Source: Lytechinus pictus
Taxonomy: Eukaryota
Assembly (NCBI RefSeq): GCF_037042905.1
Contig: NC_087247.1
Location: 63,187,097 to 63,251,096 of the forward strand
Direction of reading: 5' to 3'
Length of the DNA: 64,000 bases
In this document: in pieces, positions 1 to 64,000 of the stretch
Position numbering within the stretch: the first letter of the stretch is position 1
Layout: the number at the start of each line of letters is the position of its first letter
Notes under the pieces: generated by a model
Database searches by the model: none
What the model saw: only the letters and a program-made list of their open reading frames with translations
What the model was told of the DNA's origin: nothing
Translations under genes and position numbers: made by a program

Positions 1-589
1 TGAATTTCTTGCATTTAGAACAAGAAAAGGTAAAAACATGTGTGATTTAATTACATTATGAACAAAACAGAATTTGTTTTAAATCACATAAAACTGATGA
101 TACAGACAACTTTCATTGGTTGGGAATGAATAAATTTTTTTTTAATGTTAAAACTTCAACTAACCTTAACAATATTTTTTTCCAATCCTGATGACTAACT
201 CATGCAGAGTGATCAGTCACACACGATACTGCCTGTGGTCTGTAGCTCTGTGTATATTAATCATTGTAACAGAGTCTCTATTAAGTACTGGGTTAATCAA
301 TTTAATCCAAAGTGATTCTTTCACTTTCTTTTTTAGAAGTTACATGCACTTTCAAAGTCAATTATTCGGTTGTCATTCCATCCATTATAGCGACTCGTAT
401 TAAGGGCGTGTTCTGCTACAGATGAATGGGATGGATTGTACAAACTGAGGACTCTATTATAGGGGCGATTCCTGCTTTCGCCATTAGGGGGGGGGGCGTC
501 AAAAGATTACCCATATTTTCCCCGATCGGCCTTTTAAAGTAAATTTTCTTAGTTTTCTGAAGGGGTAGTCCTAACAGTCACTTCTTAGC

Positions 590-1130
590 TTTATTGTTAT
601 AAAACAACATAAATACATAATAATCTCATATGAGCCCTAATTGAATAGTGCGAGCGCGAAGCACGAGCAATTTCTTTTGGAAATTTCATGTATTTTTTCC
701 TTAAAATTAAACATTCTAAGCAATGTTTGTGATCCTGAAAAAGATGCATATGTAACTAAATAATTACTGCGAGTGCCGATCGCGAGCAGAAATTTTTAAT
801 ACACGTTCTGGACTGATCGAAAATGGACCTGTTATAAGGACTGTTTGCAGTTACCCATGAAGACGATACATATTTCAACAATAGTAATGCGAGCGCGAAG
901 CGCGAGCTAAACATTTTTTACATTCCGACCTAAAAACGGGAAATTCTAAGCACCTTTTGTGAGCATGATCATGATAGATTTATAACTACATGTAAACAAT
1001 TGATGCAAGCGCGGAGCACGAGCGGAAAAAAATTGAGATTTAGACCTAAAATAGGGACATTCTAATCATGTTTTGTAAATCATGAAAAGGGTGAGAAATT
1101 TTTTATATTCTGATCTGAAACTGGTTAATT
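590..1130 (+). repeat. Tandem array (~4 units, ~120 bp period) of satellite with GC-rich core tgcgagcgcgaagc(a/g)cgagc followed by ...ttc(c/t)gacctaaaa..gga.attctaa...
   Basis: Core motif recurs at ~644, 770, 886, 1005 with conserved flanks. Related single units occur at 1340-1372, 1606-1640, 2555-2585 and 3480-3620. Confidence 0.8.
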
Positions 1131-2889
1131 TAAGTATACGTTTTAAATAAAGAAGCTGCGTATCTCAATAAATAAGCATTCGCGTGTTTTCAGGGGCATA
1201 ACAGGGGTCGGTGGGGGGGGGGGGGGGCAAGAGCCAAAAATTTCCCTGTCATATGGTTTTCACATGAAATGGCGTGATGAGGCTAAAATTTTGAGGGGAC
1301 CAGATATGGCGTATCGGGCAAAAATTAGTACAAAAAAAGTTGCGAAGGAGCGCAGCGAGCGAGCAAAAAATTATACATTTTTTTATTACGAAAATCCAAT
1401 TTTGTGATAGATCTTGACATAATATTCAGAAAATAATATCATATTTTACCCTTCTCTCTTTCCTTTTCTATTTTTTTCTTGGCCTGTACGCCACTGTGAA
1501 CATGATTTTTTTATGATTGGGCGCATTAGGGTGAAGCTTCATACTTCGCCCTAAAAATAAATGGGGTGCACAGTATGGCGCGTGTGGCAAAAATTTACTT
1601 AATATAAGTCCCGAGCGAGCGAAGCGAGCGAGAAAAATACATCTCTTCATGAGAATCTAACTAAATTTGAAATAGACTTTGAAGTGATATTCCGAAAAAA
1701 TTTCGTATACTTTTGCTTTGCTTTGGGGGGCCATGGTCCAAACCCTTCCACAGAACACTGCTATGCGGATGGTATTCTCTTTGATATTTAAACCATTTTA
1801 AACCTTACAGATGGCCGCTATTTTAAATCAAATCGCATATATAAGCCTTTATAGCTTTCACACAACACACTAATTCAACGCAGTTGCGTGATAATCCAAA
1901 TATTTTAAAGGTCAAGTCCACCTCAGAAAAATGTTGATTTGAATAAATAGAGAAAATCAAACTAGCATAACGCTGAAAATTTCATCAAAATCGGATGTAA
2001 AATAAGAAAGGTATGCCATTCTAAACTTTCGCTTATTTTTTCACAAAACAGTGATATGCACAACTCAGTGATATGCAAATGAGACAGTCGATGATGCCCC
2101 TCACTCACTATTTCTTTTGTTTTTTATTGTTTGAATTATACAATATTTTATTTTTTACAGATTTGACAATGAGGACCAACTTGACTGAACCATATAGTAT
2201 AAAACAAAGCTAATTCCACATGTTCAGGGATAAATTATTTGTTGTATCACTTGACAATGAGGAGAAAATTAGAATATTTCATATATCGTATAATTGAATA
2301 CAAAATAAATAGTGAGTGGATGACGTTATCGGTTTCCTCATTTGCATACCGACCAGGATGTAAATATAACTGTTTTGTGAAGTTAAGCAAAGCTTTAAAA
2401 TGTCATAACTTTCTTATTTTACATCCGATTTTGATGAAATTTTCAGTGTTATGCTTGTTGGATTTTTCTCTTCTTATTCAAATAAACTTTTTGATGGGGT
2501 TGACTTGTCCTTTAAGCGGGCAAACCATATGAAGTGTGGGACAATTTGTAAAAAGTCACCTGCGAGCGAAGCGACCCAGAAAGAAAAATAGCCTTTTGAA
2601 ATGAAATTCTAATTATGTGATAGCTTTTTACATCGTAGCAAATAACATGTAATATTTCATTGTTTTCCATTCATTTCATTTGGTTGCCTCGTTTATTTCC
2701 TTTTATTTCCCCTTGGCCTTGGAACCACCCTCCCCTTGTACGCCAGTGCTTCAACGCGAATCTTAATGCAGGAAGGGTCCATACAGTGGCCCTGTAATGG
2801 AGCCCTTTGAAGGTAACAGATATAGAGCCCGCACTGCAGAGTCCCCGCGGTAGCTTTGGAGATTTAGAAAGCTTGATAGACTTCATATA

Positions 2890-3440
<551 letters not shown>

Positions 3441-3699
3441 CGCCAGCTTGCCCCCCGCCTGTTACGCTACTGCGCTGCGTGTTTTAGATTTAGACCTAGA
3501 ATCTGGGCATTCTAAATACATTTCTTTTATTATGAAAATCAATAATGCGAGCGCGAAGGGCGAGCTGAAAAAATTGATTTCCGATCTGAAAAAGAGTCAA
3601 TTTAAGCACAATTTCAAGCACTGTGTAGGGAAGTTATGAAGTGAATAAAGCTCGCACAGACAATCTTCCTGTCCATGATGACCCGTTTGTAGGTCTAAA

Positions 3700-4340
3700 T
3701 TGCCACCAAAAATCAGTTCGCGCTTCGCGCTGTCATCATTTATTGTAACATCAATATCCTCTTCATAATGTGCCTATATGATAAACAGTACTTAACATGT
3801 TCCCTTTCGGGACTATATGTATTTAAAAAACAACTCGACCTTCAAACTCGCATTGATTTTTTTTATTTTAATGAGTATATCGTTCTTTATTTGAGAACGT
3901 GCTTGAAATATACACTTTTCAGATTTAAGAAAAATCAGCTCTCGCCTCCCGCTCACATCATTTATTCTTTTCATGATAATAAAAGTCGAGTAGAATTTTC
4001 AGGAATATACCGTAAAAAATCACACACGCTTTGCGTCTGGAATACTAGTTTAACGGATTCATATCTCGTTCTTTATTAAAAACGTCCTAAATCTTTTCTT
4101 TCTTTCTTCAGATCGGAATATCAAAATATTTCTGTTCGCTCACATACTGTTAAAATGTCAAGTTTTCAAATTATCGACAATTTCCAGCTCGTGGTTCTCG
4201 CTCGCATTAGGCCTATTTTGTTAATGAGATATGTATCTTCCTCATGAGCCACTGCCAACCTGTCATGGTCTTAAACATGTCACTTTTCAGGTCAGTCTTT
4301 TCCAAATTTCTACTCGCGCTTCGCGCTCGCATTATTTATT
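3700..4340 (-). repeat. Four dispersed reverse-orientation units of the tgcgagcgcgaagcgcgagc satellite
   Basis: gctcgcgcttcgcgctcgca-type cores at ~3720-3745, 3935-3960, 4190-4215 and 4310-4335, with the same flanks in reverse complement. Confidence 0.7.
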
Positions 4341-4811
4341 TGTATATGGATACAAATATTTCGCCGTCACCTCCTATTGACGATAGTTGGATCCACCCCT
4401 GGAAGTAAAGGAATTCAACATAGGTACAGGCCTGATCATAAACTAGAAAGGTCAAAATTTTGACAATGATTTTAAATGAAAGGACAATGAATCATAAATA
4501 CATCTTACAATTTCATAATCTTTGGATGGATCACGCGACGAATCAAATAATTTGCTAAATGAAACTAACTAGTAATCTCGATAAATAGCAACTTTTGGAG
4601 AAGCTCGTTTGCCTTTTCCTGCCATGCGTATTCAAAGATAATCCAGTGTATTTTGGAACCAGATATGAATAACATATGTTGCGTTTGGTGAGCTGAAAGG
4701 GGGCTATTATGTGTAGGGTGTAGAATTTGTGGCGCACAGGTTTCACTGCCCATGTTAATCATTAATTAAAGAGCAGAGAACGTTTGGCTGGAAAAAGGAC
4801 AGTTGTTGATA

Positions 4812-4868
4812 AAAAAAACTTGGGTGGTGAGAGGATGCATTGCCCATACAGGGAATACATCCTCTCAC
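4812..4868. repeat. Near-perfect palindrome (ggtgagaggatgcatt...atacatcctctcacc) flanked by A8 and T7
   Basis: The two halves are reverse complements and form a ~20-bp stem hairpin. A MITE-like or foldback remnant is possible. Confidence 0.6.
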
Positions 4869-5522
4869 CTTGTGTTTTTTTAGATTGGAAGTGAATGTTG
4901 GGGCATTTAGTGTACTCACTTTAGTTGGAGATGTTTATGTGTGGATGTGTCCGAAGTCCTACCCTGCCTGCTAAGTGCTAAGTTAGTGGTGGGCGCATGG
5001 GTGAGGATCGGCCGAGGCAGGTGCGCGCGCCTGCCCCAATCGCCTAGCCCTAGCTTAAACAAATTCCAATCTTATCAACTAAAAACTTTTCCTACAGGAT
5101 AATTTTTGACCGCTTTTTCTGGTAGTGATATCAGATTTTCACGATATTAAGTACTTTCTGAGATATACGACCGTCCACGACACACGTCACACGACCATAC
5201 TTTTCACTTACCCATCATCCTGAATAATACGGCAAACAATGTCAATGATGACCCACACATATGCGATATGCAGTGTGCACATATGTGATGCACTAAATAT
5301 AGCTGCGTTTTATTTTCCGAATATTTCCGAATAAAAAACGTGTACGATGATCAAAACGAACAAGATAATTCTCAAATCGGAAAGTACCCGAAAGCAACAA
5401 AACCTCTGTACCCGGGGGACGTTGTTTACACTATGAGAAAACCTACTAAAAACAACAATGCCTGAGTATTTATTGAAAATAAAGAATAATAAATTAGTTG
5501 CTATTGATACACATTCTTTTGT

Positions 5523-5723
5523 ACGCACATATATCGCCCGACGATGAAACTTAAACTGGCTTTACGAGTTTTCTTGGACAATCATGTTGTGCATCTTTGA
5601 AAGGAAGTGGCTCCCCCCGAACGTATTATCGCCCGACGATGAAACTTAAACCGGCTTTACGAGTTTTCTTGGACAATCATGTTGTGCATCTTTGAAAGGA
5701 AGTGGCTCCCCCCGAACGTATTA
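5523..5723 (+). repeat. Direct tandem duplication, 2 x ~104 bp (tatcgcccgacgatgaaacttaaac...ccccccgaacgtat)
   Basis: The two copies differ at only 1-2 positions, so the duplication is recent. Confidence 0.95.
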
Positions 5724-8624
5724 TGGTACAGGGGTAAAAAATAAACGTCATCAATCACGTGACATATATAATAAAAAAACGTATTTTCTTTGTAATCAGT
5801 TTCAACTTTTTTAATTTCAAGTCAGTGATATGTAAGTTAAACCATTAAGTGTTGTAATCATGTATTTCCCTCCAAAATGAAAAATGCCAACATAAAAAAC
5901 GAGCGTTTTTTAGTGACGACAAAGATTCTGTTACCGAAAGTTAATGAAATGTTCCGAAAAAGCTTAAGATGTGAAGAGCGCCGCACACGGCGTTCCAGGA
6001 ACAAGGCGTCCAGATGAAGAGAGTTGGCCATCAATGCTTCTATATATACCTGATCATGAAAAGAGAACTCCCATATGTTCATTGGTTTTTTTTACTGGTG
6101 TCGTTCATGGCCGAATAAATTGATGCCAAATACAACATGCACGGTTACAATTTTTGCACTATTTTGAAAAATCGGTAACTGAGGCGTCTCAGTTTTACAC
6201 TTCAGAAAAGCGTTTGTCACATTTTTTTCATTGACAAAGTCTACAAAAGTGCTAATTAAAAGAGCAACGGGATAAGTCAGCTCAGACATTAGTGAAACAA
6301 TTCATCTAACTATTTCTTAAATTTTAAATTAAAAAAAAAAGACAGAAAAATGATTCGCACAGTCTGTAGTCTTCAACATCCGTACATTCGGTCATTAAAA
6401 AAACATTAGGGATGCAATGTTTTCAGGGGAAAAAATTGCATTCCCCTTGCAATTGCAGGTAAATTAATGTTCTTCATTTGATATTAATATTTAATATTCA
6501 CTATTATAATCATATAATCACTTTATATCATATGTTTCTTCAGAAAACATATTTGTTGTGTCGATTGTGCCAAAAAATGGTTTTGAGCCATCAAAATGAA
6601 TAGTATCGAATTCCAATATAAAACTCAATTCTTAAAATATCTCCTAGTACACATGATGAATAAGGGCCATTCCACGGTCAGCCGCATTAAACTTTTACAT
6701 GTCTTTTTTAATACTTGGTGCTGTCAGATTTACAGGGGTGAGTCTTTCTGTCAGGTTTATGCTGTCAATTTATCGGGACAATCGAGGCTTTAATACAGAA
6801 TGGGTGTATAGGCTGTATATCGTGGACGCCTTGACGACCCCAAAATTGGTCAGTCGCATTACACAAAAGGACATGGAAAATACGTGACTGATTACTTTTT
6901 AATAGTTTTTTTAATCAAAACACTTGTACCAATTTCAATACCTGCAAAAAATTACTTACATAGAAGTGTCAAATAAAACATTTGAATTTGGAAAGCAACT
7001 TTGAGTTTCTCTTGTCGATAGACAAACTACGGTCAGTCGCATTACTCTTTGTCCGGCACCATGACATTTTTTTACCTTTCCCGCAACTTATTTTTGAAAA
7101 TTTTCTTTTAATAATTATGATGTAAAATGATGACCTTCATATTATCCAACAAAAACAATCAGTTTCTGTTAAATTGAAATTAAGTAAATTATGTAGTCCC
7201 ATGTATATATTTGTTGTATTGTTCGGATTCTCCTATATGGAGATGCGTATGAAAAAAATTGATGCTAATTATGATCCCCCTTTGCATTTATGAATTTCCA
7301 TGTGAGTTTTAATATGAAATATTGATCCAGATTAAAAATAGAGCCAATATGATTTTTTTGAAAATGTCCACTTTTGCTTGGAATCGCCCATAGACAATAA
7401 CCAGAATTTAAACATACGATTTAAGCCAATGAAAAGTAAACGTTTTATTTTTTTGTTTACTTTACTTGTTTTATGCTGAATTATAGAAATGACAAAATAT
7501 TCGGTAGTTATGGAATAGACACAGCATCATGTTTCAAGATTTTCTCGTCAAATTGTGGCGTTTCTTCGAATAAACACGATTACTTACTTTTCAAAACTTA
7601 ACCTGGATTAATGATTATCTGAATGCAATAGCGTATGCAGAATGCACGATGCCAACATTCTTGCTTAAGATGAAAATGTCCACGATTAAATTCTTTTGAT
7701 TTCATCGATTGATTAATGGAAGTTTTCCATCCCAACTATTGGAATATCTCCAGATAACAAAATATCAAAACCGAATGATAATGGAAATTTTATTTCTTAC
7801 CGAAGTTGTCATGGTTCCGACGACACATGAGACATTGAAAGTTGTAAGAACATCAGCAAGTAATTGTATCTTTTGCATATTGACATGGCAAACACAATTT
7901 TGTCAGTGCCGTCCGTCAATTACTTGTCTTTAAAATAATCATTTGGCAGCGTTTCCGATTACGAAATTAAAATGTTACTTAGTATTTTTCCGTTTTCTCT
8001 GGTGTGAAATCTTCGATTCTCCCTCCCCACAAAATTCATTATTAATTTTGTATCAAACTATAAGAGACATTTAACTTGTTTATCAGGGTTAGAACAAGGG
8101 AGAGAGCAATCTATATCAACCTTGTCATTCAGTTGACCAAGAACATAATGTCGCATTTTAGTTGCCTAGCTCCCTAACTTCTTTCTTCTTTGAGATTTAT
8201 GTTTTATGCTAAATATTTATCATGTTAATTGTCGAAAAGTTATTCTGAAATTGATATTTACTTCAATTCTTGTAGGATTATGAATTTATTGATATCTGGA
8301 TTAATAATAAGTCATGCCTTAATTTGACACGAATCGAATGTTACGACACATCAAATATTAAATACCTCGTGATTTTCAAGCATGTCCACCTACCACATTA
8401 AATGCTATCAAACTACATGTACTTGTAAGAAGATATTTTTAAGATATACATGTATACAACTTTTGTAGGCTCATAACGAATAATATTCTTCATTAAATTG
8501 AACATTGCTTGGCGCTCAGCATTTAGATTGGAGAAAGCTAATAATAACATACTATGTTATGCAGGGCCCGCTGGTAGAGCATTTTCCCAACTTAAGTGGC
8601 TACCCTGGGTAAATGAAACGTTAA

Positions 8625-8765
8625 TAAAATACTAATAATGATAATCATAATGATGATGATAATAACAGCAATAATGGTAATAATAATACTAATTACTACT
8701 ATTGCTATTATTATCCTTATTATTATTATTATTCGCACATAATAGTAATAATAAACATAATAATA
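8625..8765. repeat. AT-rich minisatellite (ATAATA / ATTATT variants)
   Basis: Direct reading. ORF 8592-8813 is an artefact of this repeat. Confidence 0.85.
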
Positions 8766-11520
8766 TACATTAGTATGTTTATAACCTGTTATTCTAGCAA
8801 TTCCCCAATACAATTTTCATTGATAAAATAATCGAATTCTTAACGAGAAAGATTTCATCATAAGGGAAAGGCATTGAATTATCGGAATTAAAATAAATAT
8901 CTTTGAAAATTAGTATTAAAAAAAAAAAATTGCAATTCCACGGTGTTTAAAATCATCATGTGACGCCCACTTTTACCATCATCCTATGATTACATTTAAG
9001 ATTAATGAAAAACTAGTTTAATAGTGTACACTCAATGTTAAGACATTCTTACTATTCATGAAAAACATTGAACTTCTGAATTTTTACGAAAAAGTGGTTT
9101 CAGAGTTTATTTCTTTTAAACACGTGATAGGCATACAGACTTTCAATTCATTTGCCGTACTATAAATAGAGCATTGTAGCTTAAATACATTGCTCGGGGC
9201 ATATAAATAATGTGATACAAACCCAGACTTTAATTTTTATATTCAGGCGCCTTGGACCACTCGGCCACGACACCTCCATAACTGAAGTGAAACGGGAATA
9301 TACTTGCCATTAGCTATATTACGCGAGCTGTCTGTTGTATCTTCTTTGCTAAGTATCACCCTTCCAAGAATCTAGAATTTCTTAAAAATTAAAATGTTGC
9401 CAATCGTAATTAAGCAAATCATTAGTGACTATTAGGATGTAAAGATTTTTTAATATTAACTTTATACGATATTGGAAAGTTTTCGCACAACTCGGATTGT
9501 GATTAAATCGTAAATTGAGCGGTTTGCCTTTTATACATTGCCATTTTGTAACATTTGGCAGTTTAATCAATCAACACAGAAATGTCGTCAATCCTAAACT
9601 CTGGCTCCTATACCCTGTCGACGTTAAGTTTTAAGGAATGGGAGGTTGGTAGAACCATAGAGACGAATTTGTCCATTTCATACAGATCAGATGGACAGAG
9701 ATAATCAAATTAGAGTCATGATTTGCCGCAACAATAACCCAATTAATGTCTCAAGTTTCTTCCTCTTGGGATATGAAGGCGATCGTACTTTATCATCCAC
9801 AGTAAAAAGAAAGATTTATAATGAAACTCAACACTAGGACGGTTTTATACTGATTACTTTGGCGAATGTTAAGAAGTGAAGAACCATTTATATTCACAGA
9901 CCCTTTTTTGTAAAATGCTCGAAATTACCGCAAATTCAGTTAGAAGTTGAACATAATATCAGATCATGGGATACAATTACAAATTATTTGTCCCCGCTCA
10001 AATTGTTTGTACTATAATTAGGGACGTATGACAGCCATTTATCACATATTTCTTTAGCAATCATGTTTCCAGACAGTAGGCCTACTTAACTTGTGTATGA
10101 CGATTACATGCACTTTAGTGCTCTCTATCATGTCTATTGTGAAAACTATTTTTCGTCCGTTCATATTGTACATAATAGAGTAGACCTATTATTCAGGGTT
10201 CTATGGCAGCCACTTTGAATATCAAGGAAATAATTATTTTGTAAAAGCAAAGTGTTTTCAGACATTATTTCACCATTGGGTCACAACTGCGGGCATTTTA
10301 AAGTCAATGTGTGTGCAATCGGATTTTCATGGACAATTCACATATTTCAGAGGCCATATTGGCACCCTTGAATTGACATGAAACCATCAAAACATATCAG
10401 GTCTTGCCTCCTCTATTACTATTACCACACCCTGACCGGGTATTATCTTTTAGTGGCGCTAGGTAATTTGGGATTTGCCATTTTGTTCTGTGTTCACATC
10501 TGTCATTATGTAATATGTAATTACATATGTTTCTGAGATGGGAGCTTTCGCAATAATTAAACCTATGACACCGTCACTTGAGAGGAAATGTTATATGTGT
10601 CAGAGATTGAAGTCATGCTCGAGTGGCATTACTTTCACCCCTTCATCCTTCAGTTGGAGTTATTACCCCTGACTCCTATTTGTGACAGCGATTGCGGGTG
10701 ATCTGTCTTTTCTTAAACATTAACATATTATTTTATCTGATTTTTCATTCCAAATAAACTAACTCATTTGATGATTTTGATACTATTAAGTGTTAAATCA
10801 CCGACAAAAAACTAAAAGTAAGAGTATTCATGTCACCGATGAGGGATTGAAATCGGAGCTAATAGTAGTCTGATTTATAGCCATGTCTAATATATTTTCT
10901 AATTACGTGGCGTTGATTTCTTATATCTTGTTAAAGCCCTCGTGGGACCTTACTGTGAAATCTAATATCTTTAAACAAACACAATGGCACTAGTAAGTCA
11001 TCGTTGCATCCAACGTGTCTTTAACCGAGCTTCAAAAAATGTTTTAAGATGACCCATTCATCAAGTTTATATTTTATTCAAAACCTTAATGTCAATCAGG
11101 TATGGCCTTTTTTAGTGGAGAATACTCACTCAAGTGAAAGAAAGTCGTCCGCTATAATGATTTCTATGATGATGTAGGCCTAATAGAGGAAAGTTAAACA
11201 TAATTATGATCCTACATTGTTTTAATTATATTTTCAAACATGATCAAAAAGTAGAAAATATTCATTATGCTCTGAGAACAAAATACATGTATTAGTCATT
11301 ATAATTCAATTACAGGCTGTAATGATCTGTTTAACTAAATGGAATGTGTCTAATACAGCCCCGCTTTTTAAAATGTTTCGGGGAATTACGACGGTGAAAA
11401 GGCTCCCATGAGCATGCAAGAACACGCCACATCTGGTCATGAATTAAATCAAATTTGCAAGGCATGAAATTAGAACTTATACATCACTGATGGTTTAAAT
11501 TCACCTTGACTGACTGCATT

Positions 11521-11640
11521 GAACACACCCACTTCTCTCTCTCTCACACACACACATACATACACACCCACATAGAGTATACCTCCAACACACCCCCTCT
11601 CTCTGACACACACATATACACTCTCACAGAGTATATGCCT
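11521..11640. repeat. (CA)n / CACACA-rich imperfect microsatellite
   Basis: ctctctctcacacacacacatacatacacaccc...ctgacacacacatatacactctcac. Confidence 0.8.
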
Positions 11641-14396
11641 TCATGAATCTATTTTCAATTTTTAGAGGGTGTTTGACAACAAGTTATTTCAATATGTGGA
11701 AAATAATTTACATTTCGATCTGATTGCCGCATGTTACAACCAGTGTATATCCCCAATTCGTTATTGTGAAAGCATTAAGTTGGAGTAATGAGCCATCTTA
11801 ATTACAAATACAAATGACTATAAATTGGCCACACATGCATATTCTAAAAATTGCAACTTCCAATTAATTGTTCATTGCTCATCGGGATGAGATGGTACTT
11901 GATCGGTGTGTTGTGCAAAAGGTGCGACACCGAAATAAATCTTAGGCATAATTTTTATGGAAGGGATTTGATGCCATTTCCACCAATTTAGGTGAATTAG
12001 TGAAGATTAAGTCTATGGTAGCCGAGAGTAATACCATACCGAAAATGCTCAAAAAGAAGCCCCACATATCTGACGTCAAGTTGGTATTAATAAAAACATT
12101 GACCAAATCCATCACAGAATAACAGGGTTATCGATTTCACAGTTGTTAATTTGGTGAAATTACATGCGACCAGCTCCTATATTATATAATTAAATCAATG
12201 TATACCGTATTATATATATGTATTTTCGACTGTATGATGATGGGATACATTGTAATATAATTATGGGTCTGATTATTGATGAACAGGTAAAAAGATTCGC
12301 AAGTTTCTAGTATAATTAAATATTACACAATTACTAACTATTCCATGATATTTTAATGGAGCCGTTCGCATGCAGGGACACAATCTTTATCATGTAACTT
12401 AAGATCCATATCTCAGAAATTCATGAAAGGATTTTTGCCACCCTTCATTGATAGATTTATTCCTTTTCCTTCTTTATTACTAAAACCAACTTAAAGTCAA
12501 CTTAGACGTGCAATTTATCTTTAAATATCCGATACTTGATAAGTGTTTACATGAGAAATAAACTTTGGATTCGATTTCAAATAGAAATATCATCTGATGA
12601 CAATGGTTCAATGTGGGATTTCTTCTGTCAAATAGATGCAAGTCTACATCCTTATAAAGATTCAGTATGTACGACTTTAACTTTAATGAGAAGGAATGCG
12701 TATAAAACCGACTACTTTCTAGCGCTCAGAAACTTTAAAAAAAAAATCTAAAATAAAATGAATAGTCGGCCCTAGGCCCTTATTAATTTGAAAGAAAGAA
12801 AAATTCGGTCATAAACCAATATTTTACAAACAGGAAAATAAAAGTAATCGTAACATCATTACAGATAATTTACCGTTCATCATAAGGTTACAGTTACCTG
12901 ACATTATTGTGCTCTTTGCAGAGTGAGGGTTTTTATGCAAAACGTGATGGGTTACGTTCAAGGGCGATTATAAAAGCTTTCTGAGCCACCCGATGGTTTG
13001 AAAGTATTAGAGGGCAGGTAATTATCTCATTATGATAATATTGGAAGTGTCGTAAAAAAGGATGTTTCGATTATGAAATAAGTGTAACACTTCAGGTTAA
13101 TGATCAACGAGAATTATTCATTGGTATCTGTCGCCTAACCATTATCACATCAGAGCGCTGTCATACAAATCCTGAGTTATGTATTTACATCCAAAATTAA
13201 CGCGATGGACCTTAATAGTTAAAATTTTACATTATGAATTTGACATACATTACAAGCTTTCAAAACATGAATTCCCGTTTTGAATTTTGCAAACAGGATT
13301 TTCTCATAATGTATGGAGTTCAGATTTATAACGCGATTTAAATCTTTTATTCATGAATTTACTTTTGCTCAGTACTAAATGACTATTATGCTGCAATCAA
13401 TAATATTTTTTTTTTTAATAATGAGATTTAGAAAGCATGATTTATACAGAATTTAATAATTATTCACCGCCAAACCACTATGGTTCAAATTAATAGATAA
13501 AAACGAACATATTTGTGATAAGATTTGCGTGATACCATTGGTAAAATAGTAATCATATATTTATATAAGTTGTATCTTCATTCATAGTTTTTTAAACTAT
13601 ACTCGATATATTCTCGTTCTTAAAAATTTATAGCTTTTTAGGTTATCGTTCAAATGTGAACATTAGTCATATACACAAGATCTGTGATAACAATTCGAAT
13701 TAAAATTAAAATGAGGGGACAAGTGAATTGAAAAGACGAATAGGTTTAATATGAGCTTTTTTGTATTATTTTATTTTATGATCAAGAAACCCCTTTTCAA
13801 GGGCAGAATTATTTAGACTATAGCTGTAAAAGAGGACTGAGCATTTTAAAGACCACCTAAATAGGCGTAGGTCAATGGTAGGTAAATGGATGAACTGGAT
13901 TGACAACCCATCTTTGCAATGTTTAATGTTTTTATGTAATTTTTATCATCACATCATTCGACAATTTATGTTCTAACATAAAACAGTTCGGCGCCTTCAT
14001 TTAGATATTCCATGGAGAAATATAATGGAAATTGTGGCACCATATTGTGTTCTTGCAGACGCCTGCAATATTTACTCATCTATTATGTGCCTTTTTATAA
14101 AGATGGAAAGCAATGTTGGGTGACGAACCATTAATATTTCAAGGCGAAAAAGCTATGACTATGATGGTCGTAGTATTAAACCTTATTACGTAATACCAGT
14201 CATGGTAAGCTCGTTGAAATATACTGTTATGCTAAAAAAAAATTAAATCTGAAAACTGATTAAAGGGGAAACTTAAAATTTGCCGAGATATAAAGACATT
14301 GATGGCAAATACAATGTTTTGCAAGTTTAATTTTGGGTTGAAGAAGAAAATCTGAATTTAATAAACCAATGATTTCGGTAGTACGATTACATACTG

Positions 14397-14399
<3 letters not shown>

Positions 14400-14445
<46 letters not shown>

Positions 14446-14453
14446 ACATGAAA
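14400..14453. repeat. (TA)n microsatellite, ~26 units
   Basis: Direct reading. Confidence 0.95.
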
Positions 14454-14753
14454 AATCCTTAATTTGGATTTATAATAATAGCAATAGAAACAAGAACAAT
14501 AATGATATTAATGATAATAATAACGTAATATTTTACCCAGGGTAGCCACTTCGATAAAGTTATTTGGCTTTCTGAAAGAAATTACGTACAAACTATAAAT
14601 TTGCAGTATTTTAAAACTACTAATATCCAAACATTCCAATATCTATAATGAAAAGGGTTGGTTTAAGAAGATTTGGTAAAATATTAAATGTTAAAATATT
14701 CTTGTAAATTGATATCGAAATGTTTGATAAACCATTCCTATCATTGTTTTAAG

Positions 14754-14926
14754 GAAAAGAGATGGTGGATTATGTGGCTGATTACTTATCAACAATTCGT
14801 TCCCGCCGAACATTACCAGACGTCCAACCTGGATACCTTAAACACCTCATACCAGACCATGCCCCTATACATGGGGATAAGTGGGAAGATATCATGGCTG
14901 ATATTGAAAGGGCCATCATGCCAGGG
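14754..14926 (+). CDS. HDC: Histidine decarboxylase-like (PLP-dependent group II decarboxylase) coding exon: (G/R)KEMVDYVADYLSTIRSRRTLPDVQPGYLKHLIPDHAPIHGDKWEDIMADIERAIMPG
   Basis: Near-identity to the conserved N-terminal block of HDC/DDC (RG+EMVDY..YL..+R.V.PDVQPGYL...P..AP...D....I..D+E..IMPG). The acceptor ttttaag sits at 14752-53 with an in-frame TAA just upstream, and the donor gtaagt is at 14927. The exon starts in phase 1, so at least one more 5-prime exon carrying the first base (and probably the start codon) must lie upstream and was not found. Confidence 0.85.
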
Positions 14927-16929
14927 GTAAGTCCATTACCGGTTAAGCCTGATTTTGTTGACGAGATGTGTTTATAAAATTTAATTTGAAGATTGGAAGG
15001 AATACTGAGGTATCGAATTGAATTATATTTATCATCGTTAAATTGATCTTTTGCGAGTTTTGCTAAATTGTAAATACTTCCGTAGTAGCAATGAAGAACG
15101 CTGTATTAAGAAAAAAACATATTTGGACTAATGATAACTAAAGACGTGGCGTTTAAATCATTATTCAGTAATGATATCTGTTTGTTATCTACGTGATGTC
15201 ATTAAAGTTCGGTAATTTTTTGTAGATATGTTCTGTTATAATCGAATAAAAAAGTCAGTGCATCTGAACTACTAATGAAACTCATGAAAAAGGCTAACGT
15301 TAATTAAGAAATTACAACCAAAAAGATGTAAGTGTGCATATTGATTTAAAAGGGAAAAAGAAGAAAGACTGAACATTGCAATATTTCTTTCAGTTGTCAT
15401 TGGAAAGGAAATGGTGAAGCCATCGCCTTAAATGACAAGCTATTGCTGAGTGCTCCTGCCAATTACCCTCCTCATATTGCACGCTTTCGGGAGCAAGATG
15501 ACTTCTCTCGATGTCATCAAATTTCATTTAAGTGAAATACCCTATTCACTGGGATTATGGAGTCTCTATACTTCCGTATCTAAGCAAAATTGGAATACGA
15601 TATGACGTCATTTTTTTACACAACATACATTGTATATCGTGGAATGTGTCTCGTTGCAATATAGAATTATATCAAAGTGAAAGAGAATTTTAAAAGTACG
15701 CGCGATTTTCTTTGATTAAGTGGATAGCATATAATTTAAAGTAAGAAAAACATTTTCTACACGGCCGTATTTCAGAAGCTTCGTATAGCGTTTTAAAACG
15801 CATTGAGTTTTCACCACATTTTCTATGAAGCCTAAAAATACTTTTCGAGAGTTAGTTCCAAATATTGTATTCCTCAGCAAAACTGCAAAAGGTGACCTTA
15901 TCATCTTGGTATAGTTGTGCATTTGTGAAATCAATCATATCCATCTCCTCAATGATGTCATAGTAAACCATCAATGTCTGGCATTTTCCCAGCCATTATA
16001 AATTGGAACTAAATCCGATACTGCTTTCCTTCAAATAACTTTCCCTTTCTCATACTCAACATTGAATCTCCAAAAAGTATTCATCCTGTTTTAAAGTTCA
16101 ACGTCATGATGCTTCATCGCTCTAAATCATATTTCAATTTTGAGAGGAACATGAATATATTCCTCTTCAATCCAGTCAATACATTCGGGGATGACGTCAT
16201 TATGATAAAATCTATATAAATTTCTATTTAAGCTATAATAGGTTTATTCTCAGCAGTAAACGGTTATTCATTAGACTCAAATGCTCCCTCGACGTTTCCT
16301 AAATGAGAATAATTATGATTTCCATGGGCTCTAAAAATAATGCTTTAAAGATTTCCGCTCTCTTGATTTTGTTCATTATGATCTCCATTTCCGAAAATAC
16401 CCCCATTTTTATCATGTCTGCGGTACTTAATCATGGCGATGTTGTATATTGCACTAGATAAATCATGCAACTTCATTTATTTCACTTTATTCATACACGC
16501 AAACGAAATGTGAAGATGATTTGTTAAAACAATAATGATACACATTGTTAGGAAATATAATGGGTTGTTATTGCTGTGTGGAGGATGTGAAATCATATGG
16601 TTTCATTTTCGAAATACATTTCAAATTTTCTGCAAAGGCTTCTATATACTCAATATAAATTCTGTAATGCACATTAATGGTGGCATTCATAGTAAACGAC
16701 GCCGTAGGGTCAAACTAACAATAATTCCGAAGGCCTCTCACTAGTATATCAATTATTGTACATATTCAAAATTTTAAATAATTATGATTATTATGATACC
16801 TTCGCTGATTGAATACAGGTGTGTTCATAATAGAGTTAATTGATAACAGTTTAACCTCAATCATTTCTTTTCACAGGTCAATGCATACTAAGTTCTTTTG
16901 ATTTCATCCCAAATGATATTTTCATGCAG

Positions 16930-17043
16930 ATTACTCACTGGCAGAGCCCTCATATGCATGCATACTTCCCTGCACTCACATCATATCCGTCAATGCTTGG
17001 AGACATGTTGGCTGATGGTATCAGCTGCTTAGGGTTTACATGG
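16930..17043 (+). CDS. HDC: HDC exon: [38 protein letters not shown]
   Basis: Matches the HDC-specific block [37 protein letters not shown]; the DDC version differs (SPYFFAYFPTASSYPAML). Acceptor ttcatgcag, donor gtaaga. The 114-bp length is in phase with the previous exon. Confidence 0.9.
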
Positions 17044-18646
17044 GTAAGATATCTTTGCTAATACTTTTTAAACCCCTTTGTCACTTAACTTTGCTCTGTC
17101 TTATTTAACAGTAGACATATTTCTAATTCCATTTCTCCCATCACTTGGAACTATACGACTTATTTTTACTGCACTAGATTCAGTAACTTATGGAATTTCA
17201 TTCAAGTATGGTTTTATAACGTCCAGCTTATAAAGTAAGATGATACTGTATGTATATCAATAATATAAGTTGTTTTAGGCGATATGTGTATGAAATGTAT
17301 AGTCAGATAAAATTAGATTAATTACCAAAATCGTGAAATTGAGATTCCCTTCCATTCTACTTACAACGCAATTTTCGATTCAAGGCTATATATACAACAT
17401 TACTGCACAGACACTTTGAACCTGTCTACCGTTTCATTCCCAATGTCATTCCTAGGGGTATTATTCTAACAAAAACCTACAAAGAGTAATTACTACAAGG
17501 CATATCTTACCAATACAAAAACTAGATCATGTTTAGAGGTGTATTAAATTATCACACTCGGACACCATTACCCTCATATTTCCGCGTTACGTGGTAGGCC
17601 TAATTATACAATATTACTTAAATCTGAAATAAGATGGCACCACGACACCCCATCATAAATTCTGAGAATAAAGATGCAGGTGTTTTACGATCAGATCTCC
17701 TGTTAGATTCACTATAAACTGAGATGATCTGTGTGGGGCCAGGGTTGTCTATCACCTTGTTTTCAATGCCAATTACAGTTCAATGAGTTTCCGACGTCAA
17801 GATGGATGGATGGGACTTACTGATAGGATAAACTTGATGAATAACTAATGAATCGTAGTGTAATAAATCGCCTGTTGCGATATTTAGCAGCACTGATAGT
17901 GCCCTTGATAATTATACGTGTCACTCACTCATAAACACCTTTCCTATCAAATTCTTAAACACAAGTTCTTAGTTACTATATTAAGCTTAAATCTTTAGCC
18001 TTTAAATGTAATGAAGCAGGTTAAAAGTTCCTGATATGAATAACTTATTTTGCGACAAAAAATTTGAGGAAGTACATTTCATTTCACGAACAAAAAAATA
18101 CAACTGACTTTTATCAGACATCTTTATCCTGAATACACTGAGAAATGGAATGAGTAGTAATGCAGCCAAAATAGGGGTTTTAGGAATATCCTGCATAATC
18201 AAATTTTGAATAATCCGAACATGCCGAATGCAGTAATGATTGGGACCATTTGTAAGTCCCGGTCTATACAAATGTTTCGTTCACGTCCAAAGCTTGAATG
18301 GGTGCATTTAACAGCATTTAAGAAGCATTTTTCTTCACATTCCTTCAATATCCCATCAACGTTTAAATTGTATTTGAAGAATTTGAATTACTCCGAATGA
18401 AGCAAGCATAATATAGAGAACACTTATGGGAGGCGTTGTGTCATCATCAGAGATTATGTTTGTGTATGATAGCATGTCAAGTTTTGAAGGTAAAATATGT
18501 GTTACGTTTATACAGCGGGCAATACAAAAAAAAACACCACAGAATAAAAAGCTAATGCTATTACTTTTATTTGTTCAACTAGCCTTCAATTTTGTTTGCA
18601 GTACATGAGTTTTGAGTTTCACTGTTTTCTTTCCCTGTACTTGTAG

Positions 18647-18698
18647 GCATCTAGTCCCGCGTGTACCGAGCTGGAAAAAATCGTGATGGACTGGCTGG
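18647..18698 (+). CDS. HDC: HDC exon: ASSPACTELEKIVMDWLG(split codon)
   Basis: Matches ASSPACTELE..VMDWL. Acceptor cttgtag, donor gtaagt. The exon ends in phase 1. Confidence 0.9.
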
Positions 18699-21600
18699 GT
18701 AAGTTTAGATTTGTAGATCAGTTTCAGAACCCGAGATTCTTTAGATAAATAGATGACATCAATAAATCTCGATCACTTCTGTTATGGTTTTATTGCCTAC
18801 AGAGAAATTGATATGAACAAAAGATTTTGGATGTTTTAAAATAATATATAAAGAACCATGGATTGCGTGGAATCATCAAAATTTTATGAAACAGCACCCA
18901 GGGCTGTTTTATTGGCCATATGAAGGAAAGGAATATGAAGAATAGAATACAACGATCCCCTTCAGTTTGCACTTTCATGTATGGCGATGGTTAAAGGTAT
19001 TTTGTTTTTCCTTATTTATTCGGAGCAGACATCCATTAGTGGATGGGGTCAAGTAATGTTTTATAAAATAAATTTTCTCCAATTTTACCTTCATTCCATA
19101 CAGGAAAATTGGTAGTCTACTGACTTGCAACATAATGGGGGTGATAATCATTGACCTCTAAAAGTACCTTCGAAATGGTCATATAAGACAAATTAAAATC
19201 AGTCATACGCATTAATTTAAGAGCGCTTCAAACGATGATGCTGAACATGCGTTTTATTGTTCACTGAACATTCCTTAACATTTCATTTCAATTTTCATCT
19301 ATGCGTCTTTAATTTGTCATGTAGCTTGTAACTGAGTGAAATTTACAAATTAACGATACATTTCTTATAGAAAAATGTACTTAAATTTGTATAATTGAAA
19401 CACCACGAGTCTAAAAAAATATTTGTGTTGATGACAATGAATCTGACATGTTAAGAAATGTTCATTTAACAACATTCATGCGCCTAACTAATTCTAAATT
19501 GTCAAATAAGCAAATTTTTCGAGAAATTGATTTTAGAGTGATAAGATGCAAATGAAATGCCACAAATTCAAGCAATGTTTACTACTTATATCTCGGATAT
19601 ATCTATGTCATGAAGTAGAGCAGGCATAAACCTGAATACTGCCAATATAAAACAATTTGGATGTGTATGCGCGCGTATTCAGGATTAAAAGCGTTTGTGA
19701 GGGTGTGGGTGTGTATATGGGGGTGGGTATGCGTGTCTCTTTATGACCCTTTCGCTTCGCTTCAACTGCCTCCATCCCTCGAGGGCCTTGATTGAAAAAA
19801 TGGCGGTTTTGAGCCGAATTTGATTCTATCACCAGTCAAGTATGAAATAACTTGTGGGGATCGCAATGCATCATGGGTGAAGATGAAGGATGTGTTTGTG
19901 GAATGATGGACGGTCTACGGGAATCACGTGACATGTGAAAACAAGAATGTAATTAGCTGGCCATTACTGTTCAAAAGGAAGAAAATAAAGATCGAGAATG
20001 TTAAGTGATTCGTAATGAACACGTCTATGTGATTGATAAGAAATCAAATGTATCAAGATAGTCTGAAGGTACACGATTGCATATTTCGTAGAATAATTGT
20101 TTTCCGCATTTTACTAAATTTTTCTACTGATGCCATGATTTTATTGCAGAGAATCCATTGTCAGCAAACTTCGTCCTGTGTTCTGAACATCAAAATCAAT
20201 AAACATACCTTATTTATTAATATATCTTCCAAAAATTGGAAATAATATTGCAACACTAAGTTGCACTTAGATGTGGAAGAGAACAGAACTTCTTACCACA
20301 AGTTTCATTCTGCTATTGTATCTAGACTGATCAATATTGTTGAATATCTCGCAAGCAATACTTGTAGGAATTTCAATTCAGGGAAGGACAGATAAAAAAA
20401 GCATAGACAGGCCTAGAACCATATTTTGTCAACAAAAAACAAATATTAATCTTGGGAGACTGTATTCACACACTTTCTGCTTGATTTCATACCCACCTGC
20501 TCCTCTGAAGTAAATGAGACATCTCAGTCATTCCTTCATTTCACGATGCATACAATATACATAATCATTATGCCAAATTACACATAATGTATCACATGGT
20601 TATTTGCTTCAGCATGACAGAAGCTTCGGAAAAAGATAACGGAATGTCTTTTCATGTACTATCTCTGCCCATTATAAAAAGTTTTATGTCTACAAAACAA
20701 TCATGGACTGTTCTTCAGGGAAATGGGGGAGGGGGGTCTTGGTCTATTTTTTTAGTAGCTCAAAATGATATTTGTTATAATTGTGTGTGTGTTTTTTTCT
20801 TCAAAATTATATAGATTTTAATTGTATAAGCTGACGAGGGTCACGGTCAAAATGTGTCCAGCAATCCTGTCAAAGACCCCAAAACAGATACTTTACCGTC
20901 GAATCTGATTTTGAATAATAAAGTAGGTTTAAACTATTGAAAATGACATCCAAATCCTAAACAAAATAGAAAAATGACAAAGTTTCCAAATGAATGCGAT
21001 GATGATAATAACTATTTTTTTAAATGTTCATTTCCTTACTGCGTTTACATTTTATACTTGAAGCACTGATTTTTTTTGTCTCAAGGATAGGGTAAAATCA
21101 GCGTCACAGTAATTTATTTTTATGCAAGTTAGCTAGAGAGAGAGCGAGAGAGGTGCGGGGAGATTTTTATGTTTATCTATCGACAATGGAGTATTTCACA
21201 TTTCGTGAATAAAATGCACCATCAGATCACGTAGTCTCACTTATTTGCATACAATAAAACAAAGCAAGATTCCTTAATGTATAACATATTCTTTTATCGG
21301 ATTTTGATTTAAATATTCTGTTTATTCTCAATTAATTCAAACAAACCGCCTCACGGTCTAACACCCCTTTCTTGCGTCCTTTCTTCCCATGTACCTCTAT
21401 AAACCATTTCGTAGTTATAATAATAATAATATGTTTTATTTGTATAGCCATTTCGTATAGTTCCATCTGCGCATGATAAGAATATTCTGCGCATGATCAG
21501 AAGAAGGTCATTTGGTACTAAAGTGGCATGGTGGTTTAATGTTTATTGAGATAAGCACCACCTTTGATGTCTTGATTATTAATTTATTCTTTTGAATTGT

Positions 21601-22992
21601 GTTTTTCATTAGATCCACAAAAAACAACAACAATAGTTCCACTAGCGACTGGTATTTGGCCAAGTATATTGTTATAACAACATGCTTATGCATTCAAAGT
21701 AGAAATGCAATAAATACCTTCATAGAGAGTTTATTGGTGTGCTATTCGATTTCTTCATCCTGCTATGTAAGACATGCTTACATAATATCTTGCTTTAAGT
21801 CTGCCTATCATCATGATAAAAATGAAAGGTAATTTGACCAAATATGCCCGTGAAGTAACGACGAAATGGTATATTACAGAATGCATTTCATCTATTTTGG
21901 TGACAAGTTTTATTTGTGTGTAACTCAGTGAATATGTTAATATTCGATAAGATATCTAAAAAAAAACACAATGAAGCACACACAACAAAGAGAATCCCAT
22001 TTTCTTTATTCCTGAGTATGGGTGTGTGTGTGCGCGTATGTGGGTTTGTATTTGTATGAGTGGTTTGGATAATGAGGAGAATTCTTGATATGCATAAATC
22101 AAGCACTTGTGAAATAAAAATATGATAGTCGGCTCGATATGCTGCCTCAGGGAGAAAATTTAGCAACTTTCATTACCACACTTATCTCTTGATTTTAATT
22201 TTATATTTCGAAAAGAAGTCTTTCATCACCGTTCAGTAAAGATCAAATGATTCTCATATTTCCATTTAGATGCCCAAATATAACTCCTAGGGAGGTTGAA
22301 TCATTTTTACCCGCAAACAAATTAACAAATTTGCCCTTTCTACTCGTTCCGCTGAGATCGTTTAAGTGAGGCTCCATGCGGAAAGATAATATAGATCAAA
22401 CGACGTGGTTGTGAAGACAGCTTACGAATATATACACTTTGACACAATTCAGAAAACTAGATATGTTTGATAATATCATTGACCCGGCGTTGCTCAATAT
22501 CACACGGCATTGTTTTCACTATACGAGGAATGCAATTTTTCAAATTCATAATATTTAATGTTTTCTTATGAATCTTGTGAGGAAGAATACTTTTGAAGAT
22601 ACAGACCCTTGGCGAATTTGTCCGGGAGGTACTCTTTCCTTTGTAGTCGTTAATTTGATATCGATTTACGGCTGAGGAACAATTTCCGTCAATAAATAAA
22701 GCATACTCCTATTTTTGGAGAGAGCGCAGCTGAAACTGGGCAGGTCCCGCTAGGAATAGGGTCGGCAAGATAATGGGTGAAACGTGGCCATTAAATGAGA
22801 AAGAAGGATTCGGCTGTTCTTAAATATAAACATTGCTCTCAATGGTTCTCCTCTCTTCTTATTTCACTTCTGAATGGAATCAAATATTATCAATGACATG
22901 AAGGTCTATATTAATTTATTTCCAAAGACTTTACAATGAATAAACCATCCGTATTCAAACATTTGAATTTTTATTTAAAAAGTTTATAGAAA

Positions 22993-23937
22993 TCGAGGCA
23001 CTAACCCTTAAAAAGGCTGGGGATTCCACCCCTCGAATTTTTTTTCGTAATAAACACGGAAAGCTGGTGCCGCGCGTCGTTCCTTGACTTGCTTTTTTCT
23101 TTCAAGTCTCGCGCAAATTTTGAGACCGAATTTGCGACCCTCGCGTTCTGACGTTACCCAACATCTATAGTAAGTCTATGTCAGACCAGAAATTGCACAA
23201 AAAATGTGATTCCATGTACAAATCCAAACTGTGTTTCTAAAATTTCTAAAAGTATCATTATTTTTACTATAAACTTATTGGCCCGGTGGTTTTGAAAACT
23301 GTCCTCTGAATCCACGGTTTATGCAGATTTCCTGTTAAATTACGCTTATTTACCGCTCTTCAAAACAGTGGACTCATGAATGAAATAGCGTACTTAACCA
23401 TGGCAACGGGCGTCATTTTGGCGCACTGTGACAAAAGCGCGCATCAGCGTTGGACATTTCTTTATACGCGGTAAACAGGAAATCTGCATAAACCATTGGT
23501 TCAACCGACGGTTTTCAAAACTACCTTTGTGAATTCGGGCCATTAATTTTGTTTTGTTCATGATCAAAATAAAGTCACTGACAATATCCATGAAAAAAAA
23601 CCCAGAAAAGTCGAAAACAAGGAAATACAGAAGAAAAAAAAAAATGAGTAGAAAATGTGCTACAAATATATATTTTTTGAAGTGCATTATATTTGATCAA
23701 AATGTTACAGTCTGTGAATAGAAAATAATCAGTTCGTGGCACATATCTATATAATTAGACATTTCTTTATTTTACGCATAATAAAATATTAAATATTATT
23801 TCGGAAAAATAACATCGTACACTAGCACTGTGCATATTTCCGTGGCGCTCGCGTGATCGGCGGCCGAGATTTCAGAGGGTGGGTACCCGCCGGTATAGCA
23901 TAGCCAAAAAGACCCAGCCTGAATAGGGTTAAAGAAG
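22993..23937. mobile_element. Non-autonomous TIR element (MITE-like, ~945 bp) with ~20-bp terminal inverted repeats (ttaacccttaaaaaggctggg / cccagcctgaatagggttaa) and an internal long inverted repeat (23281-23337 vs 23470-23540)
   Basis: The terminal and internal inverted repeats were read directly. No transposase ORF is present; ORF 23394-23687 is low complexity. Confidence 0.55.
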
Positions 23938-25269
23938 TATTTTAAATTATAGAAATGGCGGCTCTATACTGTATAACATCTAACATCTATGACATGTTCA
24001 AAAGCATTATTCATTTATTTTTTTATCACTACTTATCTTTGATTTAAAATAGTTTGGTGAAATAACACACTGACACATGTGTACATTTTCTCAAATAAAA
24101 TATCATAATAAGTATATACTTTTTTTCTTATTTGAATTTAGATTTTAGTTAAGTTAAAAGTTGTTTAAAATTTGTAAATATTTCCCTTAGATTGGAAGAG
24201 GCGAACTGACAATCCTGAATGATTCAGACAATCGGAGATTCCCCCCTCCCCTTTAATCTTATAAGTAATAAACAAAAATGAACGAAAAGAATGATATAAA
24301 ATTTTGCTGAGTATCTTATGAACGCCTCACTCATGAGTAGGTTACTCAGTATTAGGTAATATGGATTGGGTAAAACTCGATGATATCAAATAGAATTTAA
24401 CATTTTCTGCAATCTTTCCCGGAAGCATGCTAATTACACATTTTTATTCCAAGGATCAAATAAATACACAACCTTTGTAGAATGTAAAAAGGTTTTTAAT
24501 TTTGTAATGTTTGACGATGAATCATAAATTTATGACATTTCAATGATTATAACAAATATGTATCGTTGGAAAATTCCGTGCATACATTCGCAATTCAATT
24601 ATTTCCTTTAAAGGGCTTTCCCGTCGGCTTTCTGCGGGTAATTTCAGTATACACCTATGAGATTATCAATTCATCGACCTAGGATATGCCTGCTAAAACG
24701 ACACTTTTTATTGATCAAATTAATCACCCGTCATAACTGATCGTAATGAATGGCGAACTGCTACAATAGGAGTAATTCTGCAAAGGTTATGAAATTTCAA
24801 TGGTTGCAGGCAAAGTAAGATATTATTTACAACCTTACCGATTGCGGTTGTCAAGTCGAATCTCTGTTGATTCGTAAATCTTTTTTGCGCGGAAATTTCG
24901 TATTAAATGTGATTAGGGGAACGAGATTATAATTTTCTGTTAATTGCGTTGTATTAGTAGTAGTATGGTAGTTATTCAATCAAGAAACTGGCAAAACAGT
25001 CCAAAGACTGAAAATTCAGTGTACAGTATAAACAAAGGCAAAGTACAATATCATAAAGATGAAATATATGCAGAAAATTACAACCAATCGATTATGATAT
25101 TACACAATCATAAAAAGATATACCAGGAAAAAAAATAATTTAAAAAGTAACATGTTGATCGATGAAGCATGTACAAACGTCAAGAAGTGTGAATGTGTAA
25201 TTCGAACAGAACACAACTCGGGCATTAAATGCTATATTACATGTATAACCATGAAATACGGGAAAATTC

Positions 25270-26110
25270 AACATAAATAAAGAAAAGAAAAAGAAGAGAG
25301 GGAGTGATAGAGAGAGAGAGGAAACCAAGATTACGGGAAACAGTAAATATATGTATAAAAAAAGCAAATGAGAAAGGAAGAGAAAGAAAGAGAGAGAGCA
25401 TGAGATGAATGAGGAAGAGTAGAAAAACGCAAGAGAGTGGGAGGAAAGAGATAGAAAGGAAAGAAAAGATAAAGGAGGGGAAGATGAAAGGAAAAAATTG
25501 AAAAGAAGACCAACAGCAAGAGGAGAATAAGAAAAACAGGAGGAAAGTATGGACGCAAAGCTGGGTTTAACCTTGTAAAAAAATAGCAGTAACTGATAAA
25601 AATTTTCCAAGAATATAAATCAACGAAGAGAATAAAAAGGTGAGATGCGTGGTCGATGAGATAATAGCAAAAAAGATAGGCATTGGCACGAATTGTCGGC
25701 TTCCAATTCCAAACCACATTATTGTGTATAGTTCTACCCAATCAGTCCTTATCTACCCACGTTCCAATCACGTTAATATTACAACCTTCATTTTTTATGT
25801 TACGTATTAATGTTTTATCAGAAGATAATGTACCATGTTTCGAAAAGGACTTGAAAATCATCACTGTGACGTAAAACATTAAATTTACTTTGCACCGTTA
25901 AAAGGGAGAGGCATAGAGCAGTGGATTCCACTTATAGCTCATTTCCCACTAATAATGATTCTTTCCTATATTGGAAGATACATTCAGGACAGATTGAAAA
26001 GGGGAGAGGAATGAGGGGACAAGAGAGTCAGAAAGATAGATAGAAGAGAGAGAGAGAGAGAGAGAGAAGGGGGATCGAGGGGTTGGCGAGCAGAGATGGA
26101 GAGGGAGTCT
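25270..26110. repeat. Purine-rich (GA/GAAA/GAGA) low-complexity blocks (25270-25560 and 25990-26110)
   Basis: The minus-strand ORFs 25140-25610, 25331-25741 and 25949-26194 translate to S/L/F-rich low-complexity peptides. They are repeat artefacts. Confidence 0.85.
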
Positions 26111-26164
26111 CGGACAGAAACATAAATATACTCTTAAATAGTTGGCCAAAAATACCCAACTTTT

Positions 26165-26350
26165 AACCAACCCTTGACAACATACTGTCCACACAACTAT
26201 TGGTTAAAATCTGCCCAAGTTGGGTAATAAAAACTAATAATTGGGTAATTAATTCGCTGATTTGGATAATAATTGCCCAGAATATATTTATATTTTTATA
26301 CCAACATGTATTATCCAACACAGTGGACAGTATGTTGCCAAACATTTTAG
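26165..26350. mobile_element. Small MITE (~185 bp) with ~25-bp TIRs (gacaacatactgtccacacaactattgg ... ccaacacagtggacagtatgttgccaa)
   Basis: The terminal reverse complements were read directly. The interior is AT-rich and non-coding. Confidence 0.7.
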
Positions 26351-27295
26351 GTGTATAGAGGACAAACACACACCATGGGTACGGAGAAGAGAAATGATGA
26401 ACAGAAAATAATGATAGAAATGAAAAAGCAAAGATGACAAAACGGACAGAAAAAAAATCGAACACTGACAATTTCATTGAAAGCTACATATATTAGGATC
26501 AAGAACTAAATTGCATCCACATGGAGACCTATCGTATTATGCGTAGACTTGTTTGCTTTCAATTATTGTATGGAGGTCTGGACCTTAATTGAAACGTCTA
26601 AACTGAGAAAAGATGAACGTAACAAAAAGTCGATATGATATATCTAAGTATTTCATCCATATACTTTAGAAATGTGAACTAGCTGGGAAATTTGTGATTC
26701 ATAATTCATATCATCTGGGGATTATGACTAAACGGTGCTAAAGAAAATTGAATAGTTGTTCGAAATATTTGTTCACTTAGTGTTGTAAACTATTGTAAAG
26801 TGAACTTTGATATACAAAAAATTGTGACATAACAATGATACCTTTAGAAAAAAATAATTTCATTATACATACATACAGACAAACATACATCAACCCTCTC
26901 TCACATAATACACAGCCAAACGCAATTAAATAATAATACACAGCCAAACGCAATTAAAATAATTAAAATAGTACTGACCTTCGCAGTACAGAATGTATTA
27001 GCTAGTACGTCAAAATCCTATTAAATAATATTTTAATGAAACAAATCTATGAGTTATATCTCATTCATTCATAAATTATTAGGAAAATGACATCATTCTG
27101 AAAAAGGCTCATTGGGAGATAATCCATAGTATTTTCCCTCAGTGGCAGATGGAACTATGATAATTGTATGGAAATTAATAAAATGACCCTCTTGAGAATT
27201 ATATACTAGTGTATTTATTTCTTTTTTTGTTTCTTTTTTTTTATACAAAAATGTACTTTAATATACGGTCACAGACATTTGGAATTTTATAACAT

Positions 27296-27657
27296 GTAAT
27301 AATAATAATAATCCGCTTTTAAATAGCACTTAATACATCGAAACGACGTGTCTAAGCGCTTTACAGATATATTATTACCCCGGTCCTCGGATTCAATCAG
27401 TCATTCCCGCACGCAATATGTGCACATCCTCCACTCCCTGGGGAGTATTCCAGTCAGTCGCCGATGAGGCGCACACAGTACTGGACAAGCTACAATGACT
27501 TTCACATCCTACCGGGTACCCATTTAGCACCTAGGTCGAGAGTGGCAAAATGTGGATTAACGTCTTGCCAAAGGACGCCAGACCGCGGTGGGATTCGAAC
27601 ACACGACCCTCTGTTTACAAGGCGAGAGTCTGAACCACTACACCAAGGCTACTCCAC
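27296..27657 (-). mobile_element. tRNA-derived SINE (~360 bp) with an (ATT)n tail at its 3-prime end (low-coordinate side)
   Basis: The reverse complement of 27581-27657 reads GGAGTAGCCTTGGTGTAGTGGTTCAGACTCTCGCCTTGTAAACAGAGGGTCGTGTGTTCGAATCCCACCGCGGTC, which has a tRNA-like acceptor, box A (TGGTGTAGTGG) and box B (GGTTCGAATCC). The body is tRNA-unrelated and ends in aataataataat (27296-27310 on the plus strand). Confidence 0.8.
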
Positions 27658-28349
27658 TTAACATGTGTATTCTCTATGATCATAACGGCTTTCAAAAAGA
27701 TTAAAACTAAATCGATAACTTGGAATTGTCTCGTAAAAATGCGATTATGTTTGGTATCATCACCCTTTCCGTTACATTTTTAATACTAAAAAAATACTAA
27801 TTACTTGCTTACATTGCACTTAGTGATTCTTTATCAGAAGAAAACAAGTAGGAAACTGCTGGTCTAAAACTGTTTCCTTACTCCATGACATGGTCAGATG
27901 ACGGTAACTCACTACTACCGAAATGTTAAGGAGAGAAATAACATTTAAGGGTACATAATTATTCAAATATCACATGTGAGGTTCGTTATTACCCCCCTTG
28001 TCATGCTTGTTGCGGATGTAAGGACCTACAGTGTTCAAATTTCACAAAATCTTCGTCATCAGTGAAGTGTAACAGGCGACTGACAGTACTCTTGATATAG
28101 AGATGGGTATAGAGAGGCAGGATGGTGGTTAAAAATTGACCGAAAGACTGAGGTTCTTTTTAGAAGAGATCGCGCTGTACAGTATAAACATGTGTAAGTC
28201 TAACTAAGTAAGAAATCTGCACCCATCATTTCATCCTTGAGATTTTTCCTGTAAGGAGACTATTTTCCAAGGAGGTTTTTTTTTTTTTTTTTTTTTTGGG
28301 GGGGGGGGCACATATATATAGACACATGTAGTATAGTCTTGATCATATT

Positions 28350-28990
28350 AGTTTTTGTCTCGCCTGCATATCAGAGCGAGACTATAGGCGCCGCTTTTCC
28401 GACGGCGGCGGCGTCAACATCAAAGTTTTTGAAATGACATCATAACTTAGAAAGTATATGGATCTAGTTTATAAAACTTGGACATAAGAGTAATCAAGTA
28501 TCACTGAACATCCTGTACGAGTTTAAGGTCACATGACCATGGTCAAAGGTCATTAAAGGTCAATGAACTTTGGCCGTGTTGGGGGTATTTGTAGAATTAC
28601 CATCCTAACTCTGAAAGTTTATGGATCTTGTTCATAAAACTTGATATATAAGAGTAATCAAGTATCACTGAACATCCCCTGTGAGTTTCAGGTCACAAAA
28701 CAAAGGTCAAAGGTCAATTAAGGTCAATAAACTTAGGCCATGTTGGGGTAATTGTTGAATTGCCATCATAACTTTGAAAGTTTATGGATAGAGTGAATGA
28801 AATATGGACATGGGTGTAGTTGACAAGTCTTAAGTCACCGTTCAAATGTCATTTATGGTCAATGAATATGGTATTATGTCATTATATGAATGGTGTTTTT
28901 GTGAATGATTATTTTATAGTAGTTTTCAAAGTTAGCACTGCTGCTATATTAAATCGTGTAATGCAGGCGAGACTGCCAGAGGCGTTCCAC
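28350..28990 (+). mobile_element. TIR-bounded element (head ttgtctcgcctgcat, tail atgcaggcgagac) carrying an internal tandem array (~2.3 x ~165-bp unit, 28440-28810); copy 1 of a family
   Basis: The head at 28352-28368 and the tail at 28962-28976 are reverse complements. The unit tcactgaacatcct...ggtcaaaggtcattaaaggtcaatgaactttggccatgttggggg is repeated. A T32G11 homopolymer junction sits immediately 5-prime (28276-28318). Confidence 0.6.
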
Positions 28991-30219
28991 TTGTTGAAAA
29001 TAGATATTGTCATTGTAAACAGGAAAATGTTTGTTAATAATTTGTATCAGTTATGAAATATCTAAAATGAAATATATAAAAAACGAACCGTTTTTCGTTT
29101 TTTTCTACTGAGATATTATTTTCCTATATTTTCTCTGCATAATGGGAATTTAACAAGCGTTTATACTTCTTCTATTTGTATTTGTTGTTGAAAATTAAAC
29201 ACGCATTTGCAATTAATTTTTGTAGTTTTTGCTTTGACAAGCCTATTCCTATTTGTTTTTTATGTTTTTTTTTTTTTCATTTTTCGCTTTGACAAAACAG
29301 AAAACTGAAGACTACCCTCTACGTCTATTTTTTAAAGCGAGCTGAGGGCAGCTGTAATCCGGGTAGGCAAAAAAGCAGAAACATAAGAGAAAAAGTAATT
29401 AGGACAATGTTTAAATGTAAATCGTTTAAAATATCACAGTGCTAGTACAGTGAAGCTGGTGAAACTGATTTTTCTGTCGATTTGAAATTGTTATTTTCAT
29501 CTACAGTGAATATTCATTGTCCTTCCAATAGCAGACTATTAAAAACGACAGTAACTTGTTGATGCTGTTGATATATTGACTTGTCTATGAACCAAGATAA
29601 AACAAAATCTTTTTCAGTAGATTTAAAATTTTGATTTTGATTTTTTTTCTCTTCATATTGTCCCTCGAATGTGGTTTGATCCGTAACAAGTTGATGGAAC
29701 AGAAAAACAGCGTTGCATGGTTTAATTGAATTTTTAATTGAATTGAATGTACGGGTATCGGGTATGATGGCTTATCTGTGAATTGATGTCAATAAAATTT
29801 ATCGAAACTTGGTAGTTAGTGGTGCGGATGTATCCTTTATGTTTGGCTTAGCCTATGAAAGAAGAAGAAGACAAAAAAGAGAAAGAAAAGAAGAAGAAGG
29901 AGAAAAAGAAAAAAGAAAAGAAGAAGAAGGAGAAAAAGAAAAAAGAAAAAGAAGGGGCTGTGGATCCGCCCATAGGCGGAGTTTGAATTTTCTTTTTTTT
30001 GTAATGAAAGAGGCACGCAGATCTCATTTAGGGGGCTAGAACTTTTTTAAAAGTGTTCTGCAAAATGTCAGTTTTATGGTGTGGCATCATTTATTAAGTG
30101 CGATCCATATCCACTTCAGAATTTTCCTACACAGTGCTTGAAATAGTGCATGAGATCACCTTTTTTCAGATCGGAATATCAAATACTTTTAGCTCGGGCT
30201 TCGCGCTCGCATTATTGTA

Positions 30220-30292
30220 GGGCCCTGGGAACGATTTTTTGACTGGGGGTGCTGATGATAATTTGACAAGCCCCCCCCCCCCCACTAATGCT
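30220..30292 (+). mobile_element. Short SINE-like or terminal repeat module gggccctgggaacgattttttgactgggggtgctgatgataatttgacaagc + C13. Paralogous copies at 34432-34500 (+A16) and 45392-45455 (G14 internal), with related tails at 36330-36480.
   Basis: Three ~60-bp near-identical copies each end in tttgacaagc plus a homopolymer. Two of the copies lie next to reverse-orientation units of the tgcgagcgcgaagcgcgagc satellite (30165-30215 and 34625-34700). Confidence 0.55.
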
Positions 30293-30849
30293 GTAAACAC
30301 TTGACAACGATCATTATTAAAGGGGTACTCCGGGCTGAAAATAGTAAAAAAATATTTGTATAAATATAAATAAAGTAAAAAATAAGATTGCACTGAGCAA
30401 AATGAAGTGTCATGACAAATGGCATAATCTGATAATAACAAAGTTATTGAACATTTTAATACAGCATTATTAAAACAATTATACATACGCCGTCATGATT
30501 GATTGATTGATTTCATTCGTCAAAACTATCACAGGTAATATGAGATACAATGAATTTGAAGAATACCTTGTCAATATATCACATGAAAGTCGAAAGGCTA
30601 ATTTCCAATGGTGTCCTATTGATTGTATAAAACATTAATATATTGTAACGACAAAATGTATAAACTACTACAAGTACTGGAACATGGCAAAAAAGACATA
30701 CCCACCAATCAAATAATTTGCAAAAACCTGAAGCAAACAATAATCTACCTAATATATGAAACAAGATTATATTATACCCTACATTATCTACAATACTATA
30801 GAAACCAACTTATAGAATGTGTGATTTTTACTGGTAATACTGTTCTCGA

Positions 30850-32335
30850 GTAGATTCCAGTCTTAGGTGCTTCTTTAATGCACTCTTAAAACAGCCTTTA
30901 CTTGATTAGGAAGATCATTCCAAAATTAGATGCCATTAAAATAAATAGTGTTCCCTATACGACCTTCACGTTTTGGTAATACAAAATTAAAATTACTATT
31001 TCTAAAATCGTACCTATAGATATTTGATACACGGGTGAAATTATTTGCTATGTAATGATCTAACGTATCCGAATAGAATATCTTATGCACGTGGTGTAAT
31101 ACTAGTTGTTCAGATCTTTGATCTACATGGAGCAATCCAGCCATTTCAAGTTAATTGTATCCGACAAGTGCTCCTGGGCCTAAAACATTAATGAATCTTA
31201 CAATCTCATTTTGAATTATTCTTAGCTTTTTCTTATCCGTCACACCCAGACTATACCGTACCAAGCCGCATTAGCATAGTTGAATAGACATTGTATTAAA
31301 GCAAAGCATAAAATACGTCTAGACTTCATGTTCAAACAGGTTTGATATCTATACAAAAGTTTTAAGCGTGAGTGTGCCTCTTTGGCGATTGAGTCTACCA
31401 ACCCCGTCAATGATATGTCACTTATTTAATTAATTCCCAAATATTTTACTGAATATTTTCTGTCAATTACCTGATTATTATATGAAACCTTGAAATCGTG
31501 TGTATATCTTAAGTTTCGTTTCAAACAAAATAAAATGCTTTCCGTTTTCCCCAACATGTAAACTAAGCTTGTTGTCAGACATCCATTCGATGCAATATGC
31601 CAAATCTGCACTAAGTATTTTATCAATTATCTTTGGATTTGTATCTGAATATAGCAAGACACTAGCATCAGCGTATAAAATTAATTTAGATTCATTAATA
31701 CAAGTATACATATCATTGATGTAAGACATAAAAAGAATGGGGCCTAAAATGCTTCCTTGAGGGACTCCGCATTTAATAAGCAGTGAATCAGAAAGAACCA
31801 TCTCCATGGTAACAACTTGATGAAGATTAGATAAATATGATCCACACCATGTGACACATAAAGAGTCTAAACCCATCACTTCTAATTTCTTTAAAAGTAC
31901 GTTATGATTTACATTAACAAAGGCTTTATGTAAGTCTATGGGAACCATTCCAACCATGCGCCCATGTGAAATTTCATTCCTGATAAAATCTGTTAAATGT
32001 ATTAAACAAGTTTTAATGGAAAATCCGTTACGAAAGCCGGACTGGAATTTGTATATTAGCTTACTTTCTTGAAAGTTTTTCTCCAATTGAGCATAAACAG
32101 ATATTTCCAAAATTTTCGACACTACACTTAATACACTTATAGGCCTATAATTACCAACGTCAGTTTTATCTTTCTTTTTATGTAGCGGGGTAACTTTTGA
32201 AAATGTCATATCATCAGGAAAGGTAGAAGACATAAGAGGTAATTTAACTATATAAGTCAAGTCAGGTTTGTACATATTTCTTGCCCCATCTTTTAAAAAT
32301 ATTGCAGGTATCATATCAAGAACAGTACTTTTTTG
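30850..32335 (-). mobile_element. Degenerate non-LTR retrotransposon (LINE, CR1/L2/jockey-like) ORF2 reverse-transcriptase region. It is 5-prime truncated at 32335 and frameshifted downstream.
   Basis: Minus-strand ORF 31478-32314 carries the RT motifs NYRPISVLSVVSKILE, QSGFRNG.S, PIDLHKAFVNVNH (motif A), GVPQGSILGPILFMSYIND (motif B) and LYADASVL (motif C). Motif C is YADD->YADA, so the second catalytic Asp is lost. Downstream frames carry KYLGI (31426-31626) and further ORF2 tail (30926-31144). A (TGAT)n tract at 30495-30515 may mark the 3-prime end. Confidence 0.8.
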
Positions 32336-33437
32336 ATATTTTCAACATGACCAAGTTCAAAGGTCATTTAGGGTCAATGAACTTTGGCCATGTTAGGGGT
32401 ATCTGTTGAATTACTATCACAACTTTGAAAGTTTATTTGTCTAGTTCATAAAACTTGGATATAAGAGTAATCAAGTATCACTGAACATCCTGTGCGAATT
32501 TCAGGTCACATAATCAAGATCAAAGGTCAGTTAACTTTGGCCATGTTGGGGGTATATGTTGAATTGCCATCATAAATTTGAAAGTTTATGGGTCTGATTC
32601 ATGAAACTTGGTCATAAGAGTAATCAAGTATCACTGAACATCCTGTGCAAGTTGCAGGTCACATGATTAAGGTAAAAGGTCATTTAAGGTCAATGAACTT
32701 TGGCCATGTTGGGGGTATTTGTTGAATTACCATCATAACTTTGAAAGTTTATTTGTCTAGTTCATAAAACTTGGATATAAGAGTAATCAAGTATCACTGA
32801 ACATCCTGTGCGAATTTCAGGTCACATAATCAAGATCAAAGGTCAGTTAACTTTGGCCATGTTGGGGGTATATGTTGAATTGCCATCATAAATTTGAAAG
32901 TTTATGGGTCTGATTCATGAAACTTGGTCATAAGAGTAATCAAGTATCACTGAACATCCTGTGCAAGTTGCAGGTCACATGACCAAGGTCAGTAGACTTT
33001 GGCCTTGTTGGGGGTATTTGTTGAATAACCATCATAACTCTAAAAATGCATTGATCTAGTTAATAATACTTGAACATAAAAGTAATCAAGTATCATTAAA
33101 CATCTCATGCGAGTTTCAGATCACATGACTAAAGTCAAAGGTCATTTAAGGTAATTGAACTTTGGCCAATTTGGAGGTAATTATTAGATTGCTGTCATAA
33201 CTTTCAAAGTTTATAGATATAATATAGTTTATAAAATGTGGATTTAGGGGTAATCAAGTATCACTGACAAGTCTGAGGTCGCATGATCAAGGCCATATGT
33301 CATGTATTTTCAATGAACGTAGAATTGTATCATTATATGAATGGTGTTTTTGGGAATAATTACTTTATAGTACTTTTCACGGTCAGCACTGCTGCTATAT
33401 TGAATCGCAAAATGCAGGTGAGACTGCTAGAGGCGCT

Positions 33438-33474
<37 letters not shown>

Positions 33475-33481
33475 GACGGTT
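32336..33481 (+). repeat. Copy 2 of the TIR/tandem-array family: ~6 x ~165-bp tandem units (32340-33300), then the conserved tail (33340-33440) ending in a T41 homopolymer (33441-33481)
   Basis: Same unit and tail (cagcactgctgctatattgaatcgc..atgcaggtgagactgc) as 28350-28990. The array abuts the truncated LINE RT. Confidence 0.75.
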
Positions 33482-35709
33482 CCGAAATAGTTGAGTCGGA
33501 AATGGGTTTCCGGTGTATTATTGCAGAAAAAAATTAATCTTTACAAAAATATATTATACAATGGTCAAGTGAATGAATTTGTAAGTTATCATTGCAGATG
33601 ACCATTCTAAATTTGCAATAATGACGGCCATCTTTAATTTTTCATGGAAAAAAACAACTTTTTATCAATGACACAAGCGTGCCTGTGACAAGAGATTAGC
33701 TCATCTCTTGTCACAGGCACACTATATACCGAATTGCTTCTTCGACTTTACTTGTTGGAATATCATCTATGCCTTGCTCTACCATGTCTACTGCAATAAC
33801 TTAATCGCAGTTCTCAATCAAGGGAAAACTGAACAGTACAATGATTCTTTTCTTTGATTGTAAACTCAGACACCAATAATGTTATAATATTTCGCTATGA
33901 ACGTTTGAATTTTTGATGCATTGCGCTGTTGATATTTATAAAAAGTGAATTTAATTGAATTGGTTTCACAATGATCTAGGACTTTGTTTACAACCACTTT
34001 CTGTTCTTTAGATTTGGAGTGTTGACAAAAATGAGCATACGGCCACAACAAGAAATATTTGTTTGTGTGCTCTTTAAAAAAAACTGTAATGTTAAAAATA
34101 CACCGCCGGTGTTTAAAGAGGGCAATCACACCAATCATTGTACACTAATCGTGTCCCGCAAAAAATATCACTCGCACTTTAGTCGAGTATACATGTAATG
34201 TGAAAATGAATAAATCATATTGTACATATTTTTTGTATTCGTAAATTGCTTTTTTTTATACAACTGGCTTGCATTTCATGCGATATGTTTCATTAAATAC
34301 GGAGCTTTGAGCCTTCTTTATTTCTTTATTGCATTGAATAGAATACGCAGTCCAATCACGTCTTTATTCTGCAACTCTTTCTGCAACAGGCCCCTGCTGG
34401 ATCAGGGGGAAAAATACATGGAGGTTGGCTAGGGCCCTAGGAACGATATTTTAACTGGGGGTGCTGATGTAAATTTGACAAGCAAAAAAAAAAAAAAAAT
34501 GCAGGGGGCATTTCGTGTTACATTTATCACGTTCTCACACCTAATAGAATTGCAGGGGTGCTTTTCTAAAAAAATGTATCTTTATTGACATACGCAGTTT
34601 GTTCTTCATTTAAAACGTTCTTTAATTATCCAGTTTCAGATCGAAATATCAACAATTTTCTGCTCGCGCTTCGCGTTCACATTATCAATGTAGGAAGATA
34701 CCCAATTACTCATCCTTTTCCTGATTTACAAAACACACACATTATATATATATATATATATATATATTGGAAAATTCAATTGTGTCTCCCCCACCTTTGA
34801 GGAGAGATTTCCGTCAATGCAGTCAACTCACCGCATTTCCCAAAATTATAAACAGGCATATTTCTCTCATTTTTTTCTCCTCACGTTCCTGTTCTACCCT
34901 GTTTTCTTCTTCTTCTTCACTTATTTCTCTCGCCGGGCGTGATTATAGCATCGTTTTCCATAAGGTGGATAGAGCTACAACTCGCTCTTTCCAGCCCTCC
35001 CCCCAAAAAAAGTACTCCACAAGGTCCAAAGGTCAAGCACGCACAAAGTTACACTTTTTTGTCTATTGTGTAATAACAAAAATTAACAACAAAAACAAAC
35101 TGAAGAAGTCTAAAAGATTATTAGGTTTCTGTTATGCAGATTAAAATAATAAAAACACATTTTTAGAGAACAGTAAAACGAAAAATAAAAAACTTTTTGG
35201 TTTTTTTCTTCAAATGGTTACATAATGATCGTTGTTTTTTCTGTGTAAAGTCTCAAAATCATAATCAGTTTTCACACAATATTTTGTTTTTGCTTTTTCT
35301 GTTTAAAAATCAGAAAATGAATTATCTGAGAGTACCTTGATTCAAACATTACATTCTGTGTAAGGAAGCAGGAACTGAGTAGTTTGTAAGGGCTCGAACT
35401 GGTGGTGTACTTTTTGTAGTCTGATTGCGACATATTGCCATTAATATATCTTATTTAGTAAAATTCATAAAGTTTGCATCATGTGGTTAAAAACATGCAG
35501 TTTTTTTGTGTATTTGTTTTAATATCTTTATCATTGTACTGTTTCATTATGCAGCTGATTTGATTGGTCTTCCAAGTATTTTCACCCACCGTGACACAAC
35601 AAGCACTGGAGGTGGCGTGCTCCAGGTAGGACAAACACGATTTCAATAACTAGGATTGTAAATGTTTGCAATACCAGGATGGTGTTTCGTAAAGCTGTTC
35701 ATAAAGTTA

Positions 35710-35768
35710 GGCACGACTTTCGGCACGACTTTCGGCACGACTTTCGGCACGACTTTCGGCACGACTGG
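35710..35768 (+). repeat. (ggcacgactttc)x4.9 12-bp tandem repeat
   Basis: Direct reading. Confidence 0.95.
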
Positions 35769-36289
35769 AACATGTTCTCATTTGCTAGTCAGTAACATAT
35801 AGGGATATACCATTTAGCACAAGAAACTAGTCGAAGGTTAAGTCATTCGTAACTTAGAAACATATTTCTAAAACACCTAACTGATTATCTAAAGTTTCGA
35901 CATTCAGACTAGGAAATATTAAATGTGCAACACATAACCATGATAACTGTGACTAAAAGCAGGTGTCTATAAAATCTGCAACCCTGGCTTTGGTGAGATA
36001 CTGTATCCGGTTTATTAACGTATTTTGTATCCTTTAAGGAATGATATCAATAACTATATACCTTCAGCCCTTGACCCTTGAAGGAAATTAAATATTTTAT
36101 GTTTCCGATTGGAACTTTTGTATTTAGCAAGATAGGGGCAAATTCACCGTTGGCAGGAATGAAATAATTATATACGAAAGATTATTTAAAAGAAAAAAAA
36201 AACATTCGTCACCATTGTTCCAAGTACTATCCAAAATATTAGCACAAAAAGTCATTGTATGAACGATAAAAGCATATACTAACATTGGC

Positions 36290-36530
36290 GGCGGAATGTA
36301 AAAAATTTAGGGGGGGTCCACCTGAAATTTTGGGATGGACAAAAATTTGACAAGCAAAAAAAAAAAAAAAGTTATCAACCAAAATTTTAGGGGGGGACCA
36401 ACATTTTTTTAAGGGGGGTCCACCTGAAATTAGAGGGGACGCAGTAAATAAAATTGACAAGCAAAAAAAAAAAAGGTTCTCAACTTAAAATTTAGGGGGG
36501 GGGGCGTCCCCCCCCCCCCGCTTCCGCCGC
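36290..36530 (+). repeat. Tandem/dispersed ttagggggggtccacctgaaatt ... tttgacaagcA(n) modules ending in a G10/C12 homopolymer pair
   Basis: Three copies of tagggggg(g)(t/a)cca..., two copies of aatttgacaagcaaaaaaaaaaaa, then ggggggggggcgtccccccccccccg. Confidence 0.7.
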
Positions 36531-37246
36531 CTATGTATACTAAACGATCAGTATCGACCGTACAGAAACGCTGTTAGCGTAACATTTTGCTAACACTGCG
36601 CTAACAAAGGGCCCGGTTACAATCGTTAATCTCGTCGCGATGGCTAATGTCAAAGTGCATTATTTACATATGGGATCAACGCTTGACATCACAATCTGTA
36701 TATCATTATTCATAAACAAATCAGCTACTAACAACATGGGTAGAATGATCGCACAGAAGGCACAGTTAGCGCGCCGTTAGGCGCGAGTGTTGTTAGGGGA
36801 TTTGAATATCTATAGCCTAATTTGTGCATAGTGATCTACATTTAACTTAAGATTTAGTTATGATTATTTGCACATCCTACAAGTTTGAAATCTTGTCTAG
36901 GAAAGGGTAAATGAATGTAATTTATTATTACATAGGCCTAAAAACATTTCCTTATTATTACATTTTAAACATAAAATGAAAGCAAGTAGTAAATATACAT
37001 TTACTAATTTAATTTTTTTTAAATGCTCTTCACAGACTTCACTCACCATGCTCATGATAGAGTATTTGTCAATGATGATTATCATGCGATAAATTTCATC
37101 AGCTATTGTTCTTCTTTCCAATGTAGGGTCTATTCTTAAAAATGTATTCAAACACTTAAAATACGATATATCTTGGAAGAAGAAAAAATCTTGATGAAAA
37201 GGATCATATCTTGGCATTAATCAACATCCCCGCTATATACCGATTC

Positions 37247-37790
37247 TTAAAGGGGTACTCCAGGCTGAAGAAAATAATACGGTATTAACAGTAAAGTGAG
37301 ACAAACAAGACACTGACAAATTTATAAAAATTGAAAATGAATACAAAAAAACATGCTATCTTAAAATTTTGCATTAGGCACTATTCGGTGAAATTTATAT
37401 TCATGTCTTTAGGAATATGCAATGAGGGTCTGTTGTATCATACAAAATTAGATTTATTTAAATTTTGCCCACCCAGAATATTGCTTCAAAGATCATCACT
37501 TTGTTACTCGGGTGACATACACACATTAGAGACAATTACGAGTTCATTTCAATAAAATCAGAAAAGGGGAAAGAGCTAGGGGATATGGCATCATCGTTCC
37601 ATTTATTGCATATTCATGGCCACATGCTGCTCAGTAATATAATTTGCAAAATACAGTGTTAAAATTTTTAATATTCAAGAATTTTGTTATTTTTATCAGA
37701 TTTTGAAGAAATTTTCAGCAATTTGCTCATCTAATTTTACTCCATTTATTCATATATTTTTGTGTGGGCCCGGAATACCCCTTTAATTCG
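37247..37790. mobile_element. MITE (~545 bp) with ~17-bp TIRs ttaaaggggtactccaggctg / gggcccggaatacccctttaa. A second 5-prime TIR copy is at 30317-30344.
   Basis: The terminal inverted repeats were read directly. The interior is AT-rich and non-coding. Confidence 0.6.
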
Positions 37791-38329
37791 GTCGAGGTCT
37801 ATTATAAATTACTTGGTATATGAAAGGGAGACAAGTTATAAAGGGATATATTATTCACTAACATCGTCACTTTTGGTGCCCTTGGCACTGTTAGCGATTT
37901 GTATTAACATTAGCGCCACTGTTAGATTCTGCTGGGCTTTTTATTGTTAGATTATTAGGAATTCGGCTAAGCTTCTGTGGGTTTATCGATACCGATAGTC
38001 CTCCTGTTAGTGCTCTGTTAGTGAAAACTATGCATGTAGGCGGTGGTCGCCCGTGAAAGGTGTGACGGGCCCTACTGTTAGCGTTCTGTTACGCTAACCC
38101 CGACCTTTCGTTGGAGAACGCGAACGCTTATTTGCGACGGTAGTTGATTTTTGAAGAGACTTTTGGGCCCGTCGTCATGGTCGTAAACTCTGTCCTGCAA
38201 TGCAAATTGTGTGACATAAGATTTTTTTTCGTTTCGCATCTAGAACGGAAACATTCAATCTGCGTTTCGTGTGCAAAATTCTGGTTGCTACTATGGTAAC
38301 AACGATATATCCGATTTAGGACGACTTTC

Positions 38330-38680
38330 CAAAGCCACATTTGGTTCCTCCCAGAACTCGAGAGGCCGCCCGGGGGGCCCACTTCCATTGAAGAGTAGAT
38401 ACCAGGCGCGACCACGCGTAAAAAGGGAAAGAGTGGGCAAGTACGTTACGTATAGGCCTATGTAACGTTATAAGGGTGTCAAAAACGATGTTTAAAATAC
38501 TGAAAAGGAGGATATGTTTTAAATACTTGTAGGGTTTCACAAGCTAAATACTTGTTAAGAGATGCATTTTCATAATCTGGAAAAGCCTTGCTTTCCTTGT
38601 TTAGGGTGCTTTTCGAAACCGCATGGTCAGGCCTGGTATCCACTCATCAATGGAAGTGGTCCCCCCGGGAATTCGAATCT
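38330..38680. repeat. Imperfect inverted repeat (ccacttccattgaagagtagataccaggc at 38379-38407 vs gcctggtatccactcatcaatggaagtgg at 38630-38660) inside GC-richer sequence
   Basis: Direct reading; probably a TE remnant. ORFs 38271-38465, 38316-38540 and 38627-38908 overlap it and show no recognisable domains. Confidence 0.5.
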
Positions 38681-40328
38681 AATCCCCATTTCTGGGGAAA
38701 GTAAAACATAATGCCCATTACATTGTGCTAGAGGCATATTGTTTGTGAAGTAGTAAACAAAAGAAAAAAATCCGGCTGGTACGTGTTCACACGTACGTAT
38801 ACATGCTGTGTACATAATCAACGCATGCGAAATGGTTTCGGCTGGAGAGGTGATTTCACCCATGGAATCAATTGCCAGAGATCCACCAATAATCCACATT
38901 AAATGCAATATCGATTAGATGGACTGTAATGATCTATATCTAAGCCTTAATTCAGTAACTTTGTTTGAAAAAACACTTTGTTATCCATGTCATAATCTAT
39001 TGTAGGTCCTGCATTTCGAATATCTCCAGCCATCAGTCGTAATGTACATGCATGTAGGGTGCGGATGTCGCGGGAAAAAAATTTTGCACACGAAAAGCAG
39101 ATCTGTAGGGCCTGTAACCCCCCTGTAACACAAAGCTTAGCATTGTTTGTAGAGCAGTTTTCTACGTTTGATTCTATTGACTATAATGTACAATCAATTT
39201 TAAAAATCAAGTGTATGATTAAGCGTTAACTTTTGTGTTAGGGGACCCTAATATTAGCGTCCGTGAGGATTGCGAAAGGTGGCTAACAACGCTTCTGTGC
39301 GGCCGCCACTGGTGTTTACCCGTCTCTTACAAAATGAATAAGTGAAATAGTTTGGTACATGGTTGGTGATAAAGGATCAAAATAGAGTATGGAGAAACAT
39401 GCTATTTCCGTCAGTATGTGTCTTCCTCAACGTGTATGTACGTGCTATCATATCTGTGGACGTCATTATGCAAATCGGTGTGCAGCCACATGGTCGAAAT
39501 CAGCTGCTTTCCTCACAACCCATTCAATAAACCCAGTCAAAAAAAGGGCTGGCAACAAAACAGGAATGTATTCCTTCCATTCTCTTTCCCGCCTCATCCA
39601 GCGGAAATTAAGCCCGCCTATAGAGGACGCAGGTGAGCTTTCTACGACGTCTCCGGCACAACTCATTAACTCGTCGTCTTCCGCGAGGATACCATCTGAA
39701 GCCTTGGAGTCCTCCAGAGATATTGCTAGGGAATATCTGAAGCCAATACGTTTCTAGAAGACCACTCGGTCGTGTAAATCAACCCAGGTGATTGGTACAG
39801 AACGCCCAAAGGTCGATTTGCCTCGGGCTGGCGTGGATGACGCCTTTAATGATGCACGTTCGATTTAGCACCAGGAATCTATTTCTGTCTCACCACCGTC
39901 TTCATGTACATATATATCATAGAATGTCGGTACTGAAAAGGTTGCTCTTAAAAAGGAATGCTCATTGGTTTAGTGATGACGAAACCCTGACCTGAAATAG
40001 AAACTCGAAGCAATCAGCCACAAAAATAATTTCCTTAAGATCCTCGATTAGAGACATTGGTAATAAAAAAAATGTTTGTGATAAGATGTTAATTGGACCA
40101 TACCGACTTCCTAAAAATATGTTCCGTAGACCTAATCCTATCTCTTAACCGTTCCTCGTTTTATTCCCTTGATTTTCTTGAGAGATCGAAAAGAACATTT
40201 CCACTCCAGATTTTTTTTTGGCCATTCGGTATTCTTTCATCATCAAGTAGTATGCCGCATGTGTAGAAATCACTTTTGATAATTTAATTGACTATCTTAC
40301 ATTCTTAAATTGACTGCTTAAATTCATG

Positions 40329-40503
40329 TTAATGGAAGATTTTACGGTAAACACCATGTATGTAGTCCTGAAAAGGACTGTTTGTTATTTTTTTCTTTAT
40401 TGTATTTTAGCTCTGAAAAGAAAGCTAACATACAATCAAGAAGAAATAACAAATAGTCCTTTTCAGGACTACATACATGATATTTGCCGTAAAAACTTCC
40501 ATT
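40329..40503. mobile_element. Foldback/MITE of ~175 bp with ~58-bp arms (~90% identical as reverse complements), each containing the palindrome agtcctgaaaaggact
   Basis: Left arm 40334-40390, right arm 40443-40503. ORFs 40326-40553 (+) and 40342-40536 (-) are its mirror-image artefacts. It lies 170 bp upstream of the HDC exon at 40675. Confidence 0.8.
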
Positions 40504-40674
40504 ATTCTCTCCACCATGGAAACCTTCAAAGATCATCTAAATTCATGTTATAGACAAATGTTTAACACTGTTTAACATACTTTTGAAATTCAACGTTATT
40601 TCTCTTTGCTTTACTAAAGCATATCATGAGGTATCTTTTAAGTTCCTTGTCAAGTCTGTTTCATTATCTTTCAG

Positions 40675-40815
40675 GGCACCATGAGTGAGGCCACTTTAGT
40701 ATCCATGTTCGCTGCTCGACGAGATGCTATAATCCGACTTCAGGAGAAACCAGAATACCAAGGCATGGAGGAAGCGACGATATGTTCCAAGCTAGTTGCT
40801 TACTGTTCAGATCAG
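40675..40815 (+). CDS. HDC: HDC exon: GTMSEATLVSMFAARRDAIIRLQEKPEYQGMEEATICSKLVAYCSDQ
   Basis: Matches HDC STVSESTLIALLAARKNKI....LVAYASDQ. Acceptor tctttcag, donor gtatta. 141 bp, phase 0. Confidence 0.9.
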
Positions 40816-41552
40816 GTATTATTACCCAGAATTTAAAGCATTTTACCTGGCTCAAAGACTACAGTAGGCACATGCAAGCATGTAAGATATATCTTTGGAA
40901 ATTTGAGTTGTTATCTCTCTTGCTATAGTCCGATTGTTTGCTAGTTTACCATTCATGGAACATGTTCAAAACAAACACACAAGAAGTGGGCACCAACAGC
41001 GTATATATATATACAGCCAAACGAGATGAATTTTTGCAACGCTTGCGGGCAGTGAGATATATATCATGTAGCTCAAGGAATTTTTGAAGATTAATATCGT
41101 TATATTAAAAGAATTGAAAACTTTAAAGCTTATGGTATGTATAGGTTATCATATCATTGATGATTTGTAGCGACTACATTCAACATCTTGAGTCTTTGAA
41201 AGTAAGCCTAAGTAAGTGAGACAAATGAAATTTGAGTGTTATGATAGTAATAAGTTTTGCAAATCTATAGATTTATTCAGAATTATTCAGAATTAAAACA
41301 TGTCACAAGCATTGGAGAAAACTGATTTTTTAATATTTTTATTTACCTTGTTCATCACACTCAGCTTGATCTTTGACATGATCACTCGGATTTTAATACT
41401 AAGTTTGTTTGGATTGTCAATGTACCGTGGAATAGAAATCAAGAGATCTTGAAACTGCGTAGCTTTGAATCAGGATTATGAAAGTATGAACACTTTTTAA
41501 TAACCATGAGATGAATAATATCATATTATAAGGAGATATTTAAAATTGTCAG

Positions 41553-41655
41553 CATGGACGGCGGAGCAGAGGATTTACTTTTGTATGGGGGTGGGGACGC
41601 AAAAATGCATGCCCCCATGAACAAATGATAATCCTCTGCTCTGCCGCCGATGATT
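41553..41655. repeat. Nested palindrome/hairpin (gacggcggagcagaggat ... atcctctgctctgccgcc, with inner atgggggtgggg..ccccatga) 75 bp upstream of an HDC exon
   Basis: Direct reading. Confidence 0.7.
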
Positions 41656-41728
41656 GTCAGTACTTTAAAGACTCAATTAAGATAATATATATGTATATAT
41701 AAATACATTTATGGCCTTGGATTCTCAG

Positions 41729-41872
41729 GCTCACTCTTCCTTAGAAAAGAATGCAGTGATAGCCATGGTGAAACTCAGACATGTGCCCTCAGATAAGAAG
41801 CTTAGCCTACGAGGAGAAGCGCTTCGTGCTGCCATTGAACAAGACAGAAATAGAGGACTGGTCCCTTTCTAT
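41729..41872 (+). CDS. HDC: HDC exon: AHSSLEKNAVIAMVKLRHVPSDKKLSLRGEALRAAIEQDRNRGLVPFY
   Basis: Matches [48 protein letters not shown]. Acceptor ttctcag, donor gtaagt. 144 bp. Confidence 0.9.
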
Positions 41873-42359
41873 GTAAGTTCACATCTACTCTAGATTGGTC
41901 AAAAATCAAGGATCTCTTAACAGTAATATACGCACGTACCCATCGACCCATATGAGCAAAGGTATTTGTCTGTGGGTGTGGATGTGTGTAAGCATGTGTA
42001 TGTGAGGGTGTGTGTGCGATGTGTATTGATGTAGTTATACATGCAAATGGTAAATATTTGAAATTTATTCAATAAAGGTATATTCCTCGTAAATCACAAT
42101 TAAGATATATTTTTGAACGTTTATCACTCTTTAAACAAATGGGATTCCCCATTGAACTGACGGGGAATTTTTAAATTCCCCGTCAAAGTTTTTTAATGAA
42201 TTGTTAATTGAATCCCAAGTTTATGCTATTACATGGAGTCCTATGAACAAAAGTACAATTAAAGTGATTATACTTTGAACACTCAGTCCTAATATTCTTT
42301 CTGGCTCCCCTCTTTCACCTGTAAGAATATTCGAGGATTGAAAGGGGCAGATTTGGGAA

Positions 42360-42480
42360 GCAGAAGAAAGAGAATAGAAACAGAAAAAAAGAAGAATAAG
42401 TAGTAGAAGAAGAAAAAGGAGGAGAAAAGGAAGAAGACGAAGATTAAAAATAAATTTTATTAAGAAAAGAGGGGGGAAAA
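42360..42480. repeat. GA/GAA-rich purine low-complexity tract in an HDC intron
   Basis: gaagcagaagaaagagaatagaaacagaaaaaaagaagaataag...ggaggagaaaaggaagaagacgaag. Confidence 0.8.
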
Positions 42481-42525
42481 TTCACATGTTTCCATATAAC
42501 TGTACATGAATTGTTTCCTTCATAG

Positions 42526-42592
42526 GTATGCGCCACCTTAGGAACTACTGGGGCTTGTGCATTCGACAATCTTGCTGAATTGGGTGAAATAT
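42526..42592 (+). CDS. HDC: HDC exon: [22 protein letters not shown](C split)
   Basis: Matches [23 protein letters not shown]. Acceptor cttcatag, donor gtgagt. 67 bp, ends in phase 1. Confidence 0.9.
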
Positions 42593-42778
42593 GTGAGTAT
42601 ACGATTATTATTATTATAAACTACTTCTGTTTCTATTTTTTATAACATTTATAGCATAAAAATAAAAAAATAGATGTACAATACCAATATAATTTATGTT
42701 CAAAGATGTAAACCATATATGTGAAAATTTCACTTTCTCACATCACCATCTCCTTTTCCCCACATGAAACCTTACCAG

Positions 42779-42941
42779 GTGAAAGGGACAACTTATGGTT
42801 GCATGTAGACGCGGCCTACGCCGGTACAGCATTCTTGTGTCCGGAATTCCGGGGCCATCTCCACGGGGTAGAAAAGGTTCAGTCATTTGCTTTCAACCCG
42901 AGTAAATGGCTGATGGTTCATTTTGACTGCACTGCTATGTG
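42779..42941 (+). CDS. HDC: HDC exon with the PLP-lysine motif: (C)[53 protein letters not shown](W split)
   Basis: Matches [50 protein letters not shown], which contains the catalytic PLP-binding Lys (NPSKW). Acceptor cttaccag, donor gtgagt. 163 bp (2+159+2). Confidence 0.92.
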
Positions 42942-43104
42942 GTGAGTTTCTGACACCATATCTCCCTTTCATTCTTAATCCTCTTCATTGTTCATGCACG
43001 CATTCCTGTATAATTATCATGTACCATGATTGTCATTCGCTCTTTCCACAAGTTGCAAGCGTAACGTATCGTAATGTGTACATTATTTTTTTTTTTTACT
43101 GCAG

Positions 43105-43195
43105 GATACGAGACAGTAAAACACTGGAGAAGGCATTCTGCGTAAAGCCACTATACCTCCGCCATGATAAGCAGGGATCGGCCGTCGATTTTATG
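43105..43195 (+). CDS. HDC: HDC exon: (W)IRDSKTLEKAFCVKPLYLRHDKQGSAVDFM
   Basis: Matches [30 protein letters not shown]. Acceptor tttactgcag preceded by T12, donor gtaatt. 91 bp (1+90). Confidence 0.88.
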
Positions 43196-43574
43196 GTAAT
43201 TAATGTGTAGTGTAGGCTTGTAGTTTGACGTTCTATAATTATAAATTTGCACTATTTCTTATATGTTACAATGTTTATTAAGTGATACAGTAGTTATGCA
43301 ATTAACTTTATACGAAATACTTTTAATTTCCACATGGACGATTATAAGCATTCTTTCAATTGATTCTTAACTTACATATCAGTATCAGCAATGAGAGTGT
43401 TGTCTTTTAATCTTTGCATTCTATTGCTTGCCTTTTGAGGAAATAATACCCGAAAAAATGACGCGTCATGACTTTTTTTTAATATGAAAGACAATAAAAC
43501 GTTATCGATTTGTAGGTAGGAAATAAACTTTAAGTTTAGATAACTGTATCTTTGTCCATATTCGCAATGTGCAG

Positions 43575-43673
43575 CATTGGCAAATCCCACTGAGTCGACG
43601 CTTCCGCTCCCTGAAGCTCTGGTTTGTTCTACGCTCGTTTGGTGTAAAGAAACTTCAGGAGCATGTCCGTAGG
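43575..43673 (+). CDS. HDC: HDC exon: [33 protein letters not shown]
   Basis: Matches [33 protein letters not shown] almost exactly. Acceptor aatgtgcag, donor gtaagt. 99 bp. Confidence 0.92.
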
Positions 43674-44479
43674 GTAAGTAAATCATATACATCGACTTTT
43701 TCTTATAAATTCATTAAAAATAAAAGTAAGGTTATTGAGTAAGGTAATGGCAGTTTGATCAGCTCAAACTAAATGGATTCTCGACTGCTTGCATTCGAAA
43801 TGCATGCCTCTGCCATTGACAGATCAGAAATATACAAGCGTATACAGCCTACTTTAAAAATTTTCAAATGATTCCCCGTGTCACCTGTAAGCCTTGACTT
43901 CGTGTTCCCTATAATCAGATCATTGACATTCCCGTATGTATACATGAACCAAGTTTGAATTCGGGTCATTAAACAGTTCTTTAGAATGAGATATGTACAG
44001 GTATGTGATGGCATATGACCTTGTGATCTCAAAATCTATTCATATCACTGTCTTTCCAGCAATATGCAAATACTTTATGGACAAAACTAGTTTTAAAGTC
44101 GTTTCCTCAAACGGTGTAATACCGTGAAAATAACTCTTCCAATATTTTATAAAATGACCCCTGTGGTCTTTAATATAGGACCTTCGACCTTAATACCTGT
44201 AAACTACTTAGATTATCTTCACCCCAATTAGAGGCGGCGGAACGTATTTTCGTTGGGGGGCAAAGCCCAAAAGGGCACTTAATGTCAAAATTAGCATTCT
44301 GGTGCAAACTGATTGATATTCTCACCATGAGATTATCATCAGAAGTAGTTGTTTGTTTTTAGTGATTAAGTTGAGCGGGGCCTTTTTGAAGTAATTTCTG
44401 ATTGTAAGATAATATTCAGGCTTTATTGCAAATCTAAAGTTGTGAAACTCGATTTTGGTCAATTATGGCGCTGTTTACT

Positions 44480-45070
44480 GTTAAAAAGGTATCCTTGCGA
44501 GTTGCGAGATGTTGCGAGCGCGAATCGTGAGCTCATACTTTTGACATTTCATGCAATACGACATGAAAATTAAACATTCCGAGCAGTTTTTGTTATCATG
44601 AAGGAGATGTGTATCTAACATTCATGCGAGTGCGAAGTGTGAACTGAATTTTTTAATATACTGACCAGAAAAGGAACCTTTTAAGGAGTGCAGTTAGTGA
44701 CTCATGAATAGGATACATAACGCACTAATCGCATAATGCCAGCGCGAAGCGCGAGATGAAAGTTTTTGATATTCCAACCTGAAAACTGAACATTCTATTT
44801 ATTTTTTGTAACCAACAACAGGATACCTTACTGAACAATAATTGATACGAGCGCAAAATGCGAGCCAAAACTTTGTGATATTCTAATGTGAAAACTGGAC
44901 ATCCTAAGTATTTTTGTAACCAAGAACAGAATGAGTACTTTACTAAAAAATAATAGATGCGAGCGCAAAACGCGAGCCAAAAATTTGTGATATTCCAACC
45001 TGAAAACTGGACATTCAAACCATTTTATTTACCATGAACACAATGATTACCGTGTTAAACAATAATTGAT
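44480..45070 (+). repeat. Second tandem array (~5 units, ~115-125 bp) of the tgcgagcgcgaagcgcgagc-core satellite, inside an HDC intron
   Basis: Cores at ~44505, 44625, 44740, 44845 and 44965, each followed by ..attc(c/t)aacctgaaaactggacattc.., the same unit as 590-1130. ORF 44725-45018 (-) is an artefact. Confidence 0.8.
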
Positions 45071-45264
45071 GTGAGCCTGATTGGTTCTAATCAAGAAGGT
45101 AACTACATAAAAATTACATTACAATCCGCATTTTTAAAAGATACATATAGTTATAATGAACATTCAATTCGTAAAGAGAATATCATGGGAACACTCATGT
45201 TTGGAAGGAATCCATGTCTGCAGTGTTAATATTTCTACGACTATATTTTGTCATAATTATACAG

Positions 45265-45366
45265 GGTGTTCGACTAGGTCGCTACTTTGAGGAACTAGTT
45301 TCAAACGATGCTGCATTCGAAATTCCAGCCGAGAGAAAACTTGGTTTGATTGTCTTTAGACTGAAG
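45265..45366 (+). CDS. HDC: HDC exon: GVRLGRYFEELVSNDAAFEIPAERKLGLIVFRLK
   Basis: Matches [35 protein letters not shown]. Acceptor aattatacag, donor gtaact. 102 bp. Confidence 0.88.
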
Positions 45367-45907
45367 GTAACTTTGTTTATATGCTAATACAGGGCCCTGG
45401 GAATGATTTTTTAATGGGGGGGGGGGGGGCTTGGTTTAAATTTGACAAGCAAAAACATGAAAATGAAATATAAAAATAAAGTGTTTTTACTACAAAATGA
45501 AGATCATTTTGGTTACATTTTGGCTATAAATCATACCTGCCAGATTTCAGGGGAATGCTGACCATGGAGAACAACACAGGCAGCACCACCAGGGTAAATA
45601 TTTGGGACTCTTCAGCACCCCACTTCCCAGTGCCATGTAATAATAAGAAAAAAATACAGGCCAGTTATAAACAACTGGCACTAAATAATATTGCTGCAAC
45701 ATGAGTCCAGAAATTTACAAGTTTGAAGGACTGCATGGAAGTTGATGTAATATGCATAACAATATACACCCAACGTTTAGTTCAAATTGAATAATTAATT
45801 ATCCCAAGAATGAATTCTTCTTTCATACTTAGACCACAATACAAACCTGCTAGTGAAAAAATTATAAGTGTTCATTAAATTATTTGATCCTTATGACTCT
45901 TAAACAG

Positions 45908-46345
45908 GGACCAAATGAACTCACTCAAGAGCTTTTGAGACGCCTCAATTACTCCGGCAAGATCTATGTTGTACCTGCCTCCATTAAGGGTCTTTACGTC
46001 ATCCGATTCACTGTGACGTCAACAGAGACCACTGAAGATGACATTTTGGAGGATTGGCGTCTCATCCAGTCACTTGCACGTGAAATTTTCGTCTCGACAG
46101 ACATCGTGGCCAACGTCCCCACAAGGATGGCATCATGGCCTGGTGCCCTCAATCTTACCGGTGCACCAAGTGCCATCCACGTCCTTAAGAACCGGAAAGA
46201 AAACTATGGTGAAAACAACAACGAAGATAAGAGAGAAGATGAGAATGAAAGCCTTGCAAAGAAAATAGAAGAAATGAATGGGGAAGAAAGGGAGAATGTG
46301 CCACTCATCTACAAACCAGGCAAGCTTGGAGCTGTGCTTGCATGA
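45908..46345 (+). CDS. HDC: HDC 3-prime coding exon: GPNELTQELLRRLNYSGKIYVVPASIKGLYVIRFTVTSTETTEDDILEDWRLIQSLAREIF...ENVPLIYKPGKLGAVLA*
   Basis: Matches [53 protein letters not shown]. Acceptor ctcttaaacag. The open frame runs to TGA at 46343-46345. An internal potential donor G|gtgaaa at 46208/46209 is discussed in the findings. Confidence 0.85.
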   Translation, partial: GPNELTQELLRRLNYSGKIYVVPASIKGLYVIRFTVTSTETTEDDILEDWRLIQSLAREIFVSTDIVANVPTRMASWPGALNLTGAPSAIHVLKNRKENYGENNNEDKREDENESLAKKIEEMNGEERENVPLIYKPGKLGAVLA

Positions 46346-47224
46346 TAGTTGCTGTACACGTGAGATCCCGCCCGCATGGCATTTTCCTTATTTAGTTTGC
46401 CATAGAACCGTTCAATTTTTTTTTATATTCTAGCTTATAATTTATGTTCAGTCAAGTTTTACCATCTCAAAATTAATGTACCGTGGTAAAGAATAGCTAA
46501 TACTCTTACTTTCTACCCTTTAGTTTCCCCTCGCTTTATCTCTGCGTATTTCCATCTGATTATAGTCATACTTTAGCGTGCTGTATTAGCCTATAGTAAT
46601 AATGAAAAAAATATCCTAATCATGAATGTATTCCTCTCCCAAATTGCCATTTGCTTACATATGACTTGCCATTTTTGGACATTAGTCTTATTATGGTATG
46701 TTTTAAGTTAAAGTATTTGTATAGATTTCACTTATGATTTATACATAAAAACAAATGTTGGATATTTAAGGGAGTATAGCTTTTATGCTAACAATTAATT
46801 CTTAATTAAATTGCGTTTACTTTGATACTGTTATTGCTGTTGTGTTTATTATTATGACACCTTTCTTTTTATTTTAATACTTACGGCACCAAGGTACATT
46901 ACATATACTACTATAATCACAAACATTTGAATAGTAATCCAAATGTTCATTTCTAATTCAGAGTCTCTTTGTCTTTAAGAGCCCTCATCTACCACATTGT
47001 ACCCTAAACGTCCTTCGAAATATATTTGGCTTTCAACATTGTTTGAAGACACCGTGTAAAGTTGATTTAATCCTCCACCATTCAATCACTTCTAAATCAT
47101 AATTACATCAAAAATGCTTAAATAAGTATGCACTGGCAAAATACAGATCTTGGGAAACATTTTTTTAAGTTATCATAATAGGTAATTCATTATTTTGTTG
47201 ATTCTTTTTAATCAACGTATACAG

Positions 47225-47871
47225 GACGAGAAAGAAAGACATGTCTTAAAAAGCTGATGAACTACCGTAAAAAGATGGGTCGTCGTGCGATGTCAGAAGA
47301 AGCTGAGGGCTACGGCTATCCTTTCAATGCATTCTACAGCTTCGAGGATACTTCCAGCGGTCTACCCTCGCCATGCGAAGACCTTGATGACCAGGAGTTT
47401 GTTGGAGAGGATGAAGTGTTTGGGAGCAATGGTCATATCGAGAATGGGCACTCCAACGCTGACGTGCTTGAGCAGCTAGGTGGCGATGATGATGATGATG
47501 ACAACGAAACAGCCACACCTATGGACAGTCCCAAGGCAGACGATGATAACGCGAGCTTCCCGCCGACACCGAAGCACGAGGTCGCATCTGACGATGGCAT
47601 TACTCAACTCAATACCACACCAAGTACCAACATCACCAAACTGGATTTCACGGCCAATGGGCAAGCACAACCAATCATCATGGGCACAGAGAAACCTGCT
47701 GATGTTGGGGTCGCCAGCAAGGGTAGGTTTGGTGCTCTCAGCCAGACTAAAGAAAGCACCTACAATGGAGTGGTGAATATTTGCCACTATCGCTCCACCA
47801 AAGGCTCCTCAAACGGCTCCACCGAAAGAAACGAGGAGGAGCAGAATACCGAGTTGTGCGACCAAGAATAA
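47225..47871 (+). CDS. Candidate additional HDC 3-prime-terminal coding exon encoding an acidic/Ser-Thr-rich tail (…MSEEAEGYGYPFNAFYSFEDTSSGLPSPCEDLDDQEFVGEDE…GGDDDDDDNETATPMDSPKADDDNASFPPTPKHE…ELCDQE*). Alternatively it is an unrelated ORF.
   Basis: This is a 215-codon open frame (47212-47871) in AT-rich DNA with exon-like codon composition, on the same strand as HDC. The acceptor cgtatacag (47223-24) leaves 2 bases that complete a Gly codon with the phase-1 donor at 46208/09. AATAAA follows 122 nt after the stop. Confidence 0.45.
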
Positions 47872-47992
47872 TTCCTTGCCGATATAAATTCATATAGTAC
47901 TAGAATCAAGTGTCATGTGTGTTCAATAACTATCGTAATTACTGTTTGAACAAGAAATTAAAATGTATATTAACTTTTCTGTCTATATCATG

Positions 47993-47998
47993 AATAAA
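47993..47998 (+). promoter_or_regulatory. AATAAA polyadenylation signal downstream of the 47225-47871 ORF
   Basis: catgaataaatgtagg. No canonical AATAAA is seen in the ~900 bp following the 46345 stop. Confidence 0.4.
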
Positions 47999-50684
47999 TG
48001 TAGGCGTTCTGATTGTAAATGCAAGGGATCGTTGCTAAGAGGGCATTTATTTTTATTCCCTCTGTGCCCATCACGATCATTCACACTTCCAGATTATGAA
48101 ATCAATTTTTGAATCAAATAGAAAACCGTCTTTTAGAAAGATATTTACGATTCATATCATTGTAGGCCTTCCAGACGTCCTTTATCATAGCGAATAATTT
48201 TCTGCTAGTAATGTGGATGTGTTTTGTCCCTGTAGCATGCTCTATAATTGGTTCATGACATAGGTCCTCTGGTGTATATACAGCAATGATAAAATGTTTG
48301 TATTATTTCGTTACTTATGACAAAACAAAATAAAAGGAACGACACCATTCTAAATCAAGTACAACGTTATCCCACATTAGTATTAGTCATGATAATGGGA
48401 ATTTTTATTTAGGATAAACGAACAATACTCTTCCTTCCATAAACCAATGAACCTCTTCGTTCATAAAGTCAAGTACATATACATTACAATCATTGATAGA
48501 TTTGTTCATTTAAAACCATTGAACTGCTGTATATATAGTTTTGTAACCCATAATATTGAAGCAAGTCCAATCGGATATTATAATAGTGAATACCCTGAGG
48601 GGGAAGTAAGTATGGATCCATCGCATTGTGCAACGCTAAAATGGATATGTGAGATAAAGCCCATTTATTTATAAGTCTACTGTTATTCGCGTTTGTATTT
48701 CAACAAAGTTTGTCCAAAAAAAAATCGACATCTTGTCATTATCAAGAAATAGTATAACATGAATATCGCATTGAGTTTGTATAAATAATATTTGATTGCT
48801 TTAGATGAGAGATCACTAAATCATGACAGTAATTGAAAATGTAATTGACAAGTTGATATTTGTATCGATCGAGGACTTATGAGTTCGTTTTGAATCTTCA
48901 TTGTAACCAATAATGAAATTAAGTGTAAAAAAAATATTTTCCCCTCCAATATAAGAGTAATTTATATAGTTTTTACTTAGTATTTATTTGTCTTACACCC
49001 TACTCAAGCTGTACATGTACGAGGAAGATGTAAAGATTTGAATTTAATTTAATAATGTTTGAATTGTGAATTAAAGCATTGTGTGTAGATCATATTCAAT
49101 TAAAGGAGGTTGTTCTTTAGCCGAAATTTTAGTGTCTAAATGTAGATTATATTTCGTCTCTAAGAAACGTATGGAACATATAATAAAAAACATATTTACT
49201 TCAGACGTTGATTACTCATTGAATTTATTTATTTCTAGACAAAAATGTCAATGGTAAACATCAAAACAGGAGGATGCGCCATGCTTTCTCATGACATCAT
49301 TTAGTCTATCGTCACCCATGCCGTGCATGTAACTGCTTTCAAGCTAAATTTTAAATTGTATTACTTTCTTTTTTCACATCGTATTTTAATATTCCCAGTG
49401 TTATGAGTAATTGATTATTCTCTATATTTCATTTATCGTATTGTGACCTTCATAGTTGGTATATCAATCAATGATAAACAACACATACAAAGCAGAATTA
49501 AGGCCAATCATATATGTATGATTCTTTATTCACATATCGTATTTAAAAATCTGTTTTGCTAGTTAATATATATGACAAAAATAAAATGTAAGCATGATGG
49601 AATACTTGAGATAAGAAGCCGCAATTCAACGCGTTTACGGCTGACGTCATTTTGATGATAATATACAATGTAAAATTACATGTGCACTTAATTTTTGCAT
49701 GTATGGTTCAAGAATGTTTCTGATTTACATTTACAAACGAAAGATCCAAACAGATTGATGATACATAGGCCTACATATAGCTTGCTCGCTACTACTTAAT
49801 AGTTGGGCAACATAAGCGTGTATTAAAGGTATAATGACTTTTAAAAAAATGGTACAGTCCGTTATAAGCACAGTATATACCAAATGAAAAGTGGTTAATG
49901 ATATTTCAGTTAAGGATGTTCTGTCATGATTTCATTTAAATCTCTCTATATATACACTTTAATTCTATAGGTATTTAGTAAATGCAATTAAAATATAATT
50001 CAAATCCCAAAAGAATCAGTCTCAGATGGATTTTATTATGTATTAATTAATGAGTCATCAATTAGTTTTGATAATTAAACATGATGAATTGTGCAATTGG
50101 AAACAGCCACAATTACAAGGTAGTAACGCAACCATTTCTTGTTACACTCATGTACGGAAACTGCTTGCTTGTAGGTGGAGAAAAATGTTAAGTGCAATAA
50201 TAACTGTATTGACAATGAAAAAGAATATTTCATGTAAAATAGATGCTATGAGTAAGGAAGTTCCATTATTCTATTACCCCCCCCCCCATCCCTCAATTAA
50301 GTAGGAGTCATGTCAAGCCTACCGCTGTTAGAAAATTTCCCCTTTAAAATAGAAAAGTTACTGCAGCAGAGTCTCAAGAATACCTGTAATCATACAGTGT
50401 TTAAAAACAAATACAGAAAATTAGTAAATGGAGTATGAAACCTTACAAATTTCATGTAATAAAACTTTCTTTTTAAATAGACTAGTTATGTTAAATTGGG
50501 AAACTTTCCTGTGATAACAATTAACAGAATGATACTGTATTTTTTCTGTAAAATCTTTTTTTCTAACAGTGCACACCACTAAGCAGCACATTACACAAAA
50601 TACTTAGATTACAATCATCAGCATTTCCAAAAGGATATTATGTTAACTACATGAATACAGAAGTGATTAGGCGATACTTCCGTG

Positions 50685-50917
50685 TTAATCCAATTGGATT
50701 GTCTTCTGATTCGAATCAGGAGAATACACTACATTATCAAAACCAGACGCTGGTGTCGGGATCGTGTCTTTTTTCCCTGACGACGTTGCCGATGTTGATG
50801 AGGTCCCAAGTTTTGGGACACTGCGCATGCCCATCATGTAGCCGACAACGAGGAGGATGACAGTGACAACTAGCACACAAGAGATGACGATACCAGCTAT
50901 CGCTCCACCAGAAAGAC
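50685..50917 (-). CDS. Terminal coding exon of a minus-strand gene: transmembrane helix plus cytoplasmic tail (GLSGGAIAGIVISCVLVVTVILLVVGYMMGMRSVPKLGTSSTSATSSGKKDTIPTPASGFDNVVYSPDSNQKTIQLD*)
   Basis: Acceptor tctccaag (minus strand). A ~24-residue hydrophobic segment is followed by a basic/Ser-rich tail and a TAA stop at 50685-50687. It is phase-consistent with the two exons upstream. Confidence 0.6.
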
Positions 50918-51386
50918 CTTGGAGACATATACCAATCGATAAGTGTATTTAATCATCACAGTCTGTAAGACTTATTCATGAATTTCAGAATATCAAGTTA
51001 AAACTTAGATGTCAAACACCCTGCTATATGATCATATTACACCAGCTATTATCATTTAGGTATCTTTAGTCATGAAAGCGTAACCGGAATCTTATCATTC
51101 ATGCTGCTGTCCATCATTAGGAAACTTGTTTTTAACTGGAGAGGGTGACAGCCTTGTCATGTGAGATTGATTGACCTGAGTAATTGGACAATAAAAACAA
51201 CTTTTTAGGAGGACTATTGTCCATAATTTGACAACAATATTTTATTTACCTTGATTTTTTTTATTTTCAAATGATTTTTGTTTACCTTTTCAATTCAGGA
51301 GGTGGCAATGAATGTAATATTCTTTAAATGGCATGGATTTATAGTATTTACTTTATAAAACTAATTGAAGTTGTCGGGATAATTAC

Positions 51387-51422
51387 CTTGGCCCACAGGC
51401 TCTTGACTTGTGCTGTTGTCAT
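51387..51422 (-). CDS. 36-bp stalk micro-exon (YDNSTSQEPVGQ) of the same minus-strand gene
   Basis: Minus strand ttttacag|ATGACAACAGCACAAGTCAAGAGCCTGTGGGCCAAG|gtaatt. The phases (2+33+1) link exactly to the CTLD exon (which ends +1) and the TM exon (which starts +2). Confidence 0.45.
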
Positions 51423-51849
51423 CTGTAAAAGATCAATGATAACATGAGGAAAAGTGTAAATATTGCACAAAAAGAATTGATATTCAGTATAATTTATAAT
51501 GTATCAATAATTTGGACCACAAACAAGTGCACACAACATCGTTATTTACTAATTTGTAAGGTATTTCTAATATATTCAGTGATTTTCGATTTTCGATGTG
51601 CACATACCAATATATGTGTATGCATGAATGACATATCAGTGTATGCATGAATGACATAGGTACGCAATCAACCACTTAATTCAATTCAACCATGATAATA
51701 CCTAATAATTTTGACAAAAATGAATCTTATCAACTTTGCATTAGTATTCCATAAGCTAAGCGAGAAAAACGAATGAATGATGTGAAAATTTTTCAAATAA
51801 TAATTATAAATTTTATCGCACTTTTAAAACCCTTGATAAGAAAACATAC

Positions 51850-52032
51850 ATTTAGGGAATTTGCAAATGAAGGATGATCCAGTGTTGCAGACTTCATCCT
51901 TCCATGTTCCATATTCATTGGTATAAATTTCCACACAATTCTCCTGTGTTCCTCTCCAATCATTAGTAGGCTCTCCGTTATCCCATTGAACATAATCAAC
52001 AGGGCTACCGTCATTCCACTGTGTAAATCCAC
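51850..52032 (-). CDS. C-type lectin domain (C-terminal half) exon: GGFTQWNDGSPVDYVQWDNGEPTNDWRGTQENCVEIYTNEYGTWKDEVCNTGSSFICKFPK
   Basis: Carries the CTLD hallmarks W.DG....Y..W..GEP.N.....E.CV.......G.W.DE.C.....FIC. Acceptor gcacag (minus strand), donor gtatgt. It overlaps ORF 51793-52059 (-) in a different frame. The N-terminal half of the CTLD and the signal-peptide exons were not found; they presumably lie at higher coordinates, beyond the PLE/satellite block. Confidence 0.7.
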
Positions 52033-52295
52033 CTGTGCATCACCAAGAAATAAGATCACAAACGTAATTACATTTATATCAAATTAGTTTTTCATTACAA
52101 TTGCTTTCATACGTAAGGGAAGAGAAACAACCTAATCCAATAACCCAAGGTTTTTTGTTTTTTTTAATTAATGCTATGGTGCACAATTAGAGTAGAGTTT
52201 GTGAAAATTTGTTTAACAAGTTTAAGGGGATATGTATGAAATAACTGGCTATCATTATACATAAATCGTCTTTCTTTAAATGCACTATGTGTGAA

Positions 52296-52791
52296 TCAGG
52301 TATCTTTACTGGGAAGAAAAAGAATTGTGTTATAAAAATATTTAAAATTTGATATTATAAGTTTTACGATGGAAAAACAACTTTGATTGAAACAGAGGAC
52401 AGTTTCACGTCCGATCCGGGACGCTTCTTCAGCTCTTCTGAATTGGCGGGAAATCGTCGTTGCCGATTGGCGCCGAAGCACCGTCGATGTTATTGTCTTG
52501 GAGACGTCGAGGAATTGTTCGGATTACAGGACTGTAAATCCGAGAGAGGTTATGTCGTAATCCTCCTCCTTTGTTGAGAGATGGGTTCTCTGCGTTGACG
52601 TAGACCGCCTCACGGACCCCCCTCTCAAACCACCTAGGTTCTTTGTCTAGGATGAGCACGTCTTTATCTTTGAAGTTGTGTTTAGACGTGTTCAGGTGGG
52701 AGTATACGGCAGAATTGTATCCCGATGCGCCTGGTCTGCGATGTTGATACAAACGCTTCACTGTTAAAAATTGCCGTAATTTTACGGACAA
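52296..52791 (-). mobile_element. Penelope-like element (PLE) fragment: C-terminal GIY-YIG endonuclease domain only
   Basis: Minus-strand ORF 52429-52791 reads ...RLYQHRRPGASGYNSAVYSHLNTSKHNFKDKDVLILDKEPRWFERGVREAVYVNAENPSLNKGGGLRHNLS.IY. This matches the conserved R..EH....SAV..H.....H.....ILD.E..WF.R.V+EAIYI....LN+..G of the PLE GIY-YIG EN domain. The RT portion is absent; the fragment abuts the satellite at 52792. Confidence 0.6.
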
Positions 52792-54010
52792 AATTTAACA
52801 GAAATCGTCCGTAAACGATAAAATACGGAATAAAATTGTAAATTTACGGATTTCTACAGAAAATCCGTAAAAATTACATAATAATCAGGTAAATGATCAA
52901 ATTTACAGACGTTTTCTGTAATTGTACAGAAGATCATTATATTTACGATACATCTTGTAAATTTACTGTAAAGTAGATGTAAGTTTACGGATAAGATTTA
53001 ACAGATTAATTTGTATTACGTGTAAAGTGCAATTTCTACGGAAAAATTTGTAAAATTTACTGAAAAATCAGGTTAATGATACATTTTCTGACGTTGTCCG
53101 TAATTGTAGTGAAGATCATTCTTGAAAGGAGACGTTTAGTGGTTTACGGTACAAATCTTTGTAAATTTACTAGAAAGTAGCTGTAAGTTTACGGACAAGA
53201 TTGAACAGATTAATTTGTAATACGTGTAAAGTGCAATTTCTACGGAAAATTTGTAAAAATTACATAAAAATCAGGTAAATGATCAATTTTACAAACGTTT
53301 TGATCCGTATAATTGTACAGAAGATCATTATTGAAAGGAAACGTTTACAGTACATCTTGTAAATTTACTGTAAAGTAGATGTAAGTTTACGGACAACGTC
53401 AGAAAATTTATCATAAACCTGATTTTTCTGTAAATTTTACAAATTTCCGTAGAAATTCCACTTTACACATATTACAAATAAATCTGTTTATCTTATCCGT
53501 AAACTTGAAAGGAGATATTTAGTGGTTTACTGTACAAATCTTTGTAAATTTACTAGAAAGTAGCTGTAAATTTACGGACAAGATTTAACAGATAAAGTGC
53601 AATTTCTACGGAAACTTTGTAGAATTTACAGAAAAATCAGGTTAATGATAAATTTACTGACGTTGTCCGTAATTGTAGTGAAGATCATTATTGAAAGGAG
53701 ACGTTTACGATACATCTTGTAAATTTACTGTAAAGTAGATGTAAGTTTATGGACAAGATTTAACAGATTAATTTGTAATATGTGTAAAGTGCAATTTCTT
53801 CGGAAAATTTGTAAAATTTACAGAAAAATCAGGTTATAATGGTAAATTTACTGACGTAAGGAGACGTTTACGATACATCTTTGTAAATTTACTGTAAAGT
53901 AGATGTAAGTTTACAGACACGATTTAACAGATTAATTCGTAATATGTGCAAAGTGCGCAATTTCTACGGAAACTTTGTAAAATTTACAGAAAAATCAAGT
54001 TAATGATAAG
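52792..54010. repeat. Satellite array, ~6-7 units of ~185-195 bp (…ctgtaaagtagatgtaagtttacggacaagatttaacagattaatttgtaatacgtgtaaagtgcaatttctacggaaaatttgtaaaatttacagaaaaatcaggttaatgat…), including one internally inverted unit segment (53395-53510)
   Basis: Unit starts at ~52968, 53155, 53360, 53555, 53725 and 53890. The segment 53395-53510 is the reverse complement of the unit core. Confidence 0.85.
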
Positions 54011-54529
54011 TTTTCTTTTTCGAGCATGCGCACTTGAGAAGTTTGTGAAAAGCCCGCGAAGCAAAGAGAATTTTCCTTGATGTCTTGGATGTGTCAAGTG
54101 ATCTTCTTGATCAGAAATTCGTAAGTATTTTGCTTTGAATTCGTAAAAGAAATTTCTGCTGTGCTTCTCTGGAATATATTGATACGTTTTATACAGTTAT
54201 ATGAAATTAATAGTGTTGGTTTTCATGATTACGAACAAGGTTTTGGCATTGACAAGTCCAGACGATGCAATGTATCGTCGCGTACGCGCTGCTACAGTCC
54301 CATTGGTGCATTTGAGTGTTGGATATTTTGACACTGTGGTTGAACGAATTGAATCGAAGGTGCGAAGCCGTGGGCCAAGCTTGTTTTATGAGCTTCACAA
54401 GGATATTTATATTATGATGCCATTTATATATTCATTTGTATCTTCATTTGTAAATGTCAAGATGAAAATATAAACCTCAAAATATTAAATTTGTGCAATT
54501 AAACTTATTTAAAGGGGTGGATTAGATTA

Positions 54530-56290
54530 GATCTAAATCAAATCAATGACAATGTCAATGGGTGATTTCAAGTACGGTGTTGAAATCTGGTGTTGGTGTT
54601 GTGACAACACCGTACTTGAAATCAGGCTGGTGTTGGGATTGACCTCGGAAAATACGACGTATTTCCGGCAGTTCGTGTTGAATGTCGTCTGCTGAACCCA
54701 GCACTGCGGCTGGTGTTGACGATCTACGTGCAATTTCCCCATTCACCAACACCAACCCCCAGGGATTGGGAAAATCATGGTTTCAAGTTCGGTGTTGGTG
54801 TTGGCAATCTCAAGCTCGTGAACAGGCGGCAAACACGATGAAACATCCCCGTAAAATTAGCTTTTACAGTTAAGATGAGCTAGTACTAGTAGTAGAACAA
54901 ATCATTTGAGCTGTAGGGGCCTGGCTATATATTTTGATAAAGAATAATGTTCACTCTTTCGAATTCTTGAATTAATTAAAACATTGGTAGAATGGGGGGG
55001 TTGGGTGTCCGGACACGTAATAGAAATGAAGCCTTGTTTTTATCTCAGGAATAAACCAAAAATATAGGTTGAATAGTTTTTTTTCACCATCAATATTTGT
55101 TCTTTATAATATTTTCTTATATTCTGTGCTAAAAAGAATTAAAGACATTGCTTGTAAACTTTTCAAAATTGAGAGTAAAAGTCATGTGTCCGGACACCCA
55201 ACCCGTCCGGACACACAACCACTGGGTATACATGTATTCTGTACGATGAGAATTTAATGCATTTCTTTCCGATTTCATTTTCGTCGTCGAGACTTCTCGC
55301 GTGAAGTTGAGATGATTTAGCAGCGCAGCGCAGAGGCGTGATGTCATGTGCTATCGATAACGCAATTGGTATCATTCCTCTGAACCCAGTCCCAGCTCGG
55401 TGTTGGAGCTCGGTTCAGCGGCCTTTTTACGCTCTCAACACCAACACCGAACTTGAAATCACCCAATGTCAACTACAGTTAGTTAGATCTAGTATACCTC
55501 GAGCGAAGTTCGTGCAGGCTCCACTTCACTTCACTACCGCTACACTACACTCCACCTACCCAAACTTCGGGACGGTGATCTCGATCGGATATTCCGAGTG
55601 ACAAAGGTGGGGTGGCCGATGGAAATGTTATTTATTGTAAAAATCATAACAAAAAATATAAAGAGAAAGAAAAATGGCTTAATTTCTTACTCTTCACCCG
55701 TATTTCACTCCGTGTCCATCCTCTGGTTATCCTCTAAATTGTTGATTTTGAGCCAGTATCTATTTCCTCACACGTCACTATTCATGGCCGATTTAAAAAC
55801 ATCGCATGCGATCGGTCGCAGGTCAAACAGCATAAATATTTATATTATTATTGGATGGTTCAGAAAATACCAAAAATATTCTACGAGTATAGGAAAATGT
55901 TTTTTTTCCTCATTTTATTTTTTTCTATATTTTTTACAATAAATAACATTTCCATCCCACCTTTGTCACTAGCGGTAGTGAAGTGGAGTGGAGCCTGCAC
56001 GAACTTCGCTCGAGGTAGATCTAGTAATGACTTAGTGCTGGCTAGCGACCGACAGGTTTCCATTCTCAGCCATTCACTGATAATTCAGTTAAGACAGTGT
56101 GTTCCATGTGTGTATGTGTGATGCGAAGCTACCTCAGCTCAAGCGATGTAGACGACCTTGTTGGAGCGTACAGTGTAGCGGTAGTGAAGTGGAGTGGAGC
56201 CTGCACGAACATCGCTTTAGGTAATGCGAAGCGTGCTGTACATGTGTCCTCTGGACGTGTGGGCATGGGTTTAGTGACAGTGTGCATGTG
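54530..56290. repeat. Composite of inverted-repeat/foldback modules. Paired arms gtgtccggacac… at 55000-55025 vs 55181-55215. ~100-bp inverted arms at 55490-55640 vs 55915-56010 enclose 55640-55915, with a further direct copy of the arm at 56160-56215. Also (ggtgttg)n-like caccaacacc motifs at 54580-54800 and 55390-55450.
   Basis: The reverse-complement arm pairs were read directly (ctcgagcgaagttcgtgcaggctccacttcacttcactaccgct…gtgacaaaggtggg vs cccacctttgtcactagcggtagtgaagtggagtggagcctgcacgaacttcgctcgag). ORFs 55338-55601, 55598-55942, 55855-56121 and 55881-56063 are mirror artefacts of these arms. Confidence 0.65.
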
Positions 56291-57456
56291 ATTGTGAAGG
56301 GTTGAAGCCCGGGTTGAAGTTTCTTACAGCTCTGTGGGTTTATCTATAATTAAATGATTCTCTTTTCAAGCTTAAATTTTTATAATGATGATTGCTACAT
56401 TCCAATTATTTGATTAAATTGTTTGTTTTAGAACAGGTCTTTTATTTTGTCCTCAGTCTATTTCTCCCATTACATATCAATTAAAGAGAGTCTTCACTTG
56501 TGTTTCATTAAATTATTATACAATGTCCACTGTAATGAAAATGGAAACATGCCGGTCAAATGAAAGTGCAATATAAGTGGAAACATGCTGGTCTATTGAC
56601 TATATGTTGACCATATAGTAGAAAGCAAAATTTGTTCTCAGCTGTAATTATTCTTCTATGGGAACTTGCTTCTCATAGATCAAATAAAATTTCCGAAGAC
56701 CCCATATAATTTTGTACTATTTGGTGCATTTAAAGAGGAGAAAGAAATGCTTTTTTTTTTCAATTTGCCTAAATTGCATTTAAAAATATACCTTTCTTTT
56801 GCTTTCGGCACAGGCCAATTTTTAGAGGCTGAAATATTAAAGAGTTGATTACTTAAATTTCGTTCTAAAATCTTTTTCATATCACTTGCAAATAGAGAAA
56901 ATATAGCGCCCCCCCAAAAAAAAACTTTAATTTTTAAAGGCATCTCGCACAAATGATTACAATGTTTTTGTTTTATTTATCATTCACTATGAGATCTGTA
57001 TAAAGTGATAAACCAATGAATTATTTTTATATGTATATGTTTCCAATTATTTGCCTACCGGTATTTATTAAAAAATAATGTTTGTGTTGTTATTTGACAA
57101 TTGTTTCACAGAATTACGTCGTCGGTTGACATCTACCTATACCCATGGATTATCTCCATCACCTTCACAACCTTGAATTGCTAAGAGAGGTATGATTGAT
57201 AAATTTGGTTTACATTGTTTTAATTTGTTTAAAAGTATTATTGAAATGATTTGATGAGATAACAAAAATGAAAACTTGAAATAACATTTTGAATGTAATT
57301 TTTGTTAATCTTGGGAAGACAATTAAGATTGCAGTTATTATGTTGGTAGATGTGTAATCAAATCTACATGCACATGTTCACTGTTTGGAACGTTTATAAA
57401 GATCACAAAATAAAAGAATTAAAAATAATATTCAACTCTTCTGCATACATGTACAG

Positions 57457-57673
57457 CTACCTTTGCCAAGACCACGTCGTGGGCTACGGGATGCTAGAAA
57501 TCCATCGGAATCGTACGAGGATGGGCCATTTCAAGATCGGTATCGACTGTCAAAAGAAACCGTCATTTACATCATCAACATGCTGGAAGCCGAATTGAAG
57601 AGGGACACACAGAGGAATGATCCACTTCCCGTTTATTTGCAGGTGTTGACGGCTCTCCGTTTTCATGCAGTGG
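57457..57673 (+). CDS. PIF/Harbinger transposase-derived gene (HARBI1-like), exon 1: LPLPRPRRGLRDARNPSESYEDGPFQDRYRLSKETVIYIINMLEAELKRDTQRNDPLPVYLQVLTALRFHAV(G)
   Basis: Matches the Harbinger/HARBI1 N-terminal pattern R.R.FRDR.NPL....D.E...RYRF....I..L...L...L...T.R...L.....Q+L.ALRFYATG. Acceptor gtacag, donor G|gtgagt. The frame is open upstream only to 57400, without an ATG; the ORF track's M at 57463 is a TTG, so the start codon is not resolved. Confidence 0.7.
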
Positions 57674-58193
57674 GTGAGTAATTGAATTAAATGATTATTG
57701 AATGTTTCTGGGCACTGTTAAATCTATTTGACTGAGGTTGTTTCTATTAATTTTAGGACTCCAGACAAAGTTGATGATGATGACAATATCTAGAAATCAG
57801 AGAGGGATCACATAAGTAAGAGTATCATTTAAGCAAACAGTCAAGTACCTATGAATTGCATGCTTAAAAATTCCAAAACTACCACAGCAGGAGTGAAGCT
57901 CTGCTGTTTCTGCTGTTAGAACTGTTATGTCAGGTTAGAGTTATAAATTCGTCATTAACCCTAAATTGGCAGATCACCCCCACCCCCCCCCCCCGAAACT
58001 TGGCTGTGTTGCGATGAAAAGCTATGAAATTTGGCACATAGATAACAACTCGAGATGAACATACACACAAAAAACTAGAGCTGCAATCGTATCAGAACAA
58101 TGTGCATGCATTGACGCCTGTGATTTTATGGAGGGCAAGAAACAGAAGGAGATAAAGAGAAAACTCCTGAGGATATACATTTTCAAAATATTA

Positions 58194-58790
58194 AGAGGGC
58201 GCTATTTTTATAGGCAATGGTCACTGATGCGTAAAAAAAACATTTTGCATATGAGGGATGATGCCATTAGCAAACCCTAAAAAAGTGATACCAAGATAAA
58301 TGGAAACAAGGAAGTGATGGCCATTTTACTGTTTTCCAACTTTTTAATAGAGAGCGCTATTTCTTAAAGGTAATGGTCACTGATGTGCGTAAAAAAACAT
58401 GGATTATGAGGGATGATGCCATAAGCATACCCTGAAAATATGAGACCGAAATAAATGAAAACTAGGAACTTATCGTCATGGCCATTATAATATTTCTTTA
58501 TTTTTGAAGATAATGGTCATTGATGTGTGAAATGAAAAAAAAAACAATTGAATTTGGACTATCATAAGTCAACCCTGAAAATATGAAACTGAAATAAATG
58601 AAAACAAGTAAGTGATGGCCATTTTACTATTTTTCCACTTTGCAATAGAGGGCGCTATTTCTAAAGGTAATGGTCACTGATGCGTAAAAACAGATGAATA
58701 AGGAAGCATGTTCCCAAATCAGACCAAAATGAATAAAAACAAGGAAGTTACGGCCATTTTATGATTTTCCTACTTTACATTTCAATAAAT
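58194..58790 (+). repeat. Tandem array, ~4 x ~150 bp (agagggcgctatttt..aggtaatggtcactgatg.gtaaaaa...gagggatgatgccat.agca.accctgaaaa..tga.accaa.ataaatgaaaacaaggaagtgatggccattttact), inside the HARBI1-like gene intron
   Basis: Units start at ~58194, 58350, 58497 and 58648. Confidence 0.85.
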
Positions 58791-59439
58791 ATTAATTTTT
58801 TTAATGTAGACTATTTCGGATTTGAATTAAGGGCATGAAGACGGCATTTTCAAGGGCAAGTCATATTTTCATATGAAGAGCAACTCTTAAACAATCTACA
58901 GCAATTTGTTAGAAGTGTGTAGCATGCAGGATAAGAGAGTAAGGATGGGATTAGGAATAGTATGCAAATGGACTAGAAATTTACAAAATGGCGCCTGGAT
59001 GGTCATGCATTGCCCCTGTCCGTCCGCCCCCCCCCCCCCACTTGGTTTCCGCGCAATAAGTAAAAAAATATGTAATGGATAAAAAAAATTTGGTGTGTAG
59101 GTATAGGACACCAAAATACAGGCTCAGTTCGAATTCGGAGTCCGCAGGTCAAAGGTCACAGCTCATTAGATATGCGAGTTGGTTTCCACATGATTATCAT
59201 AAGTTCCAAATGAATATTTAGAAATGTTTTTTTATTTGAATTATAATCATGTGAATGATCACACATAGACATCTACTATGTATGGGAAATACCATGTATG
59301 TTGCGCGCCATGTTATATAGTGGTACACTTTGGGGGTACTGACCAATTTTTTTGAACTTTTATCAATAGATCTGCAAAAACATCAAGGTAAAAAGTCAAA
59401 AGCACGGGGCAGAAAATAAACATTATTCAATAGCTGTTT

Positions 59440-59520
59440 TTGAAGTCAGTACTGCTGCTATATCGAATCGCGTATGATGGAGACACTGCAAGAGGCCTTC
59501 CACTTGTTAAAATGAATTGC
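59440..59520 (+). repeat. Third (tail-only) copy of the 28350/32336 element family: …cagtactgctgctatatcgaatcgcgtatgatggagacactgcaagaggccttccacttgttaaaatg
   Basis: Shares the tail consensus agcactgctgctatatt.aatcg…atgcaggcgagactgc.agaggcg.tccacttgttgaaaat with the other two copies. Confidence 0.6.
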
Positions 59521-59677
59521 AGAAAATTGTCTGATATTTGTAAAAGATGAATATTCTTATGAAATATGTGCTTAATTTTTTTTATCATCAGAAGTATCAT
59601 CTGTATGTGTAATGAAATGTTTTAAAATTACCTCGAAACAATGACCTATCAACCATATGGTTTGTTTGATTTTACAG

Positions 59678-59964
59678 GATCATTTCAAAAGATGCATGGT
59701 GATGAGGCAGCAATATCACAGTCATCAATGTGTCGAATCATCAAAGATGTGTCAGAAGCTATAGCAAGAAGGAAAAGGCAATACATGAAGTTTCCTTCGA
59801 CAAGAGAAGAAGTTGAAGCAACTCAGCGACAGTTCTTCCAGTACTGCAGATTTCCAGGAGTGATAGGTGCAATTGATGGGACACATGTCTACATCAGGAG
59901 CCCTGGTGGGGATCAGGCAATATACTTCCTCAACAGGAAGAATAGATACTCGATCAATGTTCAG
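59678..59964 (+). CDS. HARBI1-like exon 2: (G)SFQKMHGDEAAISQSSMCRIIKDVSEAIARRKRQYMKFPSTREEVEATQRQFFQYCRFPGVIGAIDGTHVYIRSPGGDQAIYFLNRKNRYSINVQ
   Basis: Matches Harbinger DDE-domain block 1: GSFQ...GD..GISQ.S.SR.I..V..AL.......I.FP........K..F......P.V.GAIDGTHI.I..P......Y.NRK...S.NVQ. The first catalytic D is in AIDGTH. Acceptor ttttacag, donor gttaga. 287 bp (2+285). Confidence 0.8.
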
Positions 59965-60546
59965 GTTAGATTAATTATACCCTTTCTTAGGCCCTTTTCA
60001 CAATTAGTGCTGAGACTGCTTGCAACCTTTGTGATTGTGTGCGACATATATTGTGATCAAATGATTGCAATTGCTAATACAAGCAAATGTGAAAGCCACT
60101 TAAATTACTATAACTAGAACAATGTACTATTTTGTATAAAGTTTGGCAAAAAAAAAGAATGTGACATTAATTTTCTTTCCTAGGATTTCCTATCACTTCA
60201 GTTTCATTTATAGTAATTATTCGATTCGTATTTGATTGGGCAATTTTTAAAATGAGTAGTTAATTCTGTAGCATATATATATTTTTTTTGTGCAAGTACT
60301 GAGCAATTGAAGCAGTGGAAGGGTGGGGTGATTGTTGGATAAATCAACCTAACATGGAAAGCACACCAATAATTTTTATGTGCATGCATGTTAAAATTGC
60401 ATTCCAAATATGTGATAAACTTGCAAAACTCAATTGTTGTGTGCTCCCATTGGATGTCCCAAAGAAAATTGAAAATTAAGTGCCCAGAACAATATAGAGA
60501 CAGTTATGAATGTAAGATTTGATATTCCTCTTTTGTCTTCTGCTAG

Positions 60547-60621
60547 GTTGTTTGTGATCAGGCTGGGAAAATAACAAGCATCGTTGCCAGATGGCCTGGC
60601 AGCACACCTAACTCCGCAACC
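60547..60621 (+). CDS. HARBI1-like exon 3: VVCDQAGKITSIVARWPGSTPNSAT
   Basis: Matches L/VVCD..G.......WPGS.HD..V. The conserved second catalytic Asp (WPGSxxD) is Asn here (aac). Acceptor tctgctag, donor gtaagt. No convincing downstream exons were found before the LINE fragment at 60640. Confidence 0.7.
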
Positions 60622-60639
60622 GTAAGTCACTTTTCAACC

Positions 60640-61450
60640 AAACTTGGATGGTAGATGTACTTAGGCGACCTGCATATTATGCTGCAGTCGGAGGTCACAT
60701 GGTAAGGTCAAAGTGTTCAAAGTTTTTGTAGAAATGTACCAAACCCGACGGTGCTCTCACTCCATGATGTGTCACTGCATCGTAGCAATCCAGTCGGATT
60801 TGAAATGGTCTACACATGTTGAATATATGGTCAAGAGCGCAAATAGTTGTTTATATGTTCTTCGCACTTTGAAATATCATAGTCTGTAATTTCAGGACCT
60901 TATAGTTGTATATACTAGTTTCGTGAGACCAGTTGTTGAATATGCTGTACCTGTATGGTCAGGAGCACTAACAAAACAACAAGTACAAGTCATCGAACGT
61001 ATTCAGAAACGTGCCCTTAGAATCATTTTTGGAGCAGCATATTCTTCATATGAGCATGCTTTACTCCAGTCAGAACTGATGTCTCTTGAAGAAAGATGGA
61101 TCAAACTCTTTGTCTTGCGTTTGCGAAGTCTATGCAAATCCCCACGTCTAAACTGTATCACCTTCTACCTCAAAATAGGACTTGTCAATATCAGACTAGA
61201 AGCTTGGCCGGAACAGTAGAGATGCGATGTCGAACTTCACGATATAGAAATAGCCCCTTGCCCTCGTTGATTCGGCACCTTAAAGAGAAATTCCAGTAGT
61301 TGCAGTAAACACTGATTTCATGAGAAAGTCTGTAAAACAAGGCTTAATTGTCAGTATATCATCGAGGATCTAGATCTGGTACAGTTACATAAACTGAACT
61401 TTGTGAAATCTTGAAATCTACGCTGAAAAATGTTCAGGCTGAAGATCCCC
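60640..61450 (+). mobile_element. CR1/L2-like LINE, 3-prime ORF2 tail fragment (…KWSTHVEYMVKSANSCLYVLRTLKYH…FVRPVVEYAVPVWSGALTKQQVQVIERIQKRALRIIFG…)
   Basis: The R-P-.-LEY...VW.......I..+E+VQ+RA.R.I motif characteristic of the CR1-clade ORF2 C-terminus is present. The copy is frameshifted and fragmentary. Confidence 0.7.
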
Positions 61451-63169
61451 AACACAGATAAGCACACGTGGGACAGTGTATAATTATTGCTTCGAATATC
61501 GGGCCCGACGCTCTACCCGAATCCTGTGCTTATTTGCTGATTTCTCAGCAATTACACAATTTCTTCCAGAATCCTTTGGCACATATGTTTTATTTATACA
61601 AACAGACACTTTGGTGGTCATTTCATTGGATTCTGTACGAACTCATTTTGATATCGTTACCAAAACTAGCATTTACCTTTAACTCTAAAAGAATTGATTA
61701 CAAGGAGTAGTTTTTTTTTTATATATCTTCCCCTATCGTTACATGTATAACAATATCAAACTACGAATGGCTGAGAATTAAAGAACTCATCATTCATTGG
61801 ACTCTTAAAATGTGATATCATTAAGAGATTGTTTTTTATAAAATGCAGATTACATACTAATTCTAATGTTGAGTTCTCTTTATGTTGGCGAACTCAAGTT
61901 TCATTTCATTTCATTTTACTTTGTTAATCAAAATATTTTTCTTTCATATGAGCAATTATTCACTGATATCTAGTCGTAAACTTAATATTTGAATTGAAGT
62001 CATAAAAATTGCCAAAATATGTATTATTGCAGCATATTAGATTATCGTTTTTTCCCAAAGTAATGTAATTCAGAATTTAATATGTAAATGTGTTTATTAA
62101 TTTCTCTTTGTATATATGTTTAATCGTTTTATGATTTCTGTATACAGTGAATACTGAATCATTTATTTTAATTATTATTTATTTATTTTTATTTGTTTAT
62201 TTTTTATTCATTTTATATATATTGTTTATTTCTTAATTTTATCTTATTTTTTATTCATAAAATTTACTTATAAAAGGGGGCCTTCACCCTACAAGCACTG
62301 CTTTTTAGTTGGTCTCCTTCCCTTTAGATTTCATGGTATTATTGTATTATAAAAAAATGATTTAAATGTTATATTTTGTTATAATGTATATTGAACTATC
62401 ATTGTAAATGTAAAAAGATTGAAAGAGAAAATAAATGAATTGAATTGAATTGAATTGCTTCTTCGCCCTTTTCTCTCTGTTTCCCTTCCACCATCAATTT
62501 CTTCTCTTCTCTCTCTCTCTCTCTGCCTCTCTTCTCTCTTCCACTATTTCTATTCCTTTCTGCTTTCCAATTCATTTCCTCTATCCACTCATATTTACAT
62601 GTATTTTGAATATTTTTCAAATTTTTTTATTGATCAGTGAGAATCAATTTAAATTTATTTATGATATACTTTGTTACATATGTCTACATTGAAATTTGTT
62701 CGTAGTACTATAAGTTTTTTTACCTTGTTATTGATGATTTTGTTTGAAATGTAAATTTTCGCAATTCGGCTTTTGCCGCAAAGAAAGGATTTTTAATAAA
62801 CCATTTTGAATTGAATTGAATTTACAGGTCAACATTAAAGTTTATGTGCAAGGCTCTTATGACAAGTGTTATTCCATCCCAGTCATTTCACAATGAAGTT
62901 TCAATACAATTATGTTGTGTGCCCTCGCAAATCACGATATTTCTGGTTATTTTCATGAGTGGGCGAGACACAATCACTGTTGCCATGTTTTATTCTAGAA
63001 ATAGTAAGCTTAGTATGAAAAAAATTATTGAAAAAAGCTGGCCCGATTTGTCCAGGTCAGAAAAGGGCAACACAATTTTTGTTCAGGCCTTAAGTGAATG
63101 CATTCATACAATCTACCATGTGTTTGGGAGTACATGTTTAAATAGCAAATCAGCGTTCCTATTGTAAGG

Positions 63170-63960
63170 TATCTACTGATTAAAAAATATCTGTAAAAAA
63201 TTTAAGAATTCTGTAAACTTGTTTTTTTACGGAAATGTGTAAATTTACATGGGAATTTTGTAAAAGTACGGTAATTTTACGGAAAAGGAATCCGTAAAAT
63301 TACGGATTAAAAAAAAAATTCCGGCAGCAAAATTTCCGGACAAATTTTTTTTTTCCGTTAATTATTTATACGGAATCATGTTAATTCACGTAAATTTTCT
63401 GTAAAATTTCCGTAAATAATATCCATATTTTACATGGGAATTTGTAAAAGTACGGTAATTTTACGGAAAAGGAATCCGTAAAATTACGGACAAAAAAAAA
63501 AAATTCCGGCAGCAAAATTTCCGGACAAATTTTTTTTTTCCGTTAATTATTTATACGGAATCATGTTAATTCACGTAAATTTTCTGTAAAATTTCCGTAC
63601 ATAAAATCCGTATTTTACATGGGAATTTTGTAAAAGTACGGTAATTTTACGGAAAAGGAATCCGTAAAATTACGGACAAAAAAAAAAAATTCCGGCAGCA
63701 AAATTTCCGGACAAATTTTTTTTTTCCGTTAATTATTTATACGGAATCATGTTAATTTATGTAAATTTTCTGTAAAGTTTCCGTAAATAAAGTCCGTATT
63801 TTCAAGAATTGTAATTTACGGAATCTCGTATATTTTACAGAACTTTTCCATAAATTACCACTTTCTGTAAATTTACGGAAAAAAAAAAAAAGTCCGGAAA
63901 TTCTGCTGCCGGACTTTTTCCGTTAAAAAACGGAAATTTTTCTAACAGTGTTGGAGAGGG
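63170..63960. repeat. Satellite array, ~4 units of ~180 bp (…tacatgggaattttgtaaaagtacggtaattttacggaaaaggaatccgtaaaattacggacaaaaaaaaaaaattccggcagcaaaatttccggacaaattttttttttccgttaattatttatacggaatcatgttaattcacgtaaattttctgtaaaatttccgtaaat…)
   Basis: Unit anchors acatgggaatttt at ~63256, 63433 and 63616. It shares tacgga/ccgtaa and ttctgtaaaatttac motifs, in inverted orientation, with the 52792-54010 satellite. Confidence 0.85.
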
Positions 63961-64000
63961 GTTGTTTGGTTTCACCAATATAATTAGCGCTGCAACCTGT

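Follow-up and report, generated by a model that had tools for sequence, protein, structure and literature searches.

A 64,000-nt stretch of Lytechinus pictus DNA (the window) almost certainly carries the histidine decarboxylase (HDC) gene of this species. The gene is ordinary and intact, appears to be single-copy, lies nearly complete in the window and encodes an enzyme with predicted activity. It is not a new gene, as it is already annotated in RefSeq. When window exons 2-14 were joined and translated, all 755 of the 755 residues of XP_063952115.1 ("histidine decarboxylase-like", L. pictus, P0242, 755 aa) were matched, beginning at the Met at position 14762. The reading frame is continuous through 12 exons (13 when the tail is counted), has canonical borders and comprises 759 codons without a frameshift or internal stop. 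In the proposed model the gene would have 14 coding exons on the + strand, with exon 1 before the window and exons 2-14 occupying 14754-47871 (Table 1). Three introns would be long and repeat-rich (intron 1, at least 14.75 kb; intron 4, 16.9 kb; intron 5, 5.0 kb), the ten others would be short and the last would be of the GC-AG type. A spliced transcript from another urchin (L001; Logan SRR6173504) shows the exon order 2-3-4-5-6 onwards and starts with MDVEEYRRRGKEMVDY.

Table 1 Features of the HDC gene and of the repeats in its introns (window coordinates)
Feature	Position	Strand	Remarks and support
3' part of intron 1	1..14753	+	L. variegatus alignment; no exon-1-like sequence in window
Exon 2, phase-1 start, ..G|GA AAA GAG ATG.., (G)KEMVDY...IMPG	14754..14926	+	100 % identical to P0121 and P0242
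Exon 3	16930..17043	+	
Exon 4, ASSPACTELEKIVMDWL + G, phase-1 end	18647..18698	+	
Intron 4, 16,856 nt, repeat-rich	18699..35554	+	
Exon 5, 71 nt, acceptor ttatgcag|CT, (A)DLIGLPSIFTHRDTTSTGGGVLQ, donor gtagga	35555..35625	+	tblastn, RefSeq, urchin transcript, Diadema
Intron 5, 5,049 nt	35626..40674	+	
Exon 6	40675..40815	+	
Exon 7, with His matching human His194 (41732-41734)	41729..41872	+	
Exon 8	42526..42592	+	
Exon 9, Asp = human Asp273 (42808-42810); PLP-binding Lys of NPSKW (42904-42906)	42779..42941	+	
Exon 10, catalytic-loop Tyr = human Tyr334 (43154-43156)	43105..43195	+	
Exon 11, specificity Ser = human Ser354 (43593-43595)	43575..43673	+	
Exon 12	45265..45366	+	
Exon 13 as in RefSeq splicing	45908..46319	+	
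Intron 13, 905 nt, GC-AG (cag|GCAAGC ... tatacag|GA)	46320..47224	+	
Exon 14, coding part, 215-residue tail (RERKTCLKKLMNYRKK...GRFGALSQTKESTYNGVVNICH...), stop TAA 47869-47871	47225..47871	+	100 % identical to P0003 residues 462-676
LINE reverse-transcriptase ORF fragment in intron 4, antisense to gene	31478..32314	-	Pfam RVT_1, E = 1.2e-25
Tandem arrays, 153-164 nt units	28438-28789 and 32357-33149		
MITE-like inverted-repeat units	23285-23525, 38369-38669, 40330-40504		

An earlier note on this DNA had described an HDC-type gene with many GT-AG exons spanning more than 31 kb, and this is supported. All of the eleven exons it listed (exons 2-4 and 6-13, the last read as 45908-46345) are present with GT-AG borders and consistent phases, and the conserved blocks lie on the + strand where the note had placed them (HMHAY at 16951, LGDMLAD at 16996, ASSPACTELE at 18647, FNPSKW at 42892 and a further block at 43575). 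Exons, blocks and phases thus stood; the exon it had left missing, the site of its ATG exon and its 3' end were revised.

The region between exons 4 and 6 had been taken as a single intron of about 22 kb, in which a small exon with a phase-1 acceptor and an end in GGGV(L/I)Q was predicted somewhere in 18.7-40.7 kb. This exon was found; it ends in ...GGGVLQ|gtagga and splits the supposed intron in two. It was located with human HDC (tblastn, E = 0.004), a query that by reading agrees with the stretch shown in the 4E1O alignment. The exon is identical in the RefSeq models P0003 and P0242, shows an 81 % nucleotide match to positions 842-915 of the spliced urchin transcript L001, and recurs as the same small exon 5 behind a long intron 4 in Diadema setosum (L002, 28140-28208). 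The donor at 18698 and the acceptor at 35555, both of phase 1, are compatible, and their junction restores the conserved DWLA|DLIGLP. The interval had also been called filled with transposable elements. Qualitatively this is right, with a LINE, tandem arrays and MITE-like units (Table 1); no tRNA-like SINE head was detected by ARAGORN and Rfam scans. A Harbinger-like ORF at 59626-60114 fell below threshold against Pfam DDE_Tnp_4 (E = 0.068).

For the N-terminus, an ATG exon reading M..E(F/Y)R.R had been expected further upstream, at 5-14.7 kb. The form was correct and the site was not. In L. variegatus, exon 1 codes for MDVEEYRRR and supplies the first base of the Gly codon that follows (L003 10001-10028, ATGGATGTTGAGGAATACCGCAGAAGAG|gtaagt), and XP_041458284.1 of that species begins with MDVEEYRRRG. 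Window positions 1-618 align with L003 10278-10895, and the L. variegatus exon lies 277 bp before the point matching window base 1. By this alignment, exon 1 of L. pictus would lie some 250-280 bp ahead of window base 1. Exon 1 is thus absent from the window because the window edge falls downstream of it, and positions 1-14753 are assigned to intron 1.

Searches of the window itself were consistent with this placement. An ATG-anchored BLOSUM scan against MDVEEYRRR found nothing resembling exon 1 in the window (best score 12), a 30-mer identity scan of both window strands gave no site with 20/30 or more, and blastn-short with the 5' end of L001 returned chance-level matches of 10-17 nt in the upstream window. 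Short ATG ORFs in the window with a phase-1 GT donor and an aromatic-basic pair yielded 13 candidates, all unconvincing, MLNYRNDKIF|G (7473-7503) and MAYRAKI|A (1306-1327) among them. The L. variegatus alignment, which places the exon outside the window, accounts for these negative searches. XP_063952115.1 starts at an internal Met (MVDY). The L. pictus RefSeq protein therefore probably lacks its first 12 residues (MDVEEYRRRGKE), the N-terminus being judged from orthologues. The first nine codons and one base of MDVEEYRRRGKE come from the exon outside the window, and the truncation would stem from exon 1 being some 15 kb ahead of exon 2. With these 12 residues added to the 755 of RefSeq, the full product would have about 767 residues.

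The assignment to HDC, and not to DOPA decarboxylase (DDC), TDC or tyrosine decarboxylase (TyDC), was borne out by both scores and diagnostic residues. The protein matches Pfam PF00282 (Pyridoxal_deC) over profile positions 1-375 of 375 (E = 2e-157, 524 bits). Human HDC (4E1O) was the best solved structure (700.6 bits, 62 % identity over 463 residues, E = 1e-209); DDCs scored 550-565 bits (Drosophila DDC 565 bits with 53 % identity, pig DDC 563.6 bits) and plant TyDC and TDC at most 400 bits. The Pfam and human HDC matches are far stronger than chance would give. The best 120 of 7,977 database matches were HDC orthologues from many phyla. At sites differing between human HDC and fly DDC, the window protein sides with HDC at 94 and with DDC at 48. 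It has PLSRRF and NPSKW at the places where the aligned fly DDC reads PLGRRF and NPHKW, so that the DDC signature is absent, and it carries the HDC version of the DDC segment HWHSPKFHAY.

The PLP-site residues align with those of human HDC, namely the Lys of NPSKW (FNPSKW, 42892-42909), the His of SDQAHSS and the Asp of HVDAAY; the specificity Ser lies in PLSRRF and the mobile-loop Tyr, equivalent to human Tyr334, in KPLYLRH. In group II decarboxylases the Lys forms the Schiff base, the His stacks on the PLP ring and the Asp contacts the ring nitrogen. Human Ser354, which the window Ser matches, is reported to set histidine specificity (Gly is found here in DDC). The protein is predicted to have HDC activity. 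From what is known of the family, the product would be a homodimeric group II pyridoxal-phosphate-dependent decarboxylase holding PLP as a Schiff base on the NPSKW Lys. It would convert L-histidine to histamine with the assistance of the mobile-loop Tyr, the Ser of PLSRRF picking histidine over aromatic substrates.

That the gene instead encodes an aromatic L-amino-acid (DOPA) or tyrosine decarboxylase is exceedingly unlikely. DDC shares its fold and Pfam family, and NCBI automatically names the orthologues in Diadema, Amphiura, Asterias, Ptychodera and Antedon 'aromatic-L-amino-acid decarboxylase-like'. Against this stand a human HDC score 135 bits above the best DDC structure, plant TyDC/TDC scores that do not exceed 400 bits, the 94 HDC-like against 48 DDC-like discriminating sites, Ser and not Gly at the specificity position, NPSKW and not NPHKW, and the place of the S. 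purpuratus orthologue in the HDC clade (PMC3460732). More improbable still, to the point of being negligible, is a decayed or mis-assembled HDC pseudogene, in whose favour stand only the very long introns, full of repeats, and the lack of exon 1 in the window. The latter is accounted for by where the window begins. All expected exons were found, the 759 codons run without frameshift or internal stop, the catalytic residues are all intact, and by reading the exon-encoded stretches of the L. variegatus proteins P0241 and P0243 are near-identical to those of the L. pictus models. A pseudogene or a gap in the assembly, the fallback that the earlier note had kept for an exon that could not be found, is excluded by an intact frame identical to the RefSeq protein.

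We also considered whether the locus holds two genes, a 126-138 aa N-terminal 'HDC-like' one (exons 1-4 with read-through into intron 4) and a 651-676 aa one with a promoter in intron 4. The older L. pictus models XP_054750406.1 (P0121) and XP_054749749.1 (P0003) and the current L. variegatus models XP_041458284.1 and XP_041458283.1 are split in this way, and XP_054749749.1 has alternative 5' exons inside intron 4 (about 34385-34423 plus an upstream acceptor at 35497). We regard this as very unlikely. Neither half would function as an enzyme, since the N-terminal 110 residues include conserved active-site and dimer segments, and the fit of the phase-1 donor at 18698 to the acceptor at 35555, restoring DWLA|DLIGLP, argues for one gene. 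Both the urchin transcript L001 and the model from Diadema run unbroken across the exon 4-5 junction, and the newer L. pictus RefSeq model merges both halves.

At the 3' end, the earlier note had closed the gene at 46345, which proved too early. The annotated gene extends through the GC-AG intron 13 to a last coding exon. The stop at 46345 applies only when the GC donor is not used, in which case the frame runs KLGAVLA-TGA (TGA 46343-46345). The GC donor is also present in L. variegatus and Diadema, and in the sea star Acanthaster no intron interrupts the gene here. Donor, 7-codon read-through and TGA position are common to L. pictus, L. variegatus, the L001 urchin and the distant Diadema, and the L001 transcript carries the read-through (short) form. 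It is thus possible, though rather doubtful, that echinoids make two HDC forms, long and short, depending on how the last intron is treated. Splicing from the weak GC donor (46319|46320) would give the enzyme with the conserved 215-residue tail, and skipping it would give KLGAVLA plus a stop and an enzyme of about 560 residues. Mammalian HDC is activated by C-terminal proteolytic trimming, and the isoform choice of echinoids, if true, would be its counterpart in splicing. The conserved GC donor and the conserved 7-residue read-through tail hint at such a short C-terminal isoform.

The importance of the locus is small, as a standard enzyme of histamine synthesis that is annotated in L. pictus and studied in another urchin. 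The models in which the gene is cut in two at intron 4 (older L. pictus, L. variegatus) could distort expression counts and orthology tables.

When compared with known systems, the window gene shares with human HDC (4E1O) NPSKW and the equivalents of His194, Asp273, Tyr334 and Ser354, and the small-exon segment ...LGLP....GGGVLQ of human HDC is the one that the earlier note had expected. The two differ in the C-terminal tail, which is unrelated in sequence after about residue 480 and which echinoids encode in an exon of its own, beyond a GC-AG intron; the long, repeat-filled urchin introns 1, 4 and 5 are counted as a further difference. DDC (PDB 3K40, 1JS3, 3RBF) has the same PF00282 domain, fold type and PLP chemistry and is about 53 % identical, but its specificity residue is Gly (PLGRRF) and it carries NPHKW and HWHSPKFHAY; at each of these places the window gene has the HDC version. 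The sea urchin orthologue from another species, Strongylocentrotus purpuratus HDC (XP_789367), was likened to the window gene by its published description. Its full-length cDNA was cloned (Sutherby et al. 2012, PMC3460732), and it groups with the HDC clade of bilaterians, apart from Ddc. In S. purpuratus, histamine made by HDC modulates metamorphic competence, and pharmacological work with alpha-methylhistidine, an inhibitor of HDC, is in keeping with the urchin enzyme being active (PMC3460732).

The gene in the window is an intact, ordinary orthologue of histidine decarboxylase (HDC). When human HDC was compared with the window using tblastn (the query agrees, by reading, with the stretch in the PDB alignment), a colinear series of matches was observed from 14753 to 46090. 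All peptide blocks quoted in the earlier note were recovered by a six-frame motif search, in order and on the plus strand. The borders of its eleven exons were examined base by base, and the AG acceptors, GT donors and phases are all consistent. The gene anatomy proposed there is largely correct.

That anatomy included a single 22 kb intron, in which one small exon with a phase-1 acceptor and a GGGV(L/I)Q end was expected between 18.7 and 40.7 kb. A single tblastn match was obtained within this interval (35548-35625, ..ADLIGLPSIFTHRDTTSTGGGVLQ against a 24-residue human HDC segment; E = 0.004), and the exon found there (exon 5) has exactly the predicted form. The leftover G of exon 4 (18698) and the CT of exon 5 together encode Ala, which restores the conserved DWLA/DLIGLP, and the phase-0 end of exon 5 fits the phase-0 exon at 40675. 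With exon 5 included, the frame closes over 12 exons with no stop. What had been taken for one 22 kb intron thus comprises introns 4 and 5. At the sequence level, exon 5 is independently supported by three sources: it is identical to the RefSeq proteins XP_054749749.1 and XP_063952115.1, it matches the spliced transcript of another urchin (L001, Logan SRR6173504, positions 842-915) at 81 %, and an equivalent small exon is present in the Diadema setosum locus (L002 28140-28208) in a 9.4 kb-plus-1.7 kb arrangement.

The best database matches were echinoid proteins. The exons match "histidine decarboxylase-like [Lytechinus pictus]" with 100 % identity, which assigns the window to the L. pictus genome. 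In the older L. pictus RefSeq annotation, one HDC gene is split into two at intron 4 (XP_054750406.1 and XP_054749749.1). The L. variegatus models XP_041458284.1 and XP_041458283.1 are split likewise at the long intron 4; these two gene models are about 34 kb apart in the coordinates of the L003 and L004 locus records. Both halves are joined in the more recent L. pictus model XP_063952115.1 (755 aa). When the 13 window exons were translated from the Met at 14762, every residue was identical to this model; the public annotation therefore already covers the HDC gene and its "missing" exon.

Features of the window (a slash marks a splice junction; residue numbers are those of human HDC)
Feature	Position	Strand	Details
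(CTTT)38 microsatellite	3247-3399		
Tandem array	5532-5746		95 nt x2.3
XP_054750406.1	14762-18760	+	126 aa; exons 2-4, then donor read-through into the intron as ...DWLGKFRFVDQFQNPRFFR
HMHAY	16951	+	six-frame motif search
LGDMLAD	16996	+	six-frame motif search
ASSPACTELE	18647	+	six-frame motif search
Intron 4	18699-35554	+	16,856 nt
MITE-like inverted-repeat units	23285-23525, 38369-38669, 40330-40504		
Related tandem arrays	28438-28789 and 32357-33149		153-164 nt units; smaller arrays elsewhere
LINE reverse-transcriptase fragment	31478-32314	antisense to gene	RVT_1 E = 1.2e-25
XP_054749749.1	from about 34385	+	676 aa; alternative 5' exons in intron 4, upstream acceptor 35497, exons 5-14
Exon 5	35555-35625	+	71 nt; acceptor ttatgcag/CT phase 1, end ...GGGVLQ/gtagga phase 0
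Intron 5	35626-40674	+	5,049 nt
His194 equivalent	41732-41734	+	
Asp273 equivalent	42808-42810	+	
FNPSKW	42892	+	six-frame motif search
Schiff-base Lys	42904-42906	+	alignment with human HDC
Tyr334 equivalent	43154-43156	+	
18-residue block quoted in the earlier note	43575	+	six-frame motif search
Ser354 equivalent	43593-43595	+	
Tandem array	44624-45076		112 nt x3, in intron 11
Intron 13	46320-47224	+	GC-AG, 905 nt, cag/GCAAGC...tatacag/GA; exon 13 left at 46319 in RefSeq proteins
Exon 14, coding	47225-47871	+	215-residue tail, identical to XP_054749749.1 residues 462-676
ORF with hydrophobic, transmembrane-like stretch	50688-50948	-	near the lectin exon
Exon for C-terminal half of C-type lectin domain	51827-52039	-	Pfam Lectin_C E = 5.5e-9
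Tandem array	52850-54016		~164-204 nt x4-5
ORFs resembling PIF/Harbinger transposase	57400-57678 and 59626-60114	+	DDE_Tnp_4 E = 0.068, below threshold
ORF like C-terminal end of non-LTR retrotransposon ORF2	60890-61216	+	no Pfam match
Tandem array	63244-63802		186 nt x3, 96 % matches

The exon at 14754 starts in phase 1 directly after an in-frame TAA. The coding sequence does extend upstream of it, as had been claimed, and orthologues start further upstream (with MDVEEYRRRGKEMVDY in transcript L001 and L. variegatus XP_041458284.1, MDVEEYRKRG in Holothuria and MDALEYQRRG in Acanthaster). However, the ATG exon had been placed wrongly at 5-14.7 kb: four different sequence searches found no exon-1-like sequence in window 1-14753 or in the rest of the window, and alignment with L. 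variegatus puts exon 1 outside it. In that species exon 1 is L003 10001-10028 (ATGGATGTTGAGGAATACCGCAGAAGAG/gtaagt), window 1-618 aligns with L003 10278-10895, and colinear blocks run on to exon 2. On this alignment, L. pictus exon 1 should be located about 250-280 bp upstream of window base 1, which would explain its absence from the window, and should take the form ATGGATGTTGAGGAATA(C/T)CG.AGAAGAG/gt; all of 1-14753 should then be intron 1. The length of this intron is about 15 kb in L. pictus and 20.6 kb in L. variegatus. A stretch of about 7.7 kb in the latter (L003 16163-23846) has no L. pictus counterpart and corresponds to window 8145; the two introns differ in length mainly through this insertion or deletion.

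In the case of the 3' end, the gene had been ended at the TGA at 46343-46345. This holds only when the GC donor of intron 13 is not used; the RefSeq proteins splice on to exon 14, and the gene reaches 1.5 kb further. Two segments of the encoded tail, EEAEGYGYPFNAFYSF and GRFGALSQTKESTYNGVVNICH, are kept across echinoderm classes, as judged by reading the sequences. The GC donor and the stretch downstream of it (window 46319-46365) are also conserved well above the usual intron level. Read through, the L. pictus donor (CAG/GCAAGCTTGGAGCTGTGCTTGCATGA) encodes KLGAVLA and a stop, as does that of L. variegatus (L004 12110), which differs by a single synonymous substitution (CTT to CTG); KLVAVLA and KLEAVVA, each with a stop, are encoded in L001 (2164-2240) and Diadema (L002 37748), respectively. 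The seven-codon read-through KL(G/E/V)AV(L/V)A followed by TGA is at a position common to all four urchins. It is retained in the spliced transcript L001, in which exon-14-like sequence resumes about 34 nt past the stop, so the form encoded by L001 is the short one. In L. pictus, GTGAGA at 46360 is a possible alternative donor a short way downstream. Acanthaster, a sea star, lacks an intron at the intron 13 position. Taken together, these sequence comparisons suggest, but do not prove, an echinoid-specific alternative short HDC isoform.

The long intron had also been described as filled with transposable elements, which is correct qualitatively (LINE, tandem arrays and MITE-like units); no tRNA-like or Rfam element was detected, so that the SINE is at most putative. 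The only 2 kb bin clearly richer in G+C (43.5 % vs about 34 % elsewhere) is 38000-40000 in intron 5, where a GC-rich inverted-repeat unit falls (38369-38669). Positions 649-976 and 44513-44825 are 69 % similar. Downstream of HDC in L. variegatus lies an opposite-strand gene whose 2258-aa product carries several Lectin_C domains plus a PAN domain, and the lectin exon of the window probably belongs to the orthologue of this gene.

We also compared the protein with DOPA decarboxylase (DDC). Pyridoxal_deC (Pfam) was matched end to end (E = 2e-157), a family from which the urchin enzyme would be expected to be a PLP-dependent homodimer converting L-histidine to histamine and CO2. The best match among all solved structures was human HDC (4E1O, 700.6 bits), compared with 550-565 bits for fly, pig and human DDC and at most 400 bits for plant TyDC/TDC. 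The protein shares 62 % of its residues with human HDC and 53 % with fly DDC; where these two differ, the urchin residue is that of HDC at 94 sites and that of DDC at 48. The diagnostic residues NPSKW (NPHKW in DDC) and PLSRRF (PLGRRF in DDC) are HDC-type, as is a third segment whose DDC equivalent is HWHSPKFHAY. The earlier choice of HDC over DDC is thus borne out by scores, identity and diagnostic residues. The best 120 of 7,977 protein database matches were HDCs, from deuterostomes and protostomes, and the label "aromatic-L-amino-acid decarboxylase-like" on some echinoderm orthologues is an artefact of automatic naming. In a four-species transcriptome paper, HDC expression was 'insignificant or absent' in three urchins other than S. 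purpuratus (PMC12467107). Sutherby et al. (PMC3460732) cloned the S. purpuratus orthologue, placed it among the bilaterian HDCs and not with Ddc, and showed that metamorphic competence is modulated by histamine in that species.

Follow-up and report, generated by a model that had tools for sequence, protein, structure and literature searches.

The 64,000-nucleotide stretch of Lytechinus pictus DNA analyzed here (the window) carries, on its forward strand, a histidine decarboxylase-like (HDC) gene with a complete annotated CDS of 13 coding exons at 14762-47874. The exon model, built against an echinoid HDC mRNA-like contig, places exons 1-5 at 14762-14926, 16930-17043, 18647-18698, 35555-35625 and 40675-40815, exons 6-10 at 41729-41872, 42526-42592, 42779-42941, 43105-43195 and 43575-43673, and exons 11-13 at 45265-45366, 45908-46319 and 47225-47874, the last including the stop codon. 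Residues 23-403 of the translation match the Pfam Pyridoxal_deC family (PF00282) with E = 4.7e-157 over profile positions 1-375 of 375. Among the best 120 protein matches, the named ones are mostly histidine decarboxylases from many phyla, and some are labelled aromatic-L-amino-acid decarboxylase(-like). The PLP-binding lysine lies in an S-K context in HDC and an H-K context in DDC; in the window protein the sequence is NPSKW. Judged by domain, homologues and lysine context, the gene is an animal histidine decarboxylase, a member of the group II PLP-dependent decarboxylases.

The gene model, including the terminal tail exon, is already known and annotated in RefSeq. Translation of the 13 exons reproduces 755 of the 755 residues of XP_063952115.1, which shows no difference from the window throughout the C-terminal part, with the whole tail and the 46319/47225 junction included. 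The model in which 45908-46319 is joined to 47225-47874 also yields the last 644 residues of a second L. pictus record, XP_054749749.1. The N-terminus of that record differs, is read out of the intron preceding 35555, and is probably spurious. XP_063952115.1 itself starts 11 residues later than its orthologues, whose N-terminus is MDVEEYRRRGKE; a search upstream of 14753 for MDVEEYRRR, representing the absent first coding exon, gave nothing convincing.

The penultimate coding exon (45908-46319) begins after the acceptor aaacag/GGA and encodes the end of the catalytic domain (YVIRFTVTS...ASWP) and an echinoid-specific acidic insert that ends ...IYKP-G. Its frame stays open to a TGA at 46343-46345, immediately next to which is a TAG. 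The terminal exon (47225-47874) starts after the acceptor tatacag/GA in a frame that is open from 47212, and comprises 215 tail codons (47227-47871) and the stop TAA at 47872-47874. The 905-nt intron between the two exons (46320-47224) is of the GC-AG kind, with the donor CCAG/GCAAGC and the acceptor ttctttttaatcaacgtatacag/GA, both in phase 1, and the codon that it splits is G/GA (Gly), giving the product ...IYKPG/RERKTCL.... Removal of this intron leaves a continuous frame identical to XP_063952115.1, and the RefSeq proteins are reproduced exactly only with the 46319/47225 junction, across which XP_063952115.1 and XP_054749749.1 read ...ENYGENNNEDKREDENESLAKKIEEMNGEERENVPLIYKPGRERKTCL... in residue-for-residue agreement with the window. 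U2-type GC-AG introns have GC at +1/+2 and fit the consensus at the remaining donor positions, the consensus for the GC donor being MAG/GCAAGT. The HDC intron, CCAG/GCAAGC ... ttgttgattctttttaatcaacgtatacag/GA, with its AG acceptor after a pyrimidine-rich tract, does not differ from them in kind. An enrichment of GC donors among genes with alternative splicing has been reported (PMC2490688).

The GC donor and the junction are kept in Lytechinus, Strongylocentrotus, Diadema and the echinoid contigs L002 and L004. The donor CAG/GCAAGCT is invariant (8/8 echinoid sequences), the acceptor AG followed by G[ATG] is kept in seven genomic sequences, the split codon in those lineages always encodes Gly (GGA, GGT or GGG), and donor and acceptor agree in phase 1 in all lineages examined. 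The KPG/RERK junction is also found in RefSeq models of L. variegatus, S. purpuratus (XP_789367.3 and XP_011661032.1), and Diadema setosum and D. antillarum (two models). RefSeq models and conservation together suggest in vivo use of the 46319/47225 junction by L. pictus.

The tail bears the motifs RRAMSEE...YGYPFNAFYS and EDEVF and the terminal motif SKGRFGALSQTKESTYNGVVNICH; a Pfam search of the tail returned no domain. A similarity between the tail peptide and the C-termini of HDCs, raised in a preliminary description of this DNA, was borne out for echinoderm HDC tails: the ORF has homologues at E-values down to 1e-92, the best match being 77-78% identical, and four of the eight matches carry it fused to an HDC C-terminal domain. 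The terminal motif S-x-G-R-[FM]-G ... Y-x-G-V-V-N-[IT]-x-H, which in the window tail lies C-terminal to the catalytic domain, is common to echinoid, asteroid, ophiuroid, holothurian and crinoid HDCs, and ten of its columns are invariant in the five-class alignment. The holothurian (L009) and asteroid (L003, L005) genomic contigs each have an uninterrupted last exon that runs from the catalytic domain into a tail ending in this same motif. The intron 46320-47224 is thus lineage-specific, being present in echinoids and absent at the same position in the holothurian and asteroid contigs, and by this comparison the terminal motif is older than the intron. The acidic ORF is the C-terminus of HDC and not a separate gene.

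All the sequence features listed in the preliminary description, namely the exon end, a GT, the acceptor, the ORF and an AATAAA hexamer, are present where it placed them, and the tail ORF is the only one that rises far above chance. The signal-level features, GT and AATAAA, are not above chance. The hexamer, a possible poly(A) signal, lies at 47993-47998, about 120 nt after the stop codon; A[AT]TAAA occurs 370 times in the window, compared with 351 +/- 18 expected from shuffles, and the copy at 47993 is not significant on its own. Another candidate poly(A) site lies at 47957, and an ATTAAA at 46805 would be a possible site within the intron.

The favored reading, to which we assign a probability of about 0.9, is that the acidic 215-codon ORF is the terminal HDC coding exon, spliced via the U2-type GC-AG intron 46320-47224. 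On this reading the product is the 755-aa RefSeq protein, in which the PLP-decarboxylase core is followed by the echinoid-specific acidic insert and a long acidic tail, mostly disordered-looking, that ends in the motif kept across echinoderms.

A different account would take the TGA at 46343-46345 as the functional stop of the main L. pictus mRNA, leaving the tail exon as 3'UTR only and the long protein as a homology-carried annotation artefact. This is compatible with the short form of HDC recorded for S. purpuratus (XP_030828545.1), with L002, in which a short ORF is present and the tail exon lies downstream of its stop, and with the conservation of eight codons and a stop within the intron. 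It is nevertheless very improbable, as the tail exhibits constraint at the protein level, unlike a UTR: it is 93% identical in amino acids to the strongylocentrotid tail, whereas third positions match in only 68% of the identical codons. Moreover, all echinoids examined have a tail frame open over 215-249 codons, the GC donor and the acceptor agree in phase 1 in all lineages, and the terminal motif predates the intron.

The preliminary description had proposed that the ORF extends the HDC C-terminus, a proposal that stands on RefSeq identity, conserved splice signals and tail homology, but it had placed the donor at the phase-1 site G/GTGAAA (46209-46214), the use of which is unsupported. The annotated and conserved donor is the GC at 46319/46320, likewise in phase 1 and 111 bases downstream; it was missed because only GT donors were considered, and a GT-only scan chose an in-phase donor that was there by chance while the correct model stood in RefSeq. 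Constitutive or alternative splicing from the GT at 46209-46210 to 47225 would delete the 37-codon insert ENNNEDK...LIYKP that splicing from the GC donor retains, and joining 46208 to 47225 does give ...KENYG-RERKTCLKK.... The site has the correct phase and a GTGA core and, because three of the 11 bona fide GT donors of HDC also have no G at +5, its sequence alone does not disqualify it. Its use is hardly credible all the same. The GT is missing in L. variegatus, where GGT has become GTT and the phase is changed (TAT GTT GAA; TATGTTGAA), in strongylocentrotids (TAC ATC GAA or TAC ATC GTA; TACATCGAA) and in L002 (ATA), and it is only one of four phase-1 GTs (46143, 46161, 46170 and 46209) among the final 245 exon bases. 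All seven RefSeq echinoid long models retain the codons that follow this GT. No annotated echinoid long model lacks the acidic insert, whose protein sequence is conserved between Lytechinus and Strongylocentrotus (ENNNEDK...ESLAKK...KPG).

The preliminary description also offered a separate small gene or an unrelated exon. That the ORF belongs in this way to some other transcription unit, starting at ATG 47257, has a negligible probability: ORF callers do report a stand-alone 204-aa ORF and similar stand-alone ORFs are present in the protein collection, yet the ten codons ahead of the ATG are conserved, with mostly synonymous interspecies differences (5/5 between L. pictus and L004) and a conserved acceptor directly ahead of them, in Diadema the ATG is replaced by CTA or CTC, the asteroid, ophiuroid, holothurian and crinoid HDCs share the terminal motif, and the asteroid and holothurian genomic contigs hold that motif in one continuous ORF with the catalytic domain.

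The frame continues past the GC donor. This continuation (46320-46345; (G)GC AAG CTT GGA GCT GTG CTT GCA TGA) gives ...KPGKLGAVLA and a stop, a candidate C-terminus of a tail-less short isoform, and the TGA at 46343-46345 may also be used. The codon position of the stop is shared by Lytechinus, strongylocentrotids, Diadema, L002 and L004, and the peptide that precedes it in these lineages is K-L-x-A-V-[LV]-A, with three wobble positions that vary. Among the records recovered, only the long form is found for L. pictus and both forms for S. purpuratus, the orthologues being XP_789367.3 (759 aa), with the KPG/RERK junction, and XP_030828545.1 (562 aa), which ends KPGKLEAVLA at the stop inside the intron. 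A full-length cDNA has been cloned with XP_789367 as the starting point (PMC3460732, Additional file 1). Two alternative C-termini, as suggested in the preliminary description, are plausible.

The intron opens with a strongly conserved block (46320-46389). Within it lie the GC donor, the eight codons and stop, two GCATG motifs (at 46340 and 46374) and a second donor-like site. Its 70 bases are 90% identical between L. pictus and a strongylocentrotid (0.91 and 0.89 in two 35-nt windows), compared with about 0.45 for the remaining intron and 0.62-0.68 for synonymous third positions of the flanking exons. Across five lineages the mean identity is 0.75 over intron positions +8 to +27, against 0.47 over the final 27 bases of the exon and 0.26 over +28 to +54. 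The second site, CAC/GTGAGA (46360-46365; CAT/GTGAGA in the strongylocentrotid), is a candidate alternative GT donor. It lies 40 nt further downstream than the GC donor and 14 nt beyond the TGA, and its use would yield a short protein with the tail exon as 3'UTR. A single mRNA-like echinoid contig, L002, was recovered; in it the GC donor is read through, 34 nt separate the short ORF from the tail exon, and the join ...TTTGTAAAC/GAAGAGAGCGG lines up with ...GCTGTACAC/GTGAGA of L. pictus at 46360. Retention of a short intron, or deletion of an intron, was also considered for the 60-nt insert of L002, but the alignment agrees better with putative use of the downstream donor.

XP_030828545.1 and L002 count against the long form being the sole product. 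The long form may not be the sole HDC product, and perhaps not even the major one, because the former stops inside the intron and the latter reads through the GC donor.

These features raise the possibility, somewhat less likely than not, that two donors 40 nt apart compete for one acceptor and so switch the HDC tail on and off. The GC donor at 46320 would give the tailed 755-aa enzyme, and the GT donor at 46360, or plain intron retention, would give an enzyme of about 560 aa that ends in K-L-x-A-V-[LV]-A, with the tail exon as 3'UTR. Since its stop would lie only 14 nt before the junction, the short-form mRNA should escape nonsense-mediated decay. GCAUG is an Rbfox-type element, and the two such motifs in the conserved 70-nt block suggest cell-type-specific control. 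The switch, if real, would have arisen together with the echinoid-specific intron gained inside the ancestral last exon.

Other mechanisms were considered and rejected. The HDC ORF and the tail of L002 share a frame, with one TGA followed by C between them, a match most simply ascribed to chance; stop-codon readthrough or selenocysteine insertion as a general mechanism is opposed by the tandem TGA TAG and by the out-of-phase downstream GT donor in L. pictus, L. variegatus and strongylocentrotids. An RNA hairpin masking the GC donor (GCAAGC...GCTTGC in L. pictus) was discarded, as the consensus fold is weak (-4.8 kcal/mol) and has no compensatory pair change. A protein search with the unspliced exon gave 18 candidates, none of which scored, and metagenome scans with a donor-block DNA pattern and the tail motif found no echinoid DNA.

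The ~20 kDa C-terminal region of the mammalian 74 kDa HDC directs ER translocation, and its removal from the unstable 74 kDa form yields the 53-55 kDa enzyme (PMC6359378). In both mammalian and L. pictus HDC the PLP-decarboxylase core leads into a long C-terminal extension dispensable for catalysis, but the tail motifs GVVN[IT], [YF]G[YF]PFN, RRA.SE[ED] and [DE]D[DE]VF are absent from all vertebrate HDCs in the match set. By analogy with the mammalian C-terminal region, the tail may have a regulatory or targeting role. Loss of the tail proceeds by proteolysis in the mammalian enzyme and, if at all, by splice-site choice in the sea urchin one; the switch, if true, would parallel, at the level of splicing, the proteolytic maturation from 74 to 53 kDa.

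Overall, the structure of the gene is ordinary, a tail-less alternative form is hinted at, and there is little here to surprise a specialist. The gene model is known, and any isoform switch is an inference. Histamine modulates the metamorphic competence of sea urchin larvae (PMC3460732), and the forms of HDC matter for work on metamorphosis because of this effect and because HDC is the only histamine-synthesising enzyme. If both forms are made, antibodies, morpholinos, in situ probes and CRISPR edits directed at the tail exon would detect or affect just one. For studies of intron gain, the locus also offers a neat example of an echinoid-specific intron that entered a coding exon and has a conserved GC donor.

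All features that the preliminary description listed at the 3' end of the histidine decarboxylase (HDC) gene are present in the sequence. On the + strand, an HDC-type exon starts at 45908 after the acceptor aaacag/GGA, reads GPNELTQELLRRLN...YVIRFTVTS...ASWP... and reaches an in-frame TGA at 46343-46345, with TAG directly after it. The GT proposed as donor (46209-46210) is in phase 1, and the acidic tail ORF extends for 215 codons from the acceptor tatacag/GA (47224/47225) to a TAA at 47872-47874, with an AATAAA hexamer at 47993. The GT and AATAAA signals are by themselves unremarkable, since the final 245 nt of the HDC exon contain four phase-1 GTs and A[AT]TAAA occurs at chance level (370 in the 65% A+T window vs 351 ± 18 expected).

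Assignment of the tail ORF to HDC was borne out by homologous echinoderm ORFs that fuse the tail to the HDC domain. A protein search with the C-terminus spliced as originally proposed gave eight matches, four of them stand-alone tail ORFs on echinoid contigs (56-78% identical). The other four carry the HDC C-terminal domain (LYVVPA..YVIRFTVTS) continuing unbroken into a tail that ends ...KPADxSVASxGRFGALSxxKESTYNGVVNICH, the motif of the window tail. With the whole reconstructed protein as query, the top match was 'histidine decarboxylase-like [Lytechinus pictus]', and Diadema, an echinoid contig and further echinoderm HDCs came next among the top matches. Pfam matched the Pyridoxal_deC core of the protein and found no domain in the tail. 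RRAxSE[ED] is found in echinoids, holothurians and the ophiuroid, [YF]G[YF]PFN in echinoids and holothurians, and [DE]D[DE]VF is common across echinoderm tails; the terminal S-x-GR[FM]G...Y-x-GVVN-x-x-H is invariant across all five echinoderm classes. The tail motif may be ambulacrarian, reaching beyond echinoderms, because hemichordate HDC tails (P0022, P0023, P0032) contain (GYCG)VLK[IL]CQHVN, similar to the echinoderm Y-x-GVVNICH. The L. pictus tail (47836-47874) is ~10-13 codons longer, ending ...NTELCDQE before the stop, than the strongylocentrotid tail (contig L001, 722-765), whose stop precedes homologous TTCTGCGACCAACAG sequence, which indicates a recent shift of the stop position.

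A separate gene beginning at the first ATG of the tail ORF was rejected because the ten codons from the acceptor to that ATG (RERKTCLKKL) are conserved as protein, with mostly synonymous DNA differences (AGA/AGG, ACA/ACT, CTT/TTG, AAA/AAG and CTG/CTC between L. pictus and the echinoid contig L004), because CTA or CTC replaces the 'start' ATG in both Diadema species, and because L. pictus and strongylocentrotid proteins are 93% identical over the first 80 tail codons, with just 68% of third positions matching in identical codons.

Sequence comparison points to a GC at 46320 as the true donor. At the junction, the RefSeq proteins of L. pictus have ...HVLKNRKENYGENNNEDKREDENESLAKKIEEMNGEERENVPLIYKPG/RERKTCLKKLMNYRKK..., which requires a donor at 46319/46320, where CCAG/GCAAGC provides a phase-1 GC donor; joined to the acceptor at 47225, it gives GGA as the split codon. 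The translated 13-exon model with this junction, built on an mRNA-like echinoid HDC contig, matches XP_063952115.1 at 755/755 residues and XP_054749749.1 over its final 644 residues. The KPG/RERK junction likewise occurs in models of L. variegatus, S. purpuratus, D. setosum and D. antillarum. CAG/GCAAGCT is invariant in 8/8 echinoid sequences (the window, L. variegatus, two strongylocentrotid contigs, two Diadema species, L004 and the mRNA-like contig L002), and each of the seven genomic sequences keeps the acceptor AG with G[A/T/G] after it. The gene model is present in RefSeq and the finding as stated is therefore already known. With its GC donor and AG acceptor, the intron (46320-47224) belongs to the well-known minority class of GC-AG introns. 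GC donors are reportedly enriched among alternatively spliced genes (PMC2490688).

The donor first proposed, at 46208/46209, was wrong. In L. variegatus, 99% identical in this exon, TAT GTT GAA vs TAT GGT GAA in L. pictus shifts the GT out of phase; strongylocentrotids (TAC ATC GAA or GTA) and L002 (TAT ATA GAG) have no GT there, and the 37 codons that its use would delete are kept in all annotated long models.

The HDC last exon opens at the same acceptor (Q/G...LTEELL) in genomic contigs of a holothurian (L009) and asteroids (L003, L005), where it continues unbroken from the catalytic domain to the tail stop (837-1619, 827-1636 and 6061-6906, respectively). Thus, the intron splits what was ancestrally one terminal exon. 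It occurs in echinoids from Diadema to Lytechinus, is positioned directly after an echinoid-specific acidic insert, and appears echinoid-specific on present sampling; gain in the echinoid stem would be the parsimonious reading from these few taxa.

The first 70 intron bases (46320-46389) are more conserved than synonymous sites in the flanking exons: L. pictus and strongylocentrotid sequences are 89-91% identical in this block, vs 62-68% at synonymous third positions in the exons on either side and about 45% over the remaining intron. When independent lineages are compared pairwise, identity averages 0.47 in the final 27 exon bases and 1.00, 0.75 and 0.26 at intron positions +1 to +7, +8 to +27 and +28 to +54. 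Read in frame, the block gives GGC AAG CT[T/G] nnn GC[T/C] GTG [C/G]T[T/A] GCA TGA, or G-K-L-x-A-V-[L/V]-A-stop, with the stop at the identical codon in every lineage; the TGA at 46343-46345 may be functional. A second donor-like site follows on the + strand at 46359/46360 (CAC/GTGAGA; CAT/GTGAGA in the strongylocentrotid), and the only two GCATG pentamers in the 905-nt intron, at 46340 and 46374, are both inside the block. A consensus fold of the block did not support a conserved RNA structure. Two ORF calls (P0139, P0141) in the strongylocentrotid exon (L010/L011 133-594) end ...AVLAW, an end rejected as biology since the caller's genetic code read TGA as Trp ahead of TAG.

Two C-termini, as the preliminary description envisaged, are plausible, with the GT at 46209 discarded as their cause. 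The 562-aa S. purpuratus RefSeq protein XP_030828545.1, which ends ...PPIFKPGKLEAVLA and is accompanied in RefSeq by a 759-aa long form, and the 3.4-kb contig L002 (run SRR6173504) both fit a tail-less isoform. L002 contains a fully spliced 573-codon HDC ORF ending KPGKLVAVLA-TGA, and its tail exon starts 34 nt after the TGA at the orthologous GA AGA GAG CGG; the join ...TTTGTAAAC/GAAGAG aligns with L. pictus ...GCTGTACAC/GTGAGA. The simplest reading, which we infer for L. pictus with a probability of roughly 0.35, is that two alternative donors, separated by 40 nt, share one acceptor. The GC donor at 46320 would produce the tailed enzyme, and the GT donor at 46360 a short enzyme whose stop, 14 nt ahead of the junction, would be too near for nonsense-mediated decay by the usual 50-nt rule. 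Plain intron retention would yield the identical short protein. What merits attention is this conserved block with its two donors, together with the possibility of a regulated isoform without the tail. In L002 (Logan contig, 2173-2232), 60 nt lie between the KPG codon and the RERK exon. Tail and HDC ORF share a reading frame, interrupted by a single TGA (then C), and the tail has an internal duplication of an ...ANGQAQ... segment.

Mammalian HDC, like echinoderm HDC, has a long C-terminal region; this ~20 kDa region directs ER translocation, and its removal gives the 53-55 kDa enzyme (PMC6359378). No motifs common to this region and the echinoderm tail were found, so the likeness is offered as a functional analogy and homology is not claimed. 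In sea urchins, HDC and histamine are important for competence to metamorphose, and XP_789367 was the basis for cloning a full-length HDC cDNA of S. purpuratus (PMC3460732).

The RefSeq L. pictus model begins at the ATG at 14762. Because orthologues start 11 residues earlier (MDVEEYRRRGKE) and an acceptor, ttttaag/GA, is located just ahead of GKEMVDY (14753-14762), this model probably lacks a short first coding exon, which was sought in 1-14752 and not found. XP_054749749.1 is without the first three coding exons, and its N-terminus (MQAPAGSGGKIHGVFLCICFNIFIIVLFHYAA), partly read from the intron (35459-35554) just 5' of exon 35555-35625, probably arose as an annotation artefact in an older assembly. 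A 158-aa ORF on the + strand (59641-60117, containing ...GAIDGTHVYIRSP...) had no Pfam match at E <= 0.01 and is reminiscent of Harbinger/PIF-type DDE transposases. The third HDC intron (18699-35554, 16.9 kb) contains, on the - strand, a 278-aa reverse-transcriptase ORF (31478-32314; Pfam RVT_1, E = 1.2e-25) that is a retrotransposon fragment.

Follow-up and report, generated by a model that had tools for sequence, protein, structure and literature searches.

Harbinger families have already been described in S. purpuratus, and Harbinger-Snek and its S. purpuratus relatives are solo-ORF or deletion-derivative variants that kept their terminal inverted repeats (TIRs) and were mobilised as DNA transposons (PMC8437027). 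Vertebrate HARBI1, a domesticated Harbinger transposase, is single copy, syntenic and full length and has been reported only from jawed vertebrates (PMC9392472), and the domesticated PIF transposase genes of insects are single-copy orthologues with an intact ORF and microsynteny (PMC9710019).

The locus studied here lies in a 64-kb stretch of Lytechinus pictus DNA, the whole of which is called the window. It is already annotated in RefSeq and is an ordinary kind of element. With a probability of roughly 85%, we read it as a dead, 3'-truncated copy of a transposase gene from an echinoid PIF/Harbinger family with natural introns, joined to a LINE fragment. Like PIF/Harbinger transposons, the family has a DDE_Tnp_4 transposase, sister-species copies with 27-nt TIRs starting with GGCC, a Myb/SANT partner and a 3-bp A/T-rich target-site duplication (TSD), and also deletion derivatives and MITEs. 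The TIRs of mPing/Pong start with GGCC as well. Unlike such transposons, the window copy comprises the N-terminal 203 codons, is fused to a LINE and has no TIRs, no partner, and neither the second catalytic Asp nor the Glu. It shares with vertebrate HARBI1 an origin from a Harbinger transposase and, in RefSeq, the name, but it is a truncated, decaying sequence with many copies, whose intact relatives are transposons bounded by TIRs. As with the domesticated insect genes, its exon-intron structure is conserved across species and the copy itself is without TIRs; in contrast to them, its ORF is not intact and it is not single copy. It also resembles the Harbinger-Snek-type variants, which are likewise multi-copy with coding capacity partly lost, and a TIR-bounded example with exons 1 and 2 is known within the family (L003), whereas the window copy has no TIR within 10 kb upstream.

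Exon-intron structure and catalytic residues

All features of the gene lie on the forward strand. The coding region begins with a 45-nt exon (exon 0, 57145 to 57189) that starts with ATG, reads MDYLHHLHNLELLRE and ends at a donor GT at 57190; its homologue in S. purpuratus, by sequence comparison, is the MAYLHHLRRIQRVRE exon of P0150. Intron 0 (57190 to 57456; 267 bp, GT-AG) is followed by exon 1 (57457 to 57673; 217 nt), which encodes the N-terminal region of the Harbinger transposase, intron 1 (57674 to 59677) and exon 2 (59678 to 59964; 287 nt), which holds the first catalytic Asp (GAIDGTH) and in which the DDE_Tnp_4 match begins. Intron 2 (59965 to 60546; GT-AG) leads to a remnant of exon 3 (60547 to 60606) that retains 60 of the 153 ancestral nucleotides and ends with ARWPGST, the limit of its homology with P0147, P0148 and the S. 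purpuratus exon. The original prediction had listed three exons (57457 to 57673, 59678 to 59964 and 60547 to 60621) separated by introns of 2.0 kb and 0.58 kb. Their AG/GT borders are present, the phase is consistent and the introns measure 2004 and 582 bp. The exons are real, but the list was incomplete, exon 0 having been overlooked. With exon 0 included, the spliced product is 218 aa long and matches P0102 (XP_063953615.1) at every residue, a protein that RefSeq names "putative nuclease HARBI1" of Lytechinus pictus.

Exons 1 and 2 have the same lengths as their S. purpuratus counterparts (217 and 287 nt), with nucleotide identities of 77% and 82%, respectively. The S. purpuratus intron at the position of intron 1 measures 258 bp versus 2004 bp in the window, where repeats add length, one of them an ∼150-bp tandem array at 58194 to 58779. 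The peptide obtained by reading through intron 2 recurs as the same sequence on other scaffolds, in the paralogs P0097 and P0099.

A 193-aa translation matched the Pfam profile DDE_Tnp_4 (PF13359) with an E value of 1.5e-9, covering only profile positions 1 to 56 of 158, and the window copy is 74 to 84% identical to full-length urchin proteins. The first catalytic Asp (AIDGTH) is intact in the translation, as had been predicted, and it is the only residue of the catalytic D-D-E that the copy has: the Asp of WPGSTHD and the Glu of VIERTFG are absent across the whole 64-kb window. The C-terminal half was correctly recorded as missing, since tblastn with four full-length relatives as queries found nothing of it in the 64 kb, and the coding region is truncated past codon 203 against an ancestral length of ∼353 to 371 codons. 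Because the second Asp and the Glu are missing, the product would be unable to cut DNA.

The break in exon 3 and the adjoining LINE

The gene is broken within exon 3 directly past the codon for Thr203 (WPGST), one codon ahead of the second catalytic Asp. At the nucleotide level, homology with the S. purpuratus exon extends only as far as ∼60606, and the L. pictus paralogs P0147 and P0148 are 98% identical to the window copy as far as WPGST and then continue with HDSRIFSECTLKEQ (WPGST-HDSRIF); the window copy continues with PNSAT. It had been proposed that the second catalytic Asp was mutated to Asn, but this "Asn" sits where the homology ends and is an artefact of the breakpoint. A point mutation was rejected as an explanation, as it needs four changes in six nucleotides exactly at the end of all homology.

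The junction sequence (60607 to 60654) reads PNSATVSHFSTKLGW and closes the 218-aa reading frame with a stop codon at 60652 to 60654, 15 codons into foreign sequence. The GT at 60622 was ruled out as an ancestral donor, since exon 3 measures 153 nt in intact relatives; this GT is fortuitous, and the RefSeq model passes through it to the stop. In L. pictus, 14 or more distinct paralogous proteins from six or more scaffolds have this junction tail in common, and at the amino acid level the L. pictus paralogs are 98 to 100% identical.

Downstream of the break lies a 5'-truncated LINE fragment (60635 to 62821) in the same orientation as the gene (+), with the C-terminal tail of a reverse transcriptase followed by a 3' UTR that ends with AATAAACCATTTTGAATTGAATTGA. 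A putative CR1-like LINE tail had been reported 20 bp past exon 3, and the sequence downstream does encode the C-terminal end of a reverse transcriptase of non-LTR type. Its start falls between 60607 and 60724, secure from 60724 and plausible from ∼60635. The fragment is 70 to 75% identical to a set of proteins, the longer of which contain RVT_1; its reverse transcriptase tail has one stop and one frameshift, and an insertion of ∼395 bp occupies 61284 to 61678. It is colinear with a LINE in another contig (L002) and shares its 3' end, with AATAAACCATTTTGAATTGAATTGA closing the homology both in the window (62821) and in L002 (∼4333), which defines the LINE 3' end. This end is complete and includes AATAAA and a (GAATT)n tail; the sequence beyond it, from 62822 onward, is unrelated to Harbinger. 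A Pfam search of the longest other ORFs returned nothing but one RVT_1 fragment.

Intact relatives and the question of domestication

As originally reported, no TIRs bracket the window copy. The motif GGCCCG was not found anywhere in 47000 to 61500, no TIR was found within 10 kb upstream of the copy, and the S. purpuratus TIR, searched as a 24-mer with up to three mismatches, gave no match in the whole window. A 15-mer of this TIR occurs in the window only at one chance-level site (43953) and in a MITE at 23.5 kb (23281 to 23541; 261 bp), which has the same TIR as the S. purpuratus elements and an ATT TSD. The inverted repeats that do bracket the copy are only short A/T-rich or satellite motifs; satellites at 52.8 to 54.0 kb and 63.2 to 63.9 kb were tried as element termini and rejected, being only 57 to 68% alike. 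The reported lack of a Myb-like partner ORF also held, with no tblastx or tblastn match in the window and no Pfam match of any kind in the six frames of 54000 to 57460.

Intact relatives were found in S. purpuratus, where three elements of 15 to 19 kb, mutually 95 to 98% identical in DNA, each carry the perfect 27-nt TIR GGCCCGAATTCACAACAGTGGTACAAA (L001, 5853 to 21076; L004, 9705 to 28791; and L005, 4620 to 20807, the last within a UCH gene intron). Each has the 217- and 287-nt exons with intron positions equal to those of the window gene, and each includes a Myb/SANT partner gene (Myb_DNA-bind_5, E=1.1e-11). A 5-kb, TIR-bounded deletion derivative with exons 1 and 2 only was found on another echinoid contig (L003, 7398 to 12375). 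The flanks of these relatives read AAT/AAT (L004), ATT/ATT (window MITE), GTT/ATT (L005), ATT/TAT (L001) and TAT/ATA (L003).

Each of the three urchins examined has dispersed, closely similar copies. In L. variegatus, identical full-length proteins (353/338 aa) are encoded at three loci, with two more loci besides (at least five). The truncated form accounts for at least 15 gene models in L. pictus, which are spread over six or more scaffolds; five of these models share one scaffold and have nearly consecutive accession numbers. Six distinct L. pictus paralogs keep the 218-aa frame unbroken, and about half of the copies are disrupted further, being N-truncated, frameshifted or ending in an intron, which fits neutral decay. 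The models P0101, P0108, P0109 and P0006 are without 5' parts and keep the junction tail. Another model, P0106, has an odd tail (HNGHKFL) that the window does not encode. Several RefSeq isoforms per locus suggest that the loci are transcribed, and with six intact frames the truncated protein may conceivably have a function.

The introns had been taken as the sign of a host-domesticated gene of HARBI1 type. This did not survive the comparison with S. purpuratus, in which the same introns are found inside TIR-bounded, Myb-partnered, multi-copy elements and therefore belong to the transposon; the argument is built on these S. purpuratus elements, and introns in the transposase ORF are no evidence for domestication in this Harbinger family. 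Sinzelle et al. in 2008 reportedly documented introns in Harbinger3_DR. The fallback reading of the original prediction, a decaying transposon copy, is supported. Many near-identical copies with TIRs and TSDs had been named as the mark of an ordinary transposon family, and this is in essence what was seen: the copies are there in L. pictus, and the TIRs, the TSD and the Myb partner were found in the sister-species elements and the window MITE.

One rival reading is that the host domesticated a gene of HARBI1 type, or that a young gene family arose, and that the truncated protein, with its N-terminal DNA-binding region kept, has been retained by the host, for example in a regulatory role or to inhibit Harbinger transposition in a dominant-negative manner. 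This would account for the exon-intron structure that L. pictus and S. purpuratus have in common, the window copy without TIRs, the paralogs with the full 218-aa frame and the several isoforms per locus. The dN/dS of 0.11 between the window gene and the S. purpuratus copy, itself a transposon copy, shows past constraint, but an active transposase would give the same value. We consider this explanation very unlikely: TIR-bounded, Myb-partnered transposon copies have the same structure, the copies lie on many scaffolds in three species and about half of those in L. pictus are disrupted, and within 10-kb flanks there is no synteny with the S. purpuratus loci and nothing in common outside the exons. 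Judged by the standards used for insects (PMC9710019), the coding region is not intact, no single-copy orthologue in synteny was found, the family being multi-copy in three species, and transposon hallmarks are present, the closest full-length relatives residing in TIR-bounded, Myb-carrying elements; HARBI1 itself has been recorded only in jawed vertebrates (PMC9392472). Still more improbable is a complete gene whose exon 4 and missing part of exon 3 lie past the window end, behind inserted repeats. The window affords a downstream view of just 3.4 kb past the break, and intron 1 demonstrates that the locus tolerates kilobase-scale insertions, but the break falls within an exon and not at an intron border, the sequence past the LINE 3' end is not Harbinger, and the RefSeq models at no fewer than 14 paralogous loci share the read-through stop codon despite full-length urchin homologues being available as evidence.

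The name "putative nuclease HARBI1" is probably an automatic similarity label, and in urchins it would denote ordinary Harbinger copies or fragments and not a HARBI1 orthologue. The importance of this goes little past annotation hygiene; a TIR-less chimeric fragment at 15 or more copies is of modest interest.

Spread of the chimera

Because the junction is common to the paralogs, the transposase gene would have been broken a single time, in exon 3, and joined there to the 5'-truncated LINE in the same orientation. The chimeric segment, introns included, would then have been copied many times and recently; the size and the ends of the L. pictus repeat unit, and the retention of introns across copies, are deduced from protein models only. 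Segmental or tandem duplication is a possible route of this spread. In L1 biology, both insertion-associated deletions and LINE chimeric retrocopies occur. The window resembles these in having a 5'-truncated LINE in sense orientation next to unrelated transcribed sequence, with the downstream part of the target missing, but it differs in that the copy keeps its introns and no TSD was found. Terminal GGCCCGAATTCACAA repeats with 3-bp TSDs on L. pictus copies would favour a non-autonomous Harbinger element.

The segment with Harbinger at its 5' side and LINE at its 3' side could instead be a retro-mobilised unit, in which the LINE machinery copied transcripts that terminated in the LINE 3' tail; such copies would share their 3' end and show nested truncation from the 5' side. 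Consistent with this, the two parts share their orientation, the LINE 3' end is intact and followed by sequence unrelated to Harbinger, the copies are spread across six or more scaffolds, and P0101, P0108, P0109 and P0006 have the junction tail without the 5' parts. We nevertheless find it doubtful. Introns are kept, which is unusual in RNA-mediated copies (the read-through of intron 2 in P0097 and P0099), the 5' truncations are known from gene models only, and the five models with nearly consecutive accessions on one scaffold point to local tandem duplication. Around the chimera (57145 to 62821), no repeat of at least 11 nt that would qualify as a TSD links the 3' flank beyond 62821 with any sequence ahead of 57145. 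A bolder and improbable proposal is that the chimera is a new non-autonomous mobile unit that spreads via the LINE 3' tail with its spliceosomal introns kept, or else that the host has kept the 218-aa non-catalytic, DNA-binding product because it represses Harbinger transposition. Each of these, if true, would account for the 15 or more near-identical copies, many with intact frames.

Structure of the truncated transposase gene

The three exons originally predicted for a HARBI1-like gene (57457-57673, 59678-59964 and 60547-60621, + strand) are real, with AG/GT borders at each and an unbroken frame, and the introns, put at 2.0 kb and 0.58 kb, measured 2004 and 582 bp. The 193-aa three-exon translation matched the Pfam profile DDE_Tnp_4 (E=1.5e-9) over profile positions 1-56 of 158 only. 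An extra 5' coding exon (57145-57189; MDYLHHLHNLELLRE), directly followed by a 267-bp GT-AG intron, had been overlooked. With this exon included and the GT at 60622 read through, the spliced product is 218 aa long with a stop at 60652-60654 and agrees at every residue with the L. pictus 'putative nuclease HARBI1' P0102 (XP_063953615.1); the gene model is therefore already in RefSeq. Reduced to the N-terminal region and the first Asp, the product should be capable of acting neither as a nuclease nor as a transposase. Much of the expansion of intron 1, which is about 260 bp long in S. purpuratus and 2 kb in the window, is due to repeats: a ∼150-bp tandem repeat (58194-58779; units 67-75% identical) together with repeats containing poly-C/poly-G near 57970 and 59030.

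The reported loss of the C-terminal half was confirmed by tblastn with four full-length urchin relatives, which recovered only these three exons and no match to residues past about 205 anywhere in the 64 kb. What had been read as a catalytic Asp-to-Asn change is instead a breakpoint. All relatives compared carry the motif WPGSTHDSRIF, and the nucleotide match to S. purpuratus exon 3 is strong up to about 60606, where homology ends, with none beyond. The longer L. pictus paralogs P0147 and P0148 (294 aa), matching the window at 144 of 147 residues up to WPGST, continue with HDSRIFSECTLKEQ...LLGDSGYP...VIERAFG. We rejected a point mutation, which would take four changes in six nucleotides precisely where similarity ends. 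Exon 3 is 153 nt long in intact relatives, so the GT at 60622 does not represent an ancestral donor site.

The LINE claimed to adjoin the truncated exon was borne out by a + strand match to the C-terminal tail of a non-LTR retrotransposon ORF, starting plausibly at about 60635 and securely at 60724 at the latest, with 70-75% identity to proteins whose longer members have RVT_1. It is colinear with a LINE of a separate echinoid contig, L002, across the end of the ORF and the 3' UTR, and the two share their 3' end, AATAAACCATTTTGAATTGAATTGA, at window position 62821; the window copy is split by a ∼395-bp insertion at 61284-61678. No Harbinger sequence was found in the window 3' of 62821, so that a LINE simply inserted into the gene, with the remainder close behind, does not explain the arrangement. 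A second AATAAATGAATTGAATTGAATTGAATTG motif at 62430-62458, within the LINE 3' UTR, apparently marks the 3' terminus of a further short, nested LINE-tail copy. A fragment of another LINE family lies at 31255-32314 (minus strand; 278-aa ORF with RVT_1, E=1e-25).

TIR-bounded relatives and the domestication reading

We compared three S. purpuratus loci (L001, L004, L005) coding for close relatives of the window protein (83% aa identity). The three share 95-98% identity across 15-19 kb, with sharp ends formed by a perfect 27-nt inverted repeat, GGCCCGAATTCACAACAGTGGTACAAA, and unlike flanking DNA, one copy lying within a UCH gene intron. Between these terminal inverted repeats (TIRs) sits a transposase gene whose 217- and 287-nt exons and intron positions are identical to those of the window, and all three copies carry a second, convergently oriented gene whose first exon encodes a Myb_DNA-bind_5 domain (E=1.1e-11). 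In one of the three, exon 1 is interrupted by an in-frame stop. Each also holds, between transposase and Myb gene, a second segment resembling a Harbinger transposase, inverted and roughly 30% identical (L001 13446-17086; L004 21477-21850), and the Myb gene region includes a ∼340-bp tandem array. On another echinoid contig, a 5-kb element with the same TIRs (L003 7398-12375) keeps exons 1-2 only and is therefore a classic deletion derivative.

No TIR was found around the window copy, the GGCCCG motif being wholly absent from 47000-61500, and no Myb-like coding sequence was found in the window. A 261-bp MITE of the same family lies at 23281-23541, flanked by a 3-bp ATT duplication and with GGCCCGAATTCACAA as the core of its TIR; its right end matches the S. 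purpuratus and L003 TIR (GGCCCGAATTCACAAAGGTAGTTTTGAAAAC) and its left TIR has an internal deletion. Flank pairs across family elements (AAT/AAT, ATT/ATT, GTT/ATT, ATT/TAT, TAT/ATA) are suggestive, though not proof, of a 3-bp A/T-rich target-site duplication (TSD). A stretch of ∼100 bp at 8523-8620 shows 72-80% translated identity, in several frames and on both strands, to L004 19386-19483, just 3' of the transposase stop within the S. purpuratus element, and may represent either another remnant of this family or a repeat that both sequences have in common.

The original prediction was largely correct as observation, and its reading as a host-domesticated HARBI1-type gene is unsupported, since the same introns occur within TIR-bounded, Myb-carrying elements. 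Judged from these sequences, the family is an ordinary transposon with introns as part of it. Four criteria mark a domesticated PIF/Harbinger gene in the literature (PMC9710019). Three of them, an intact ORF, single-copy syntenic orthology and lack of transposon hallmarks, fail here, and the fourth, constraint, does not discriminate: dN/dS against the S. purpuratus copy is 0.11 (dS 0.89), a legacy of selection while the transposase still worked and not a sign of domestication. HARBI1 proper has been reported solely from jawed vertebrates (PMC9392472), and S. purpuratus Harbinger families with solo-ORF and deletion variants were already described (PMC8437027). The window locus is a transposon relic of an ordinary kind, and it is annotated already.

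Copies of the chimera and their spread

In L. variegatus, an identical 353/338-aa protein is encoded at three loci, and two more loci reach 90% identity or above. In L. pictus, no fewer than 15 gene models show the truncated form, and they lie on scaffolds of 82.4, 57.5, 49.7, 42.4, 31.3 and 17.2 Mb; the junction tail ...WPGSTPN... is common to 14 distinct protein sequences, and the window intron-2 read-through peptide recurs in two models on other scaffolds. Roughly one model in two is aberrant, for example through N-terminal truncation or a frameshift. The break in exon 3 and the fusion to the LINE would have been one single event, after which the chimera (57145-62821), introns included, would have been copied many times, recently given the 98-100% aa identity, and the copies would now be decaying.

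How the TIR-less chimera reached at least 15 copies is only hinted at. LINE-driven mobilisation is hinted at by nested 5' shortening of models whose 3' junction stays constant, by an intact, sense-oriented LINE tail and by unrelated sequence after that tail; against it stand the introns kept in the chimera and the missing TSD, none having been found bracketing 57145-62821. These same two features hint at DNA-level duplication, as do five models that neighbour one another on a single L. pictus scaffold.

Other features around the locus

Possible host-gene exons, some 10 kb 5' of the Harbinger fragment, are the longest non-repeat ORFs in the window (45884-46345, 153 aa; 47257-47871, 204 aa; + strand); neither had a Pfam match. 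A MITE-like structure at 55495-56223, unrelated to the Harbinger TIR, has three arms (55495-55546, 55970-56017 and 56172-56223) forming inverted repeats of 48-52 nt with 92-98% complementarity (TACCTCGAGCGAAGTTCGTGCAGGCTCC...). 'TACGGA'-rich tandem arrays lie either side of the locus, at 52850-54016 (period about 164-204 bp) and 63244-63926 (186 bp; 96% internal identity); the two arrays share just 57-68% similarity, and internal inverted units occur in each.
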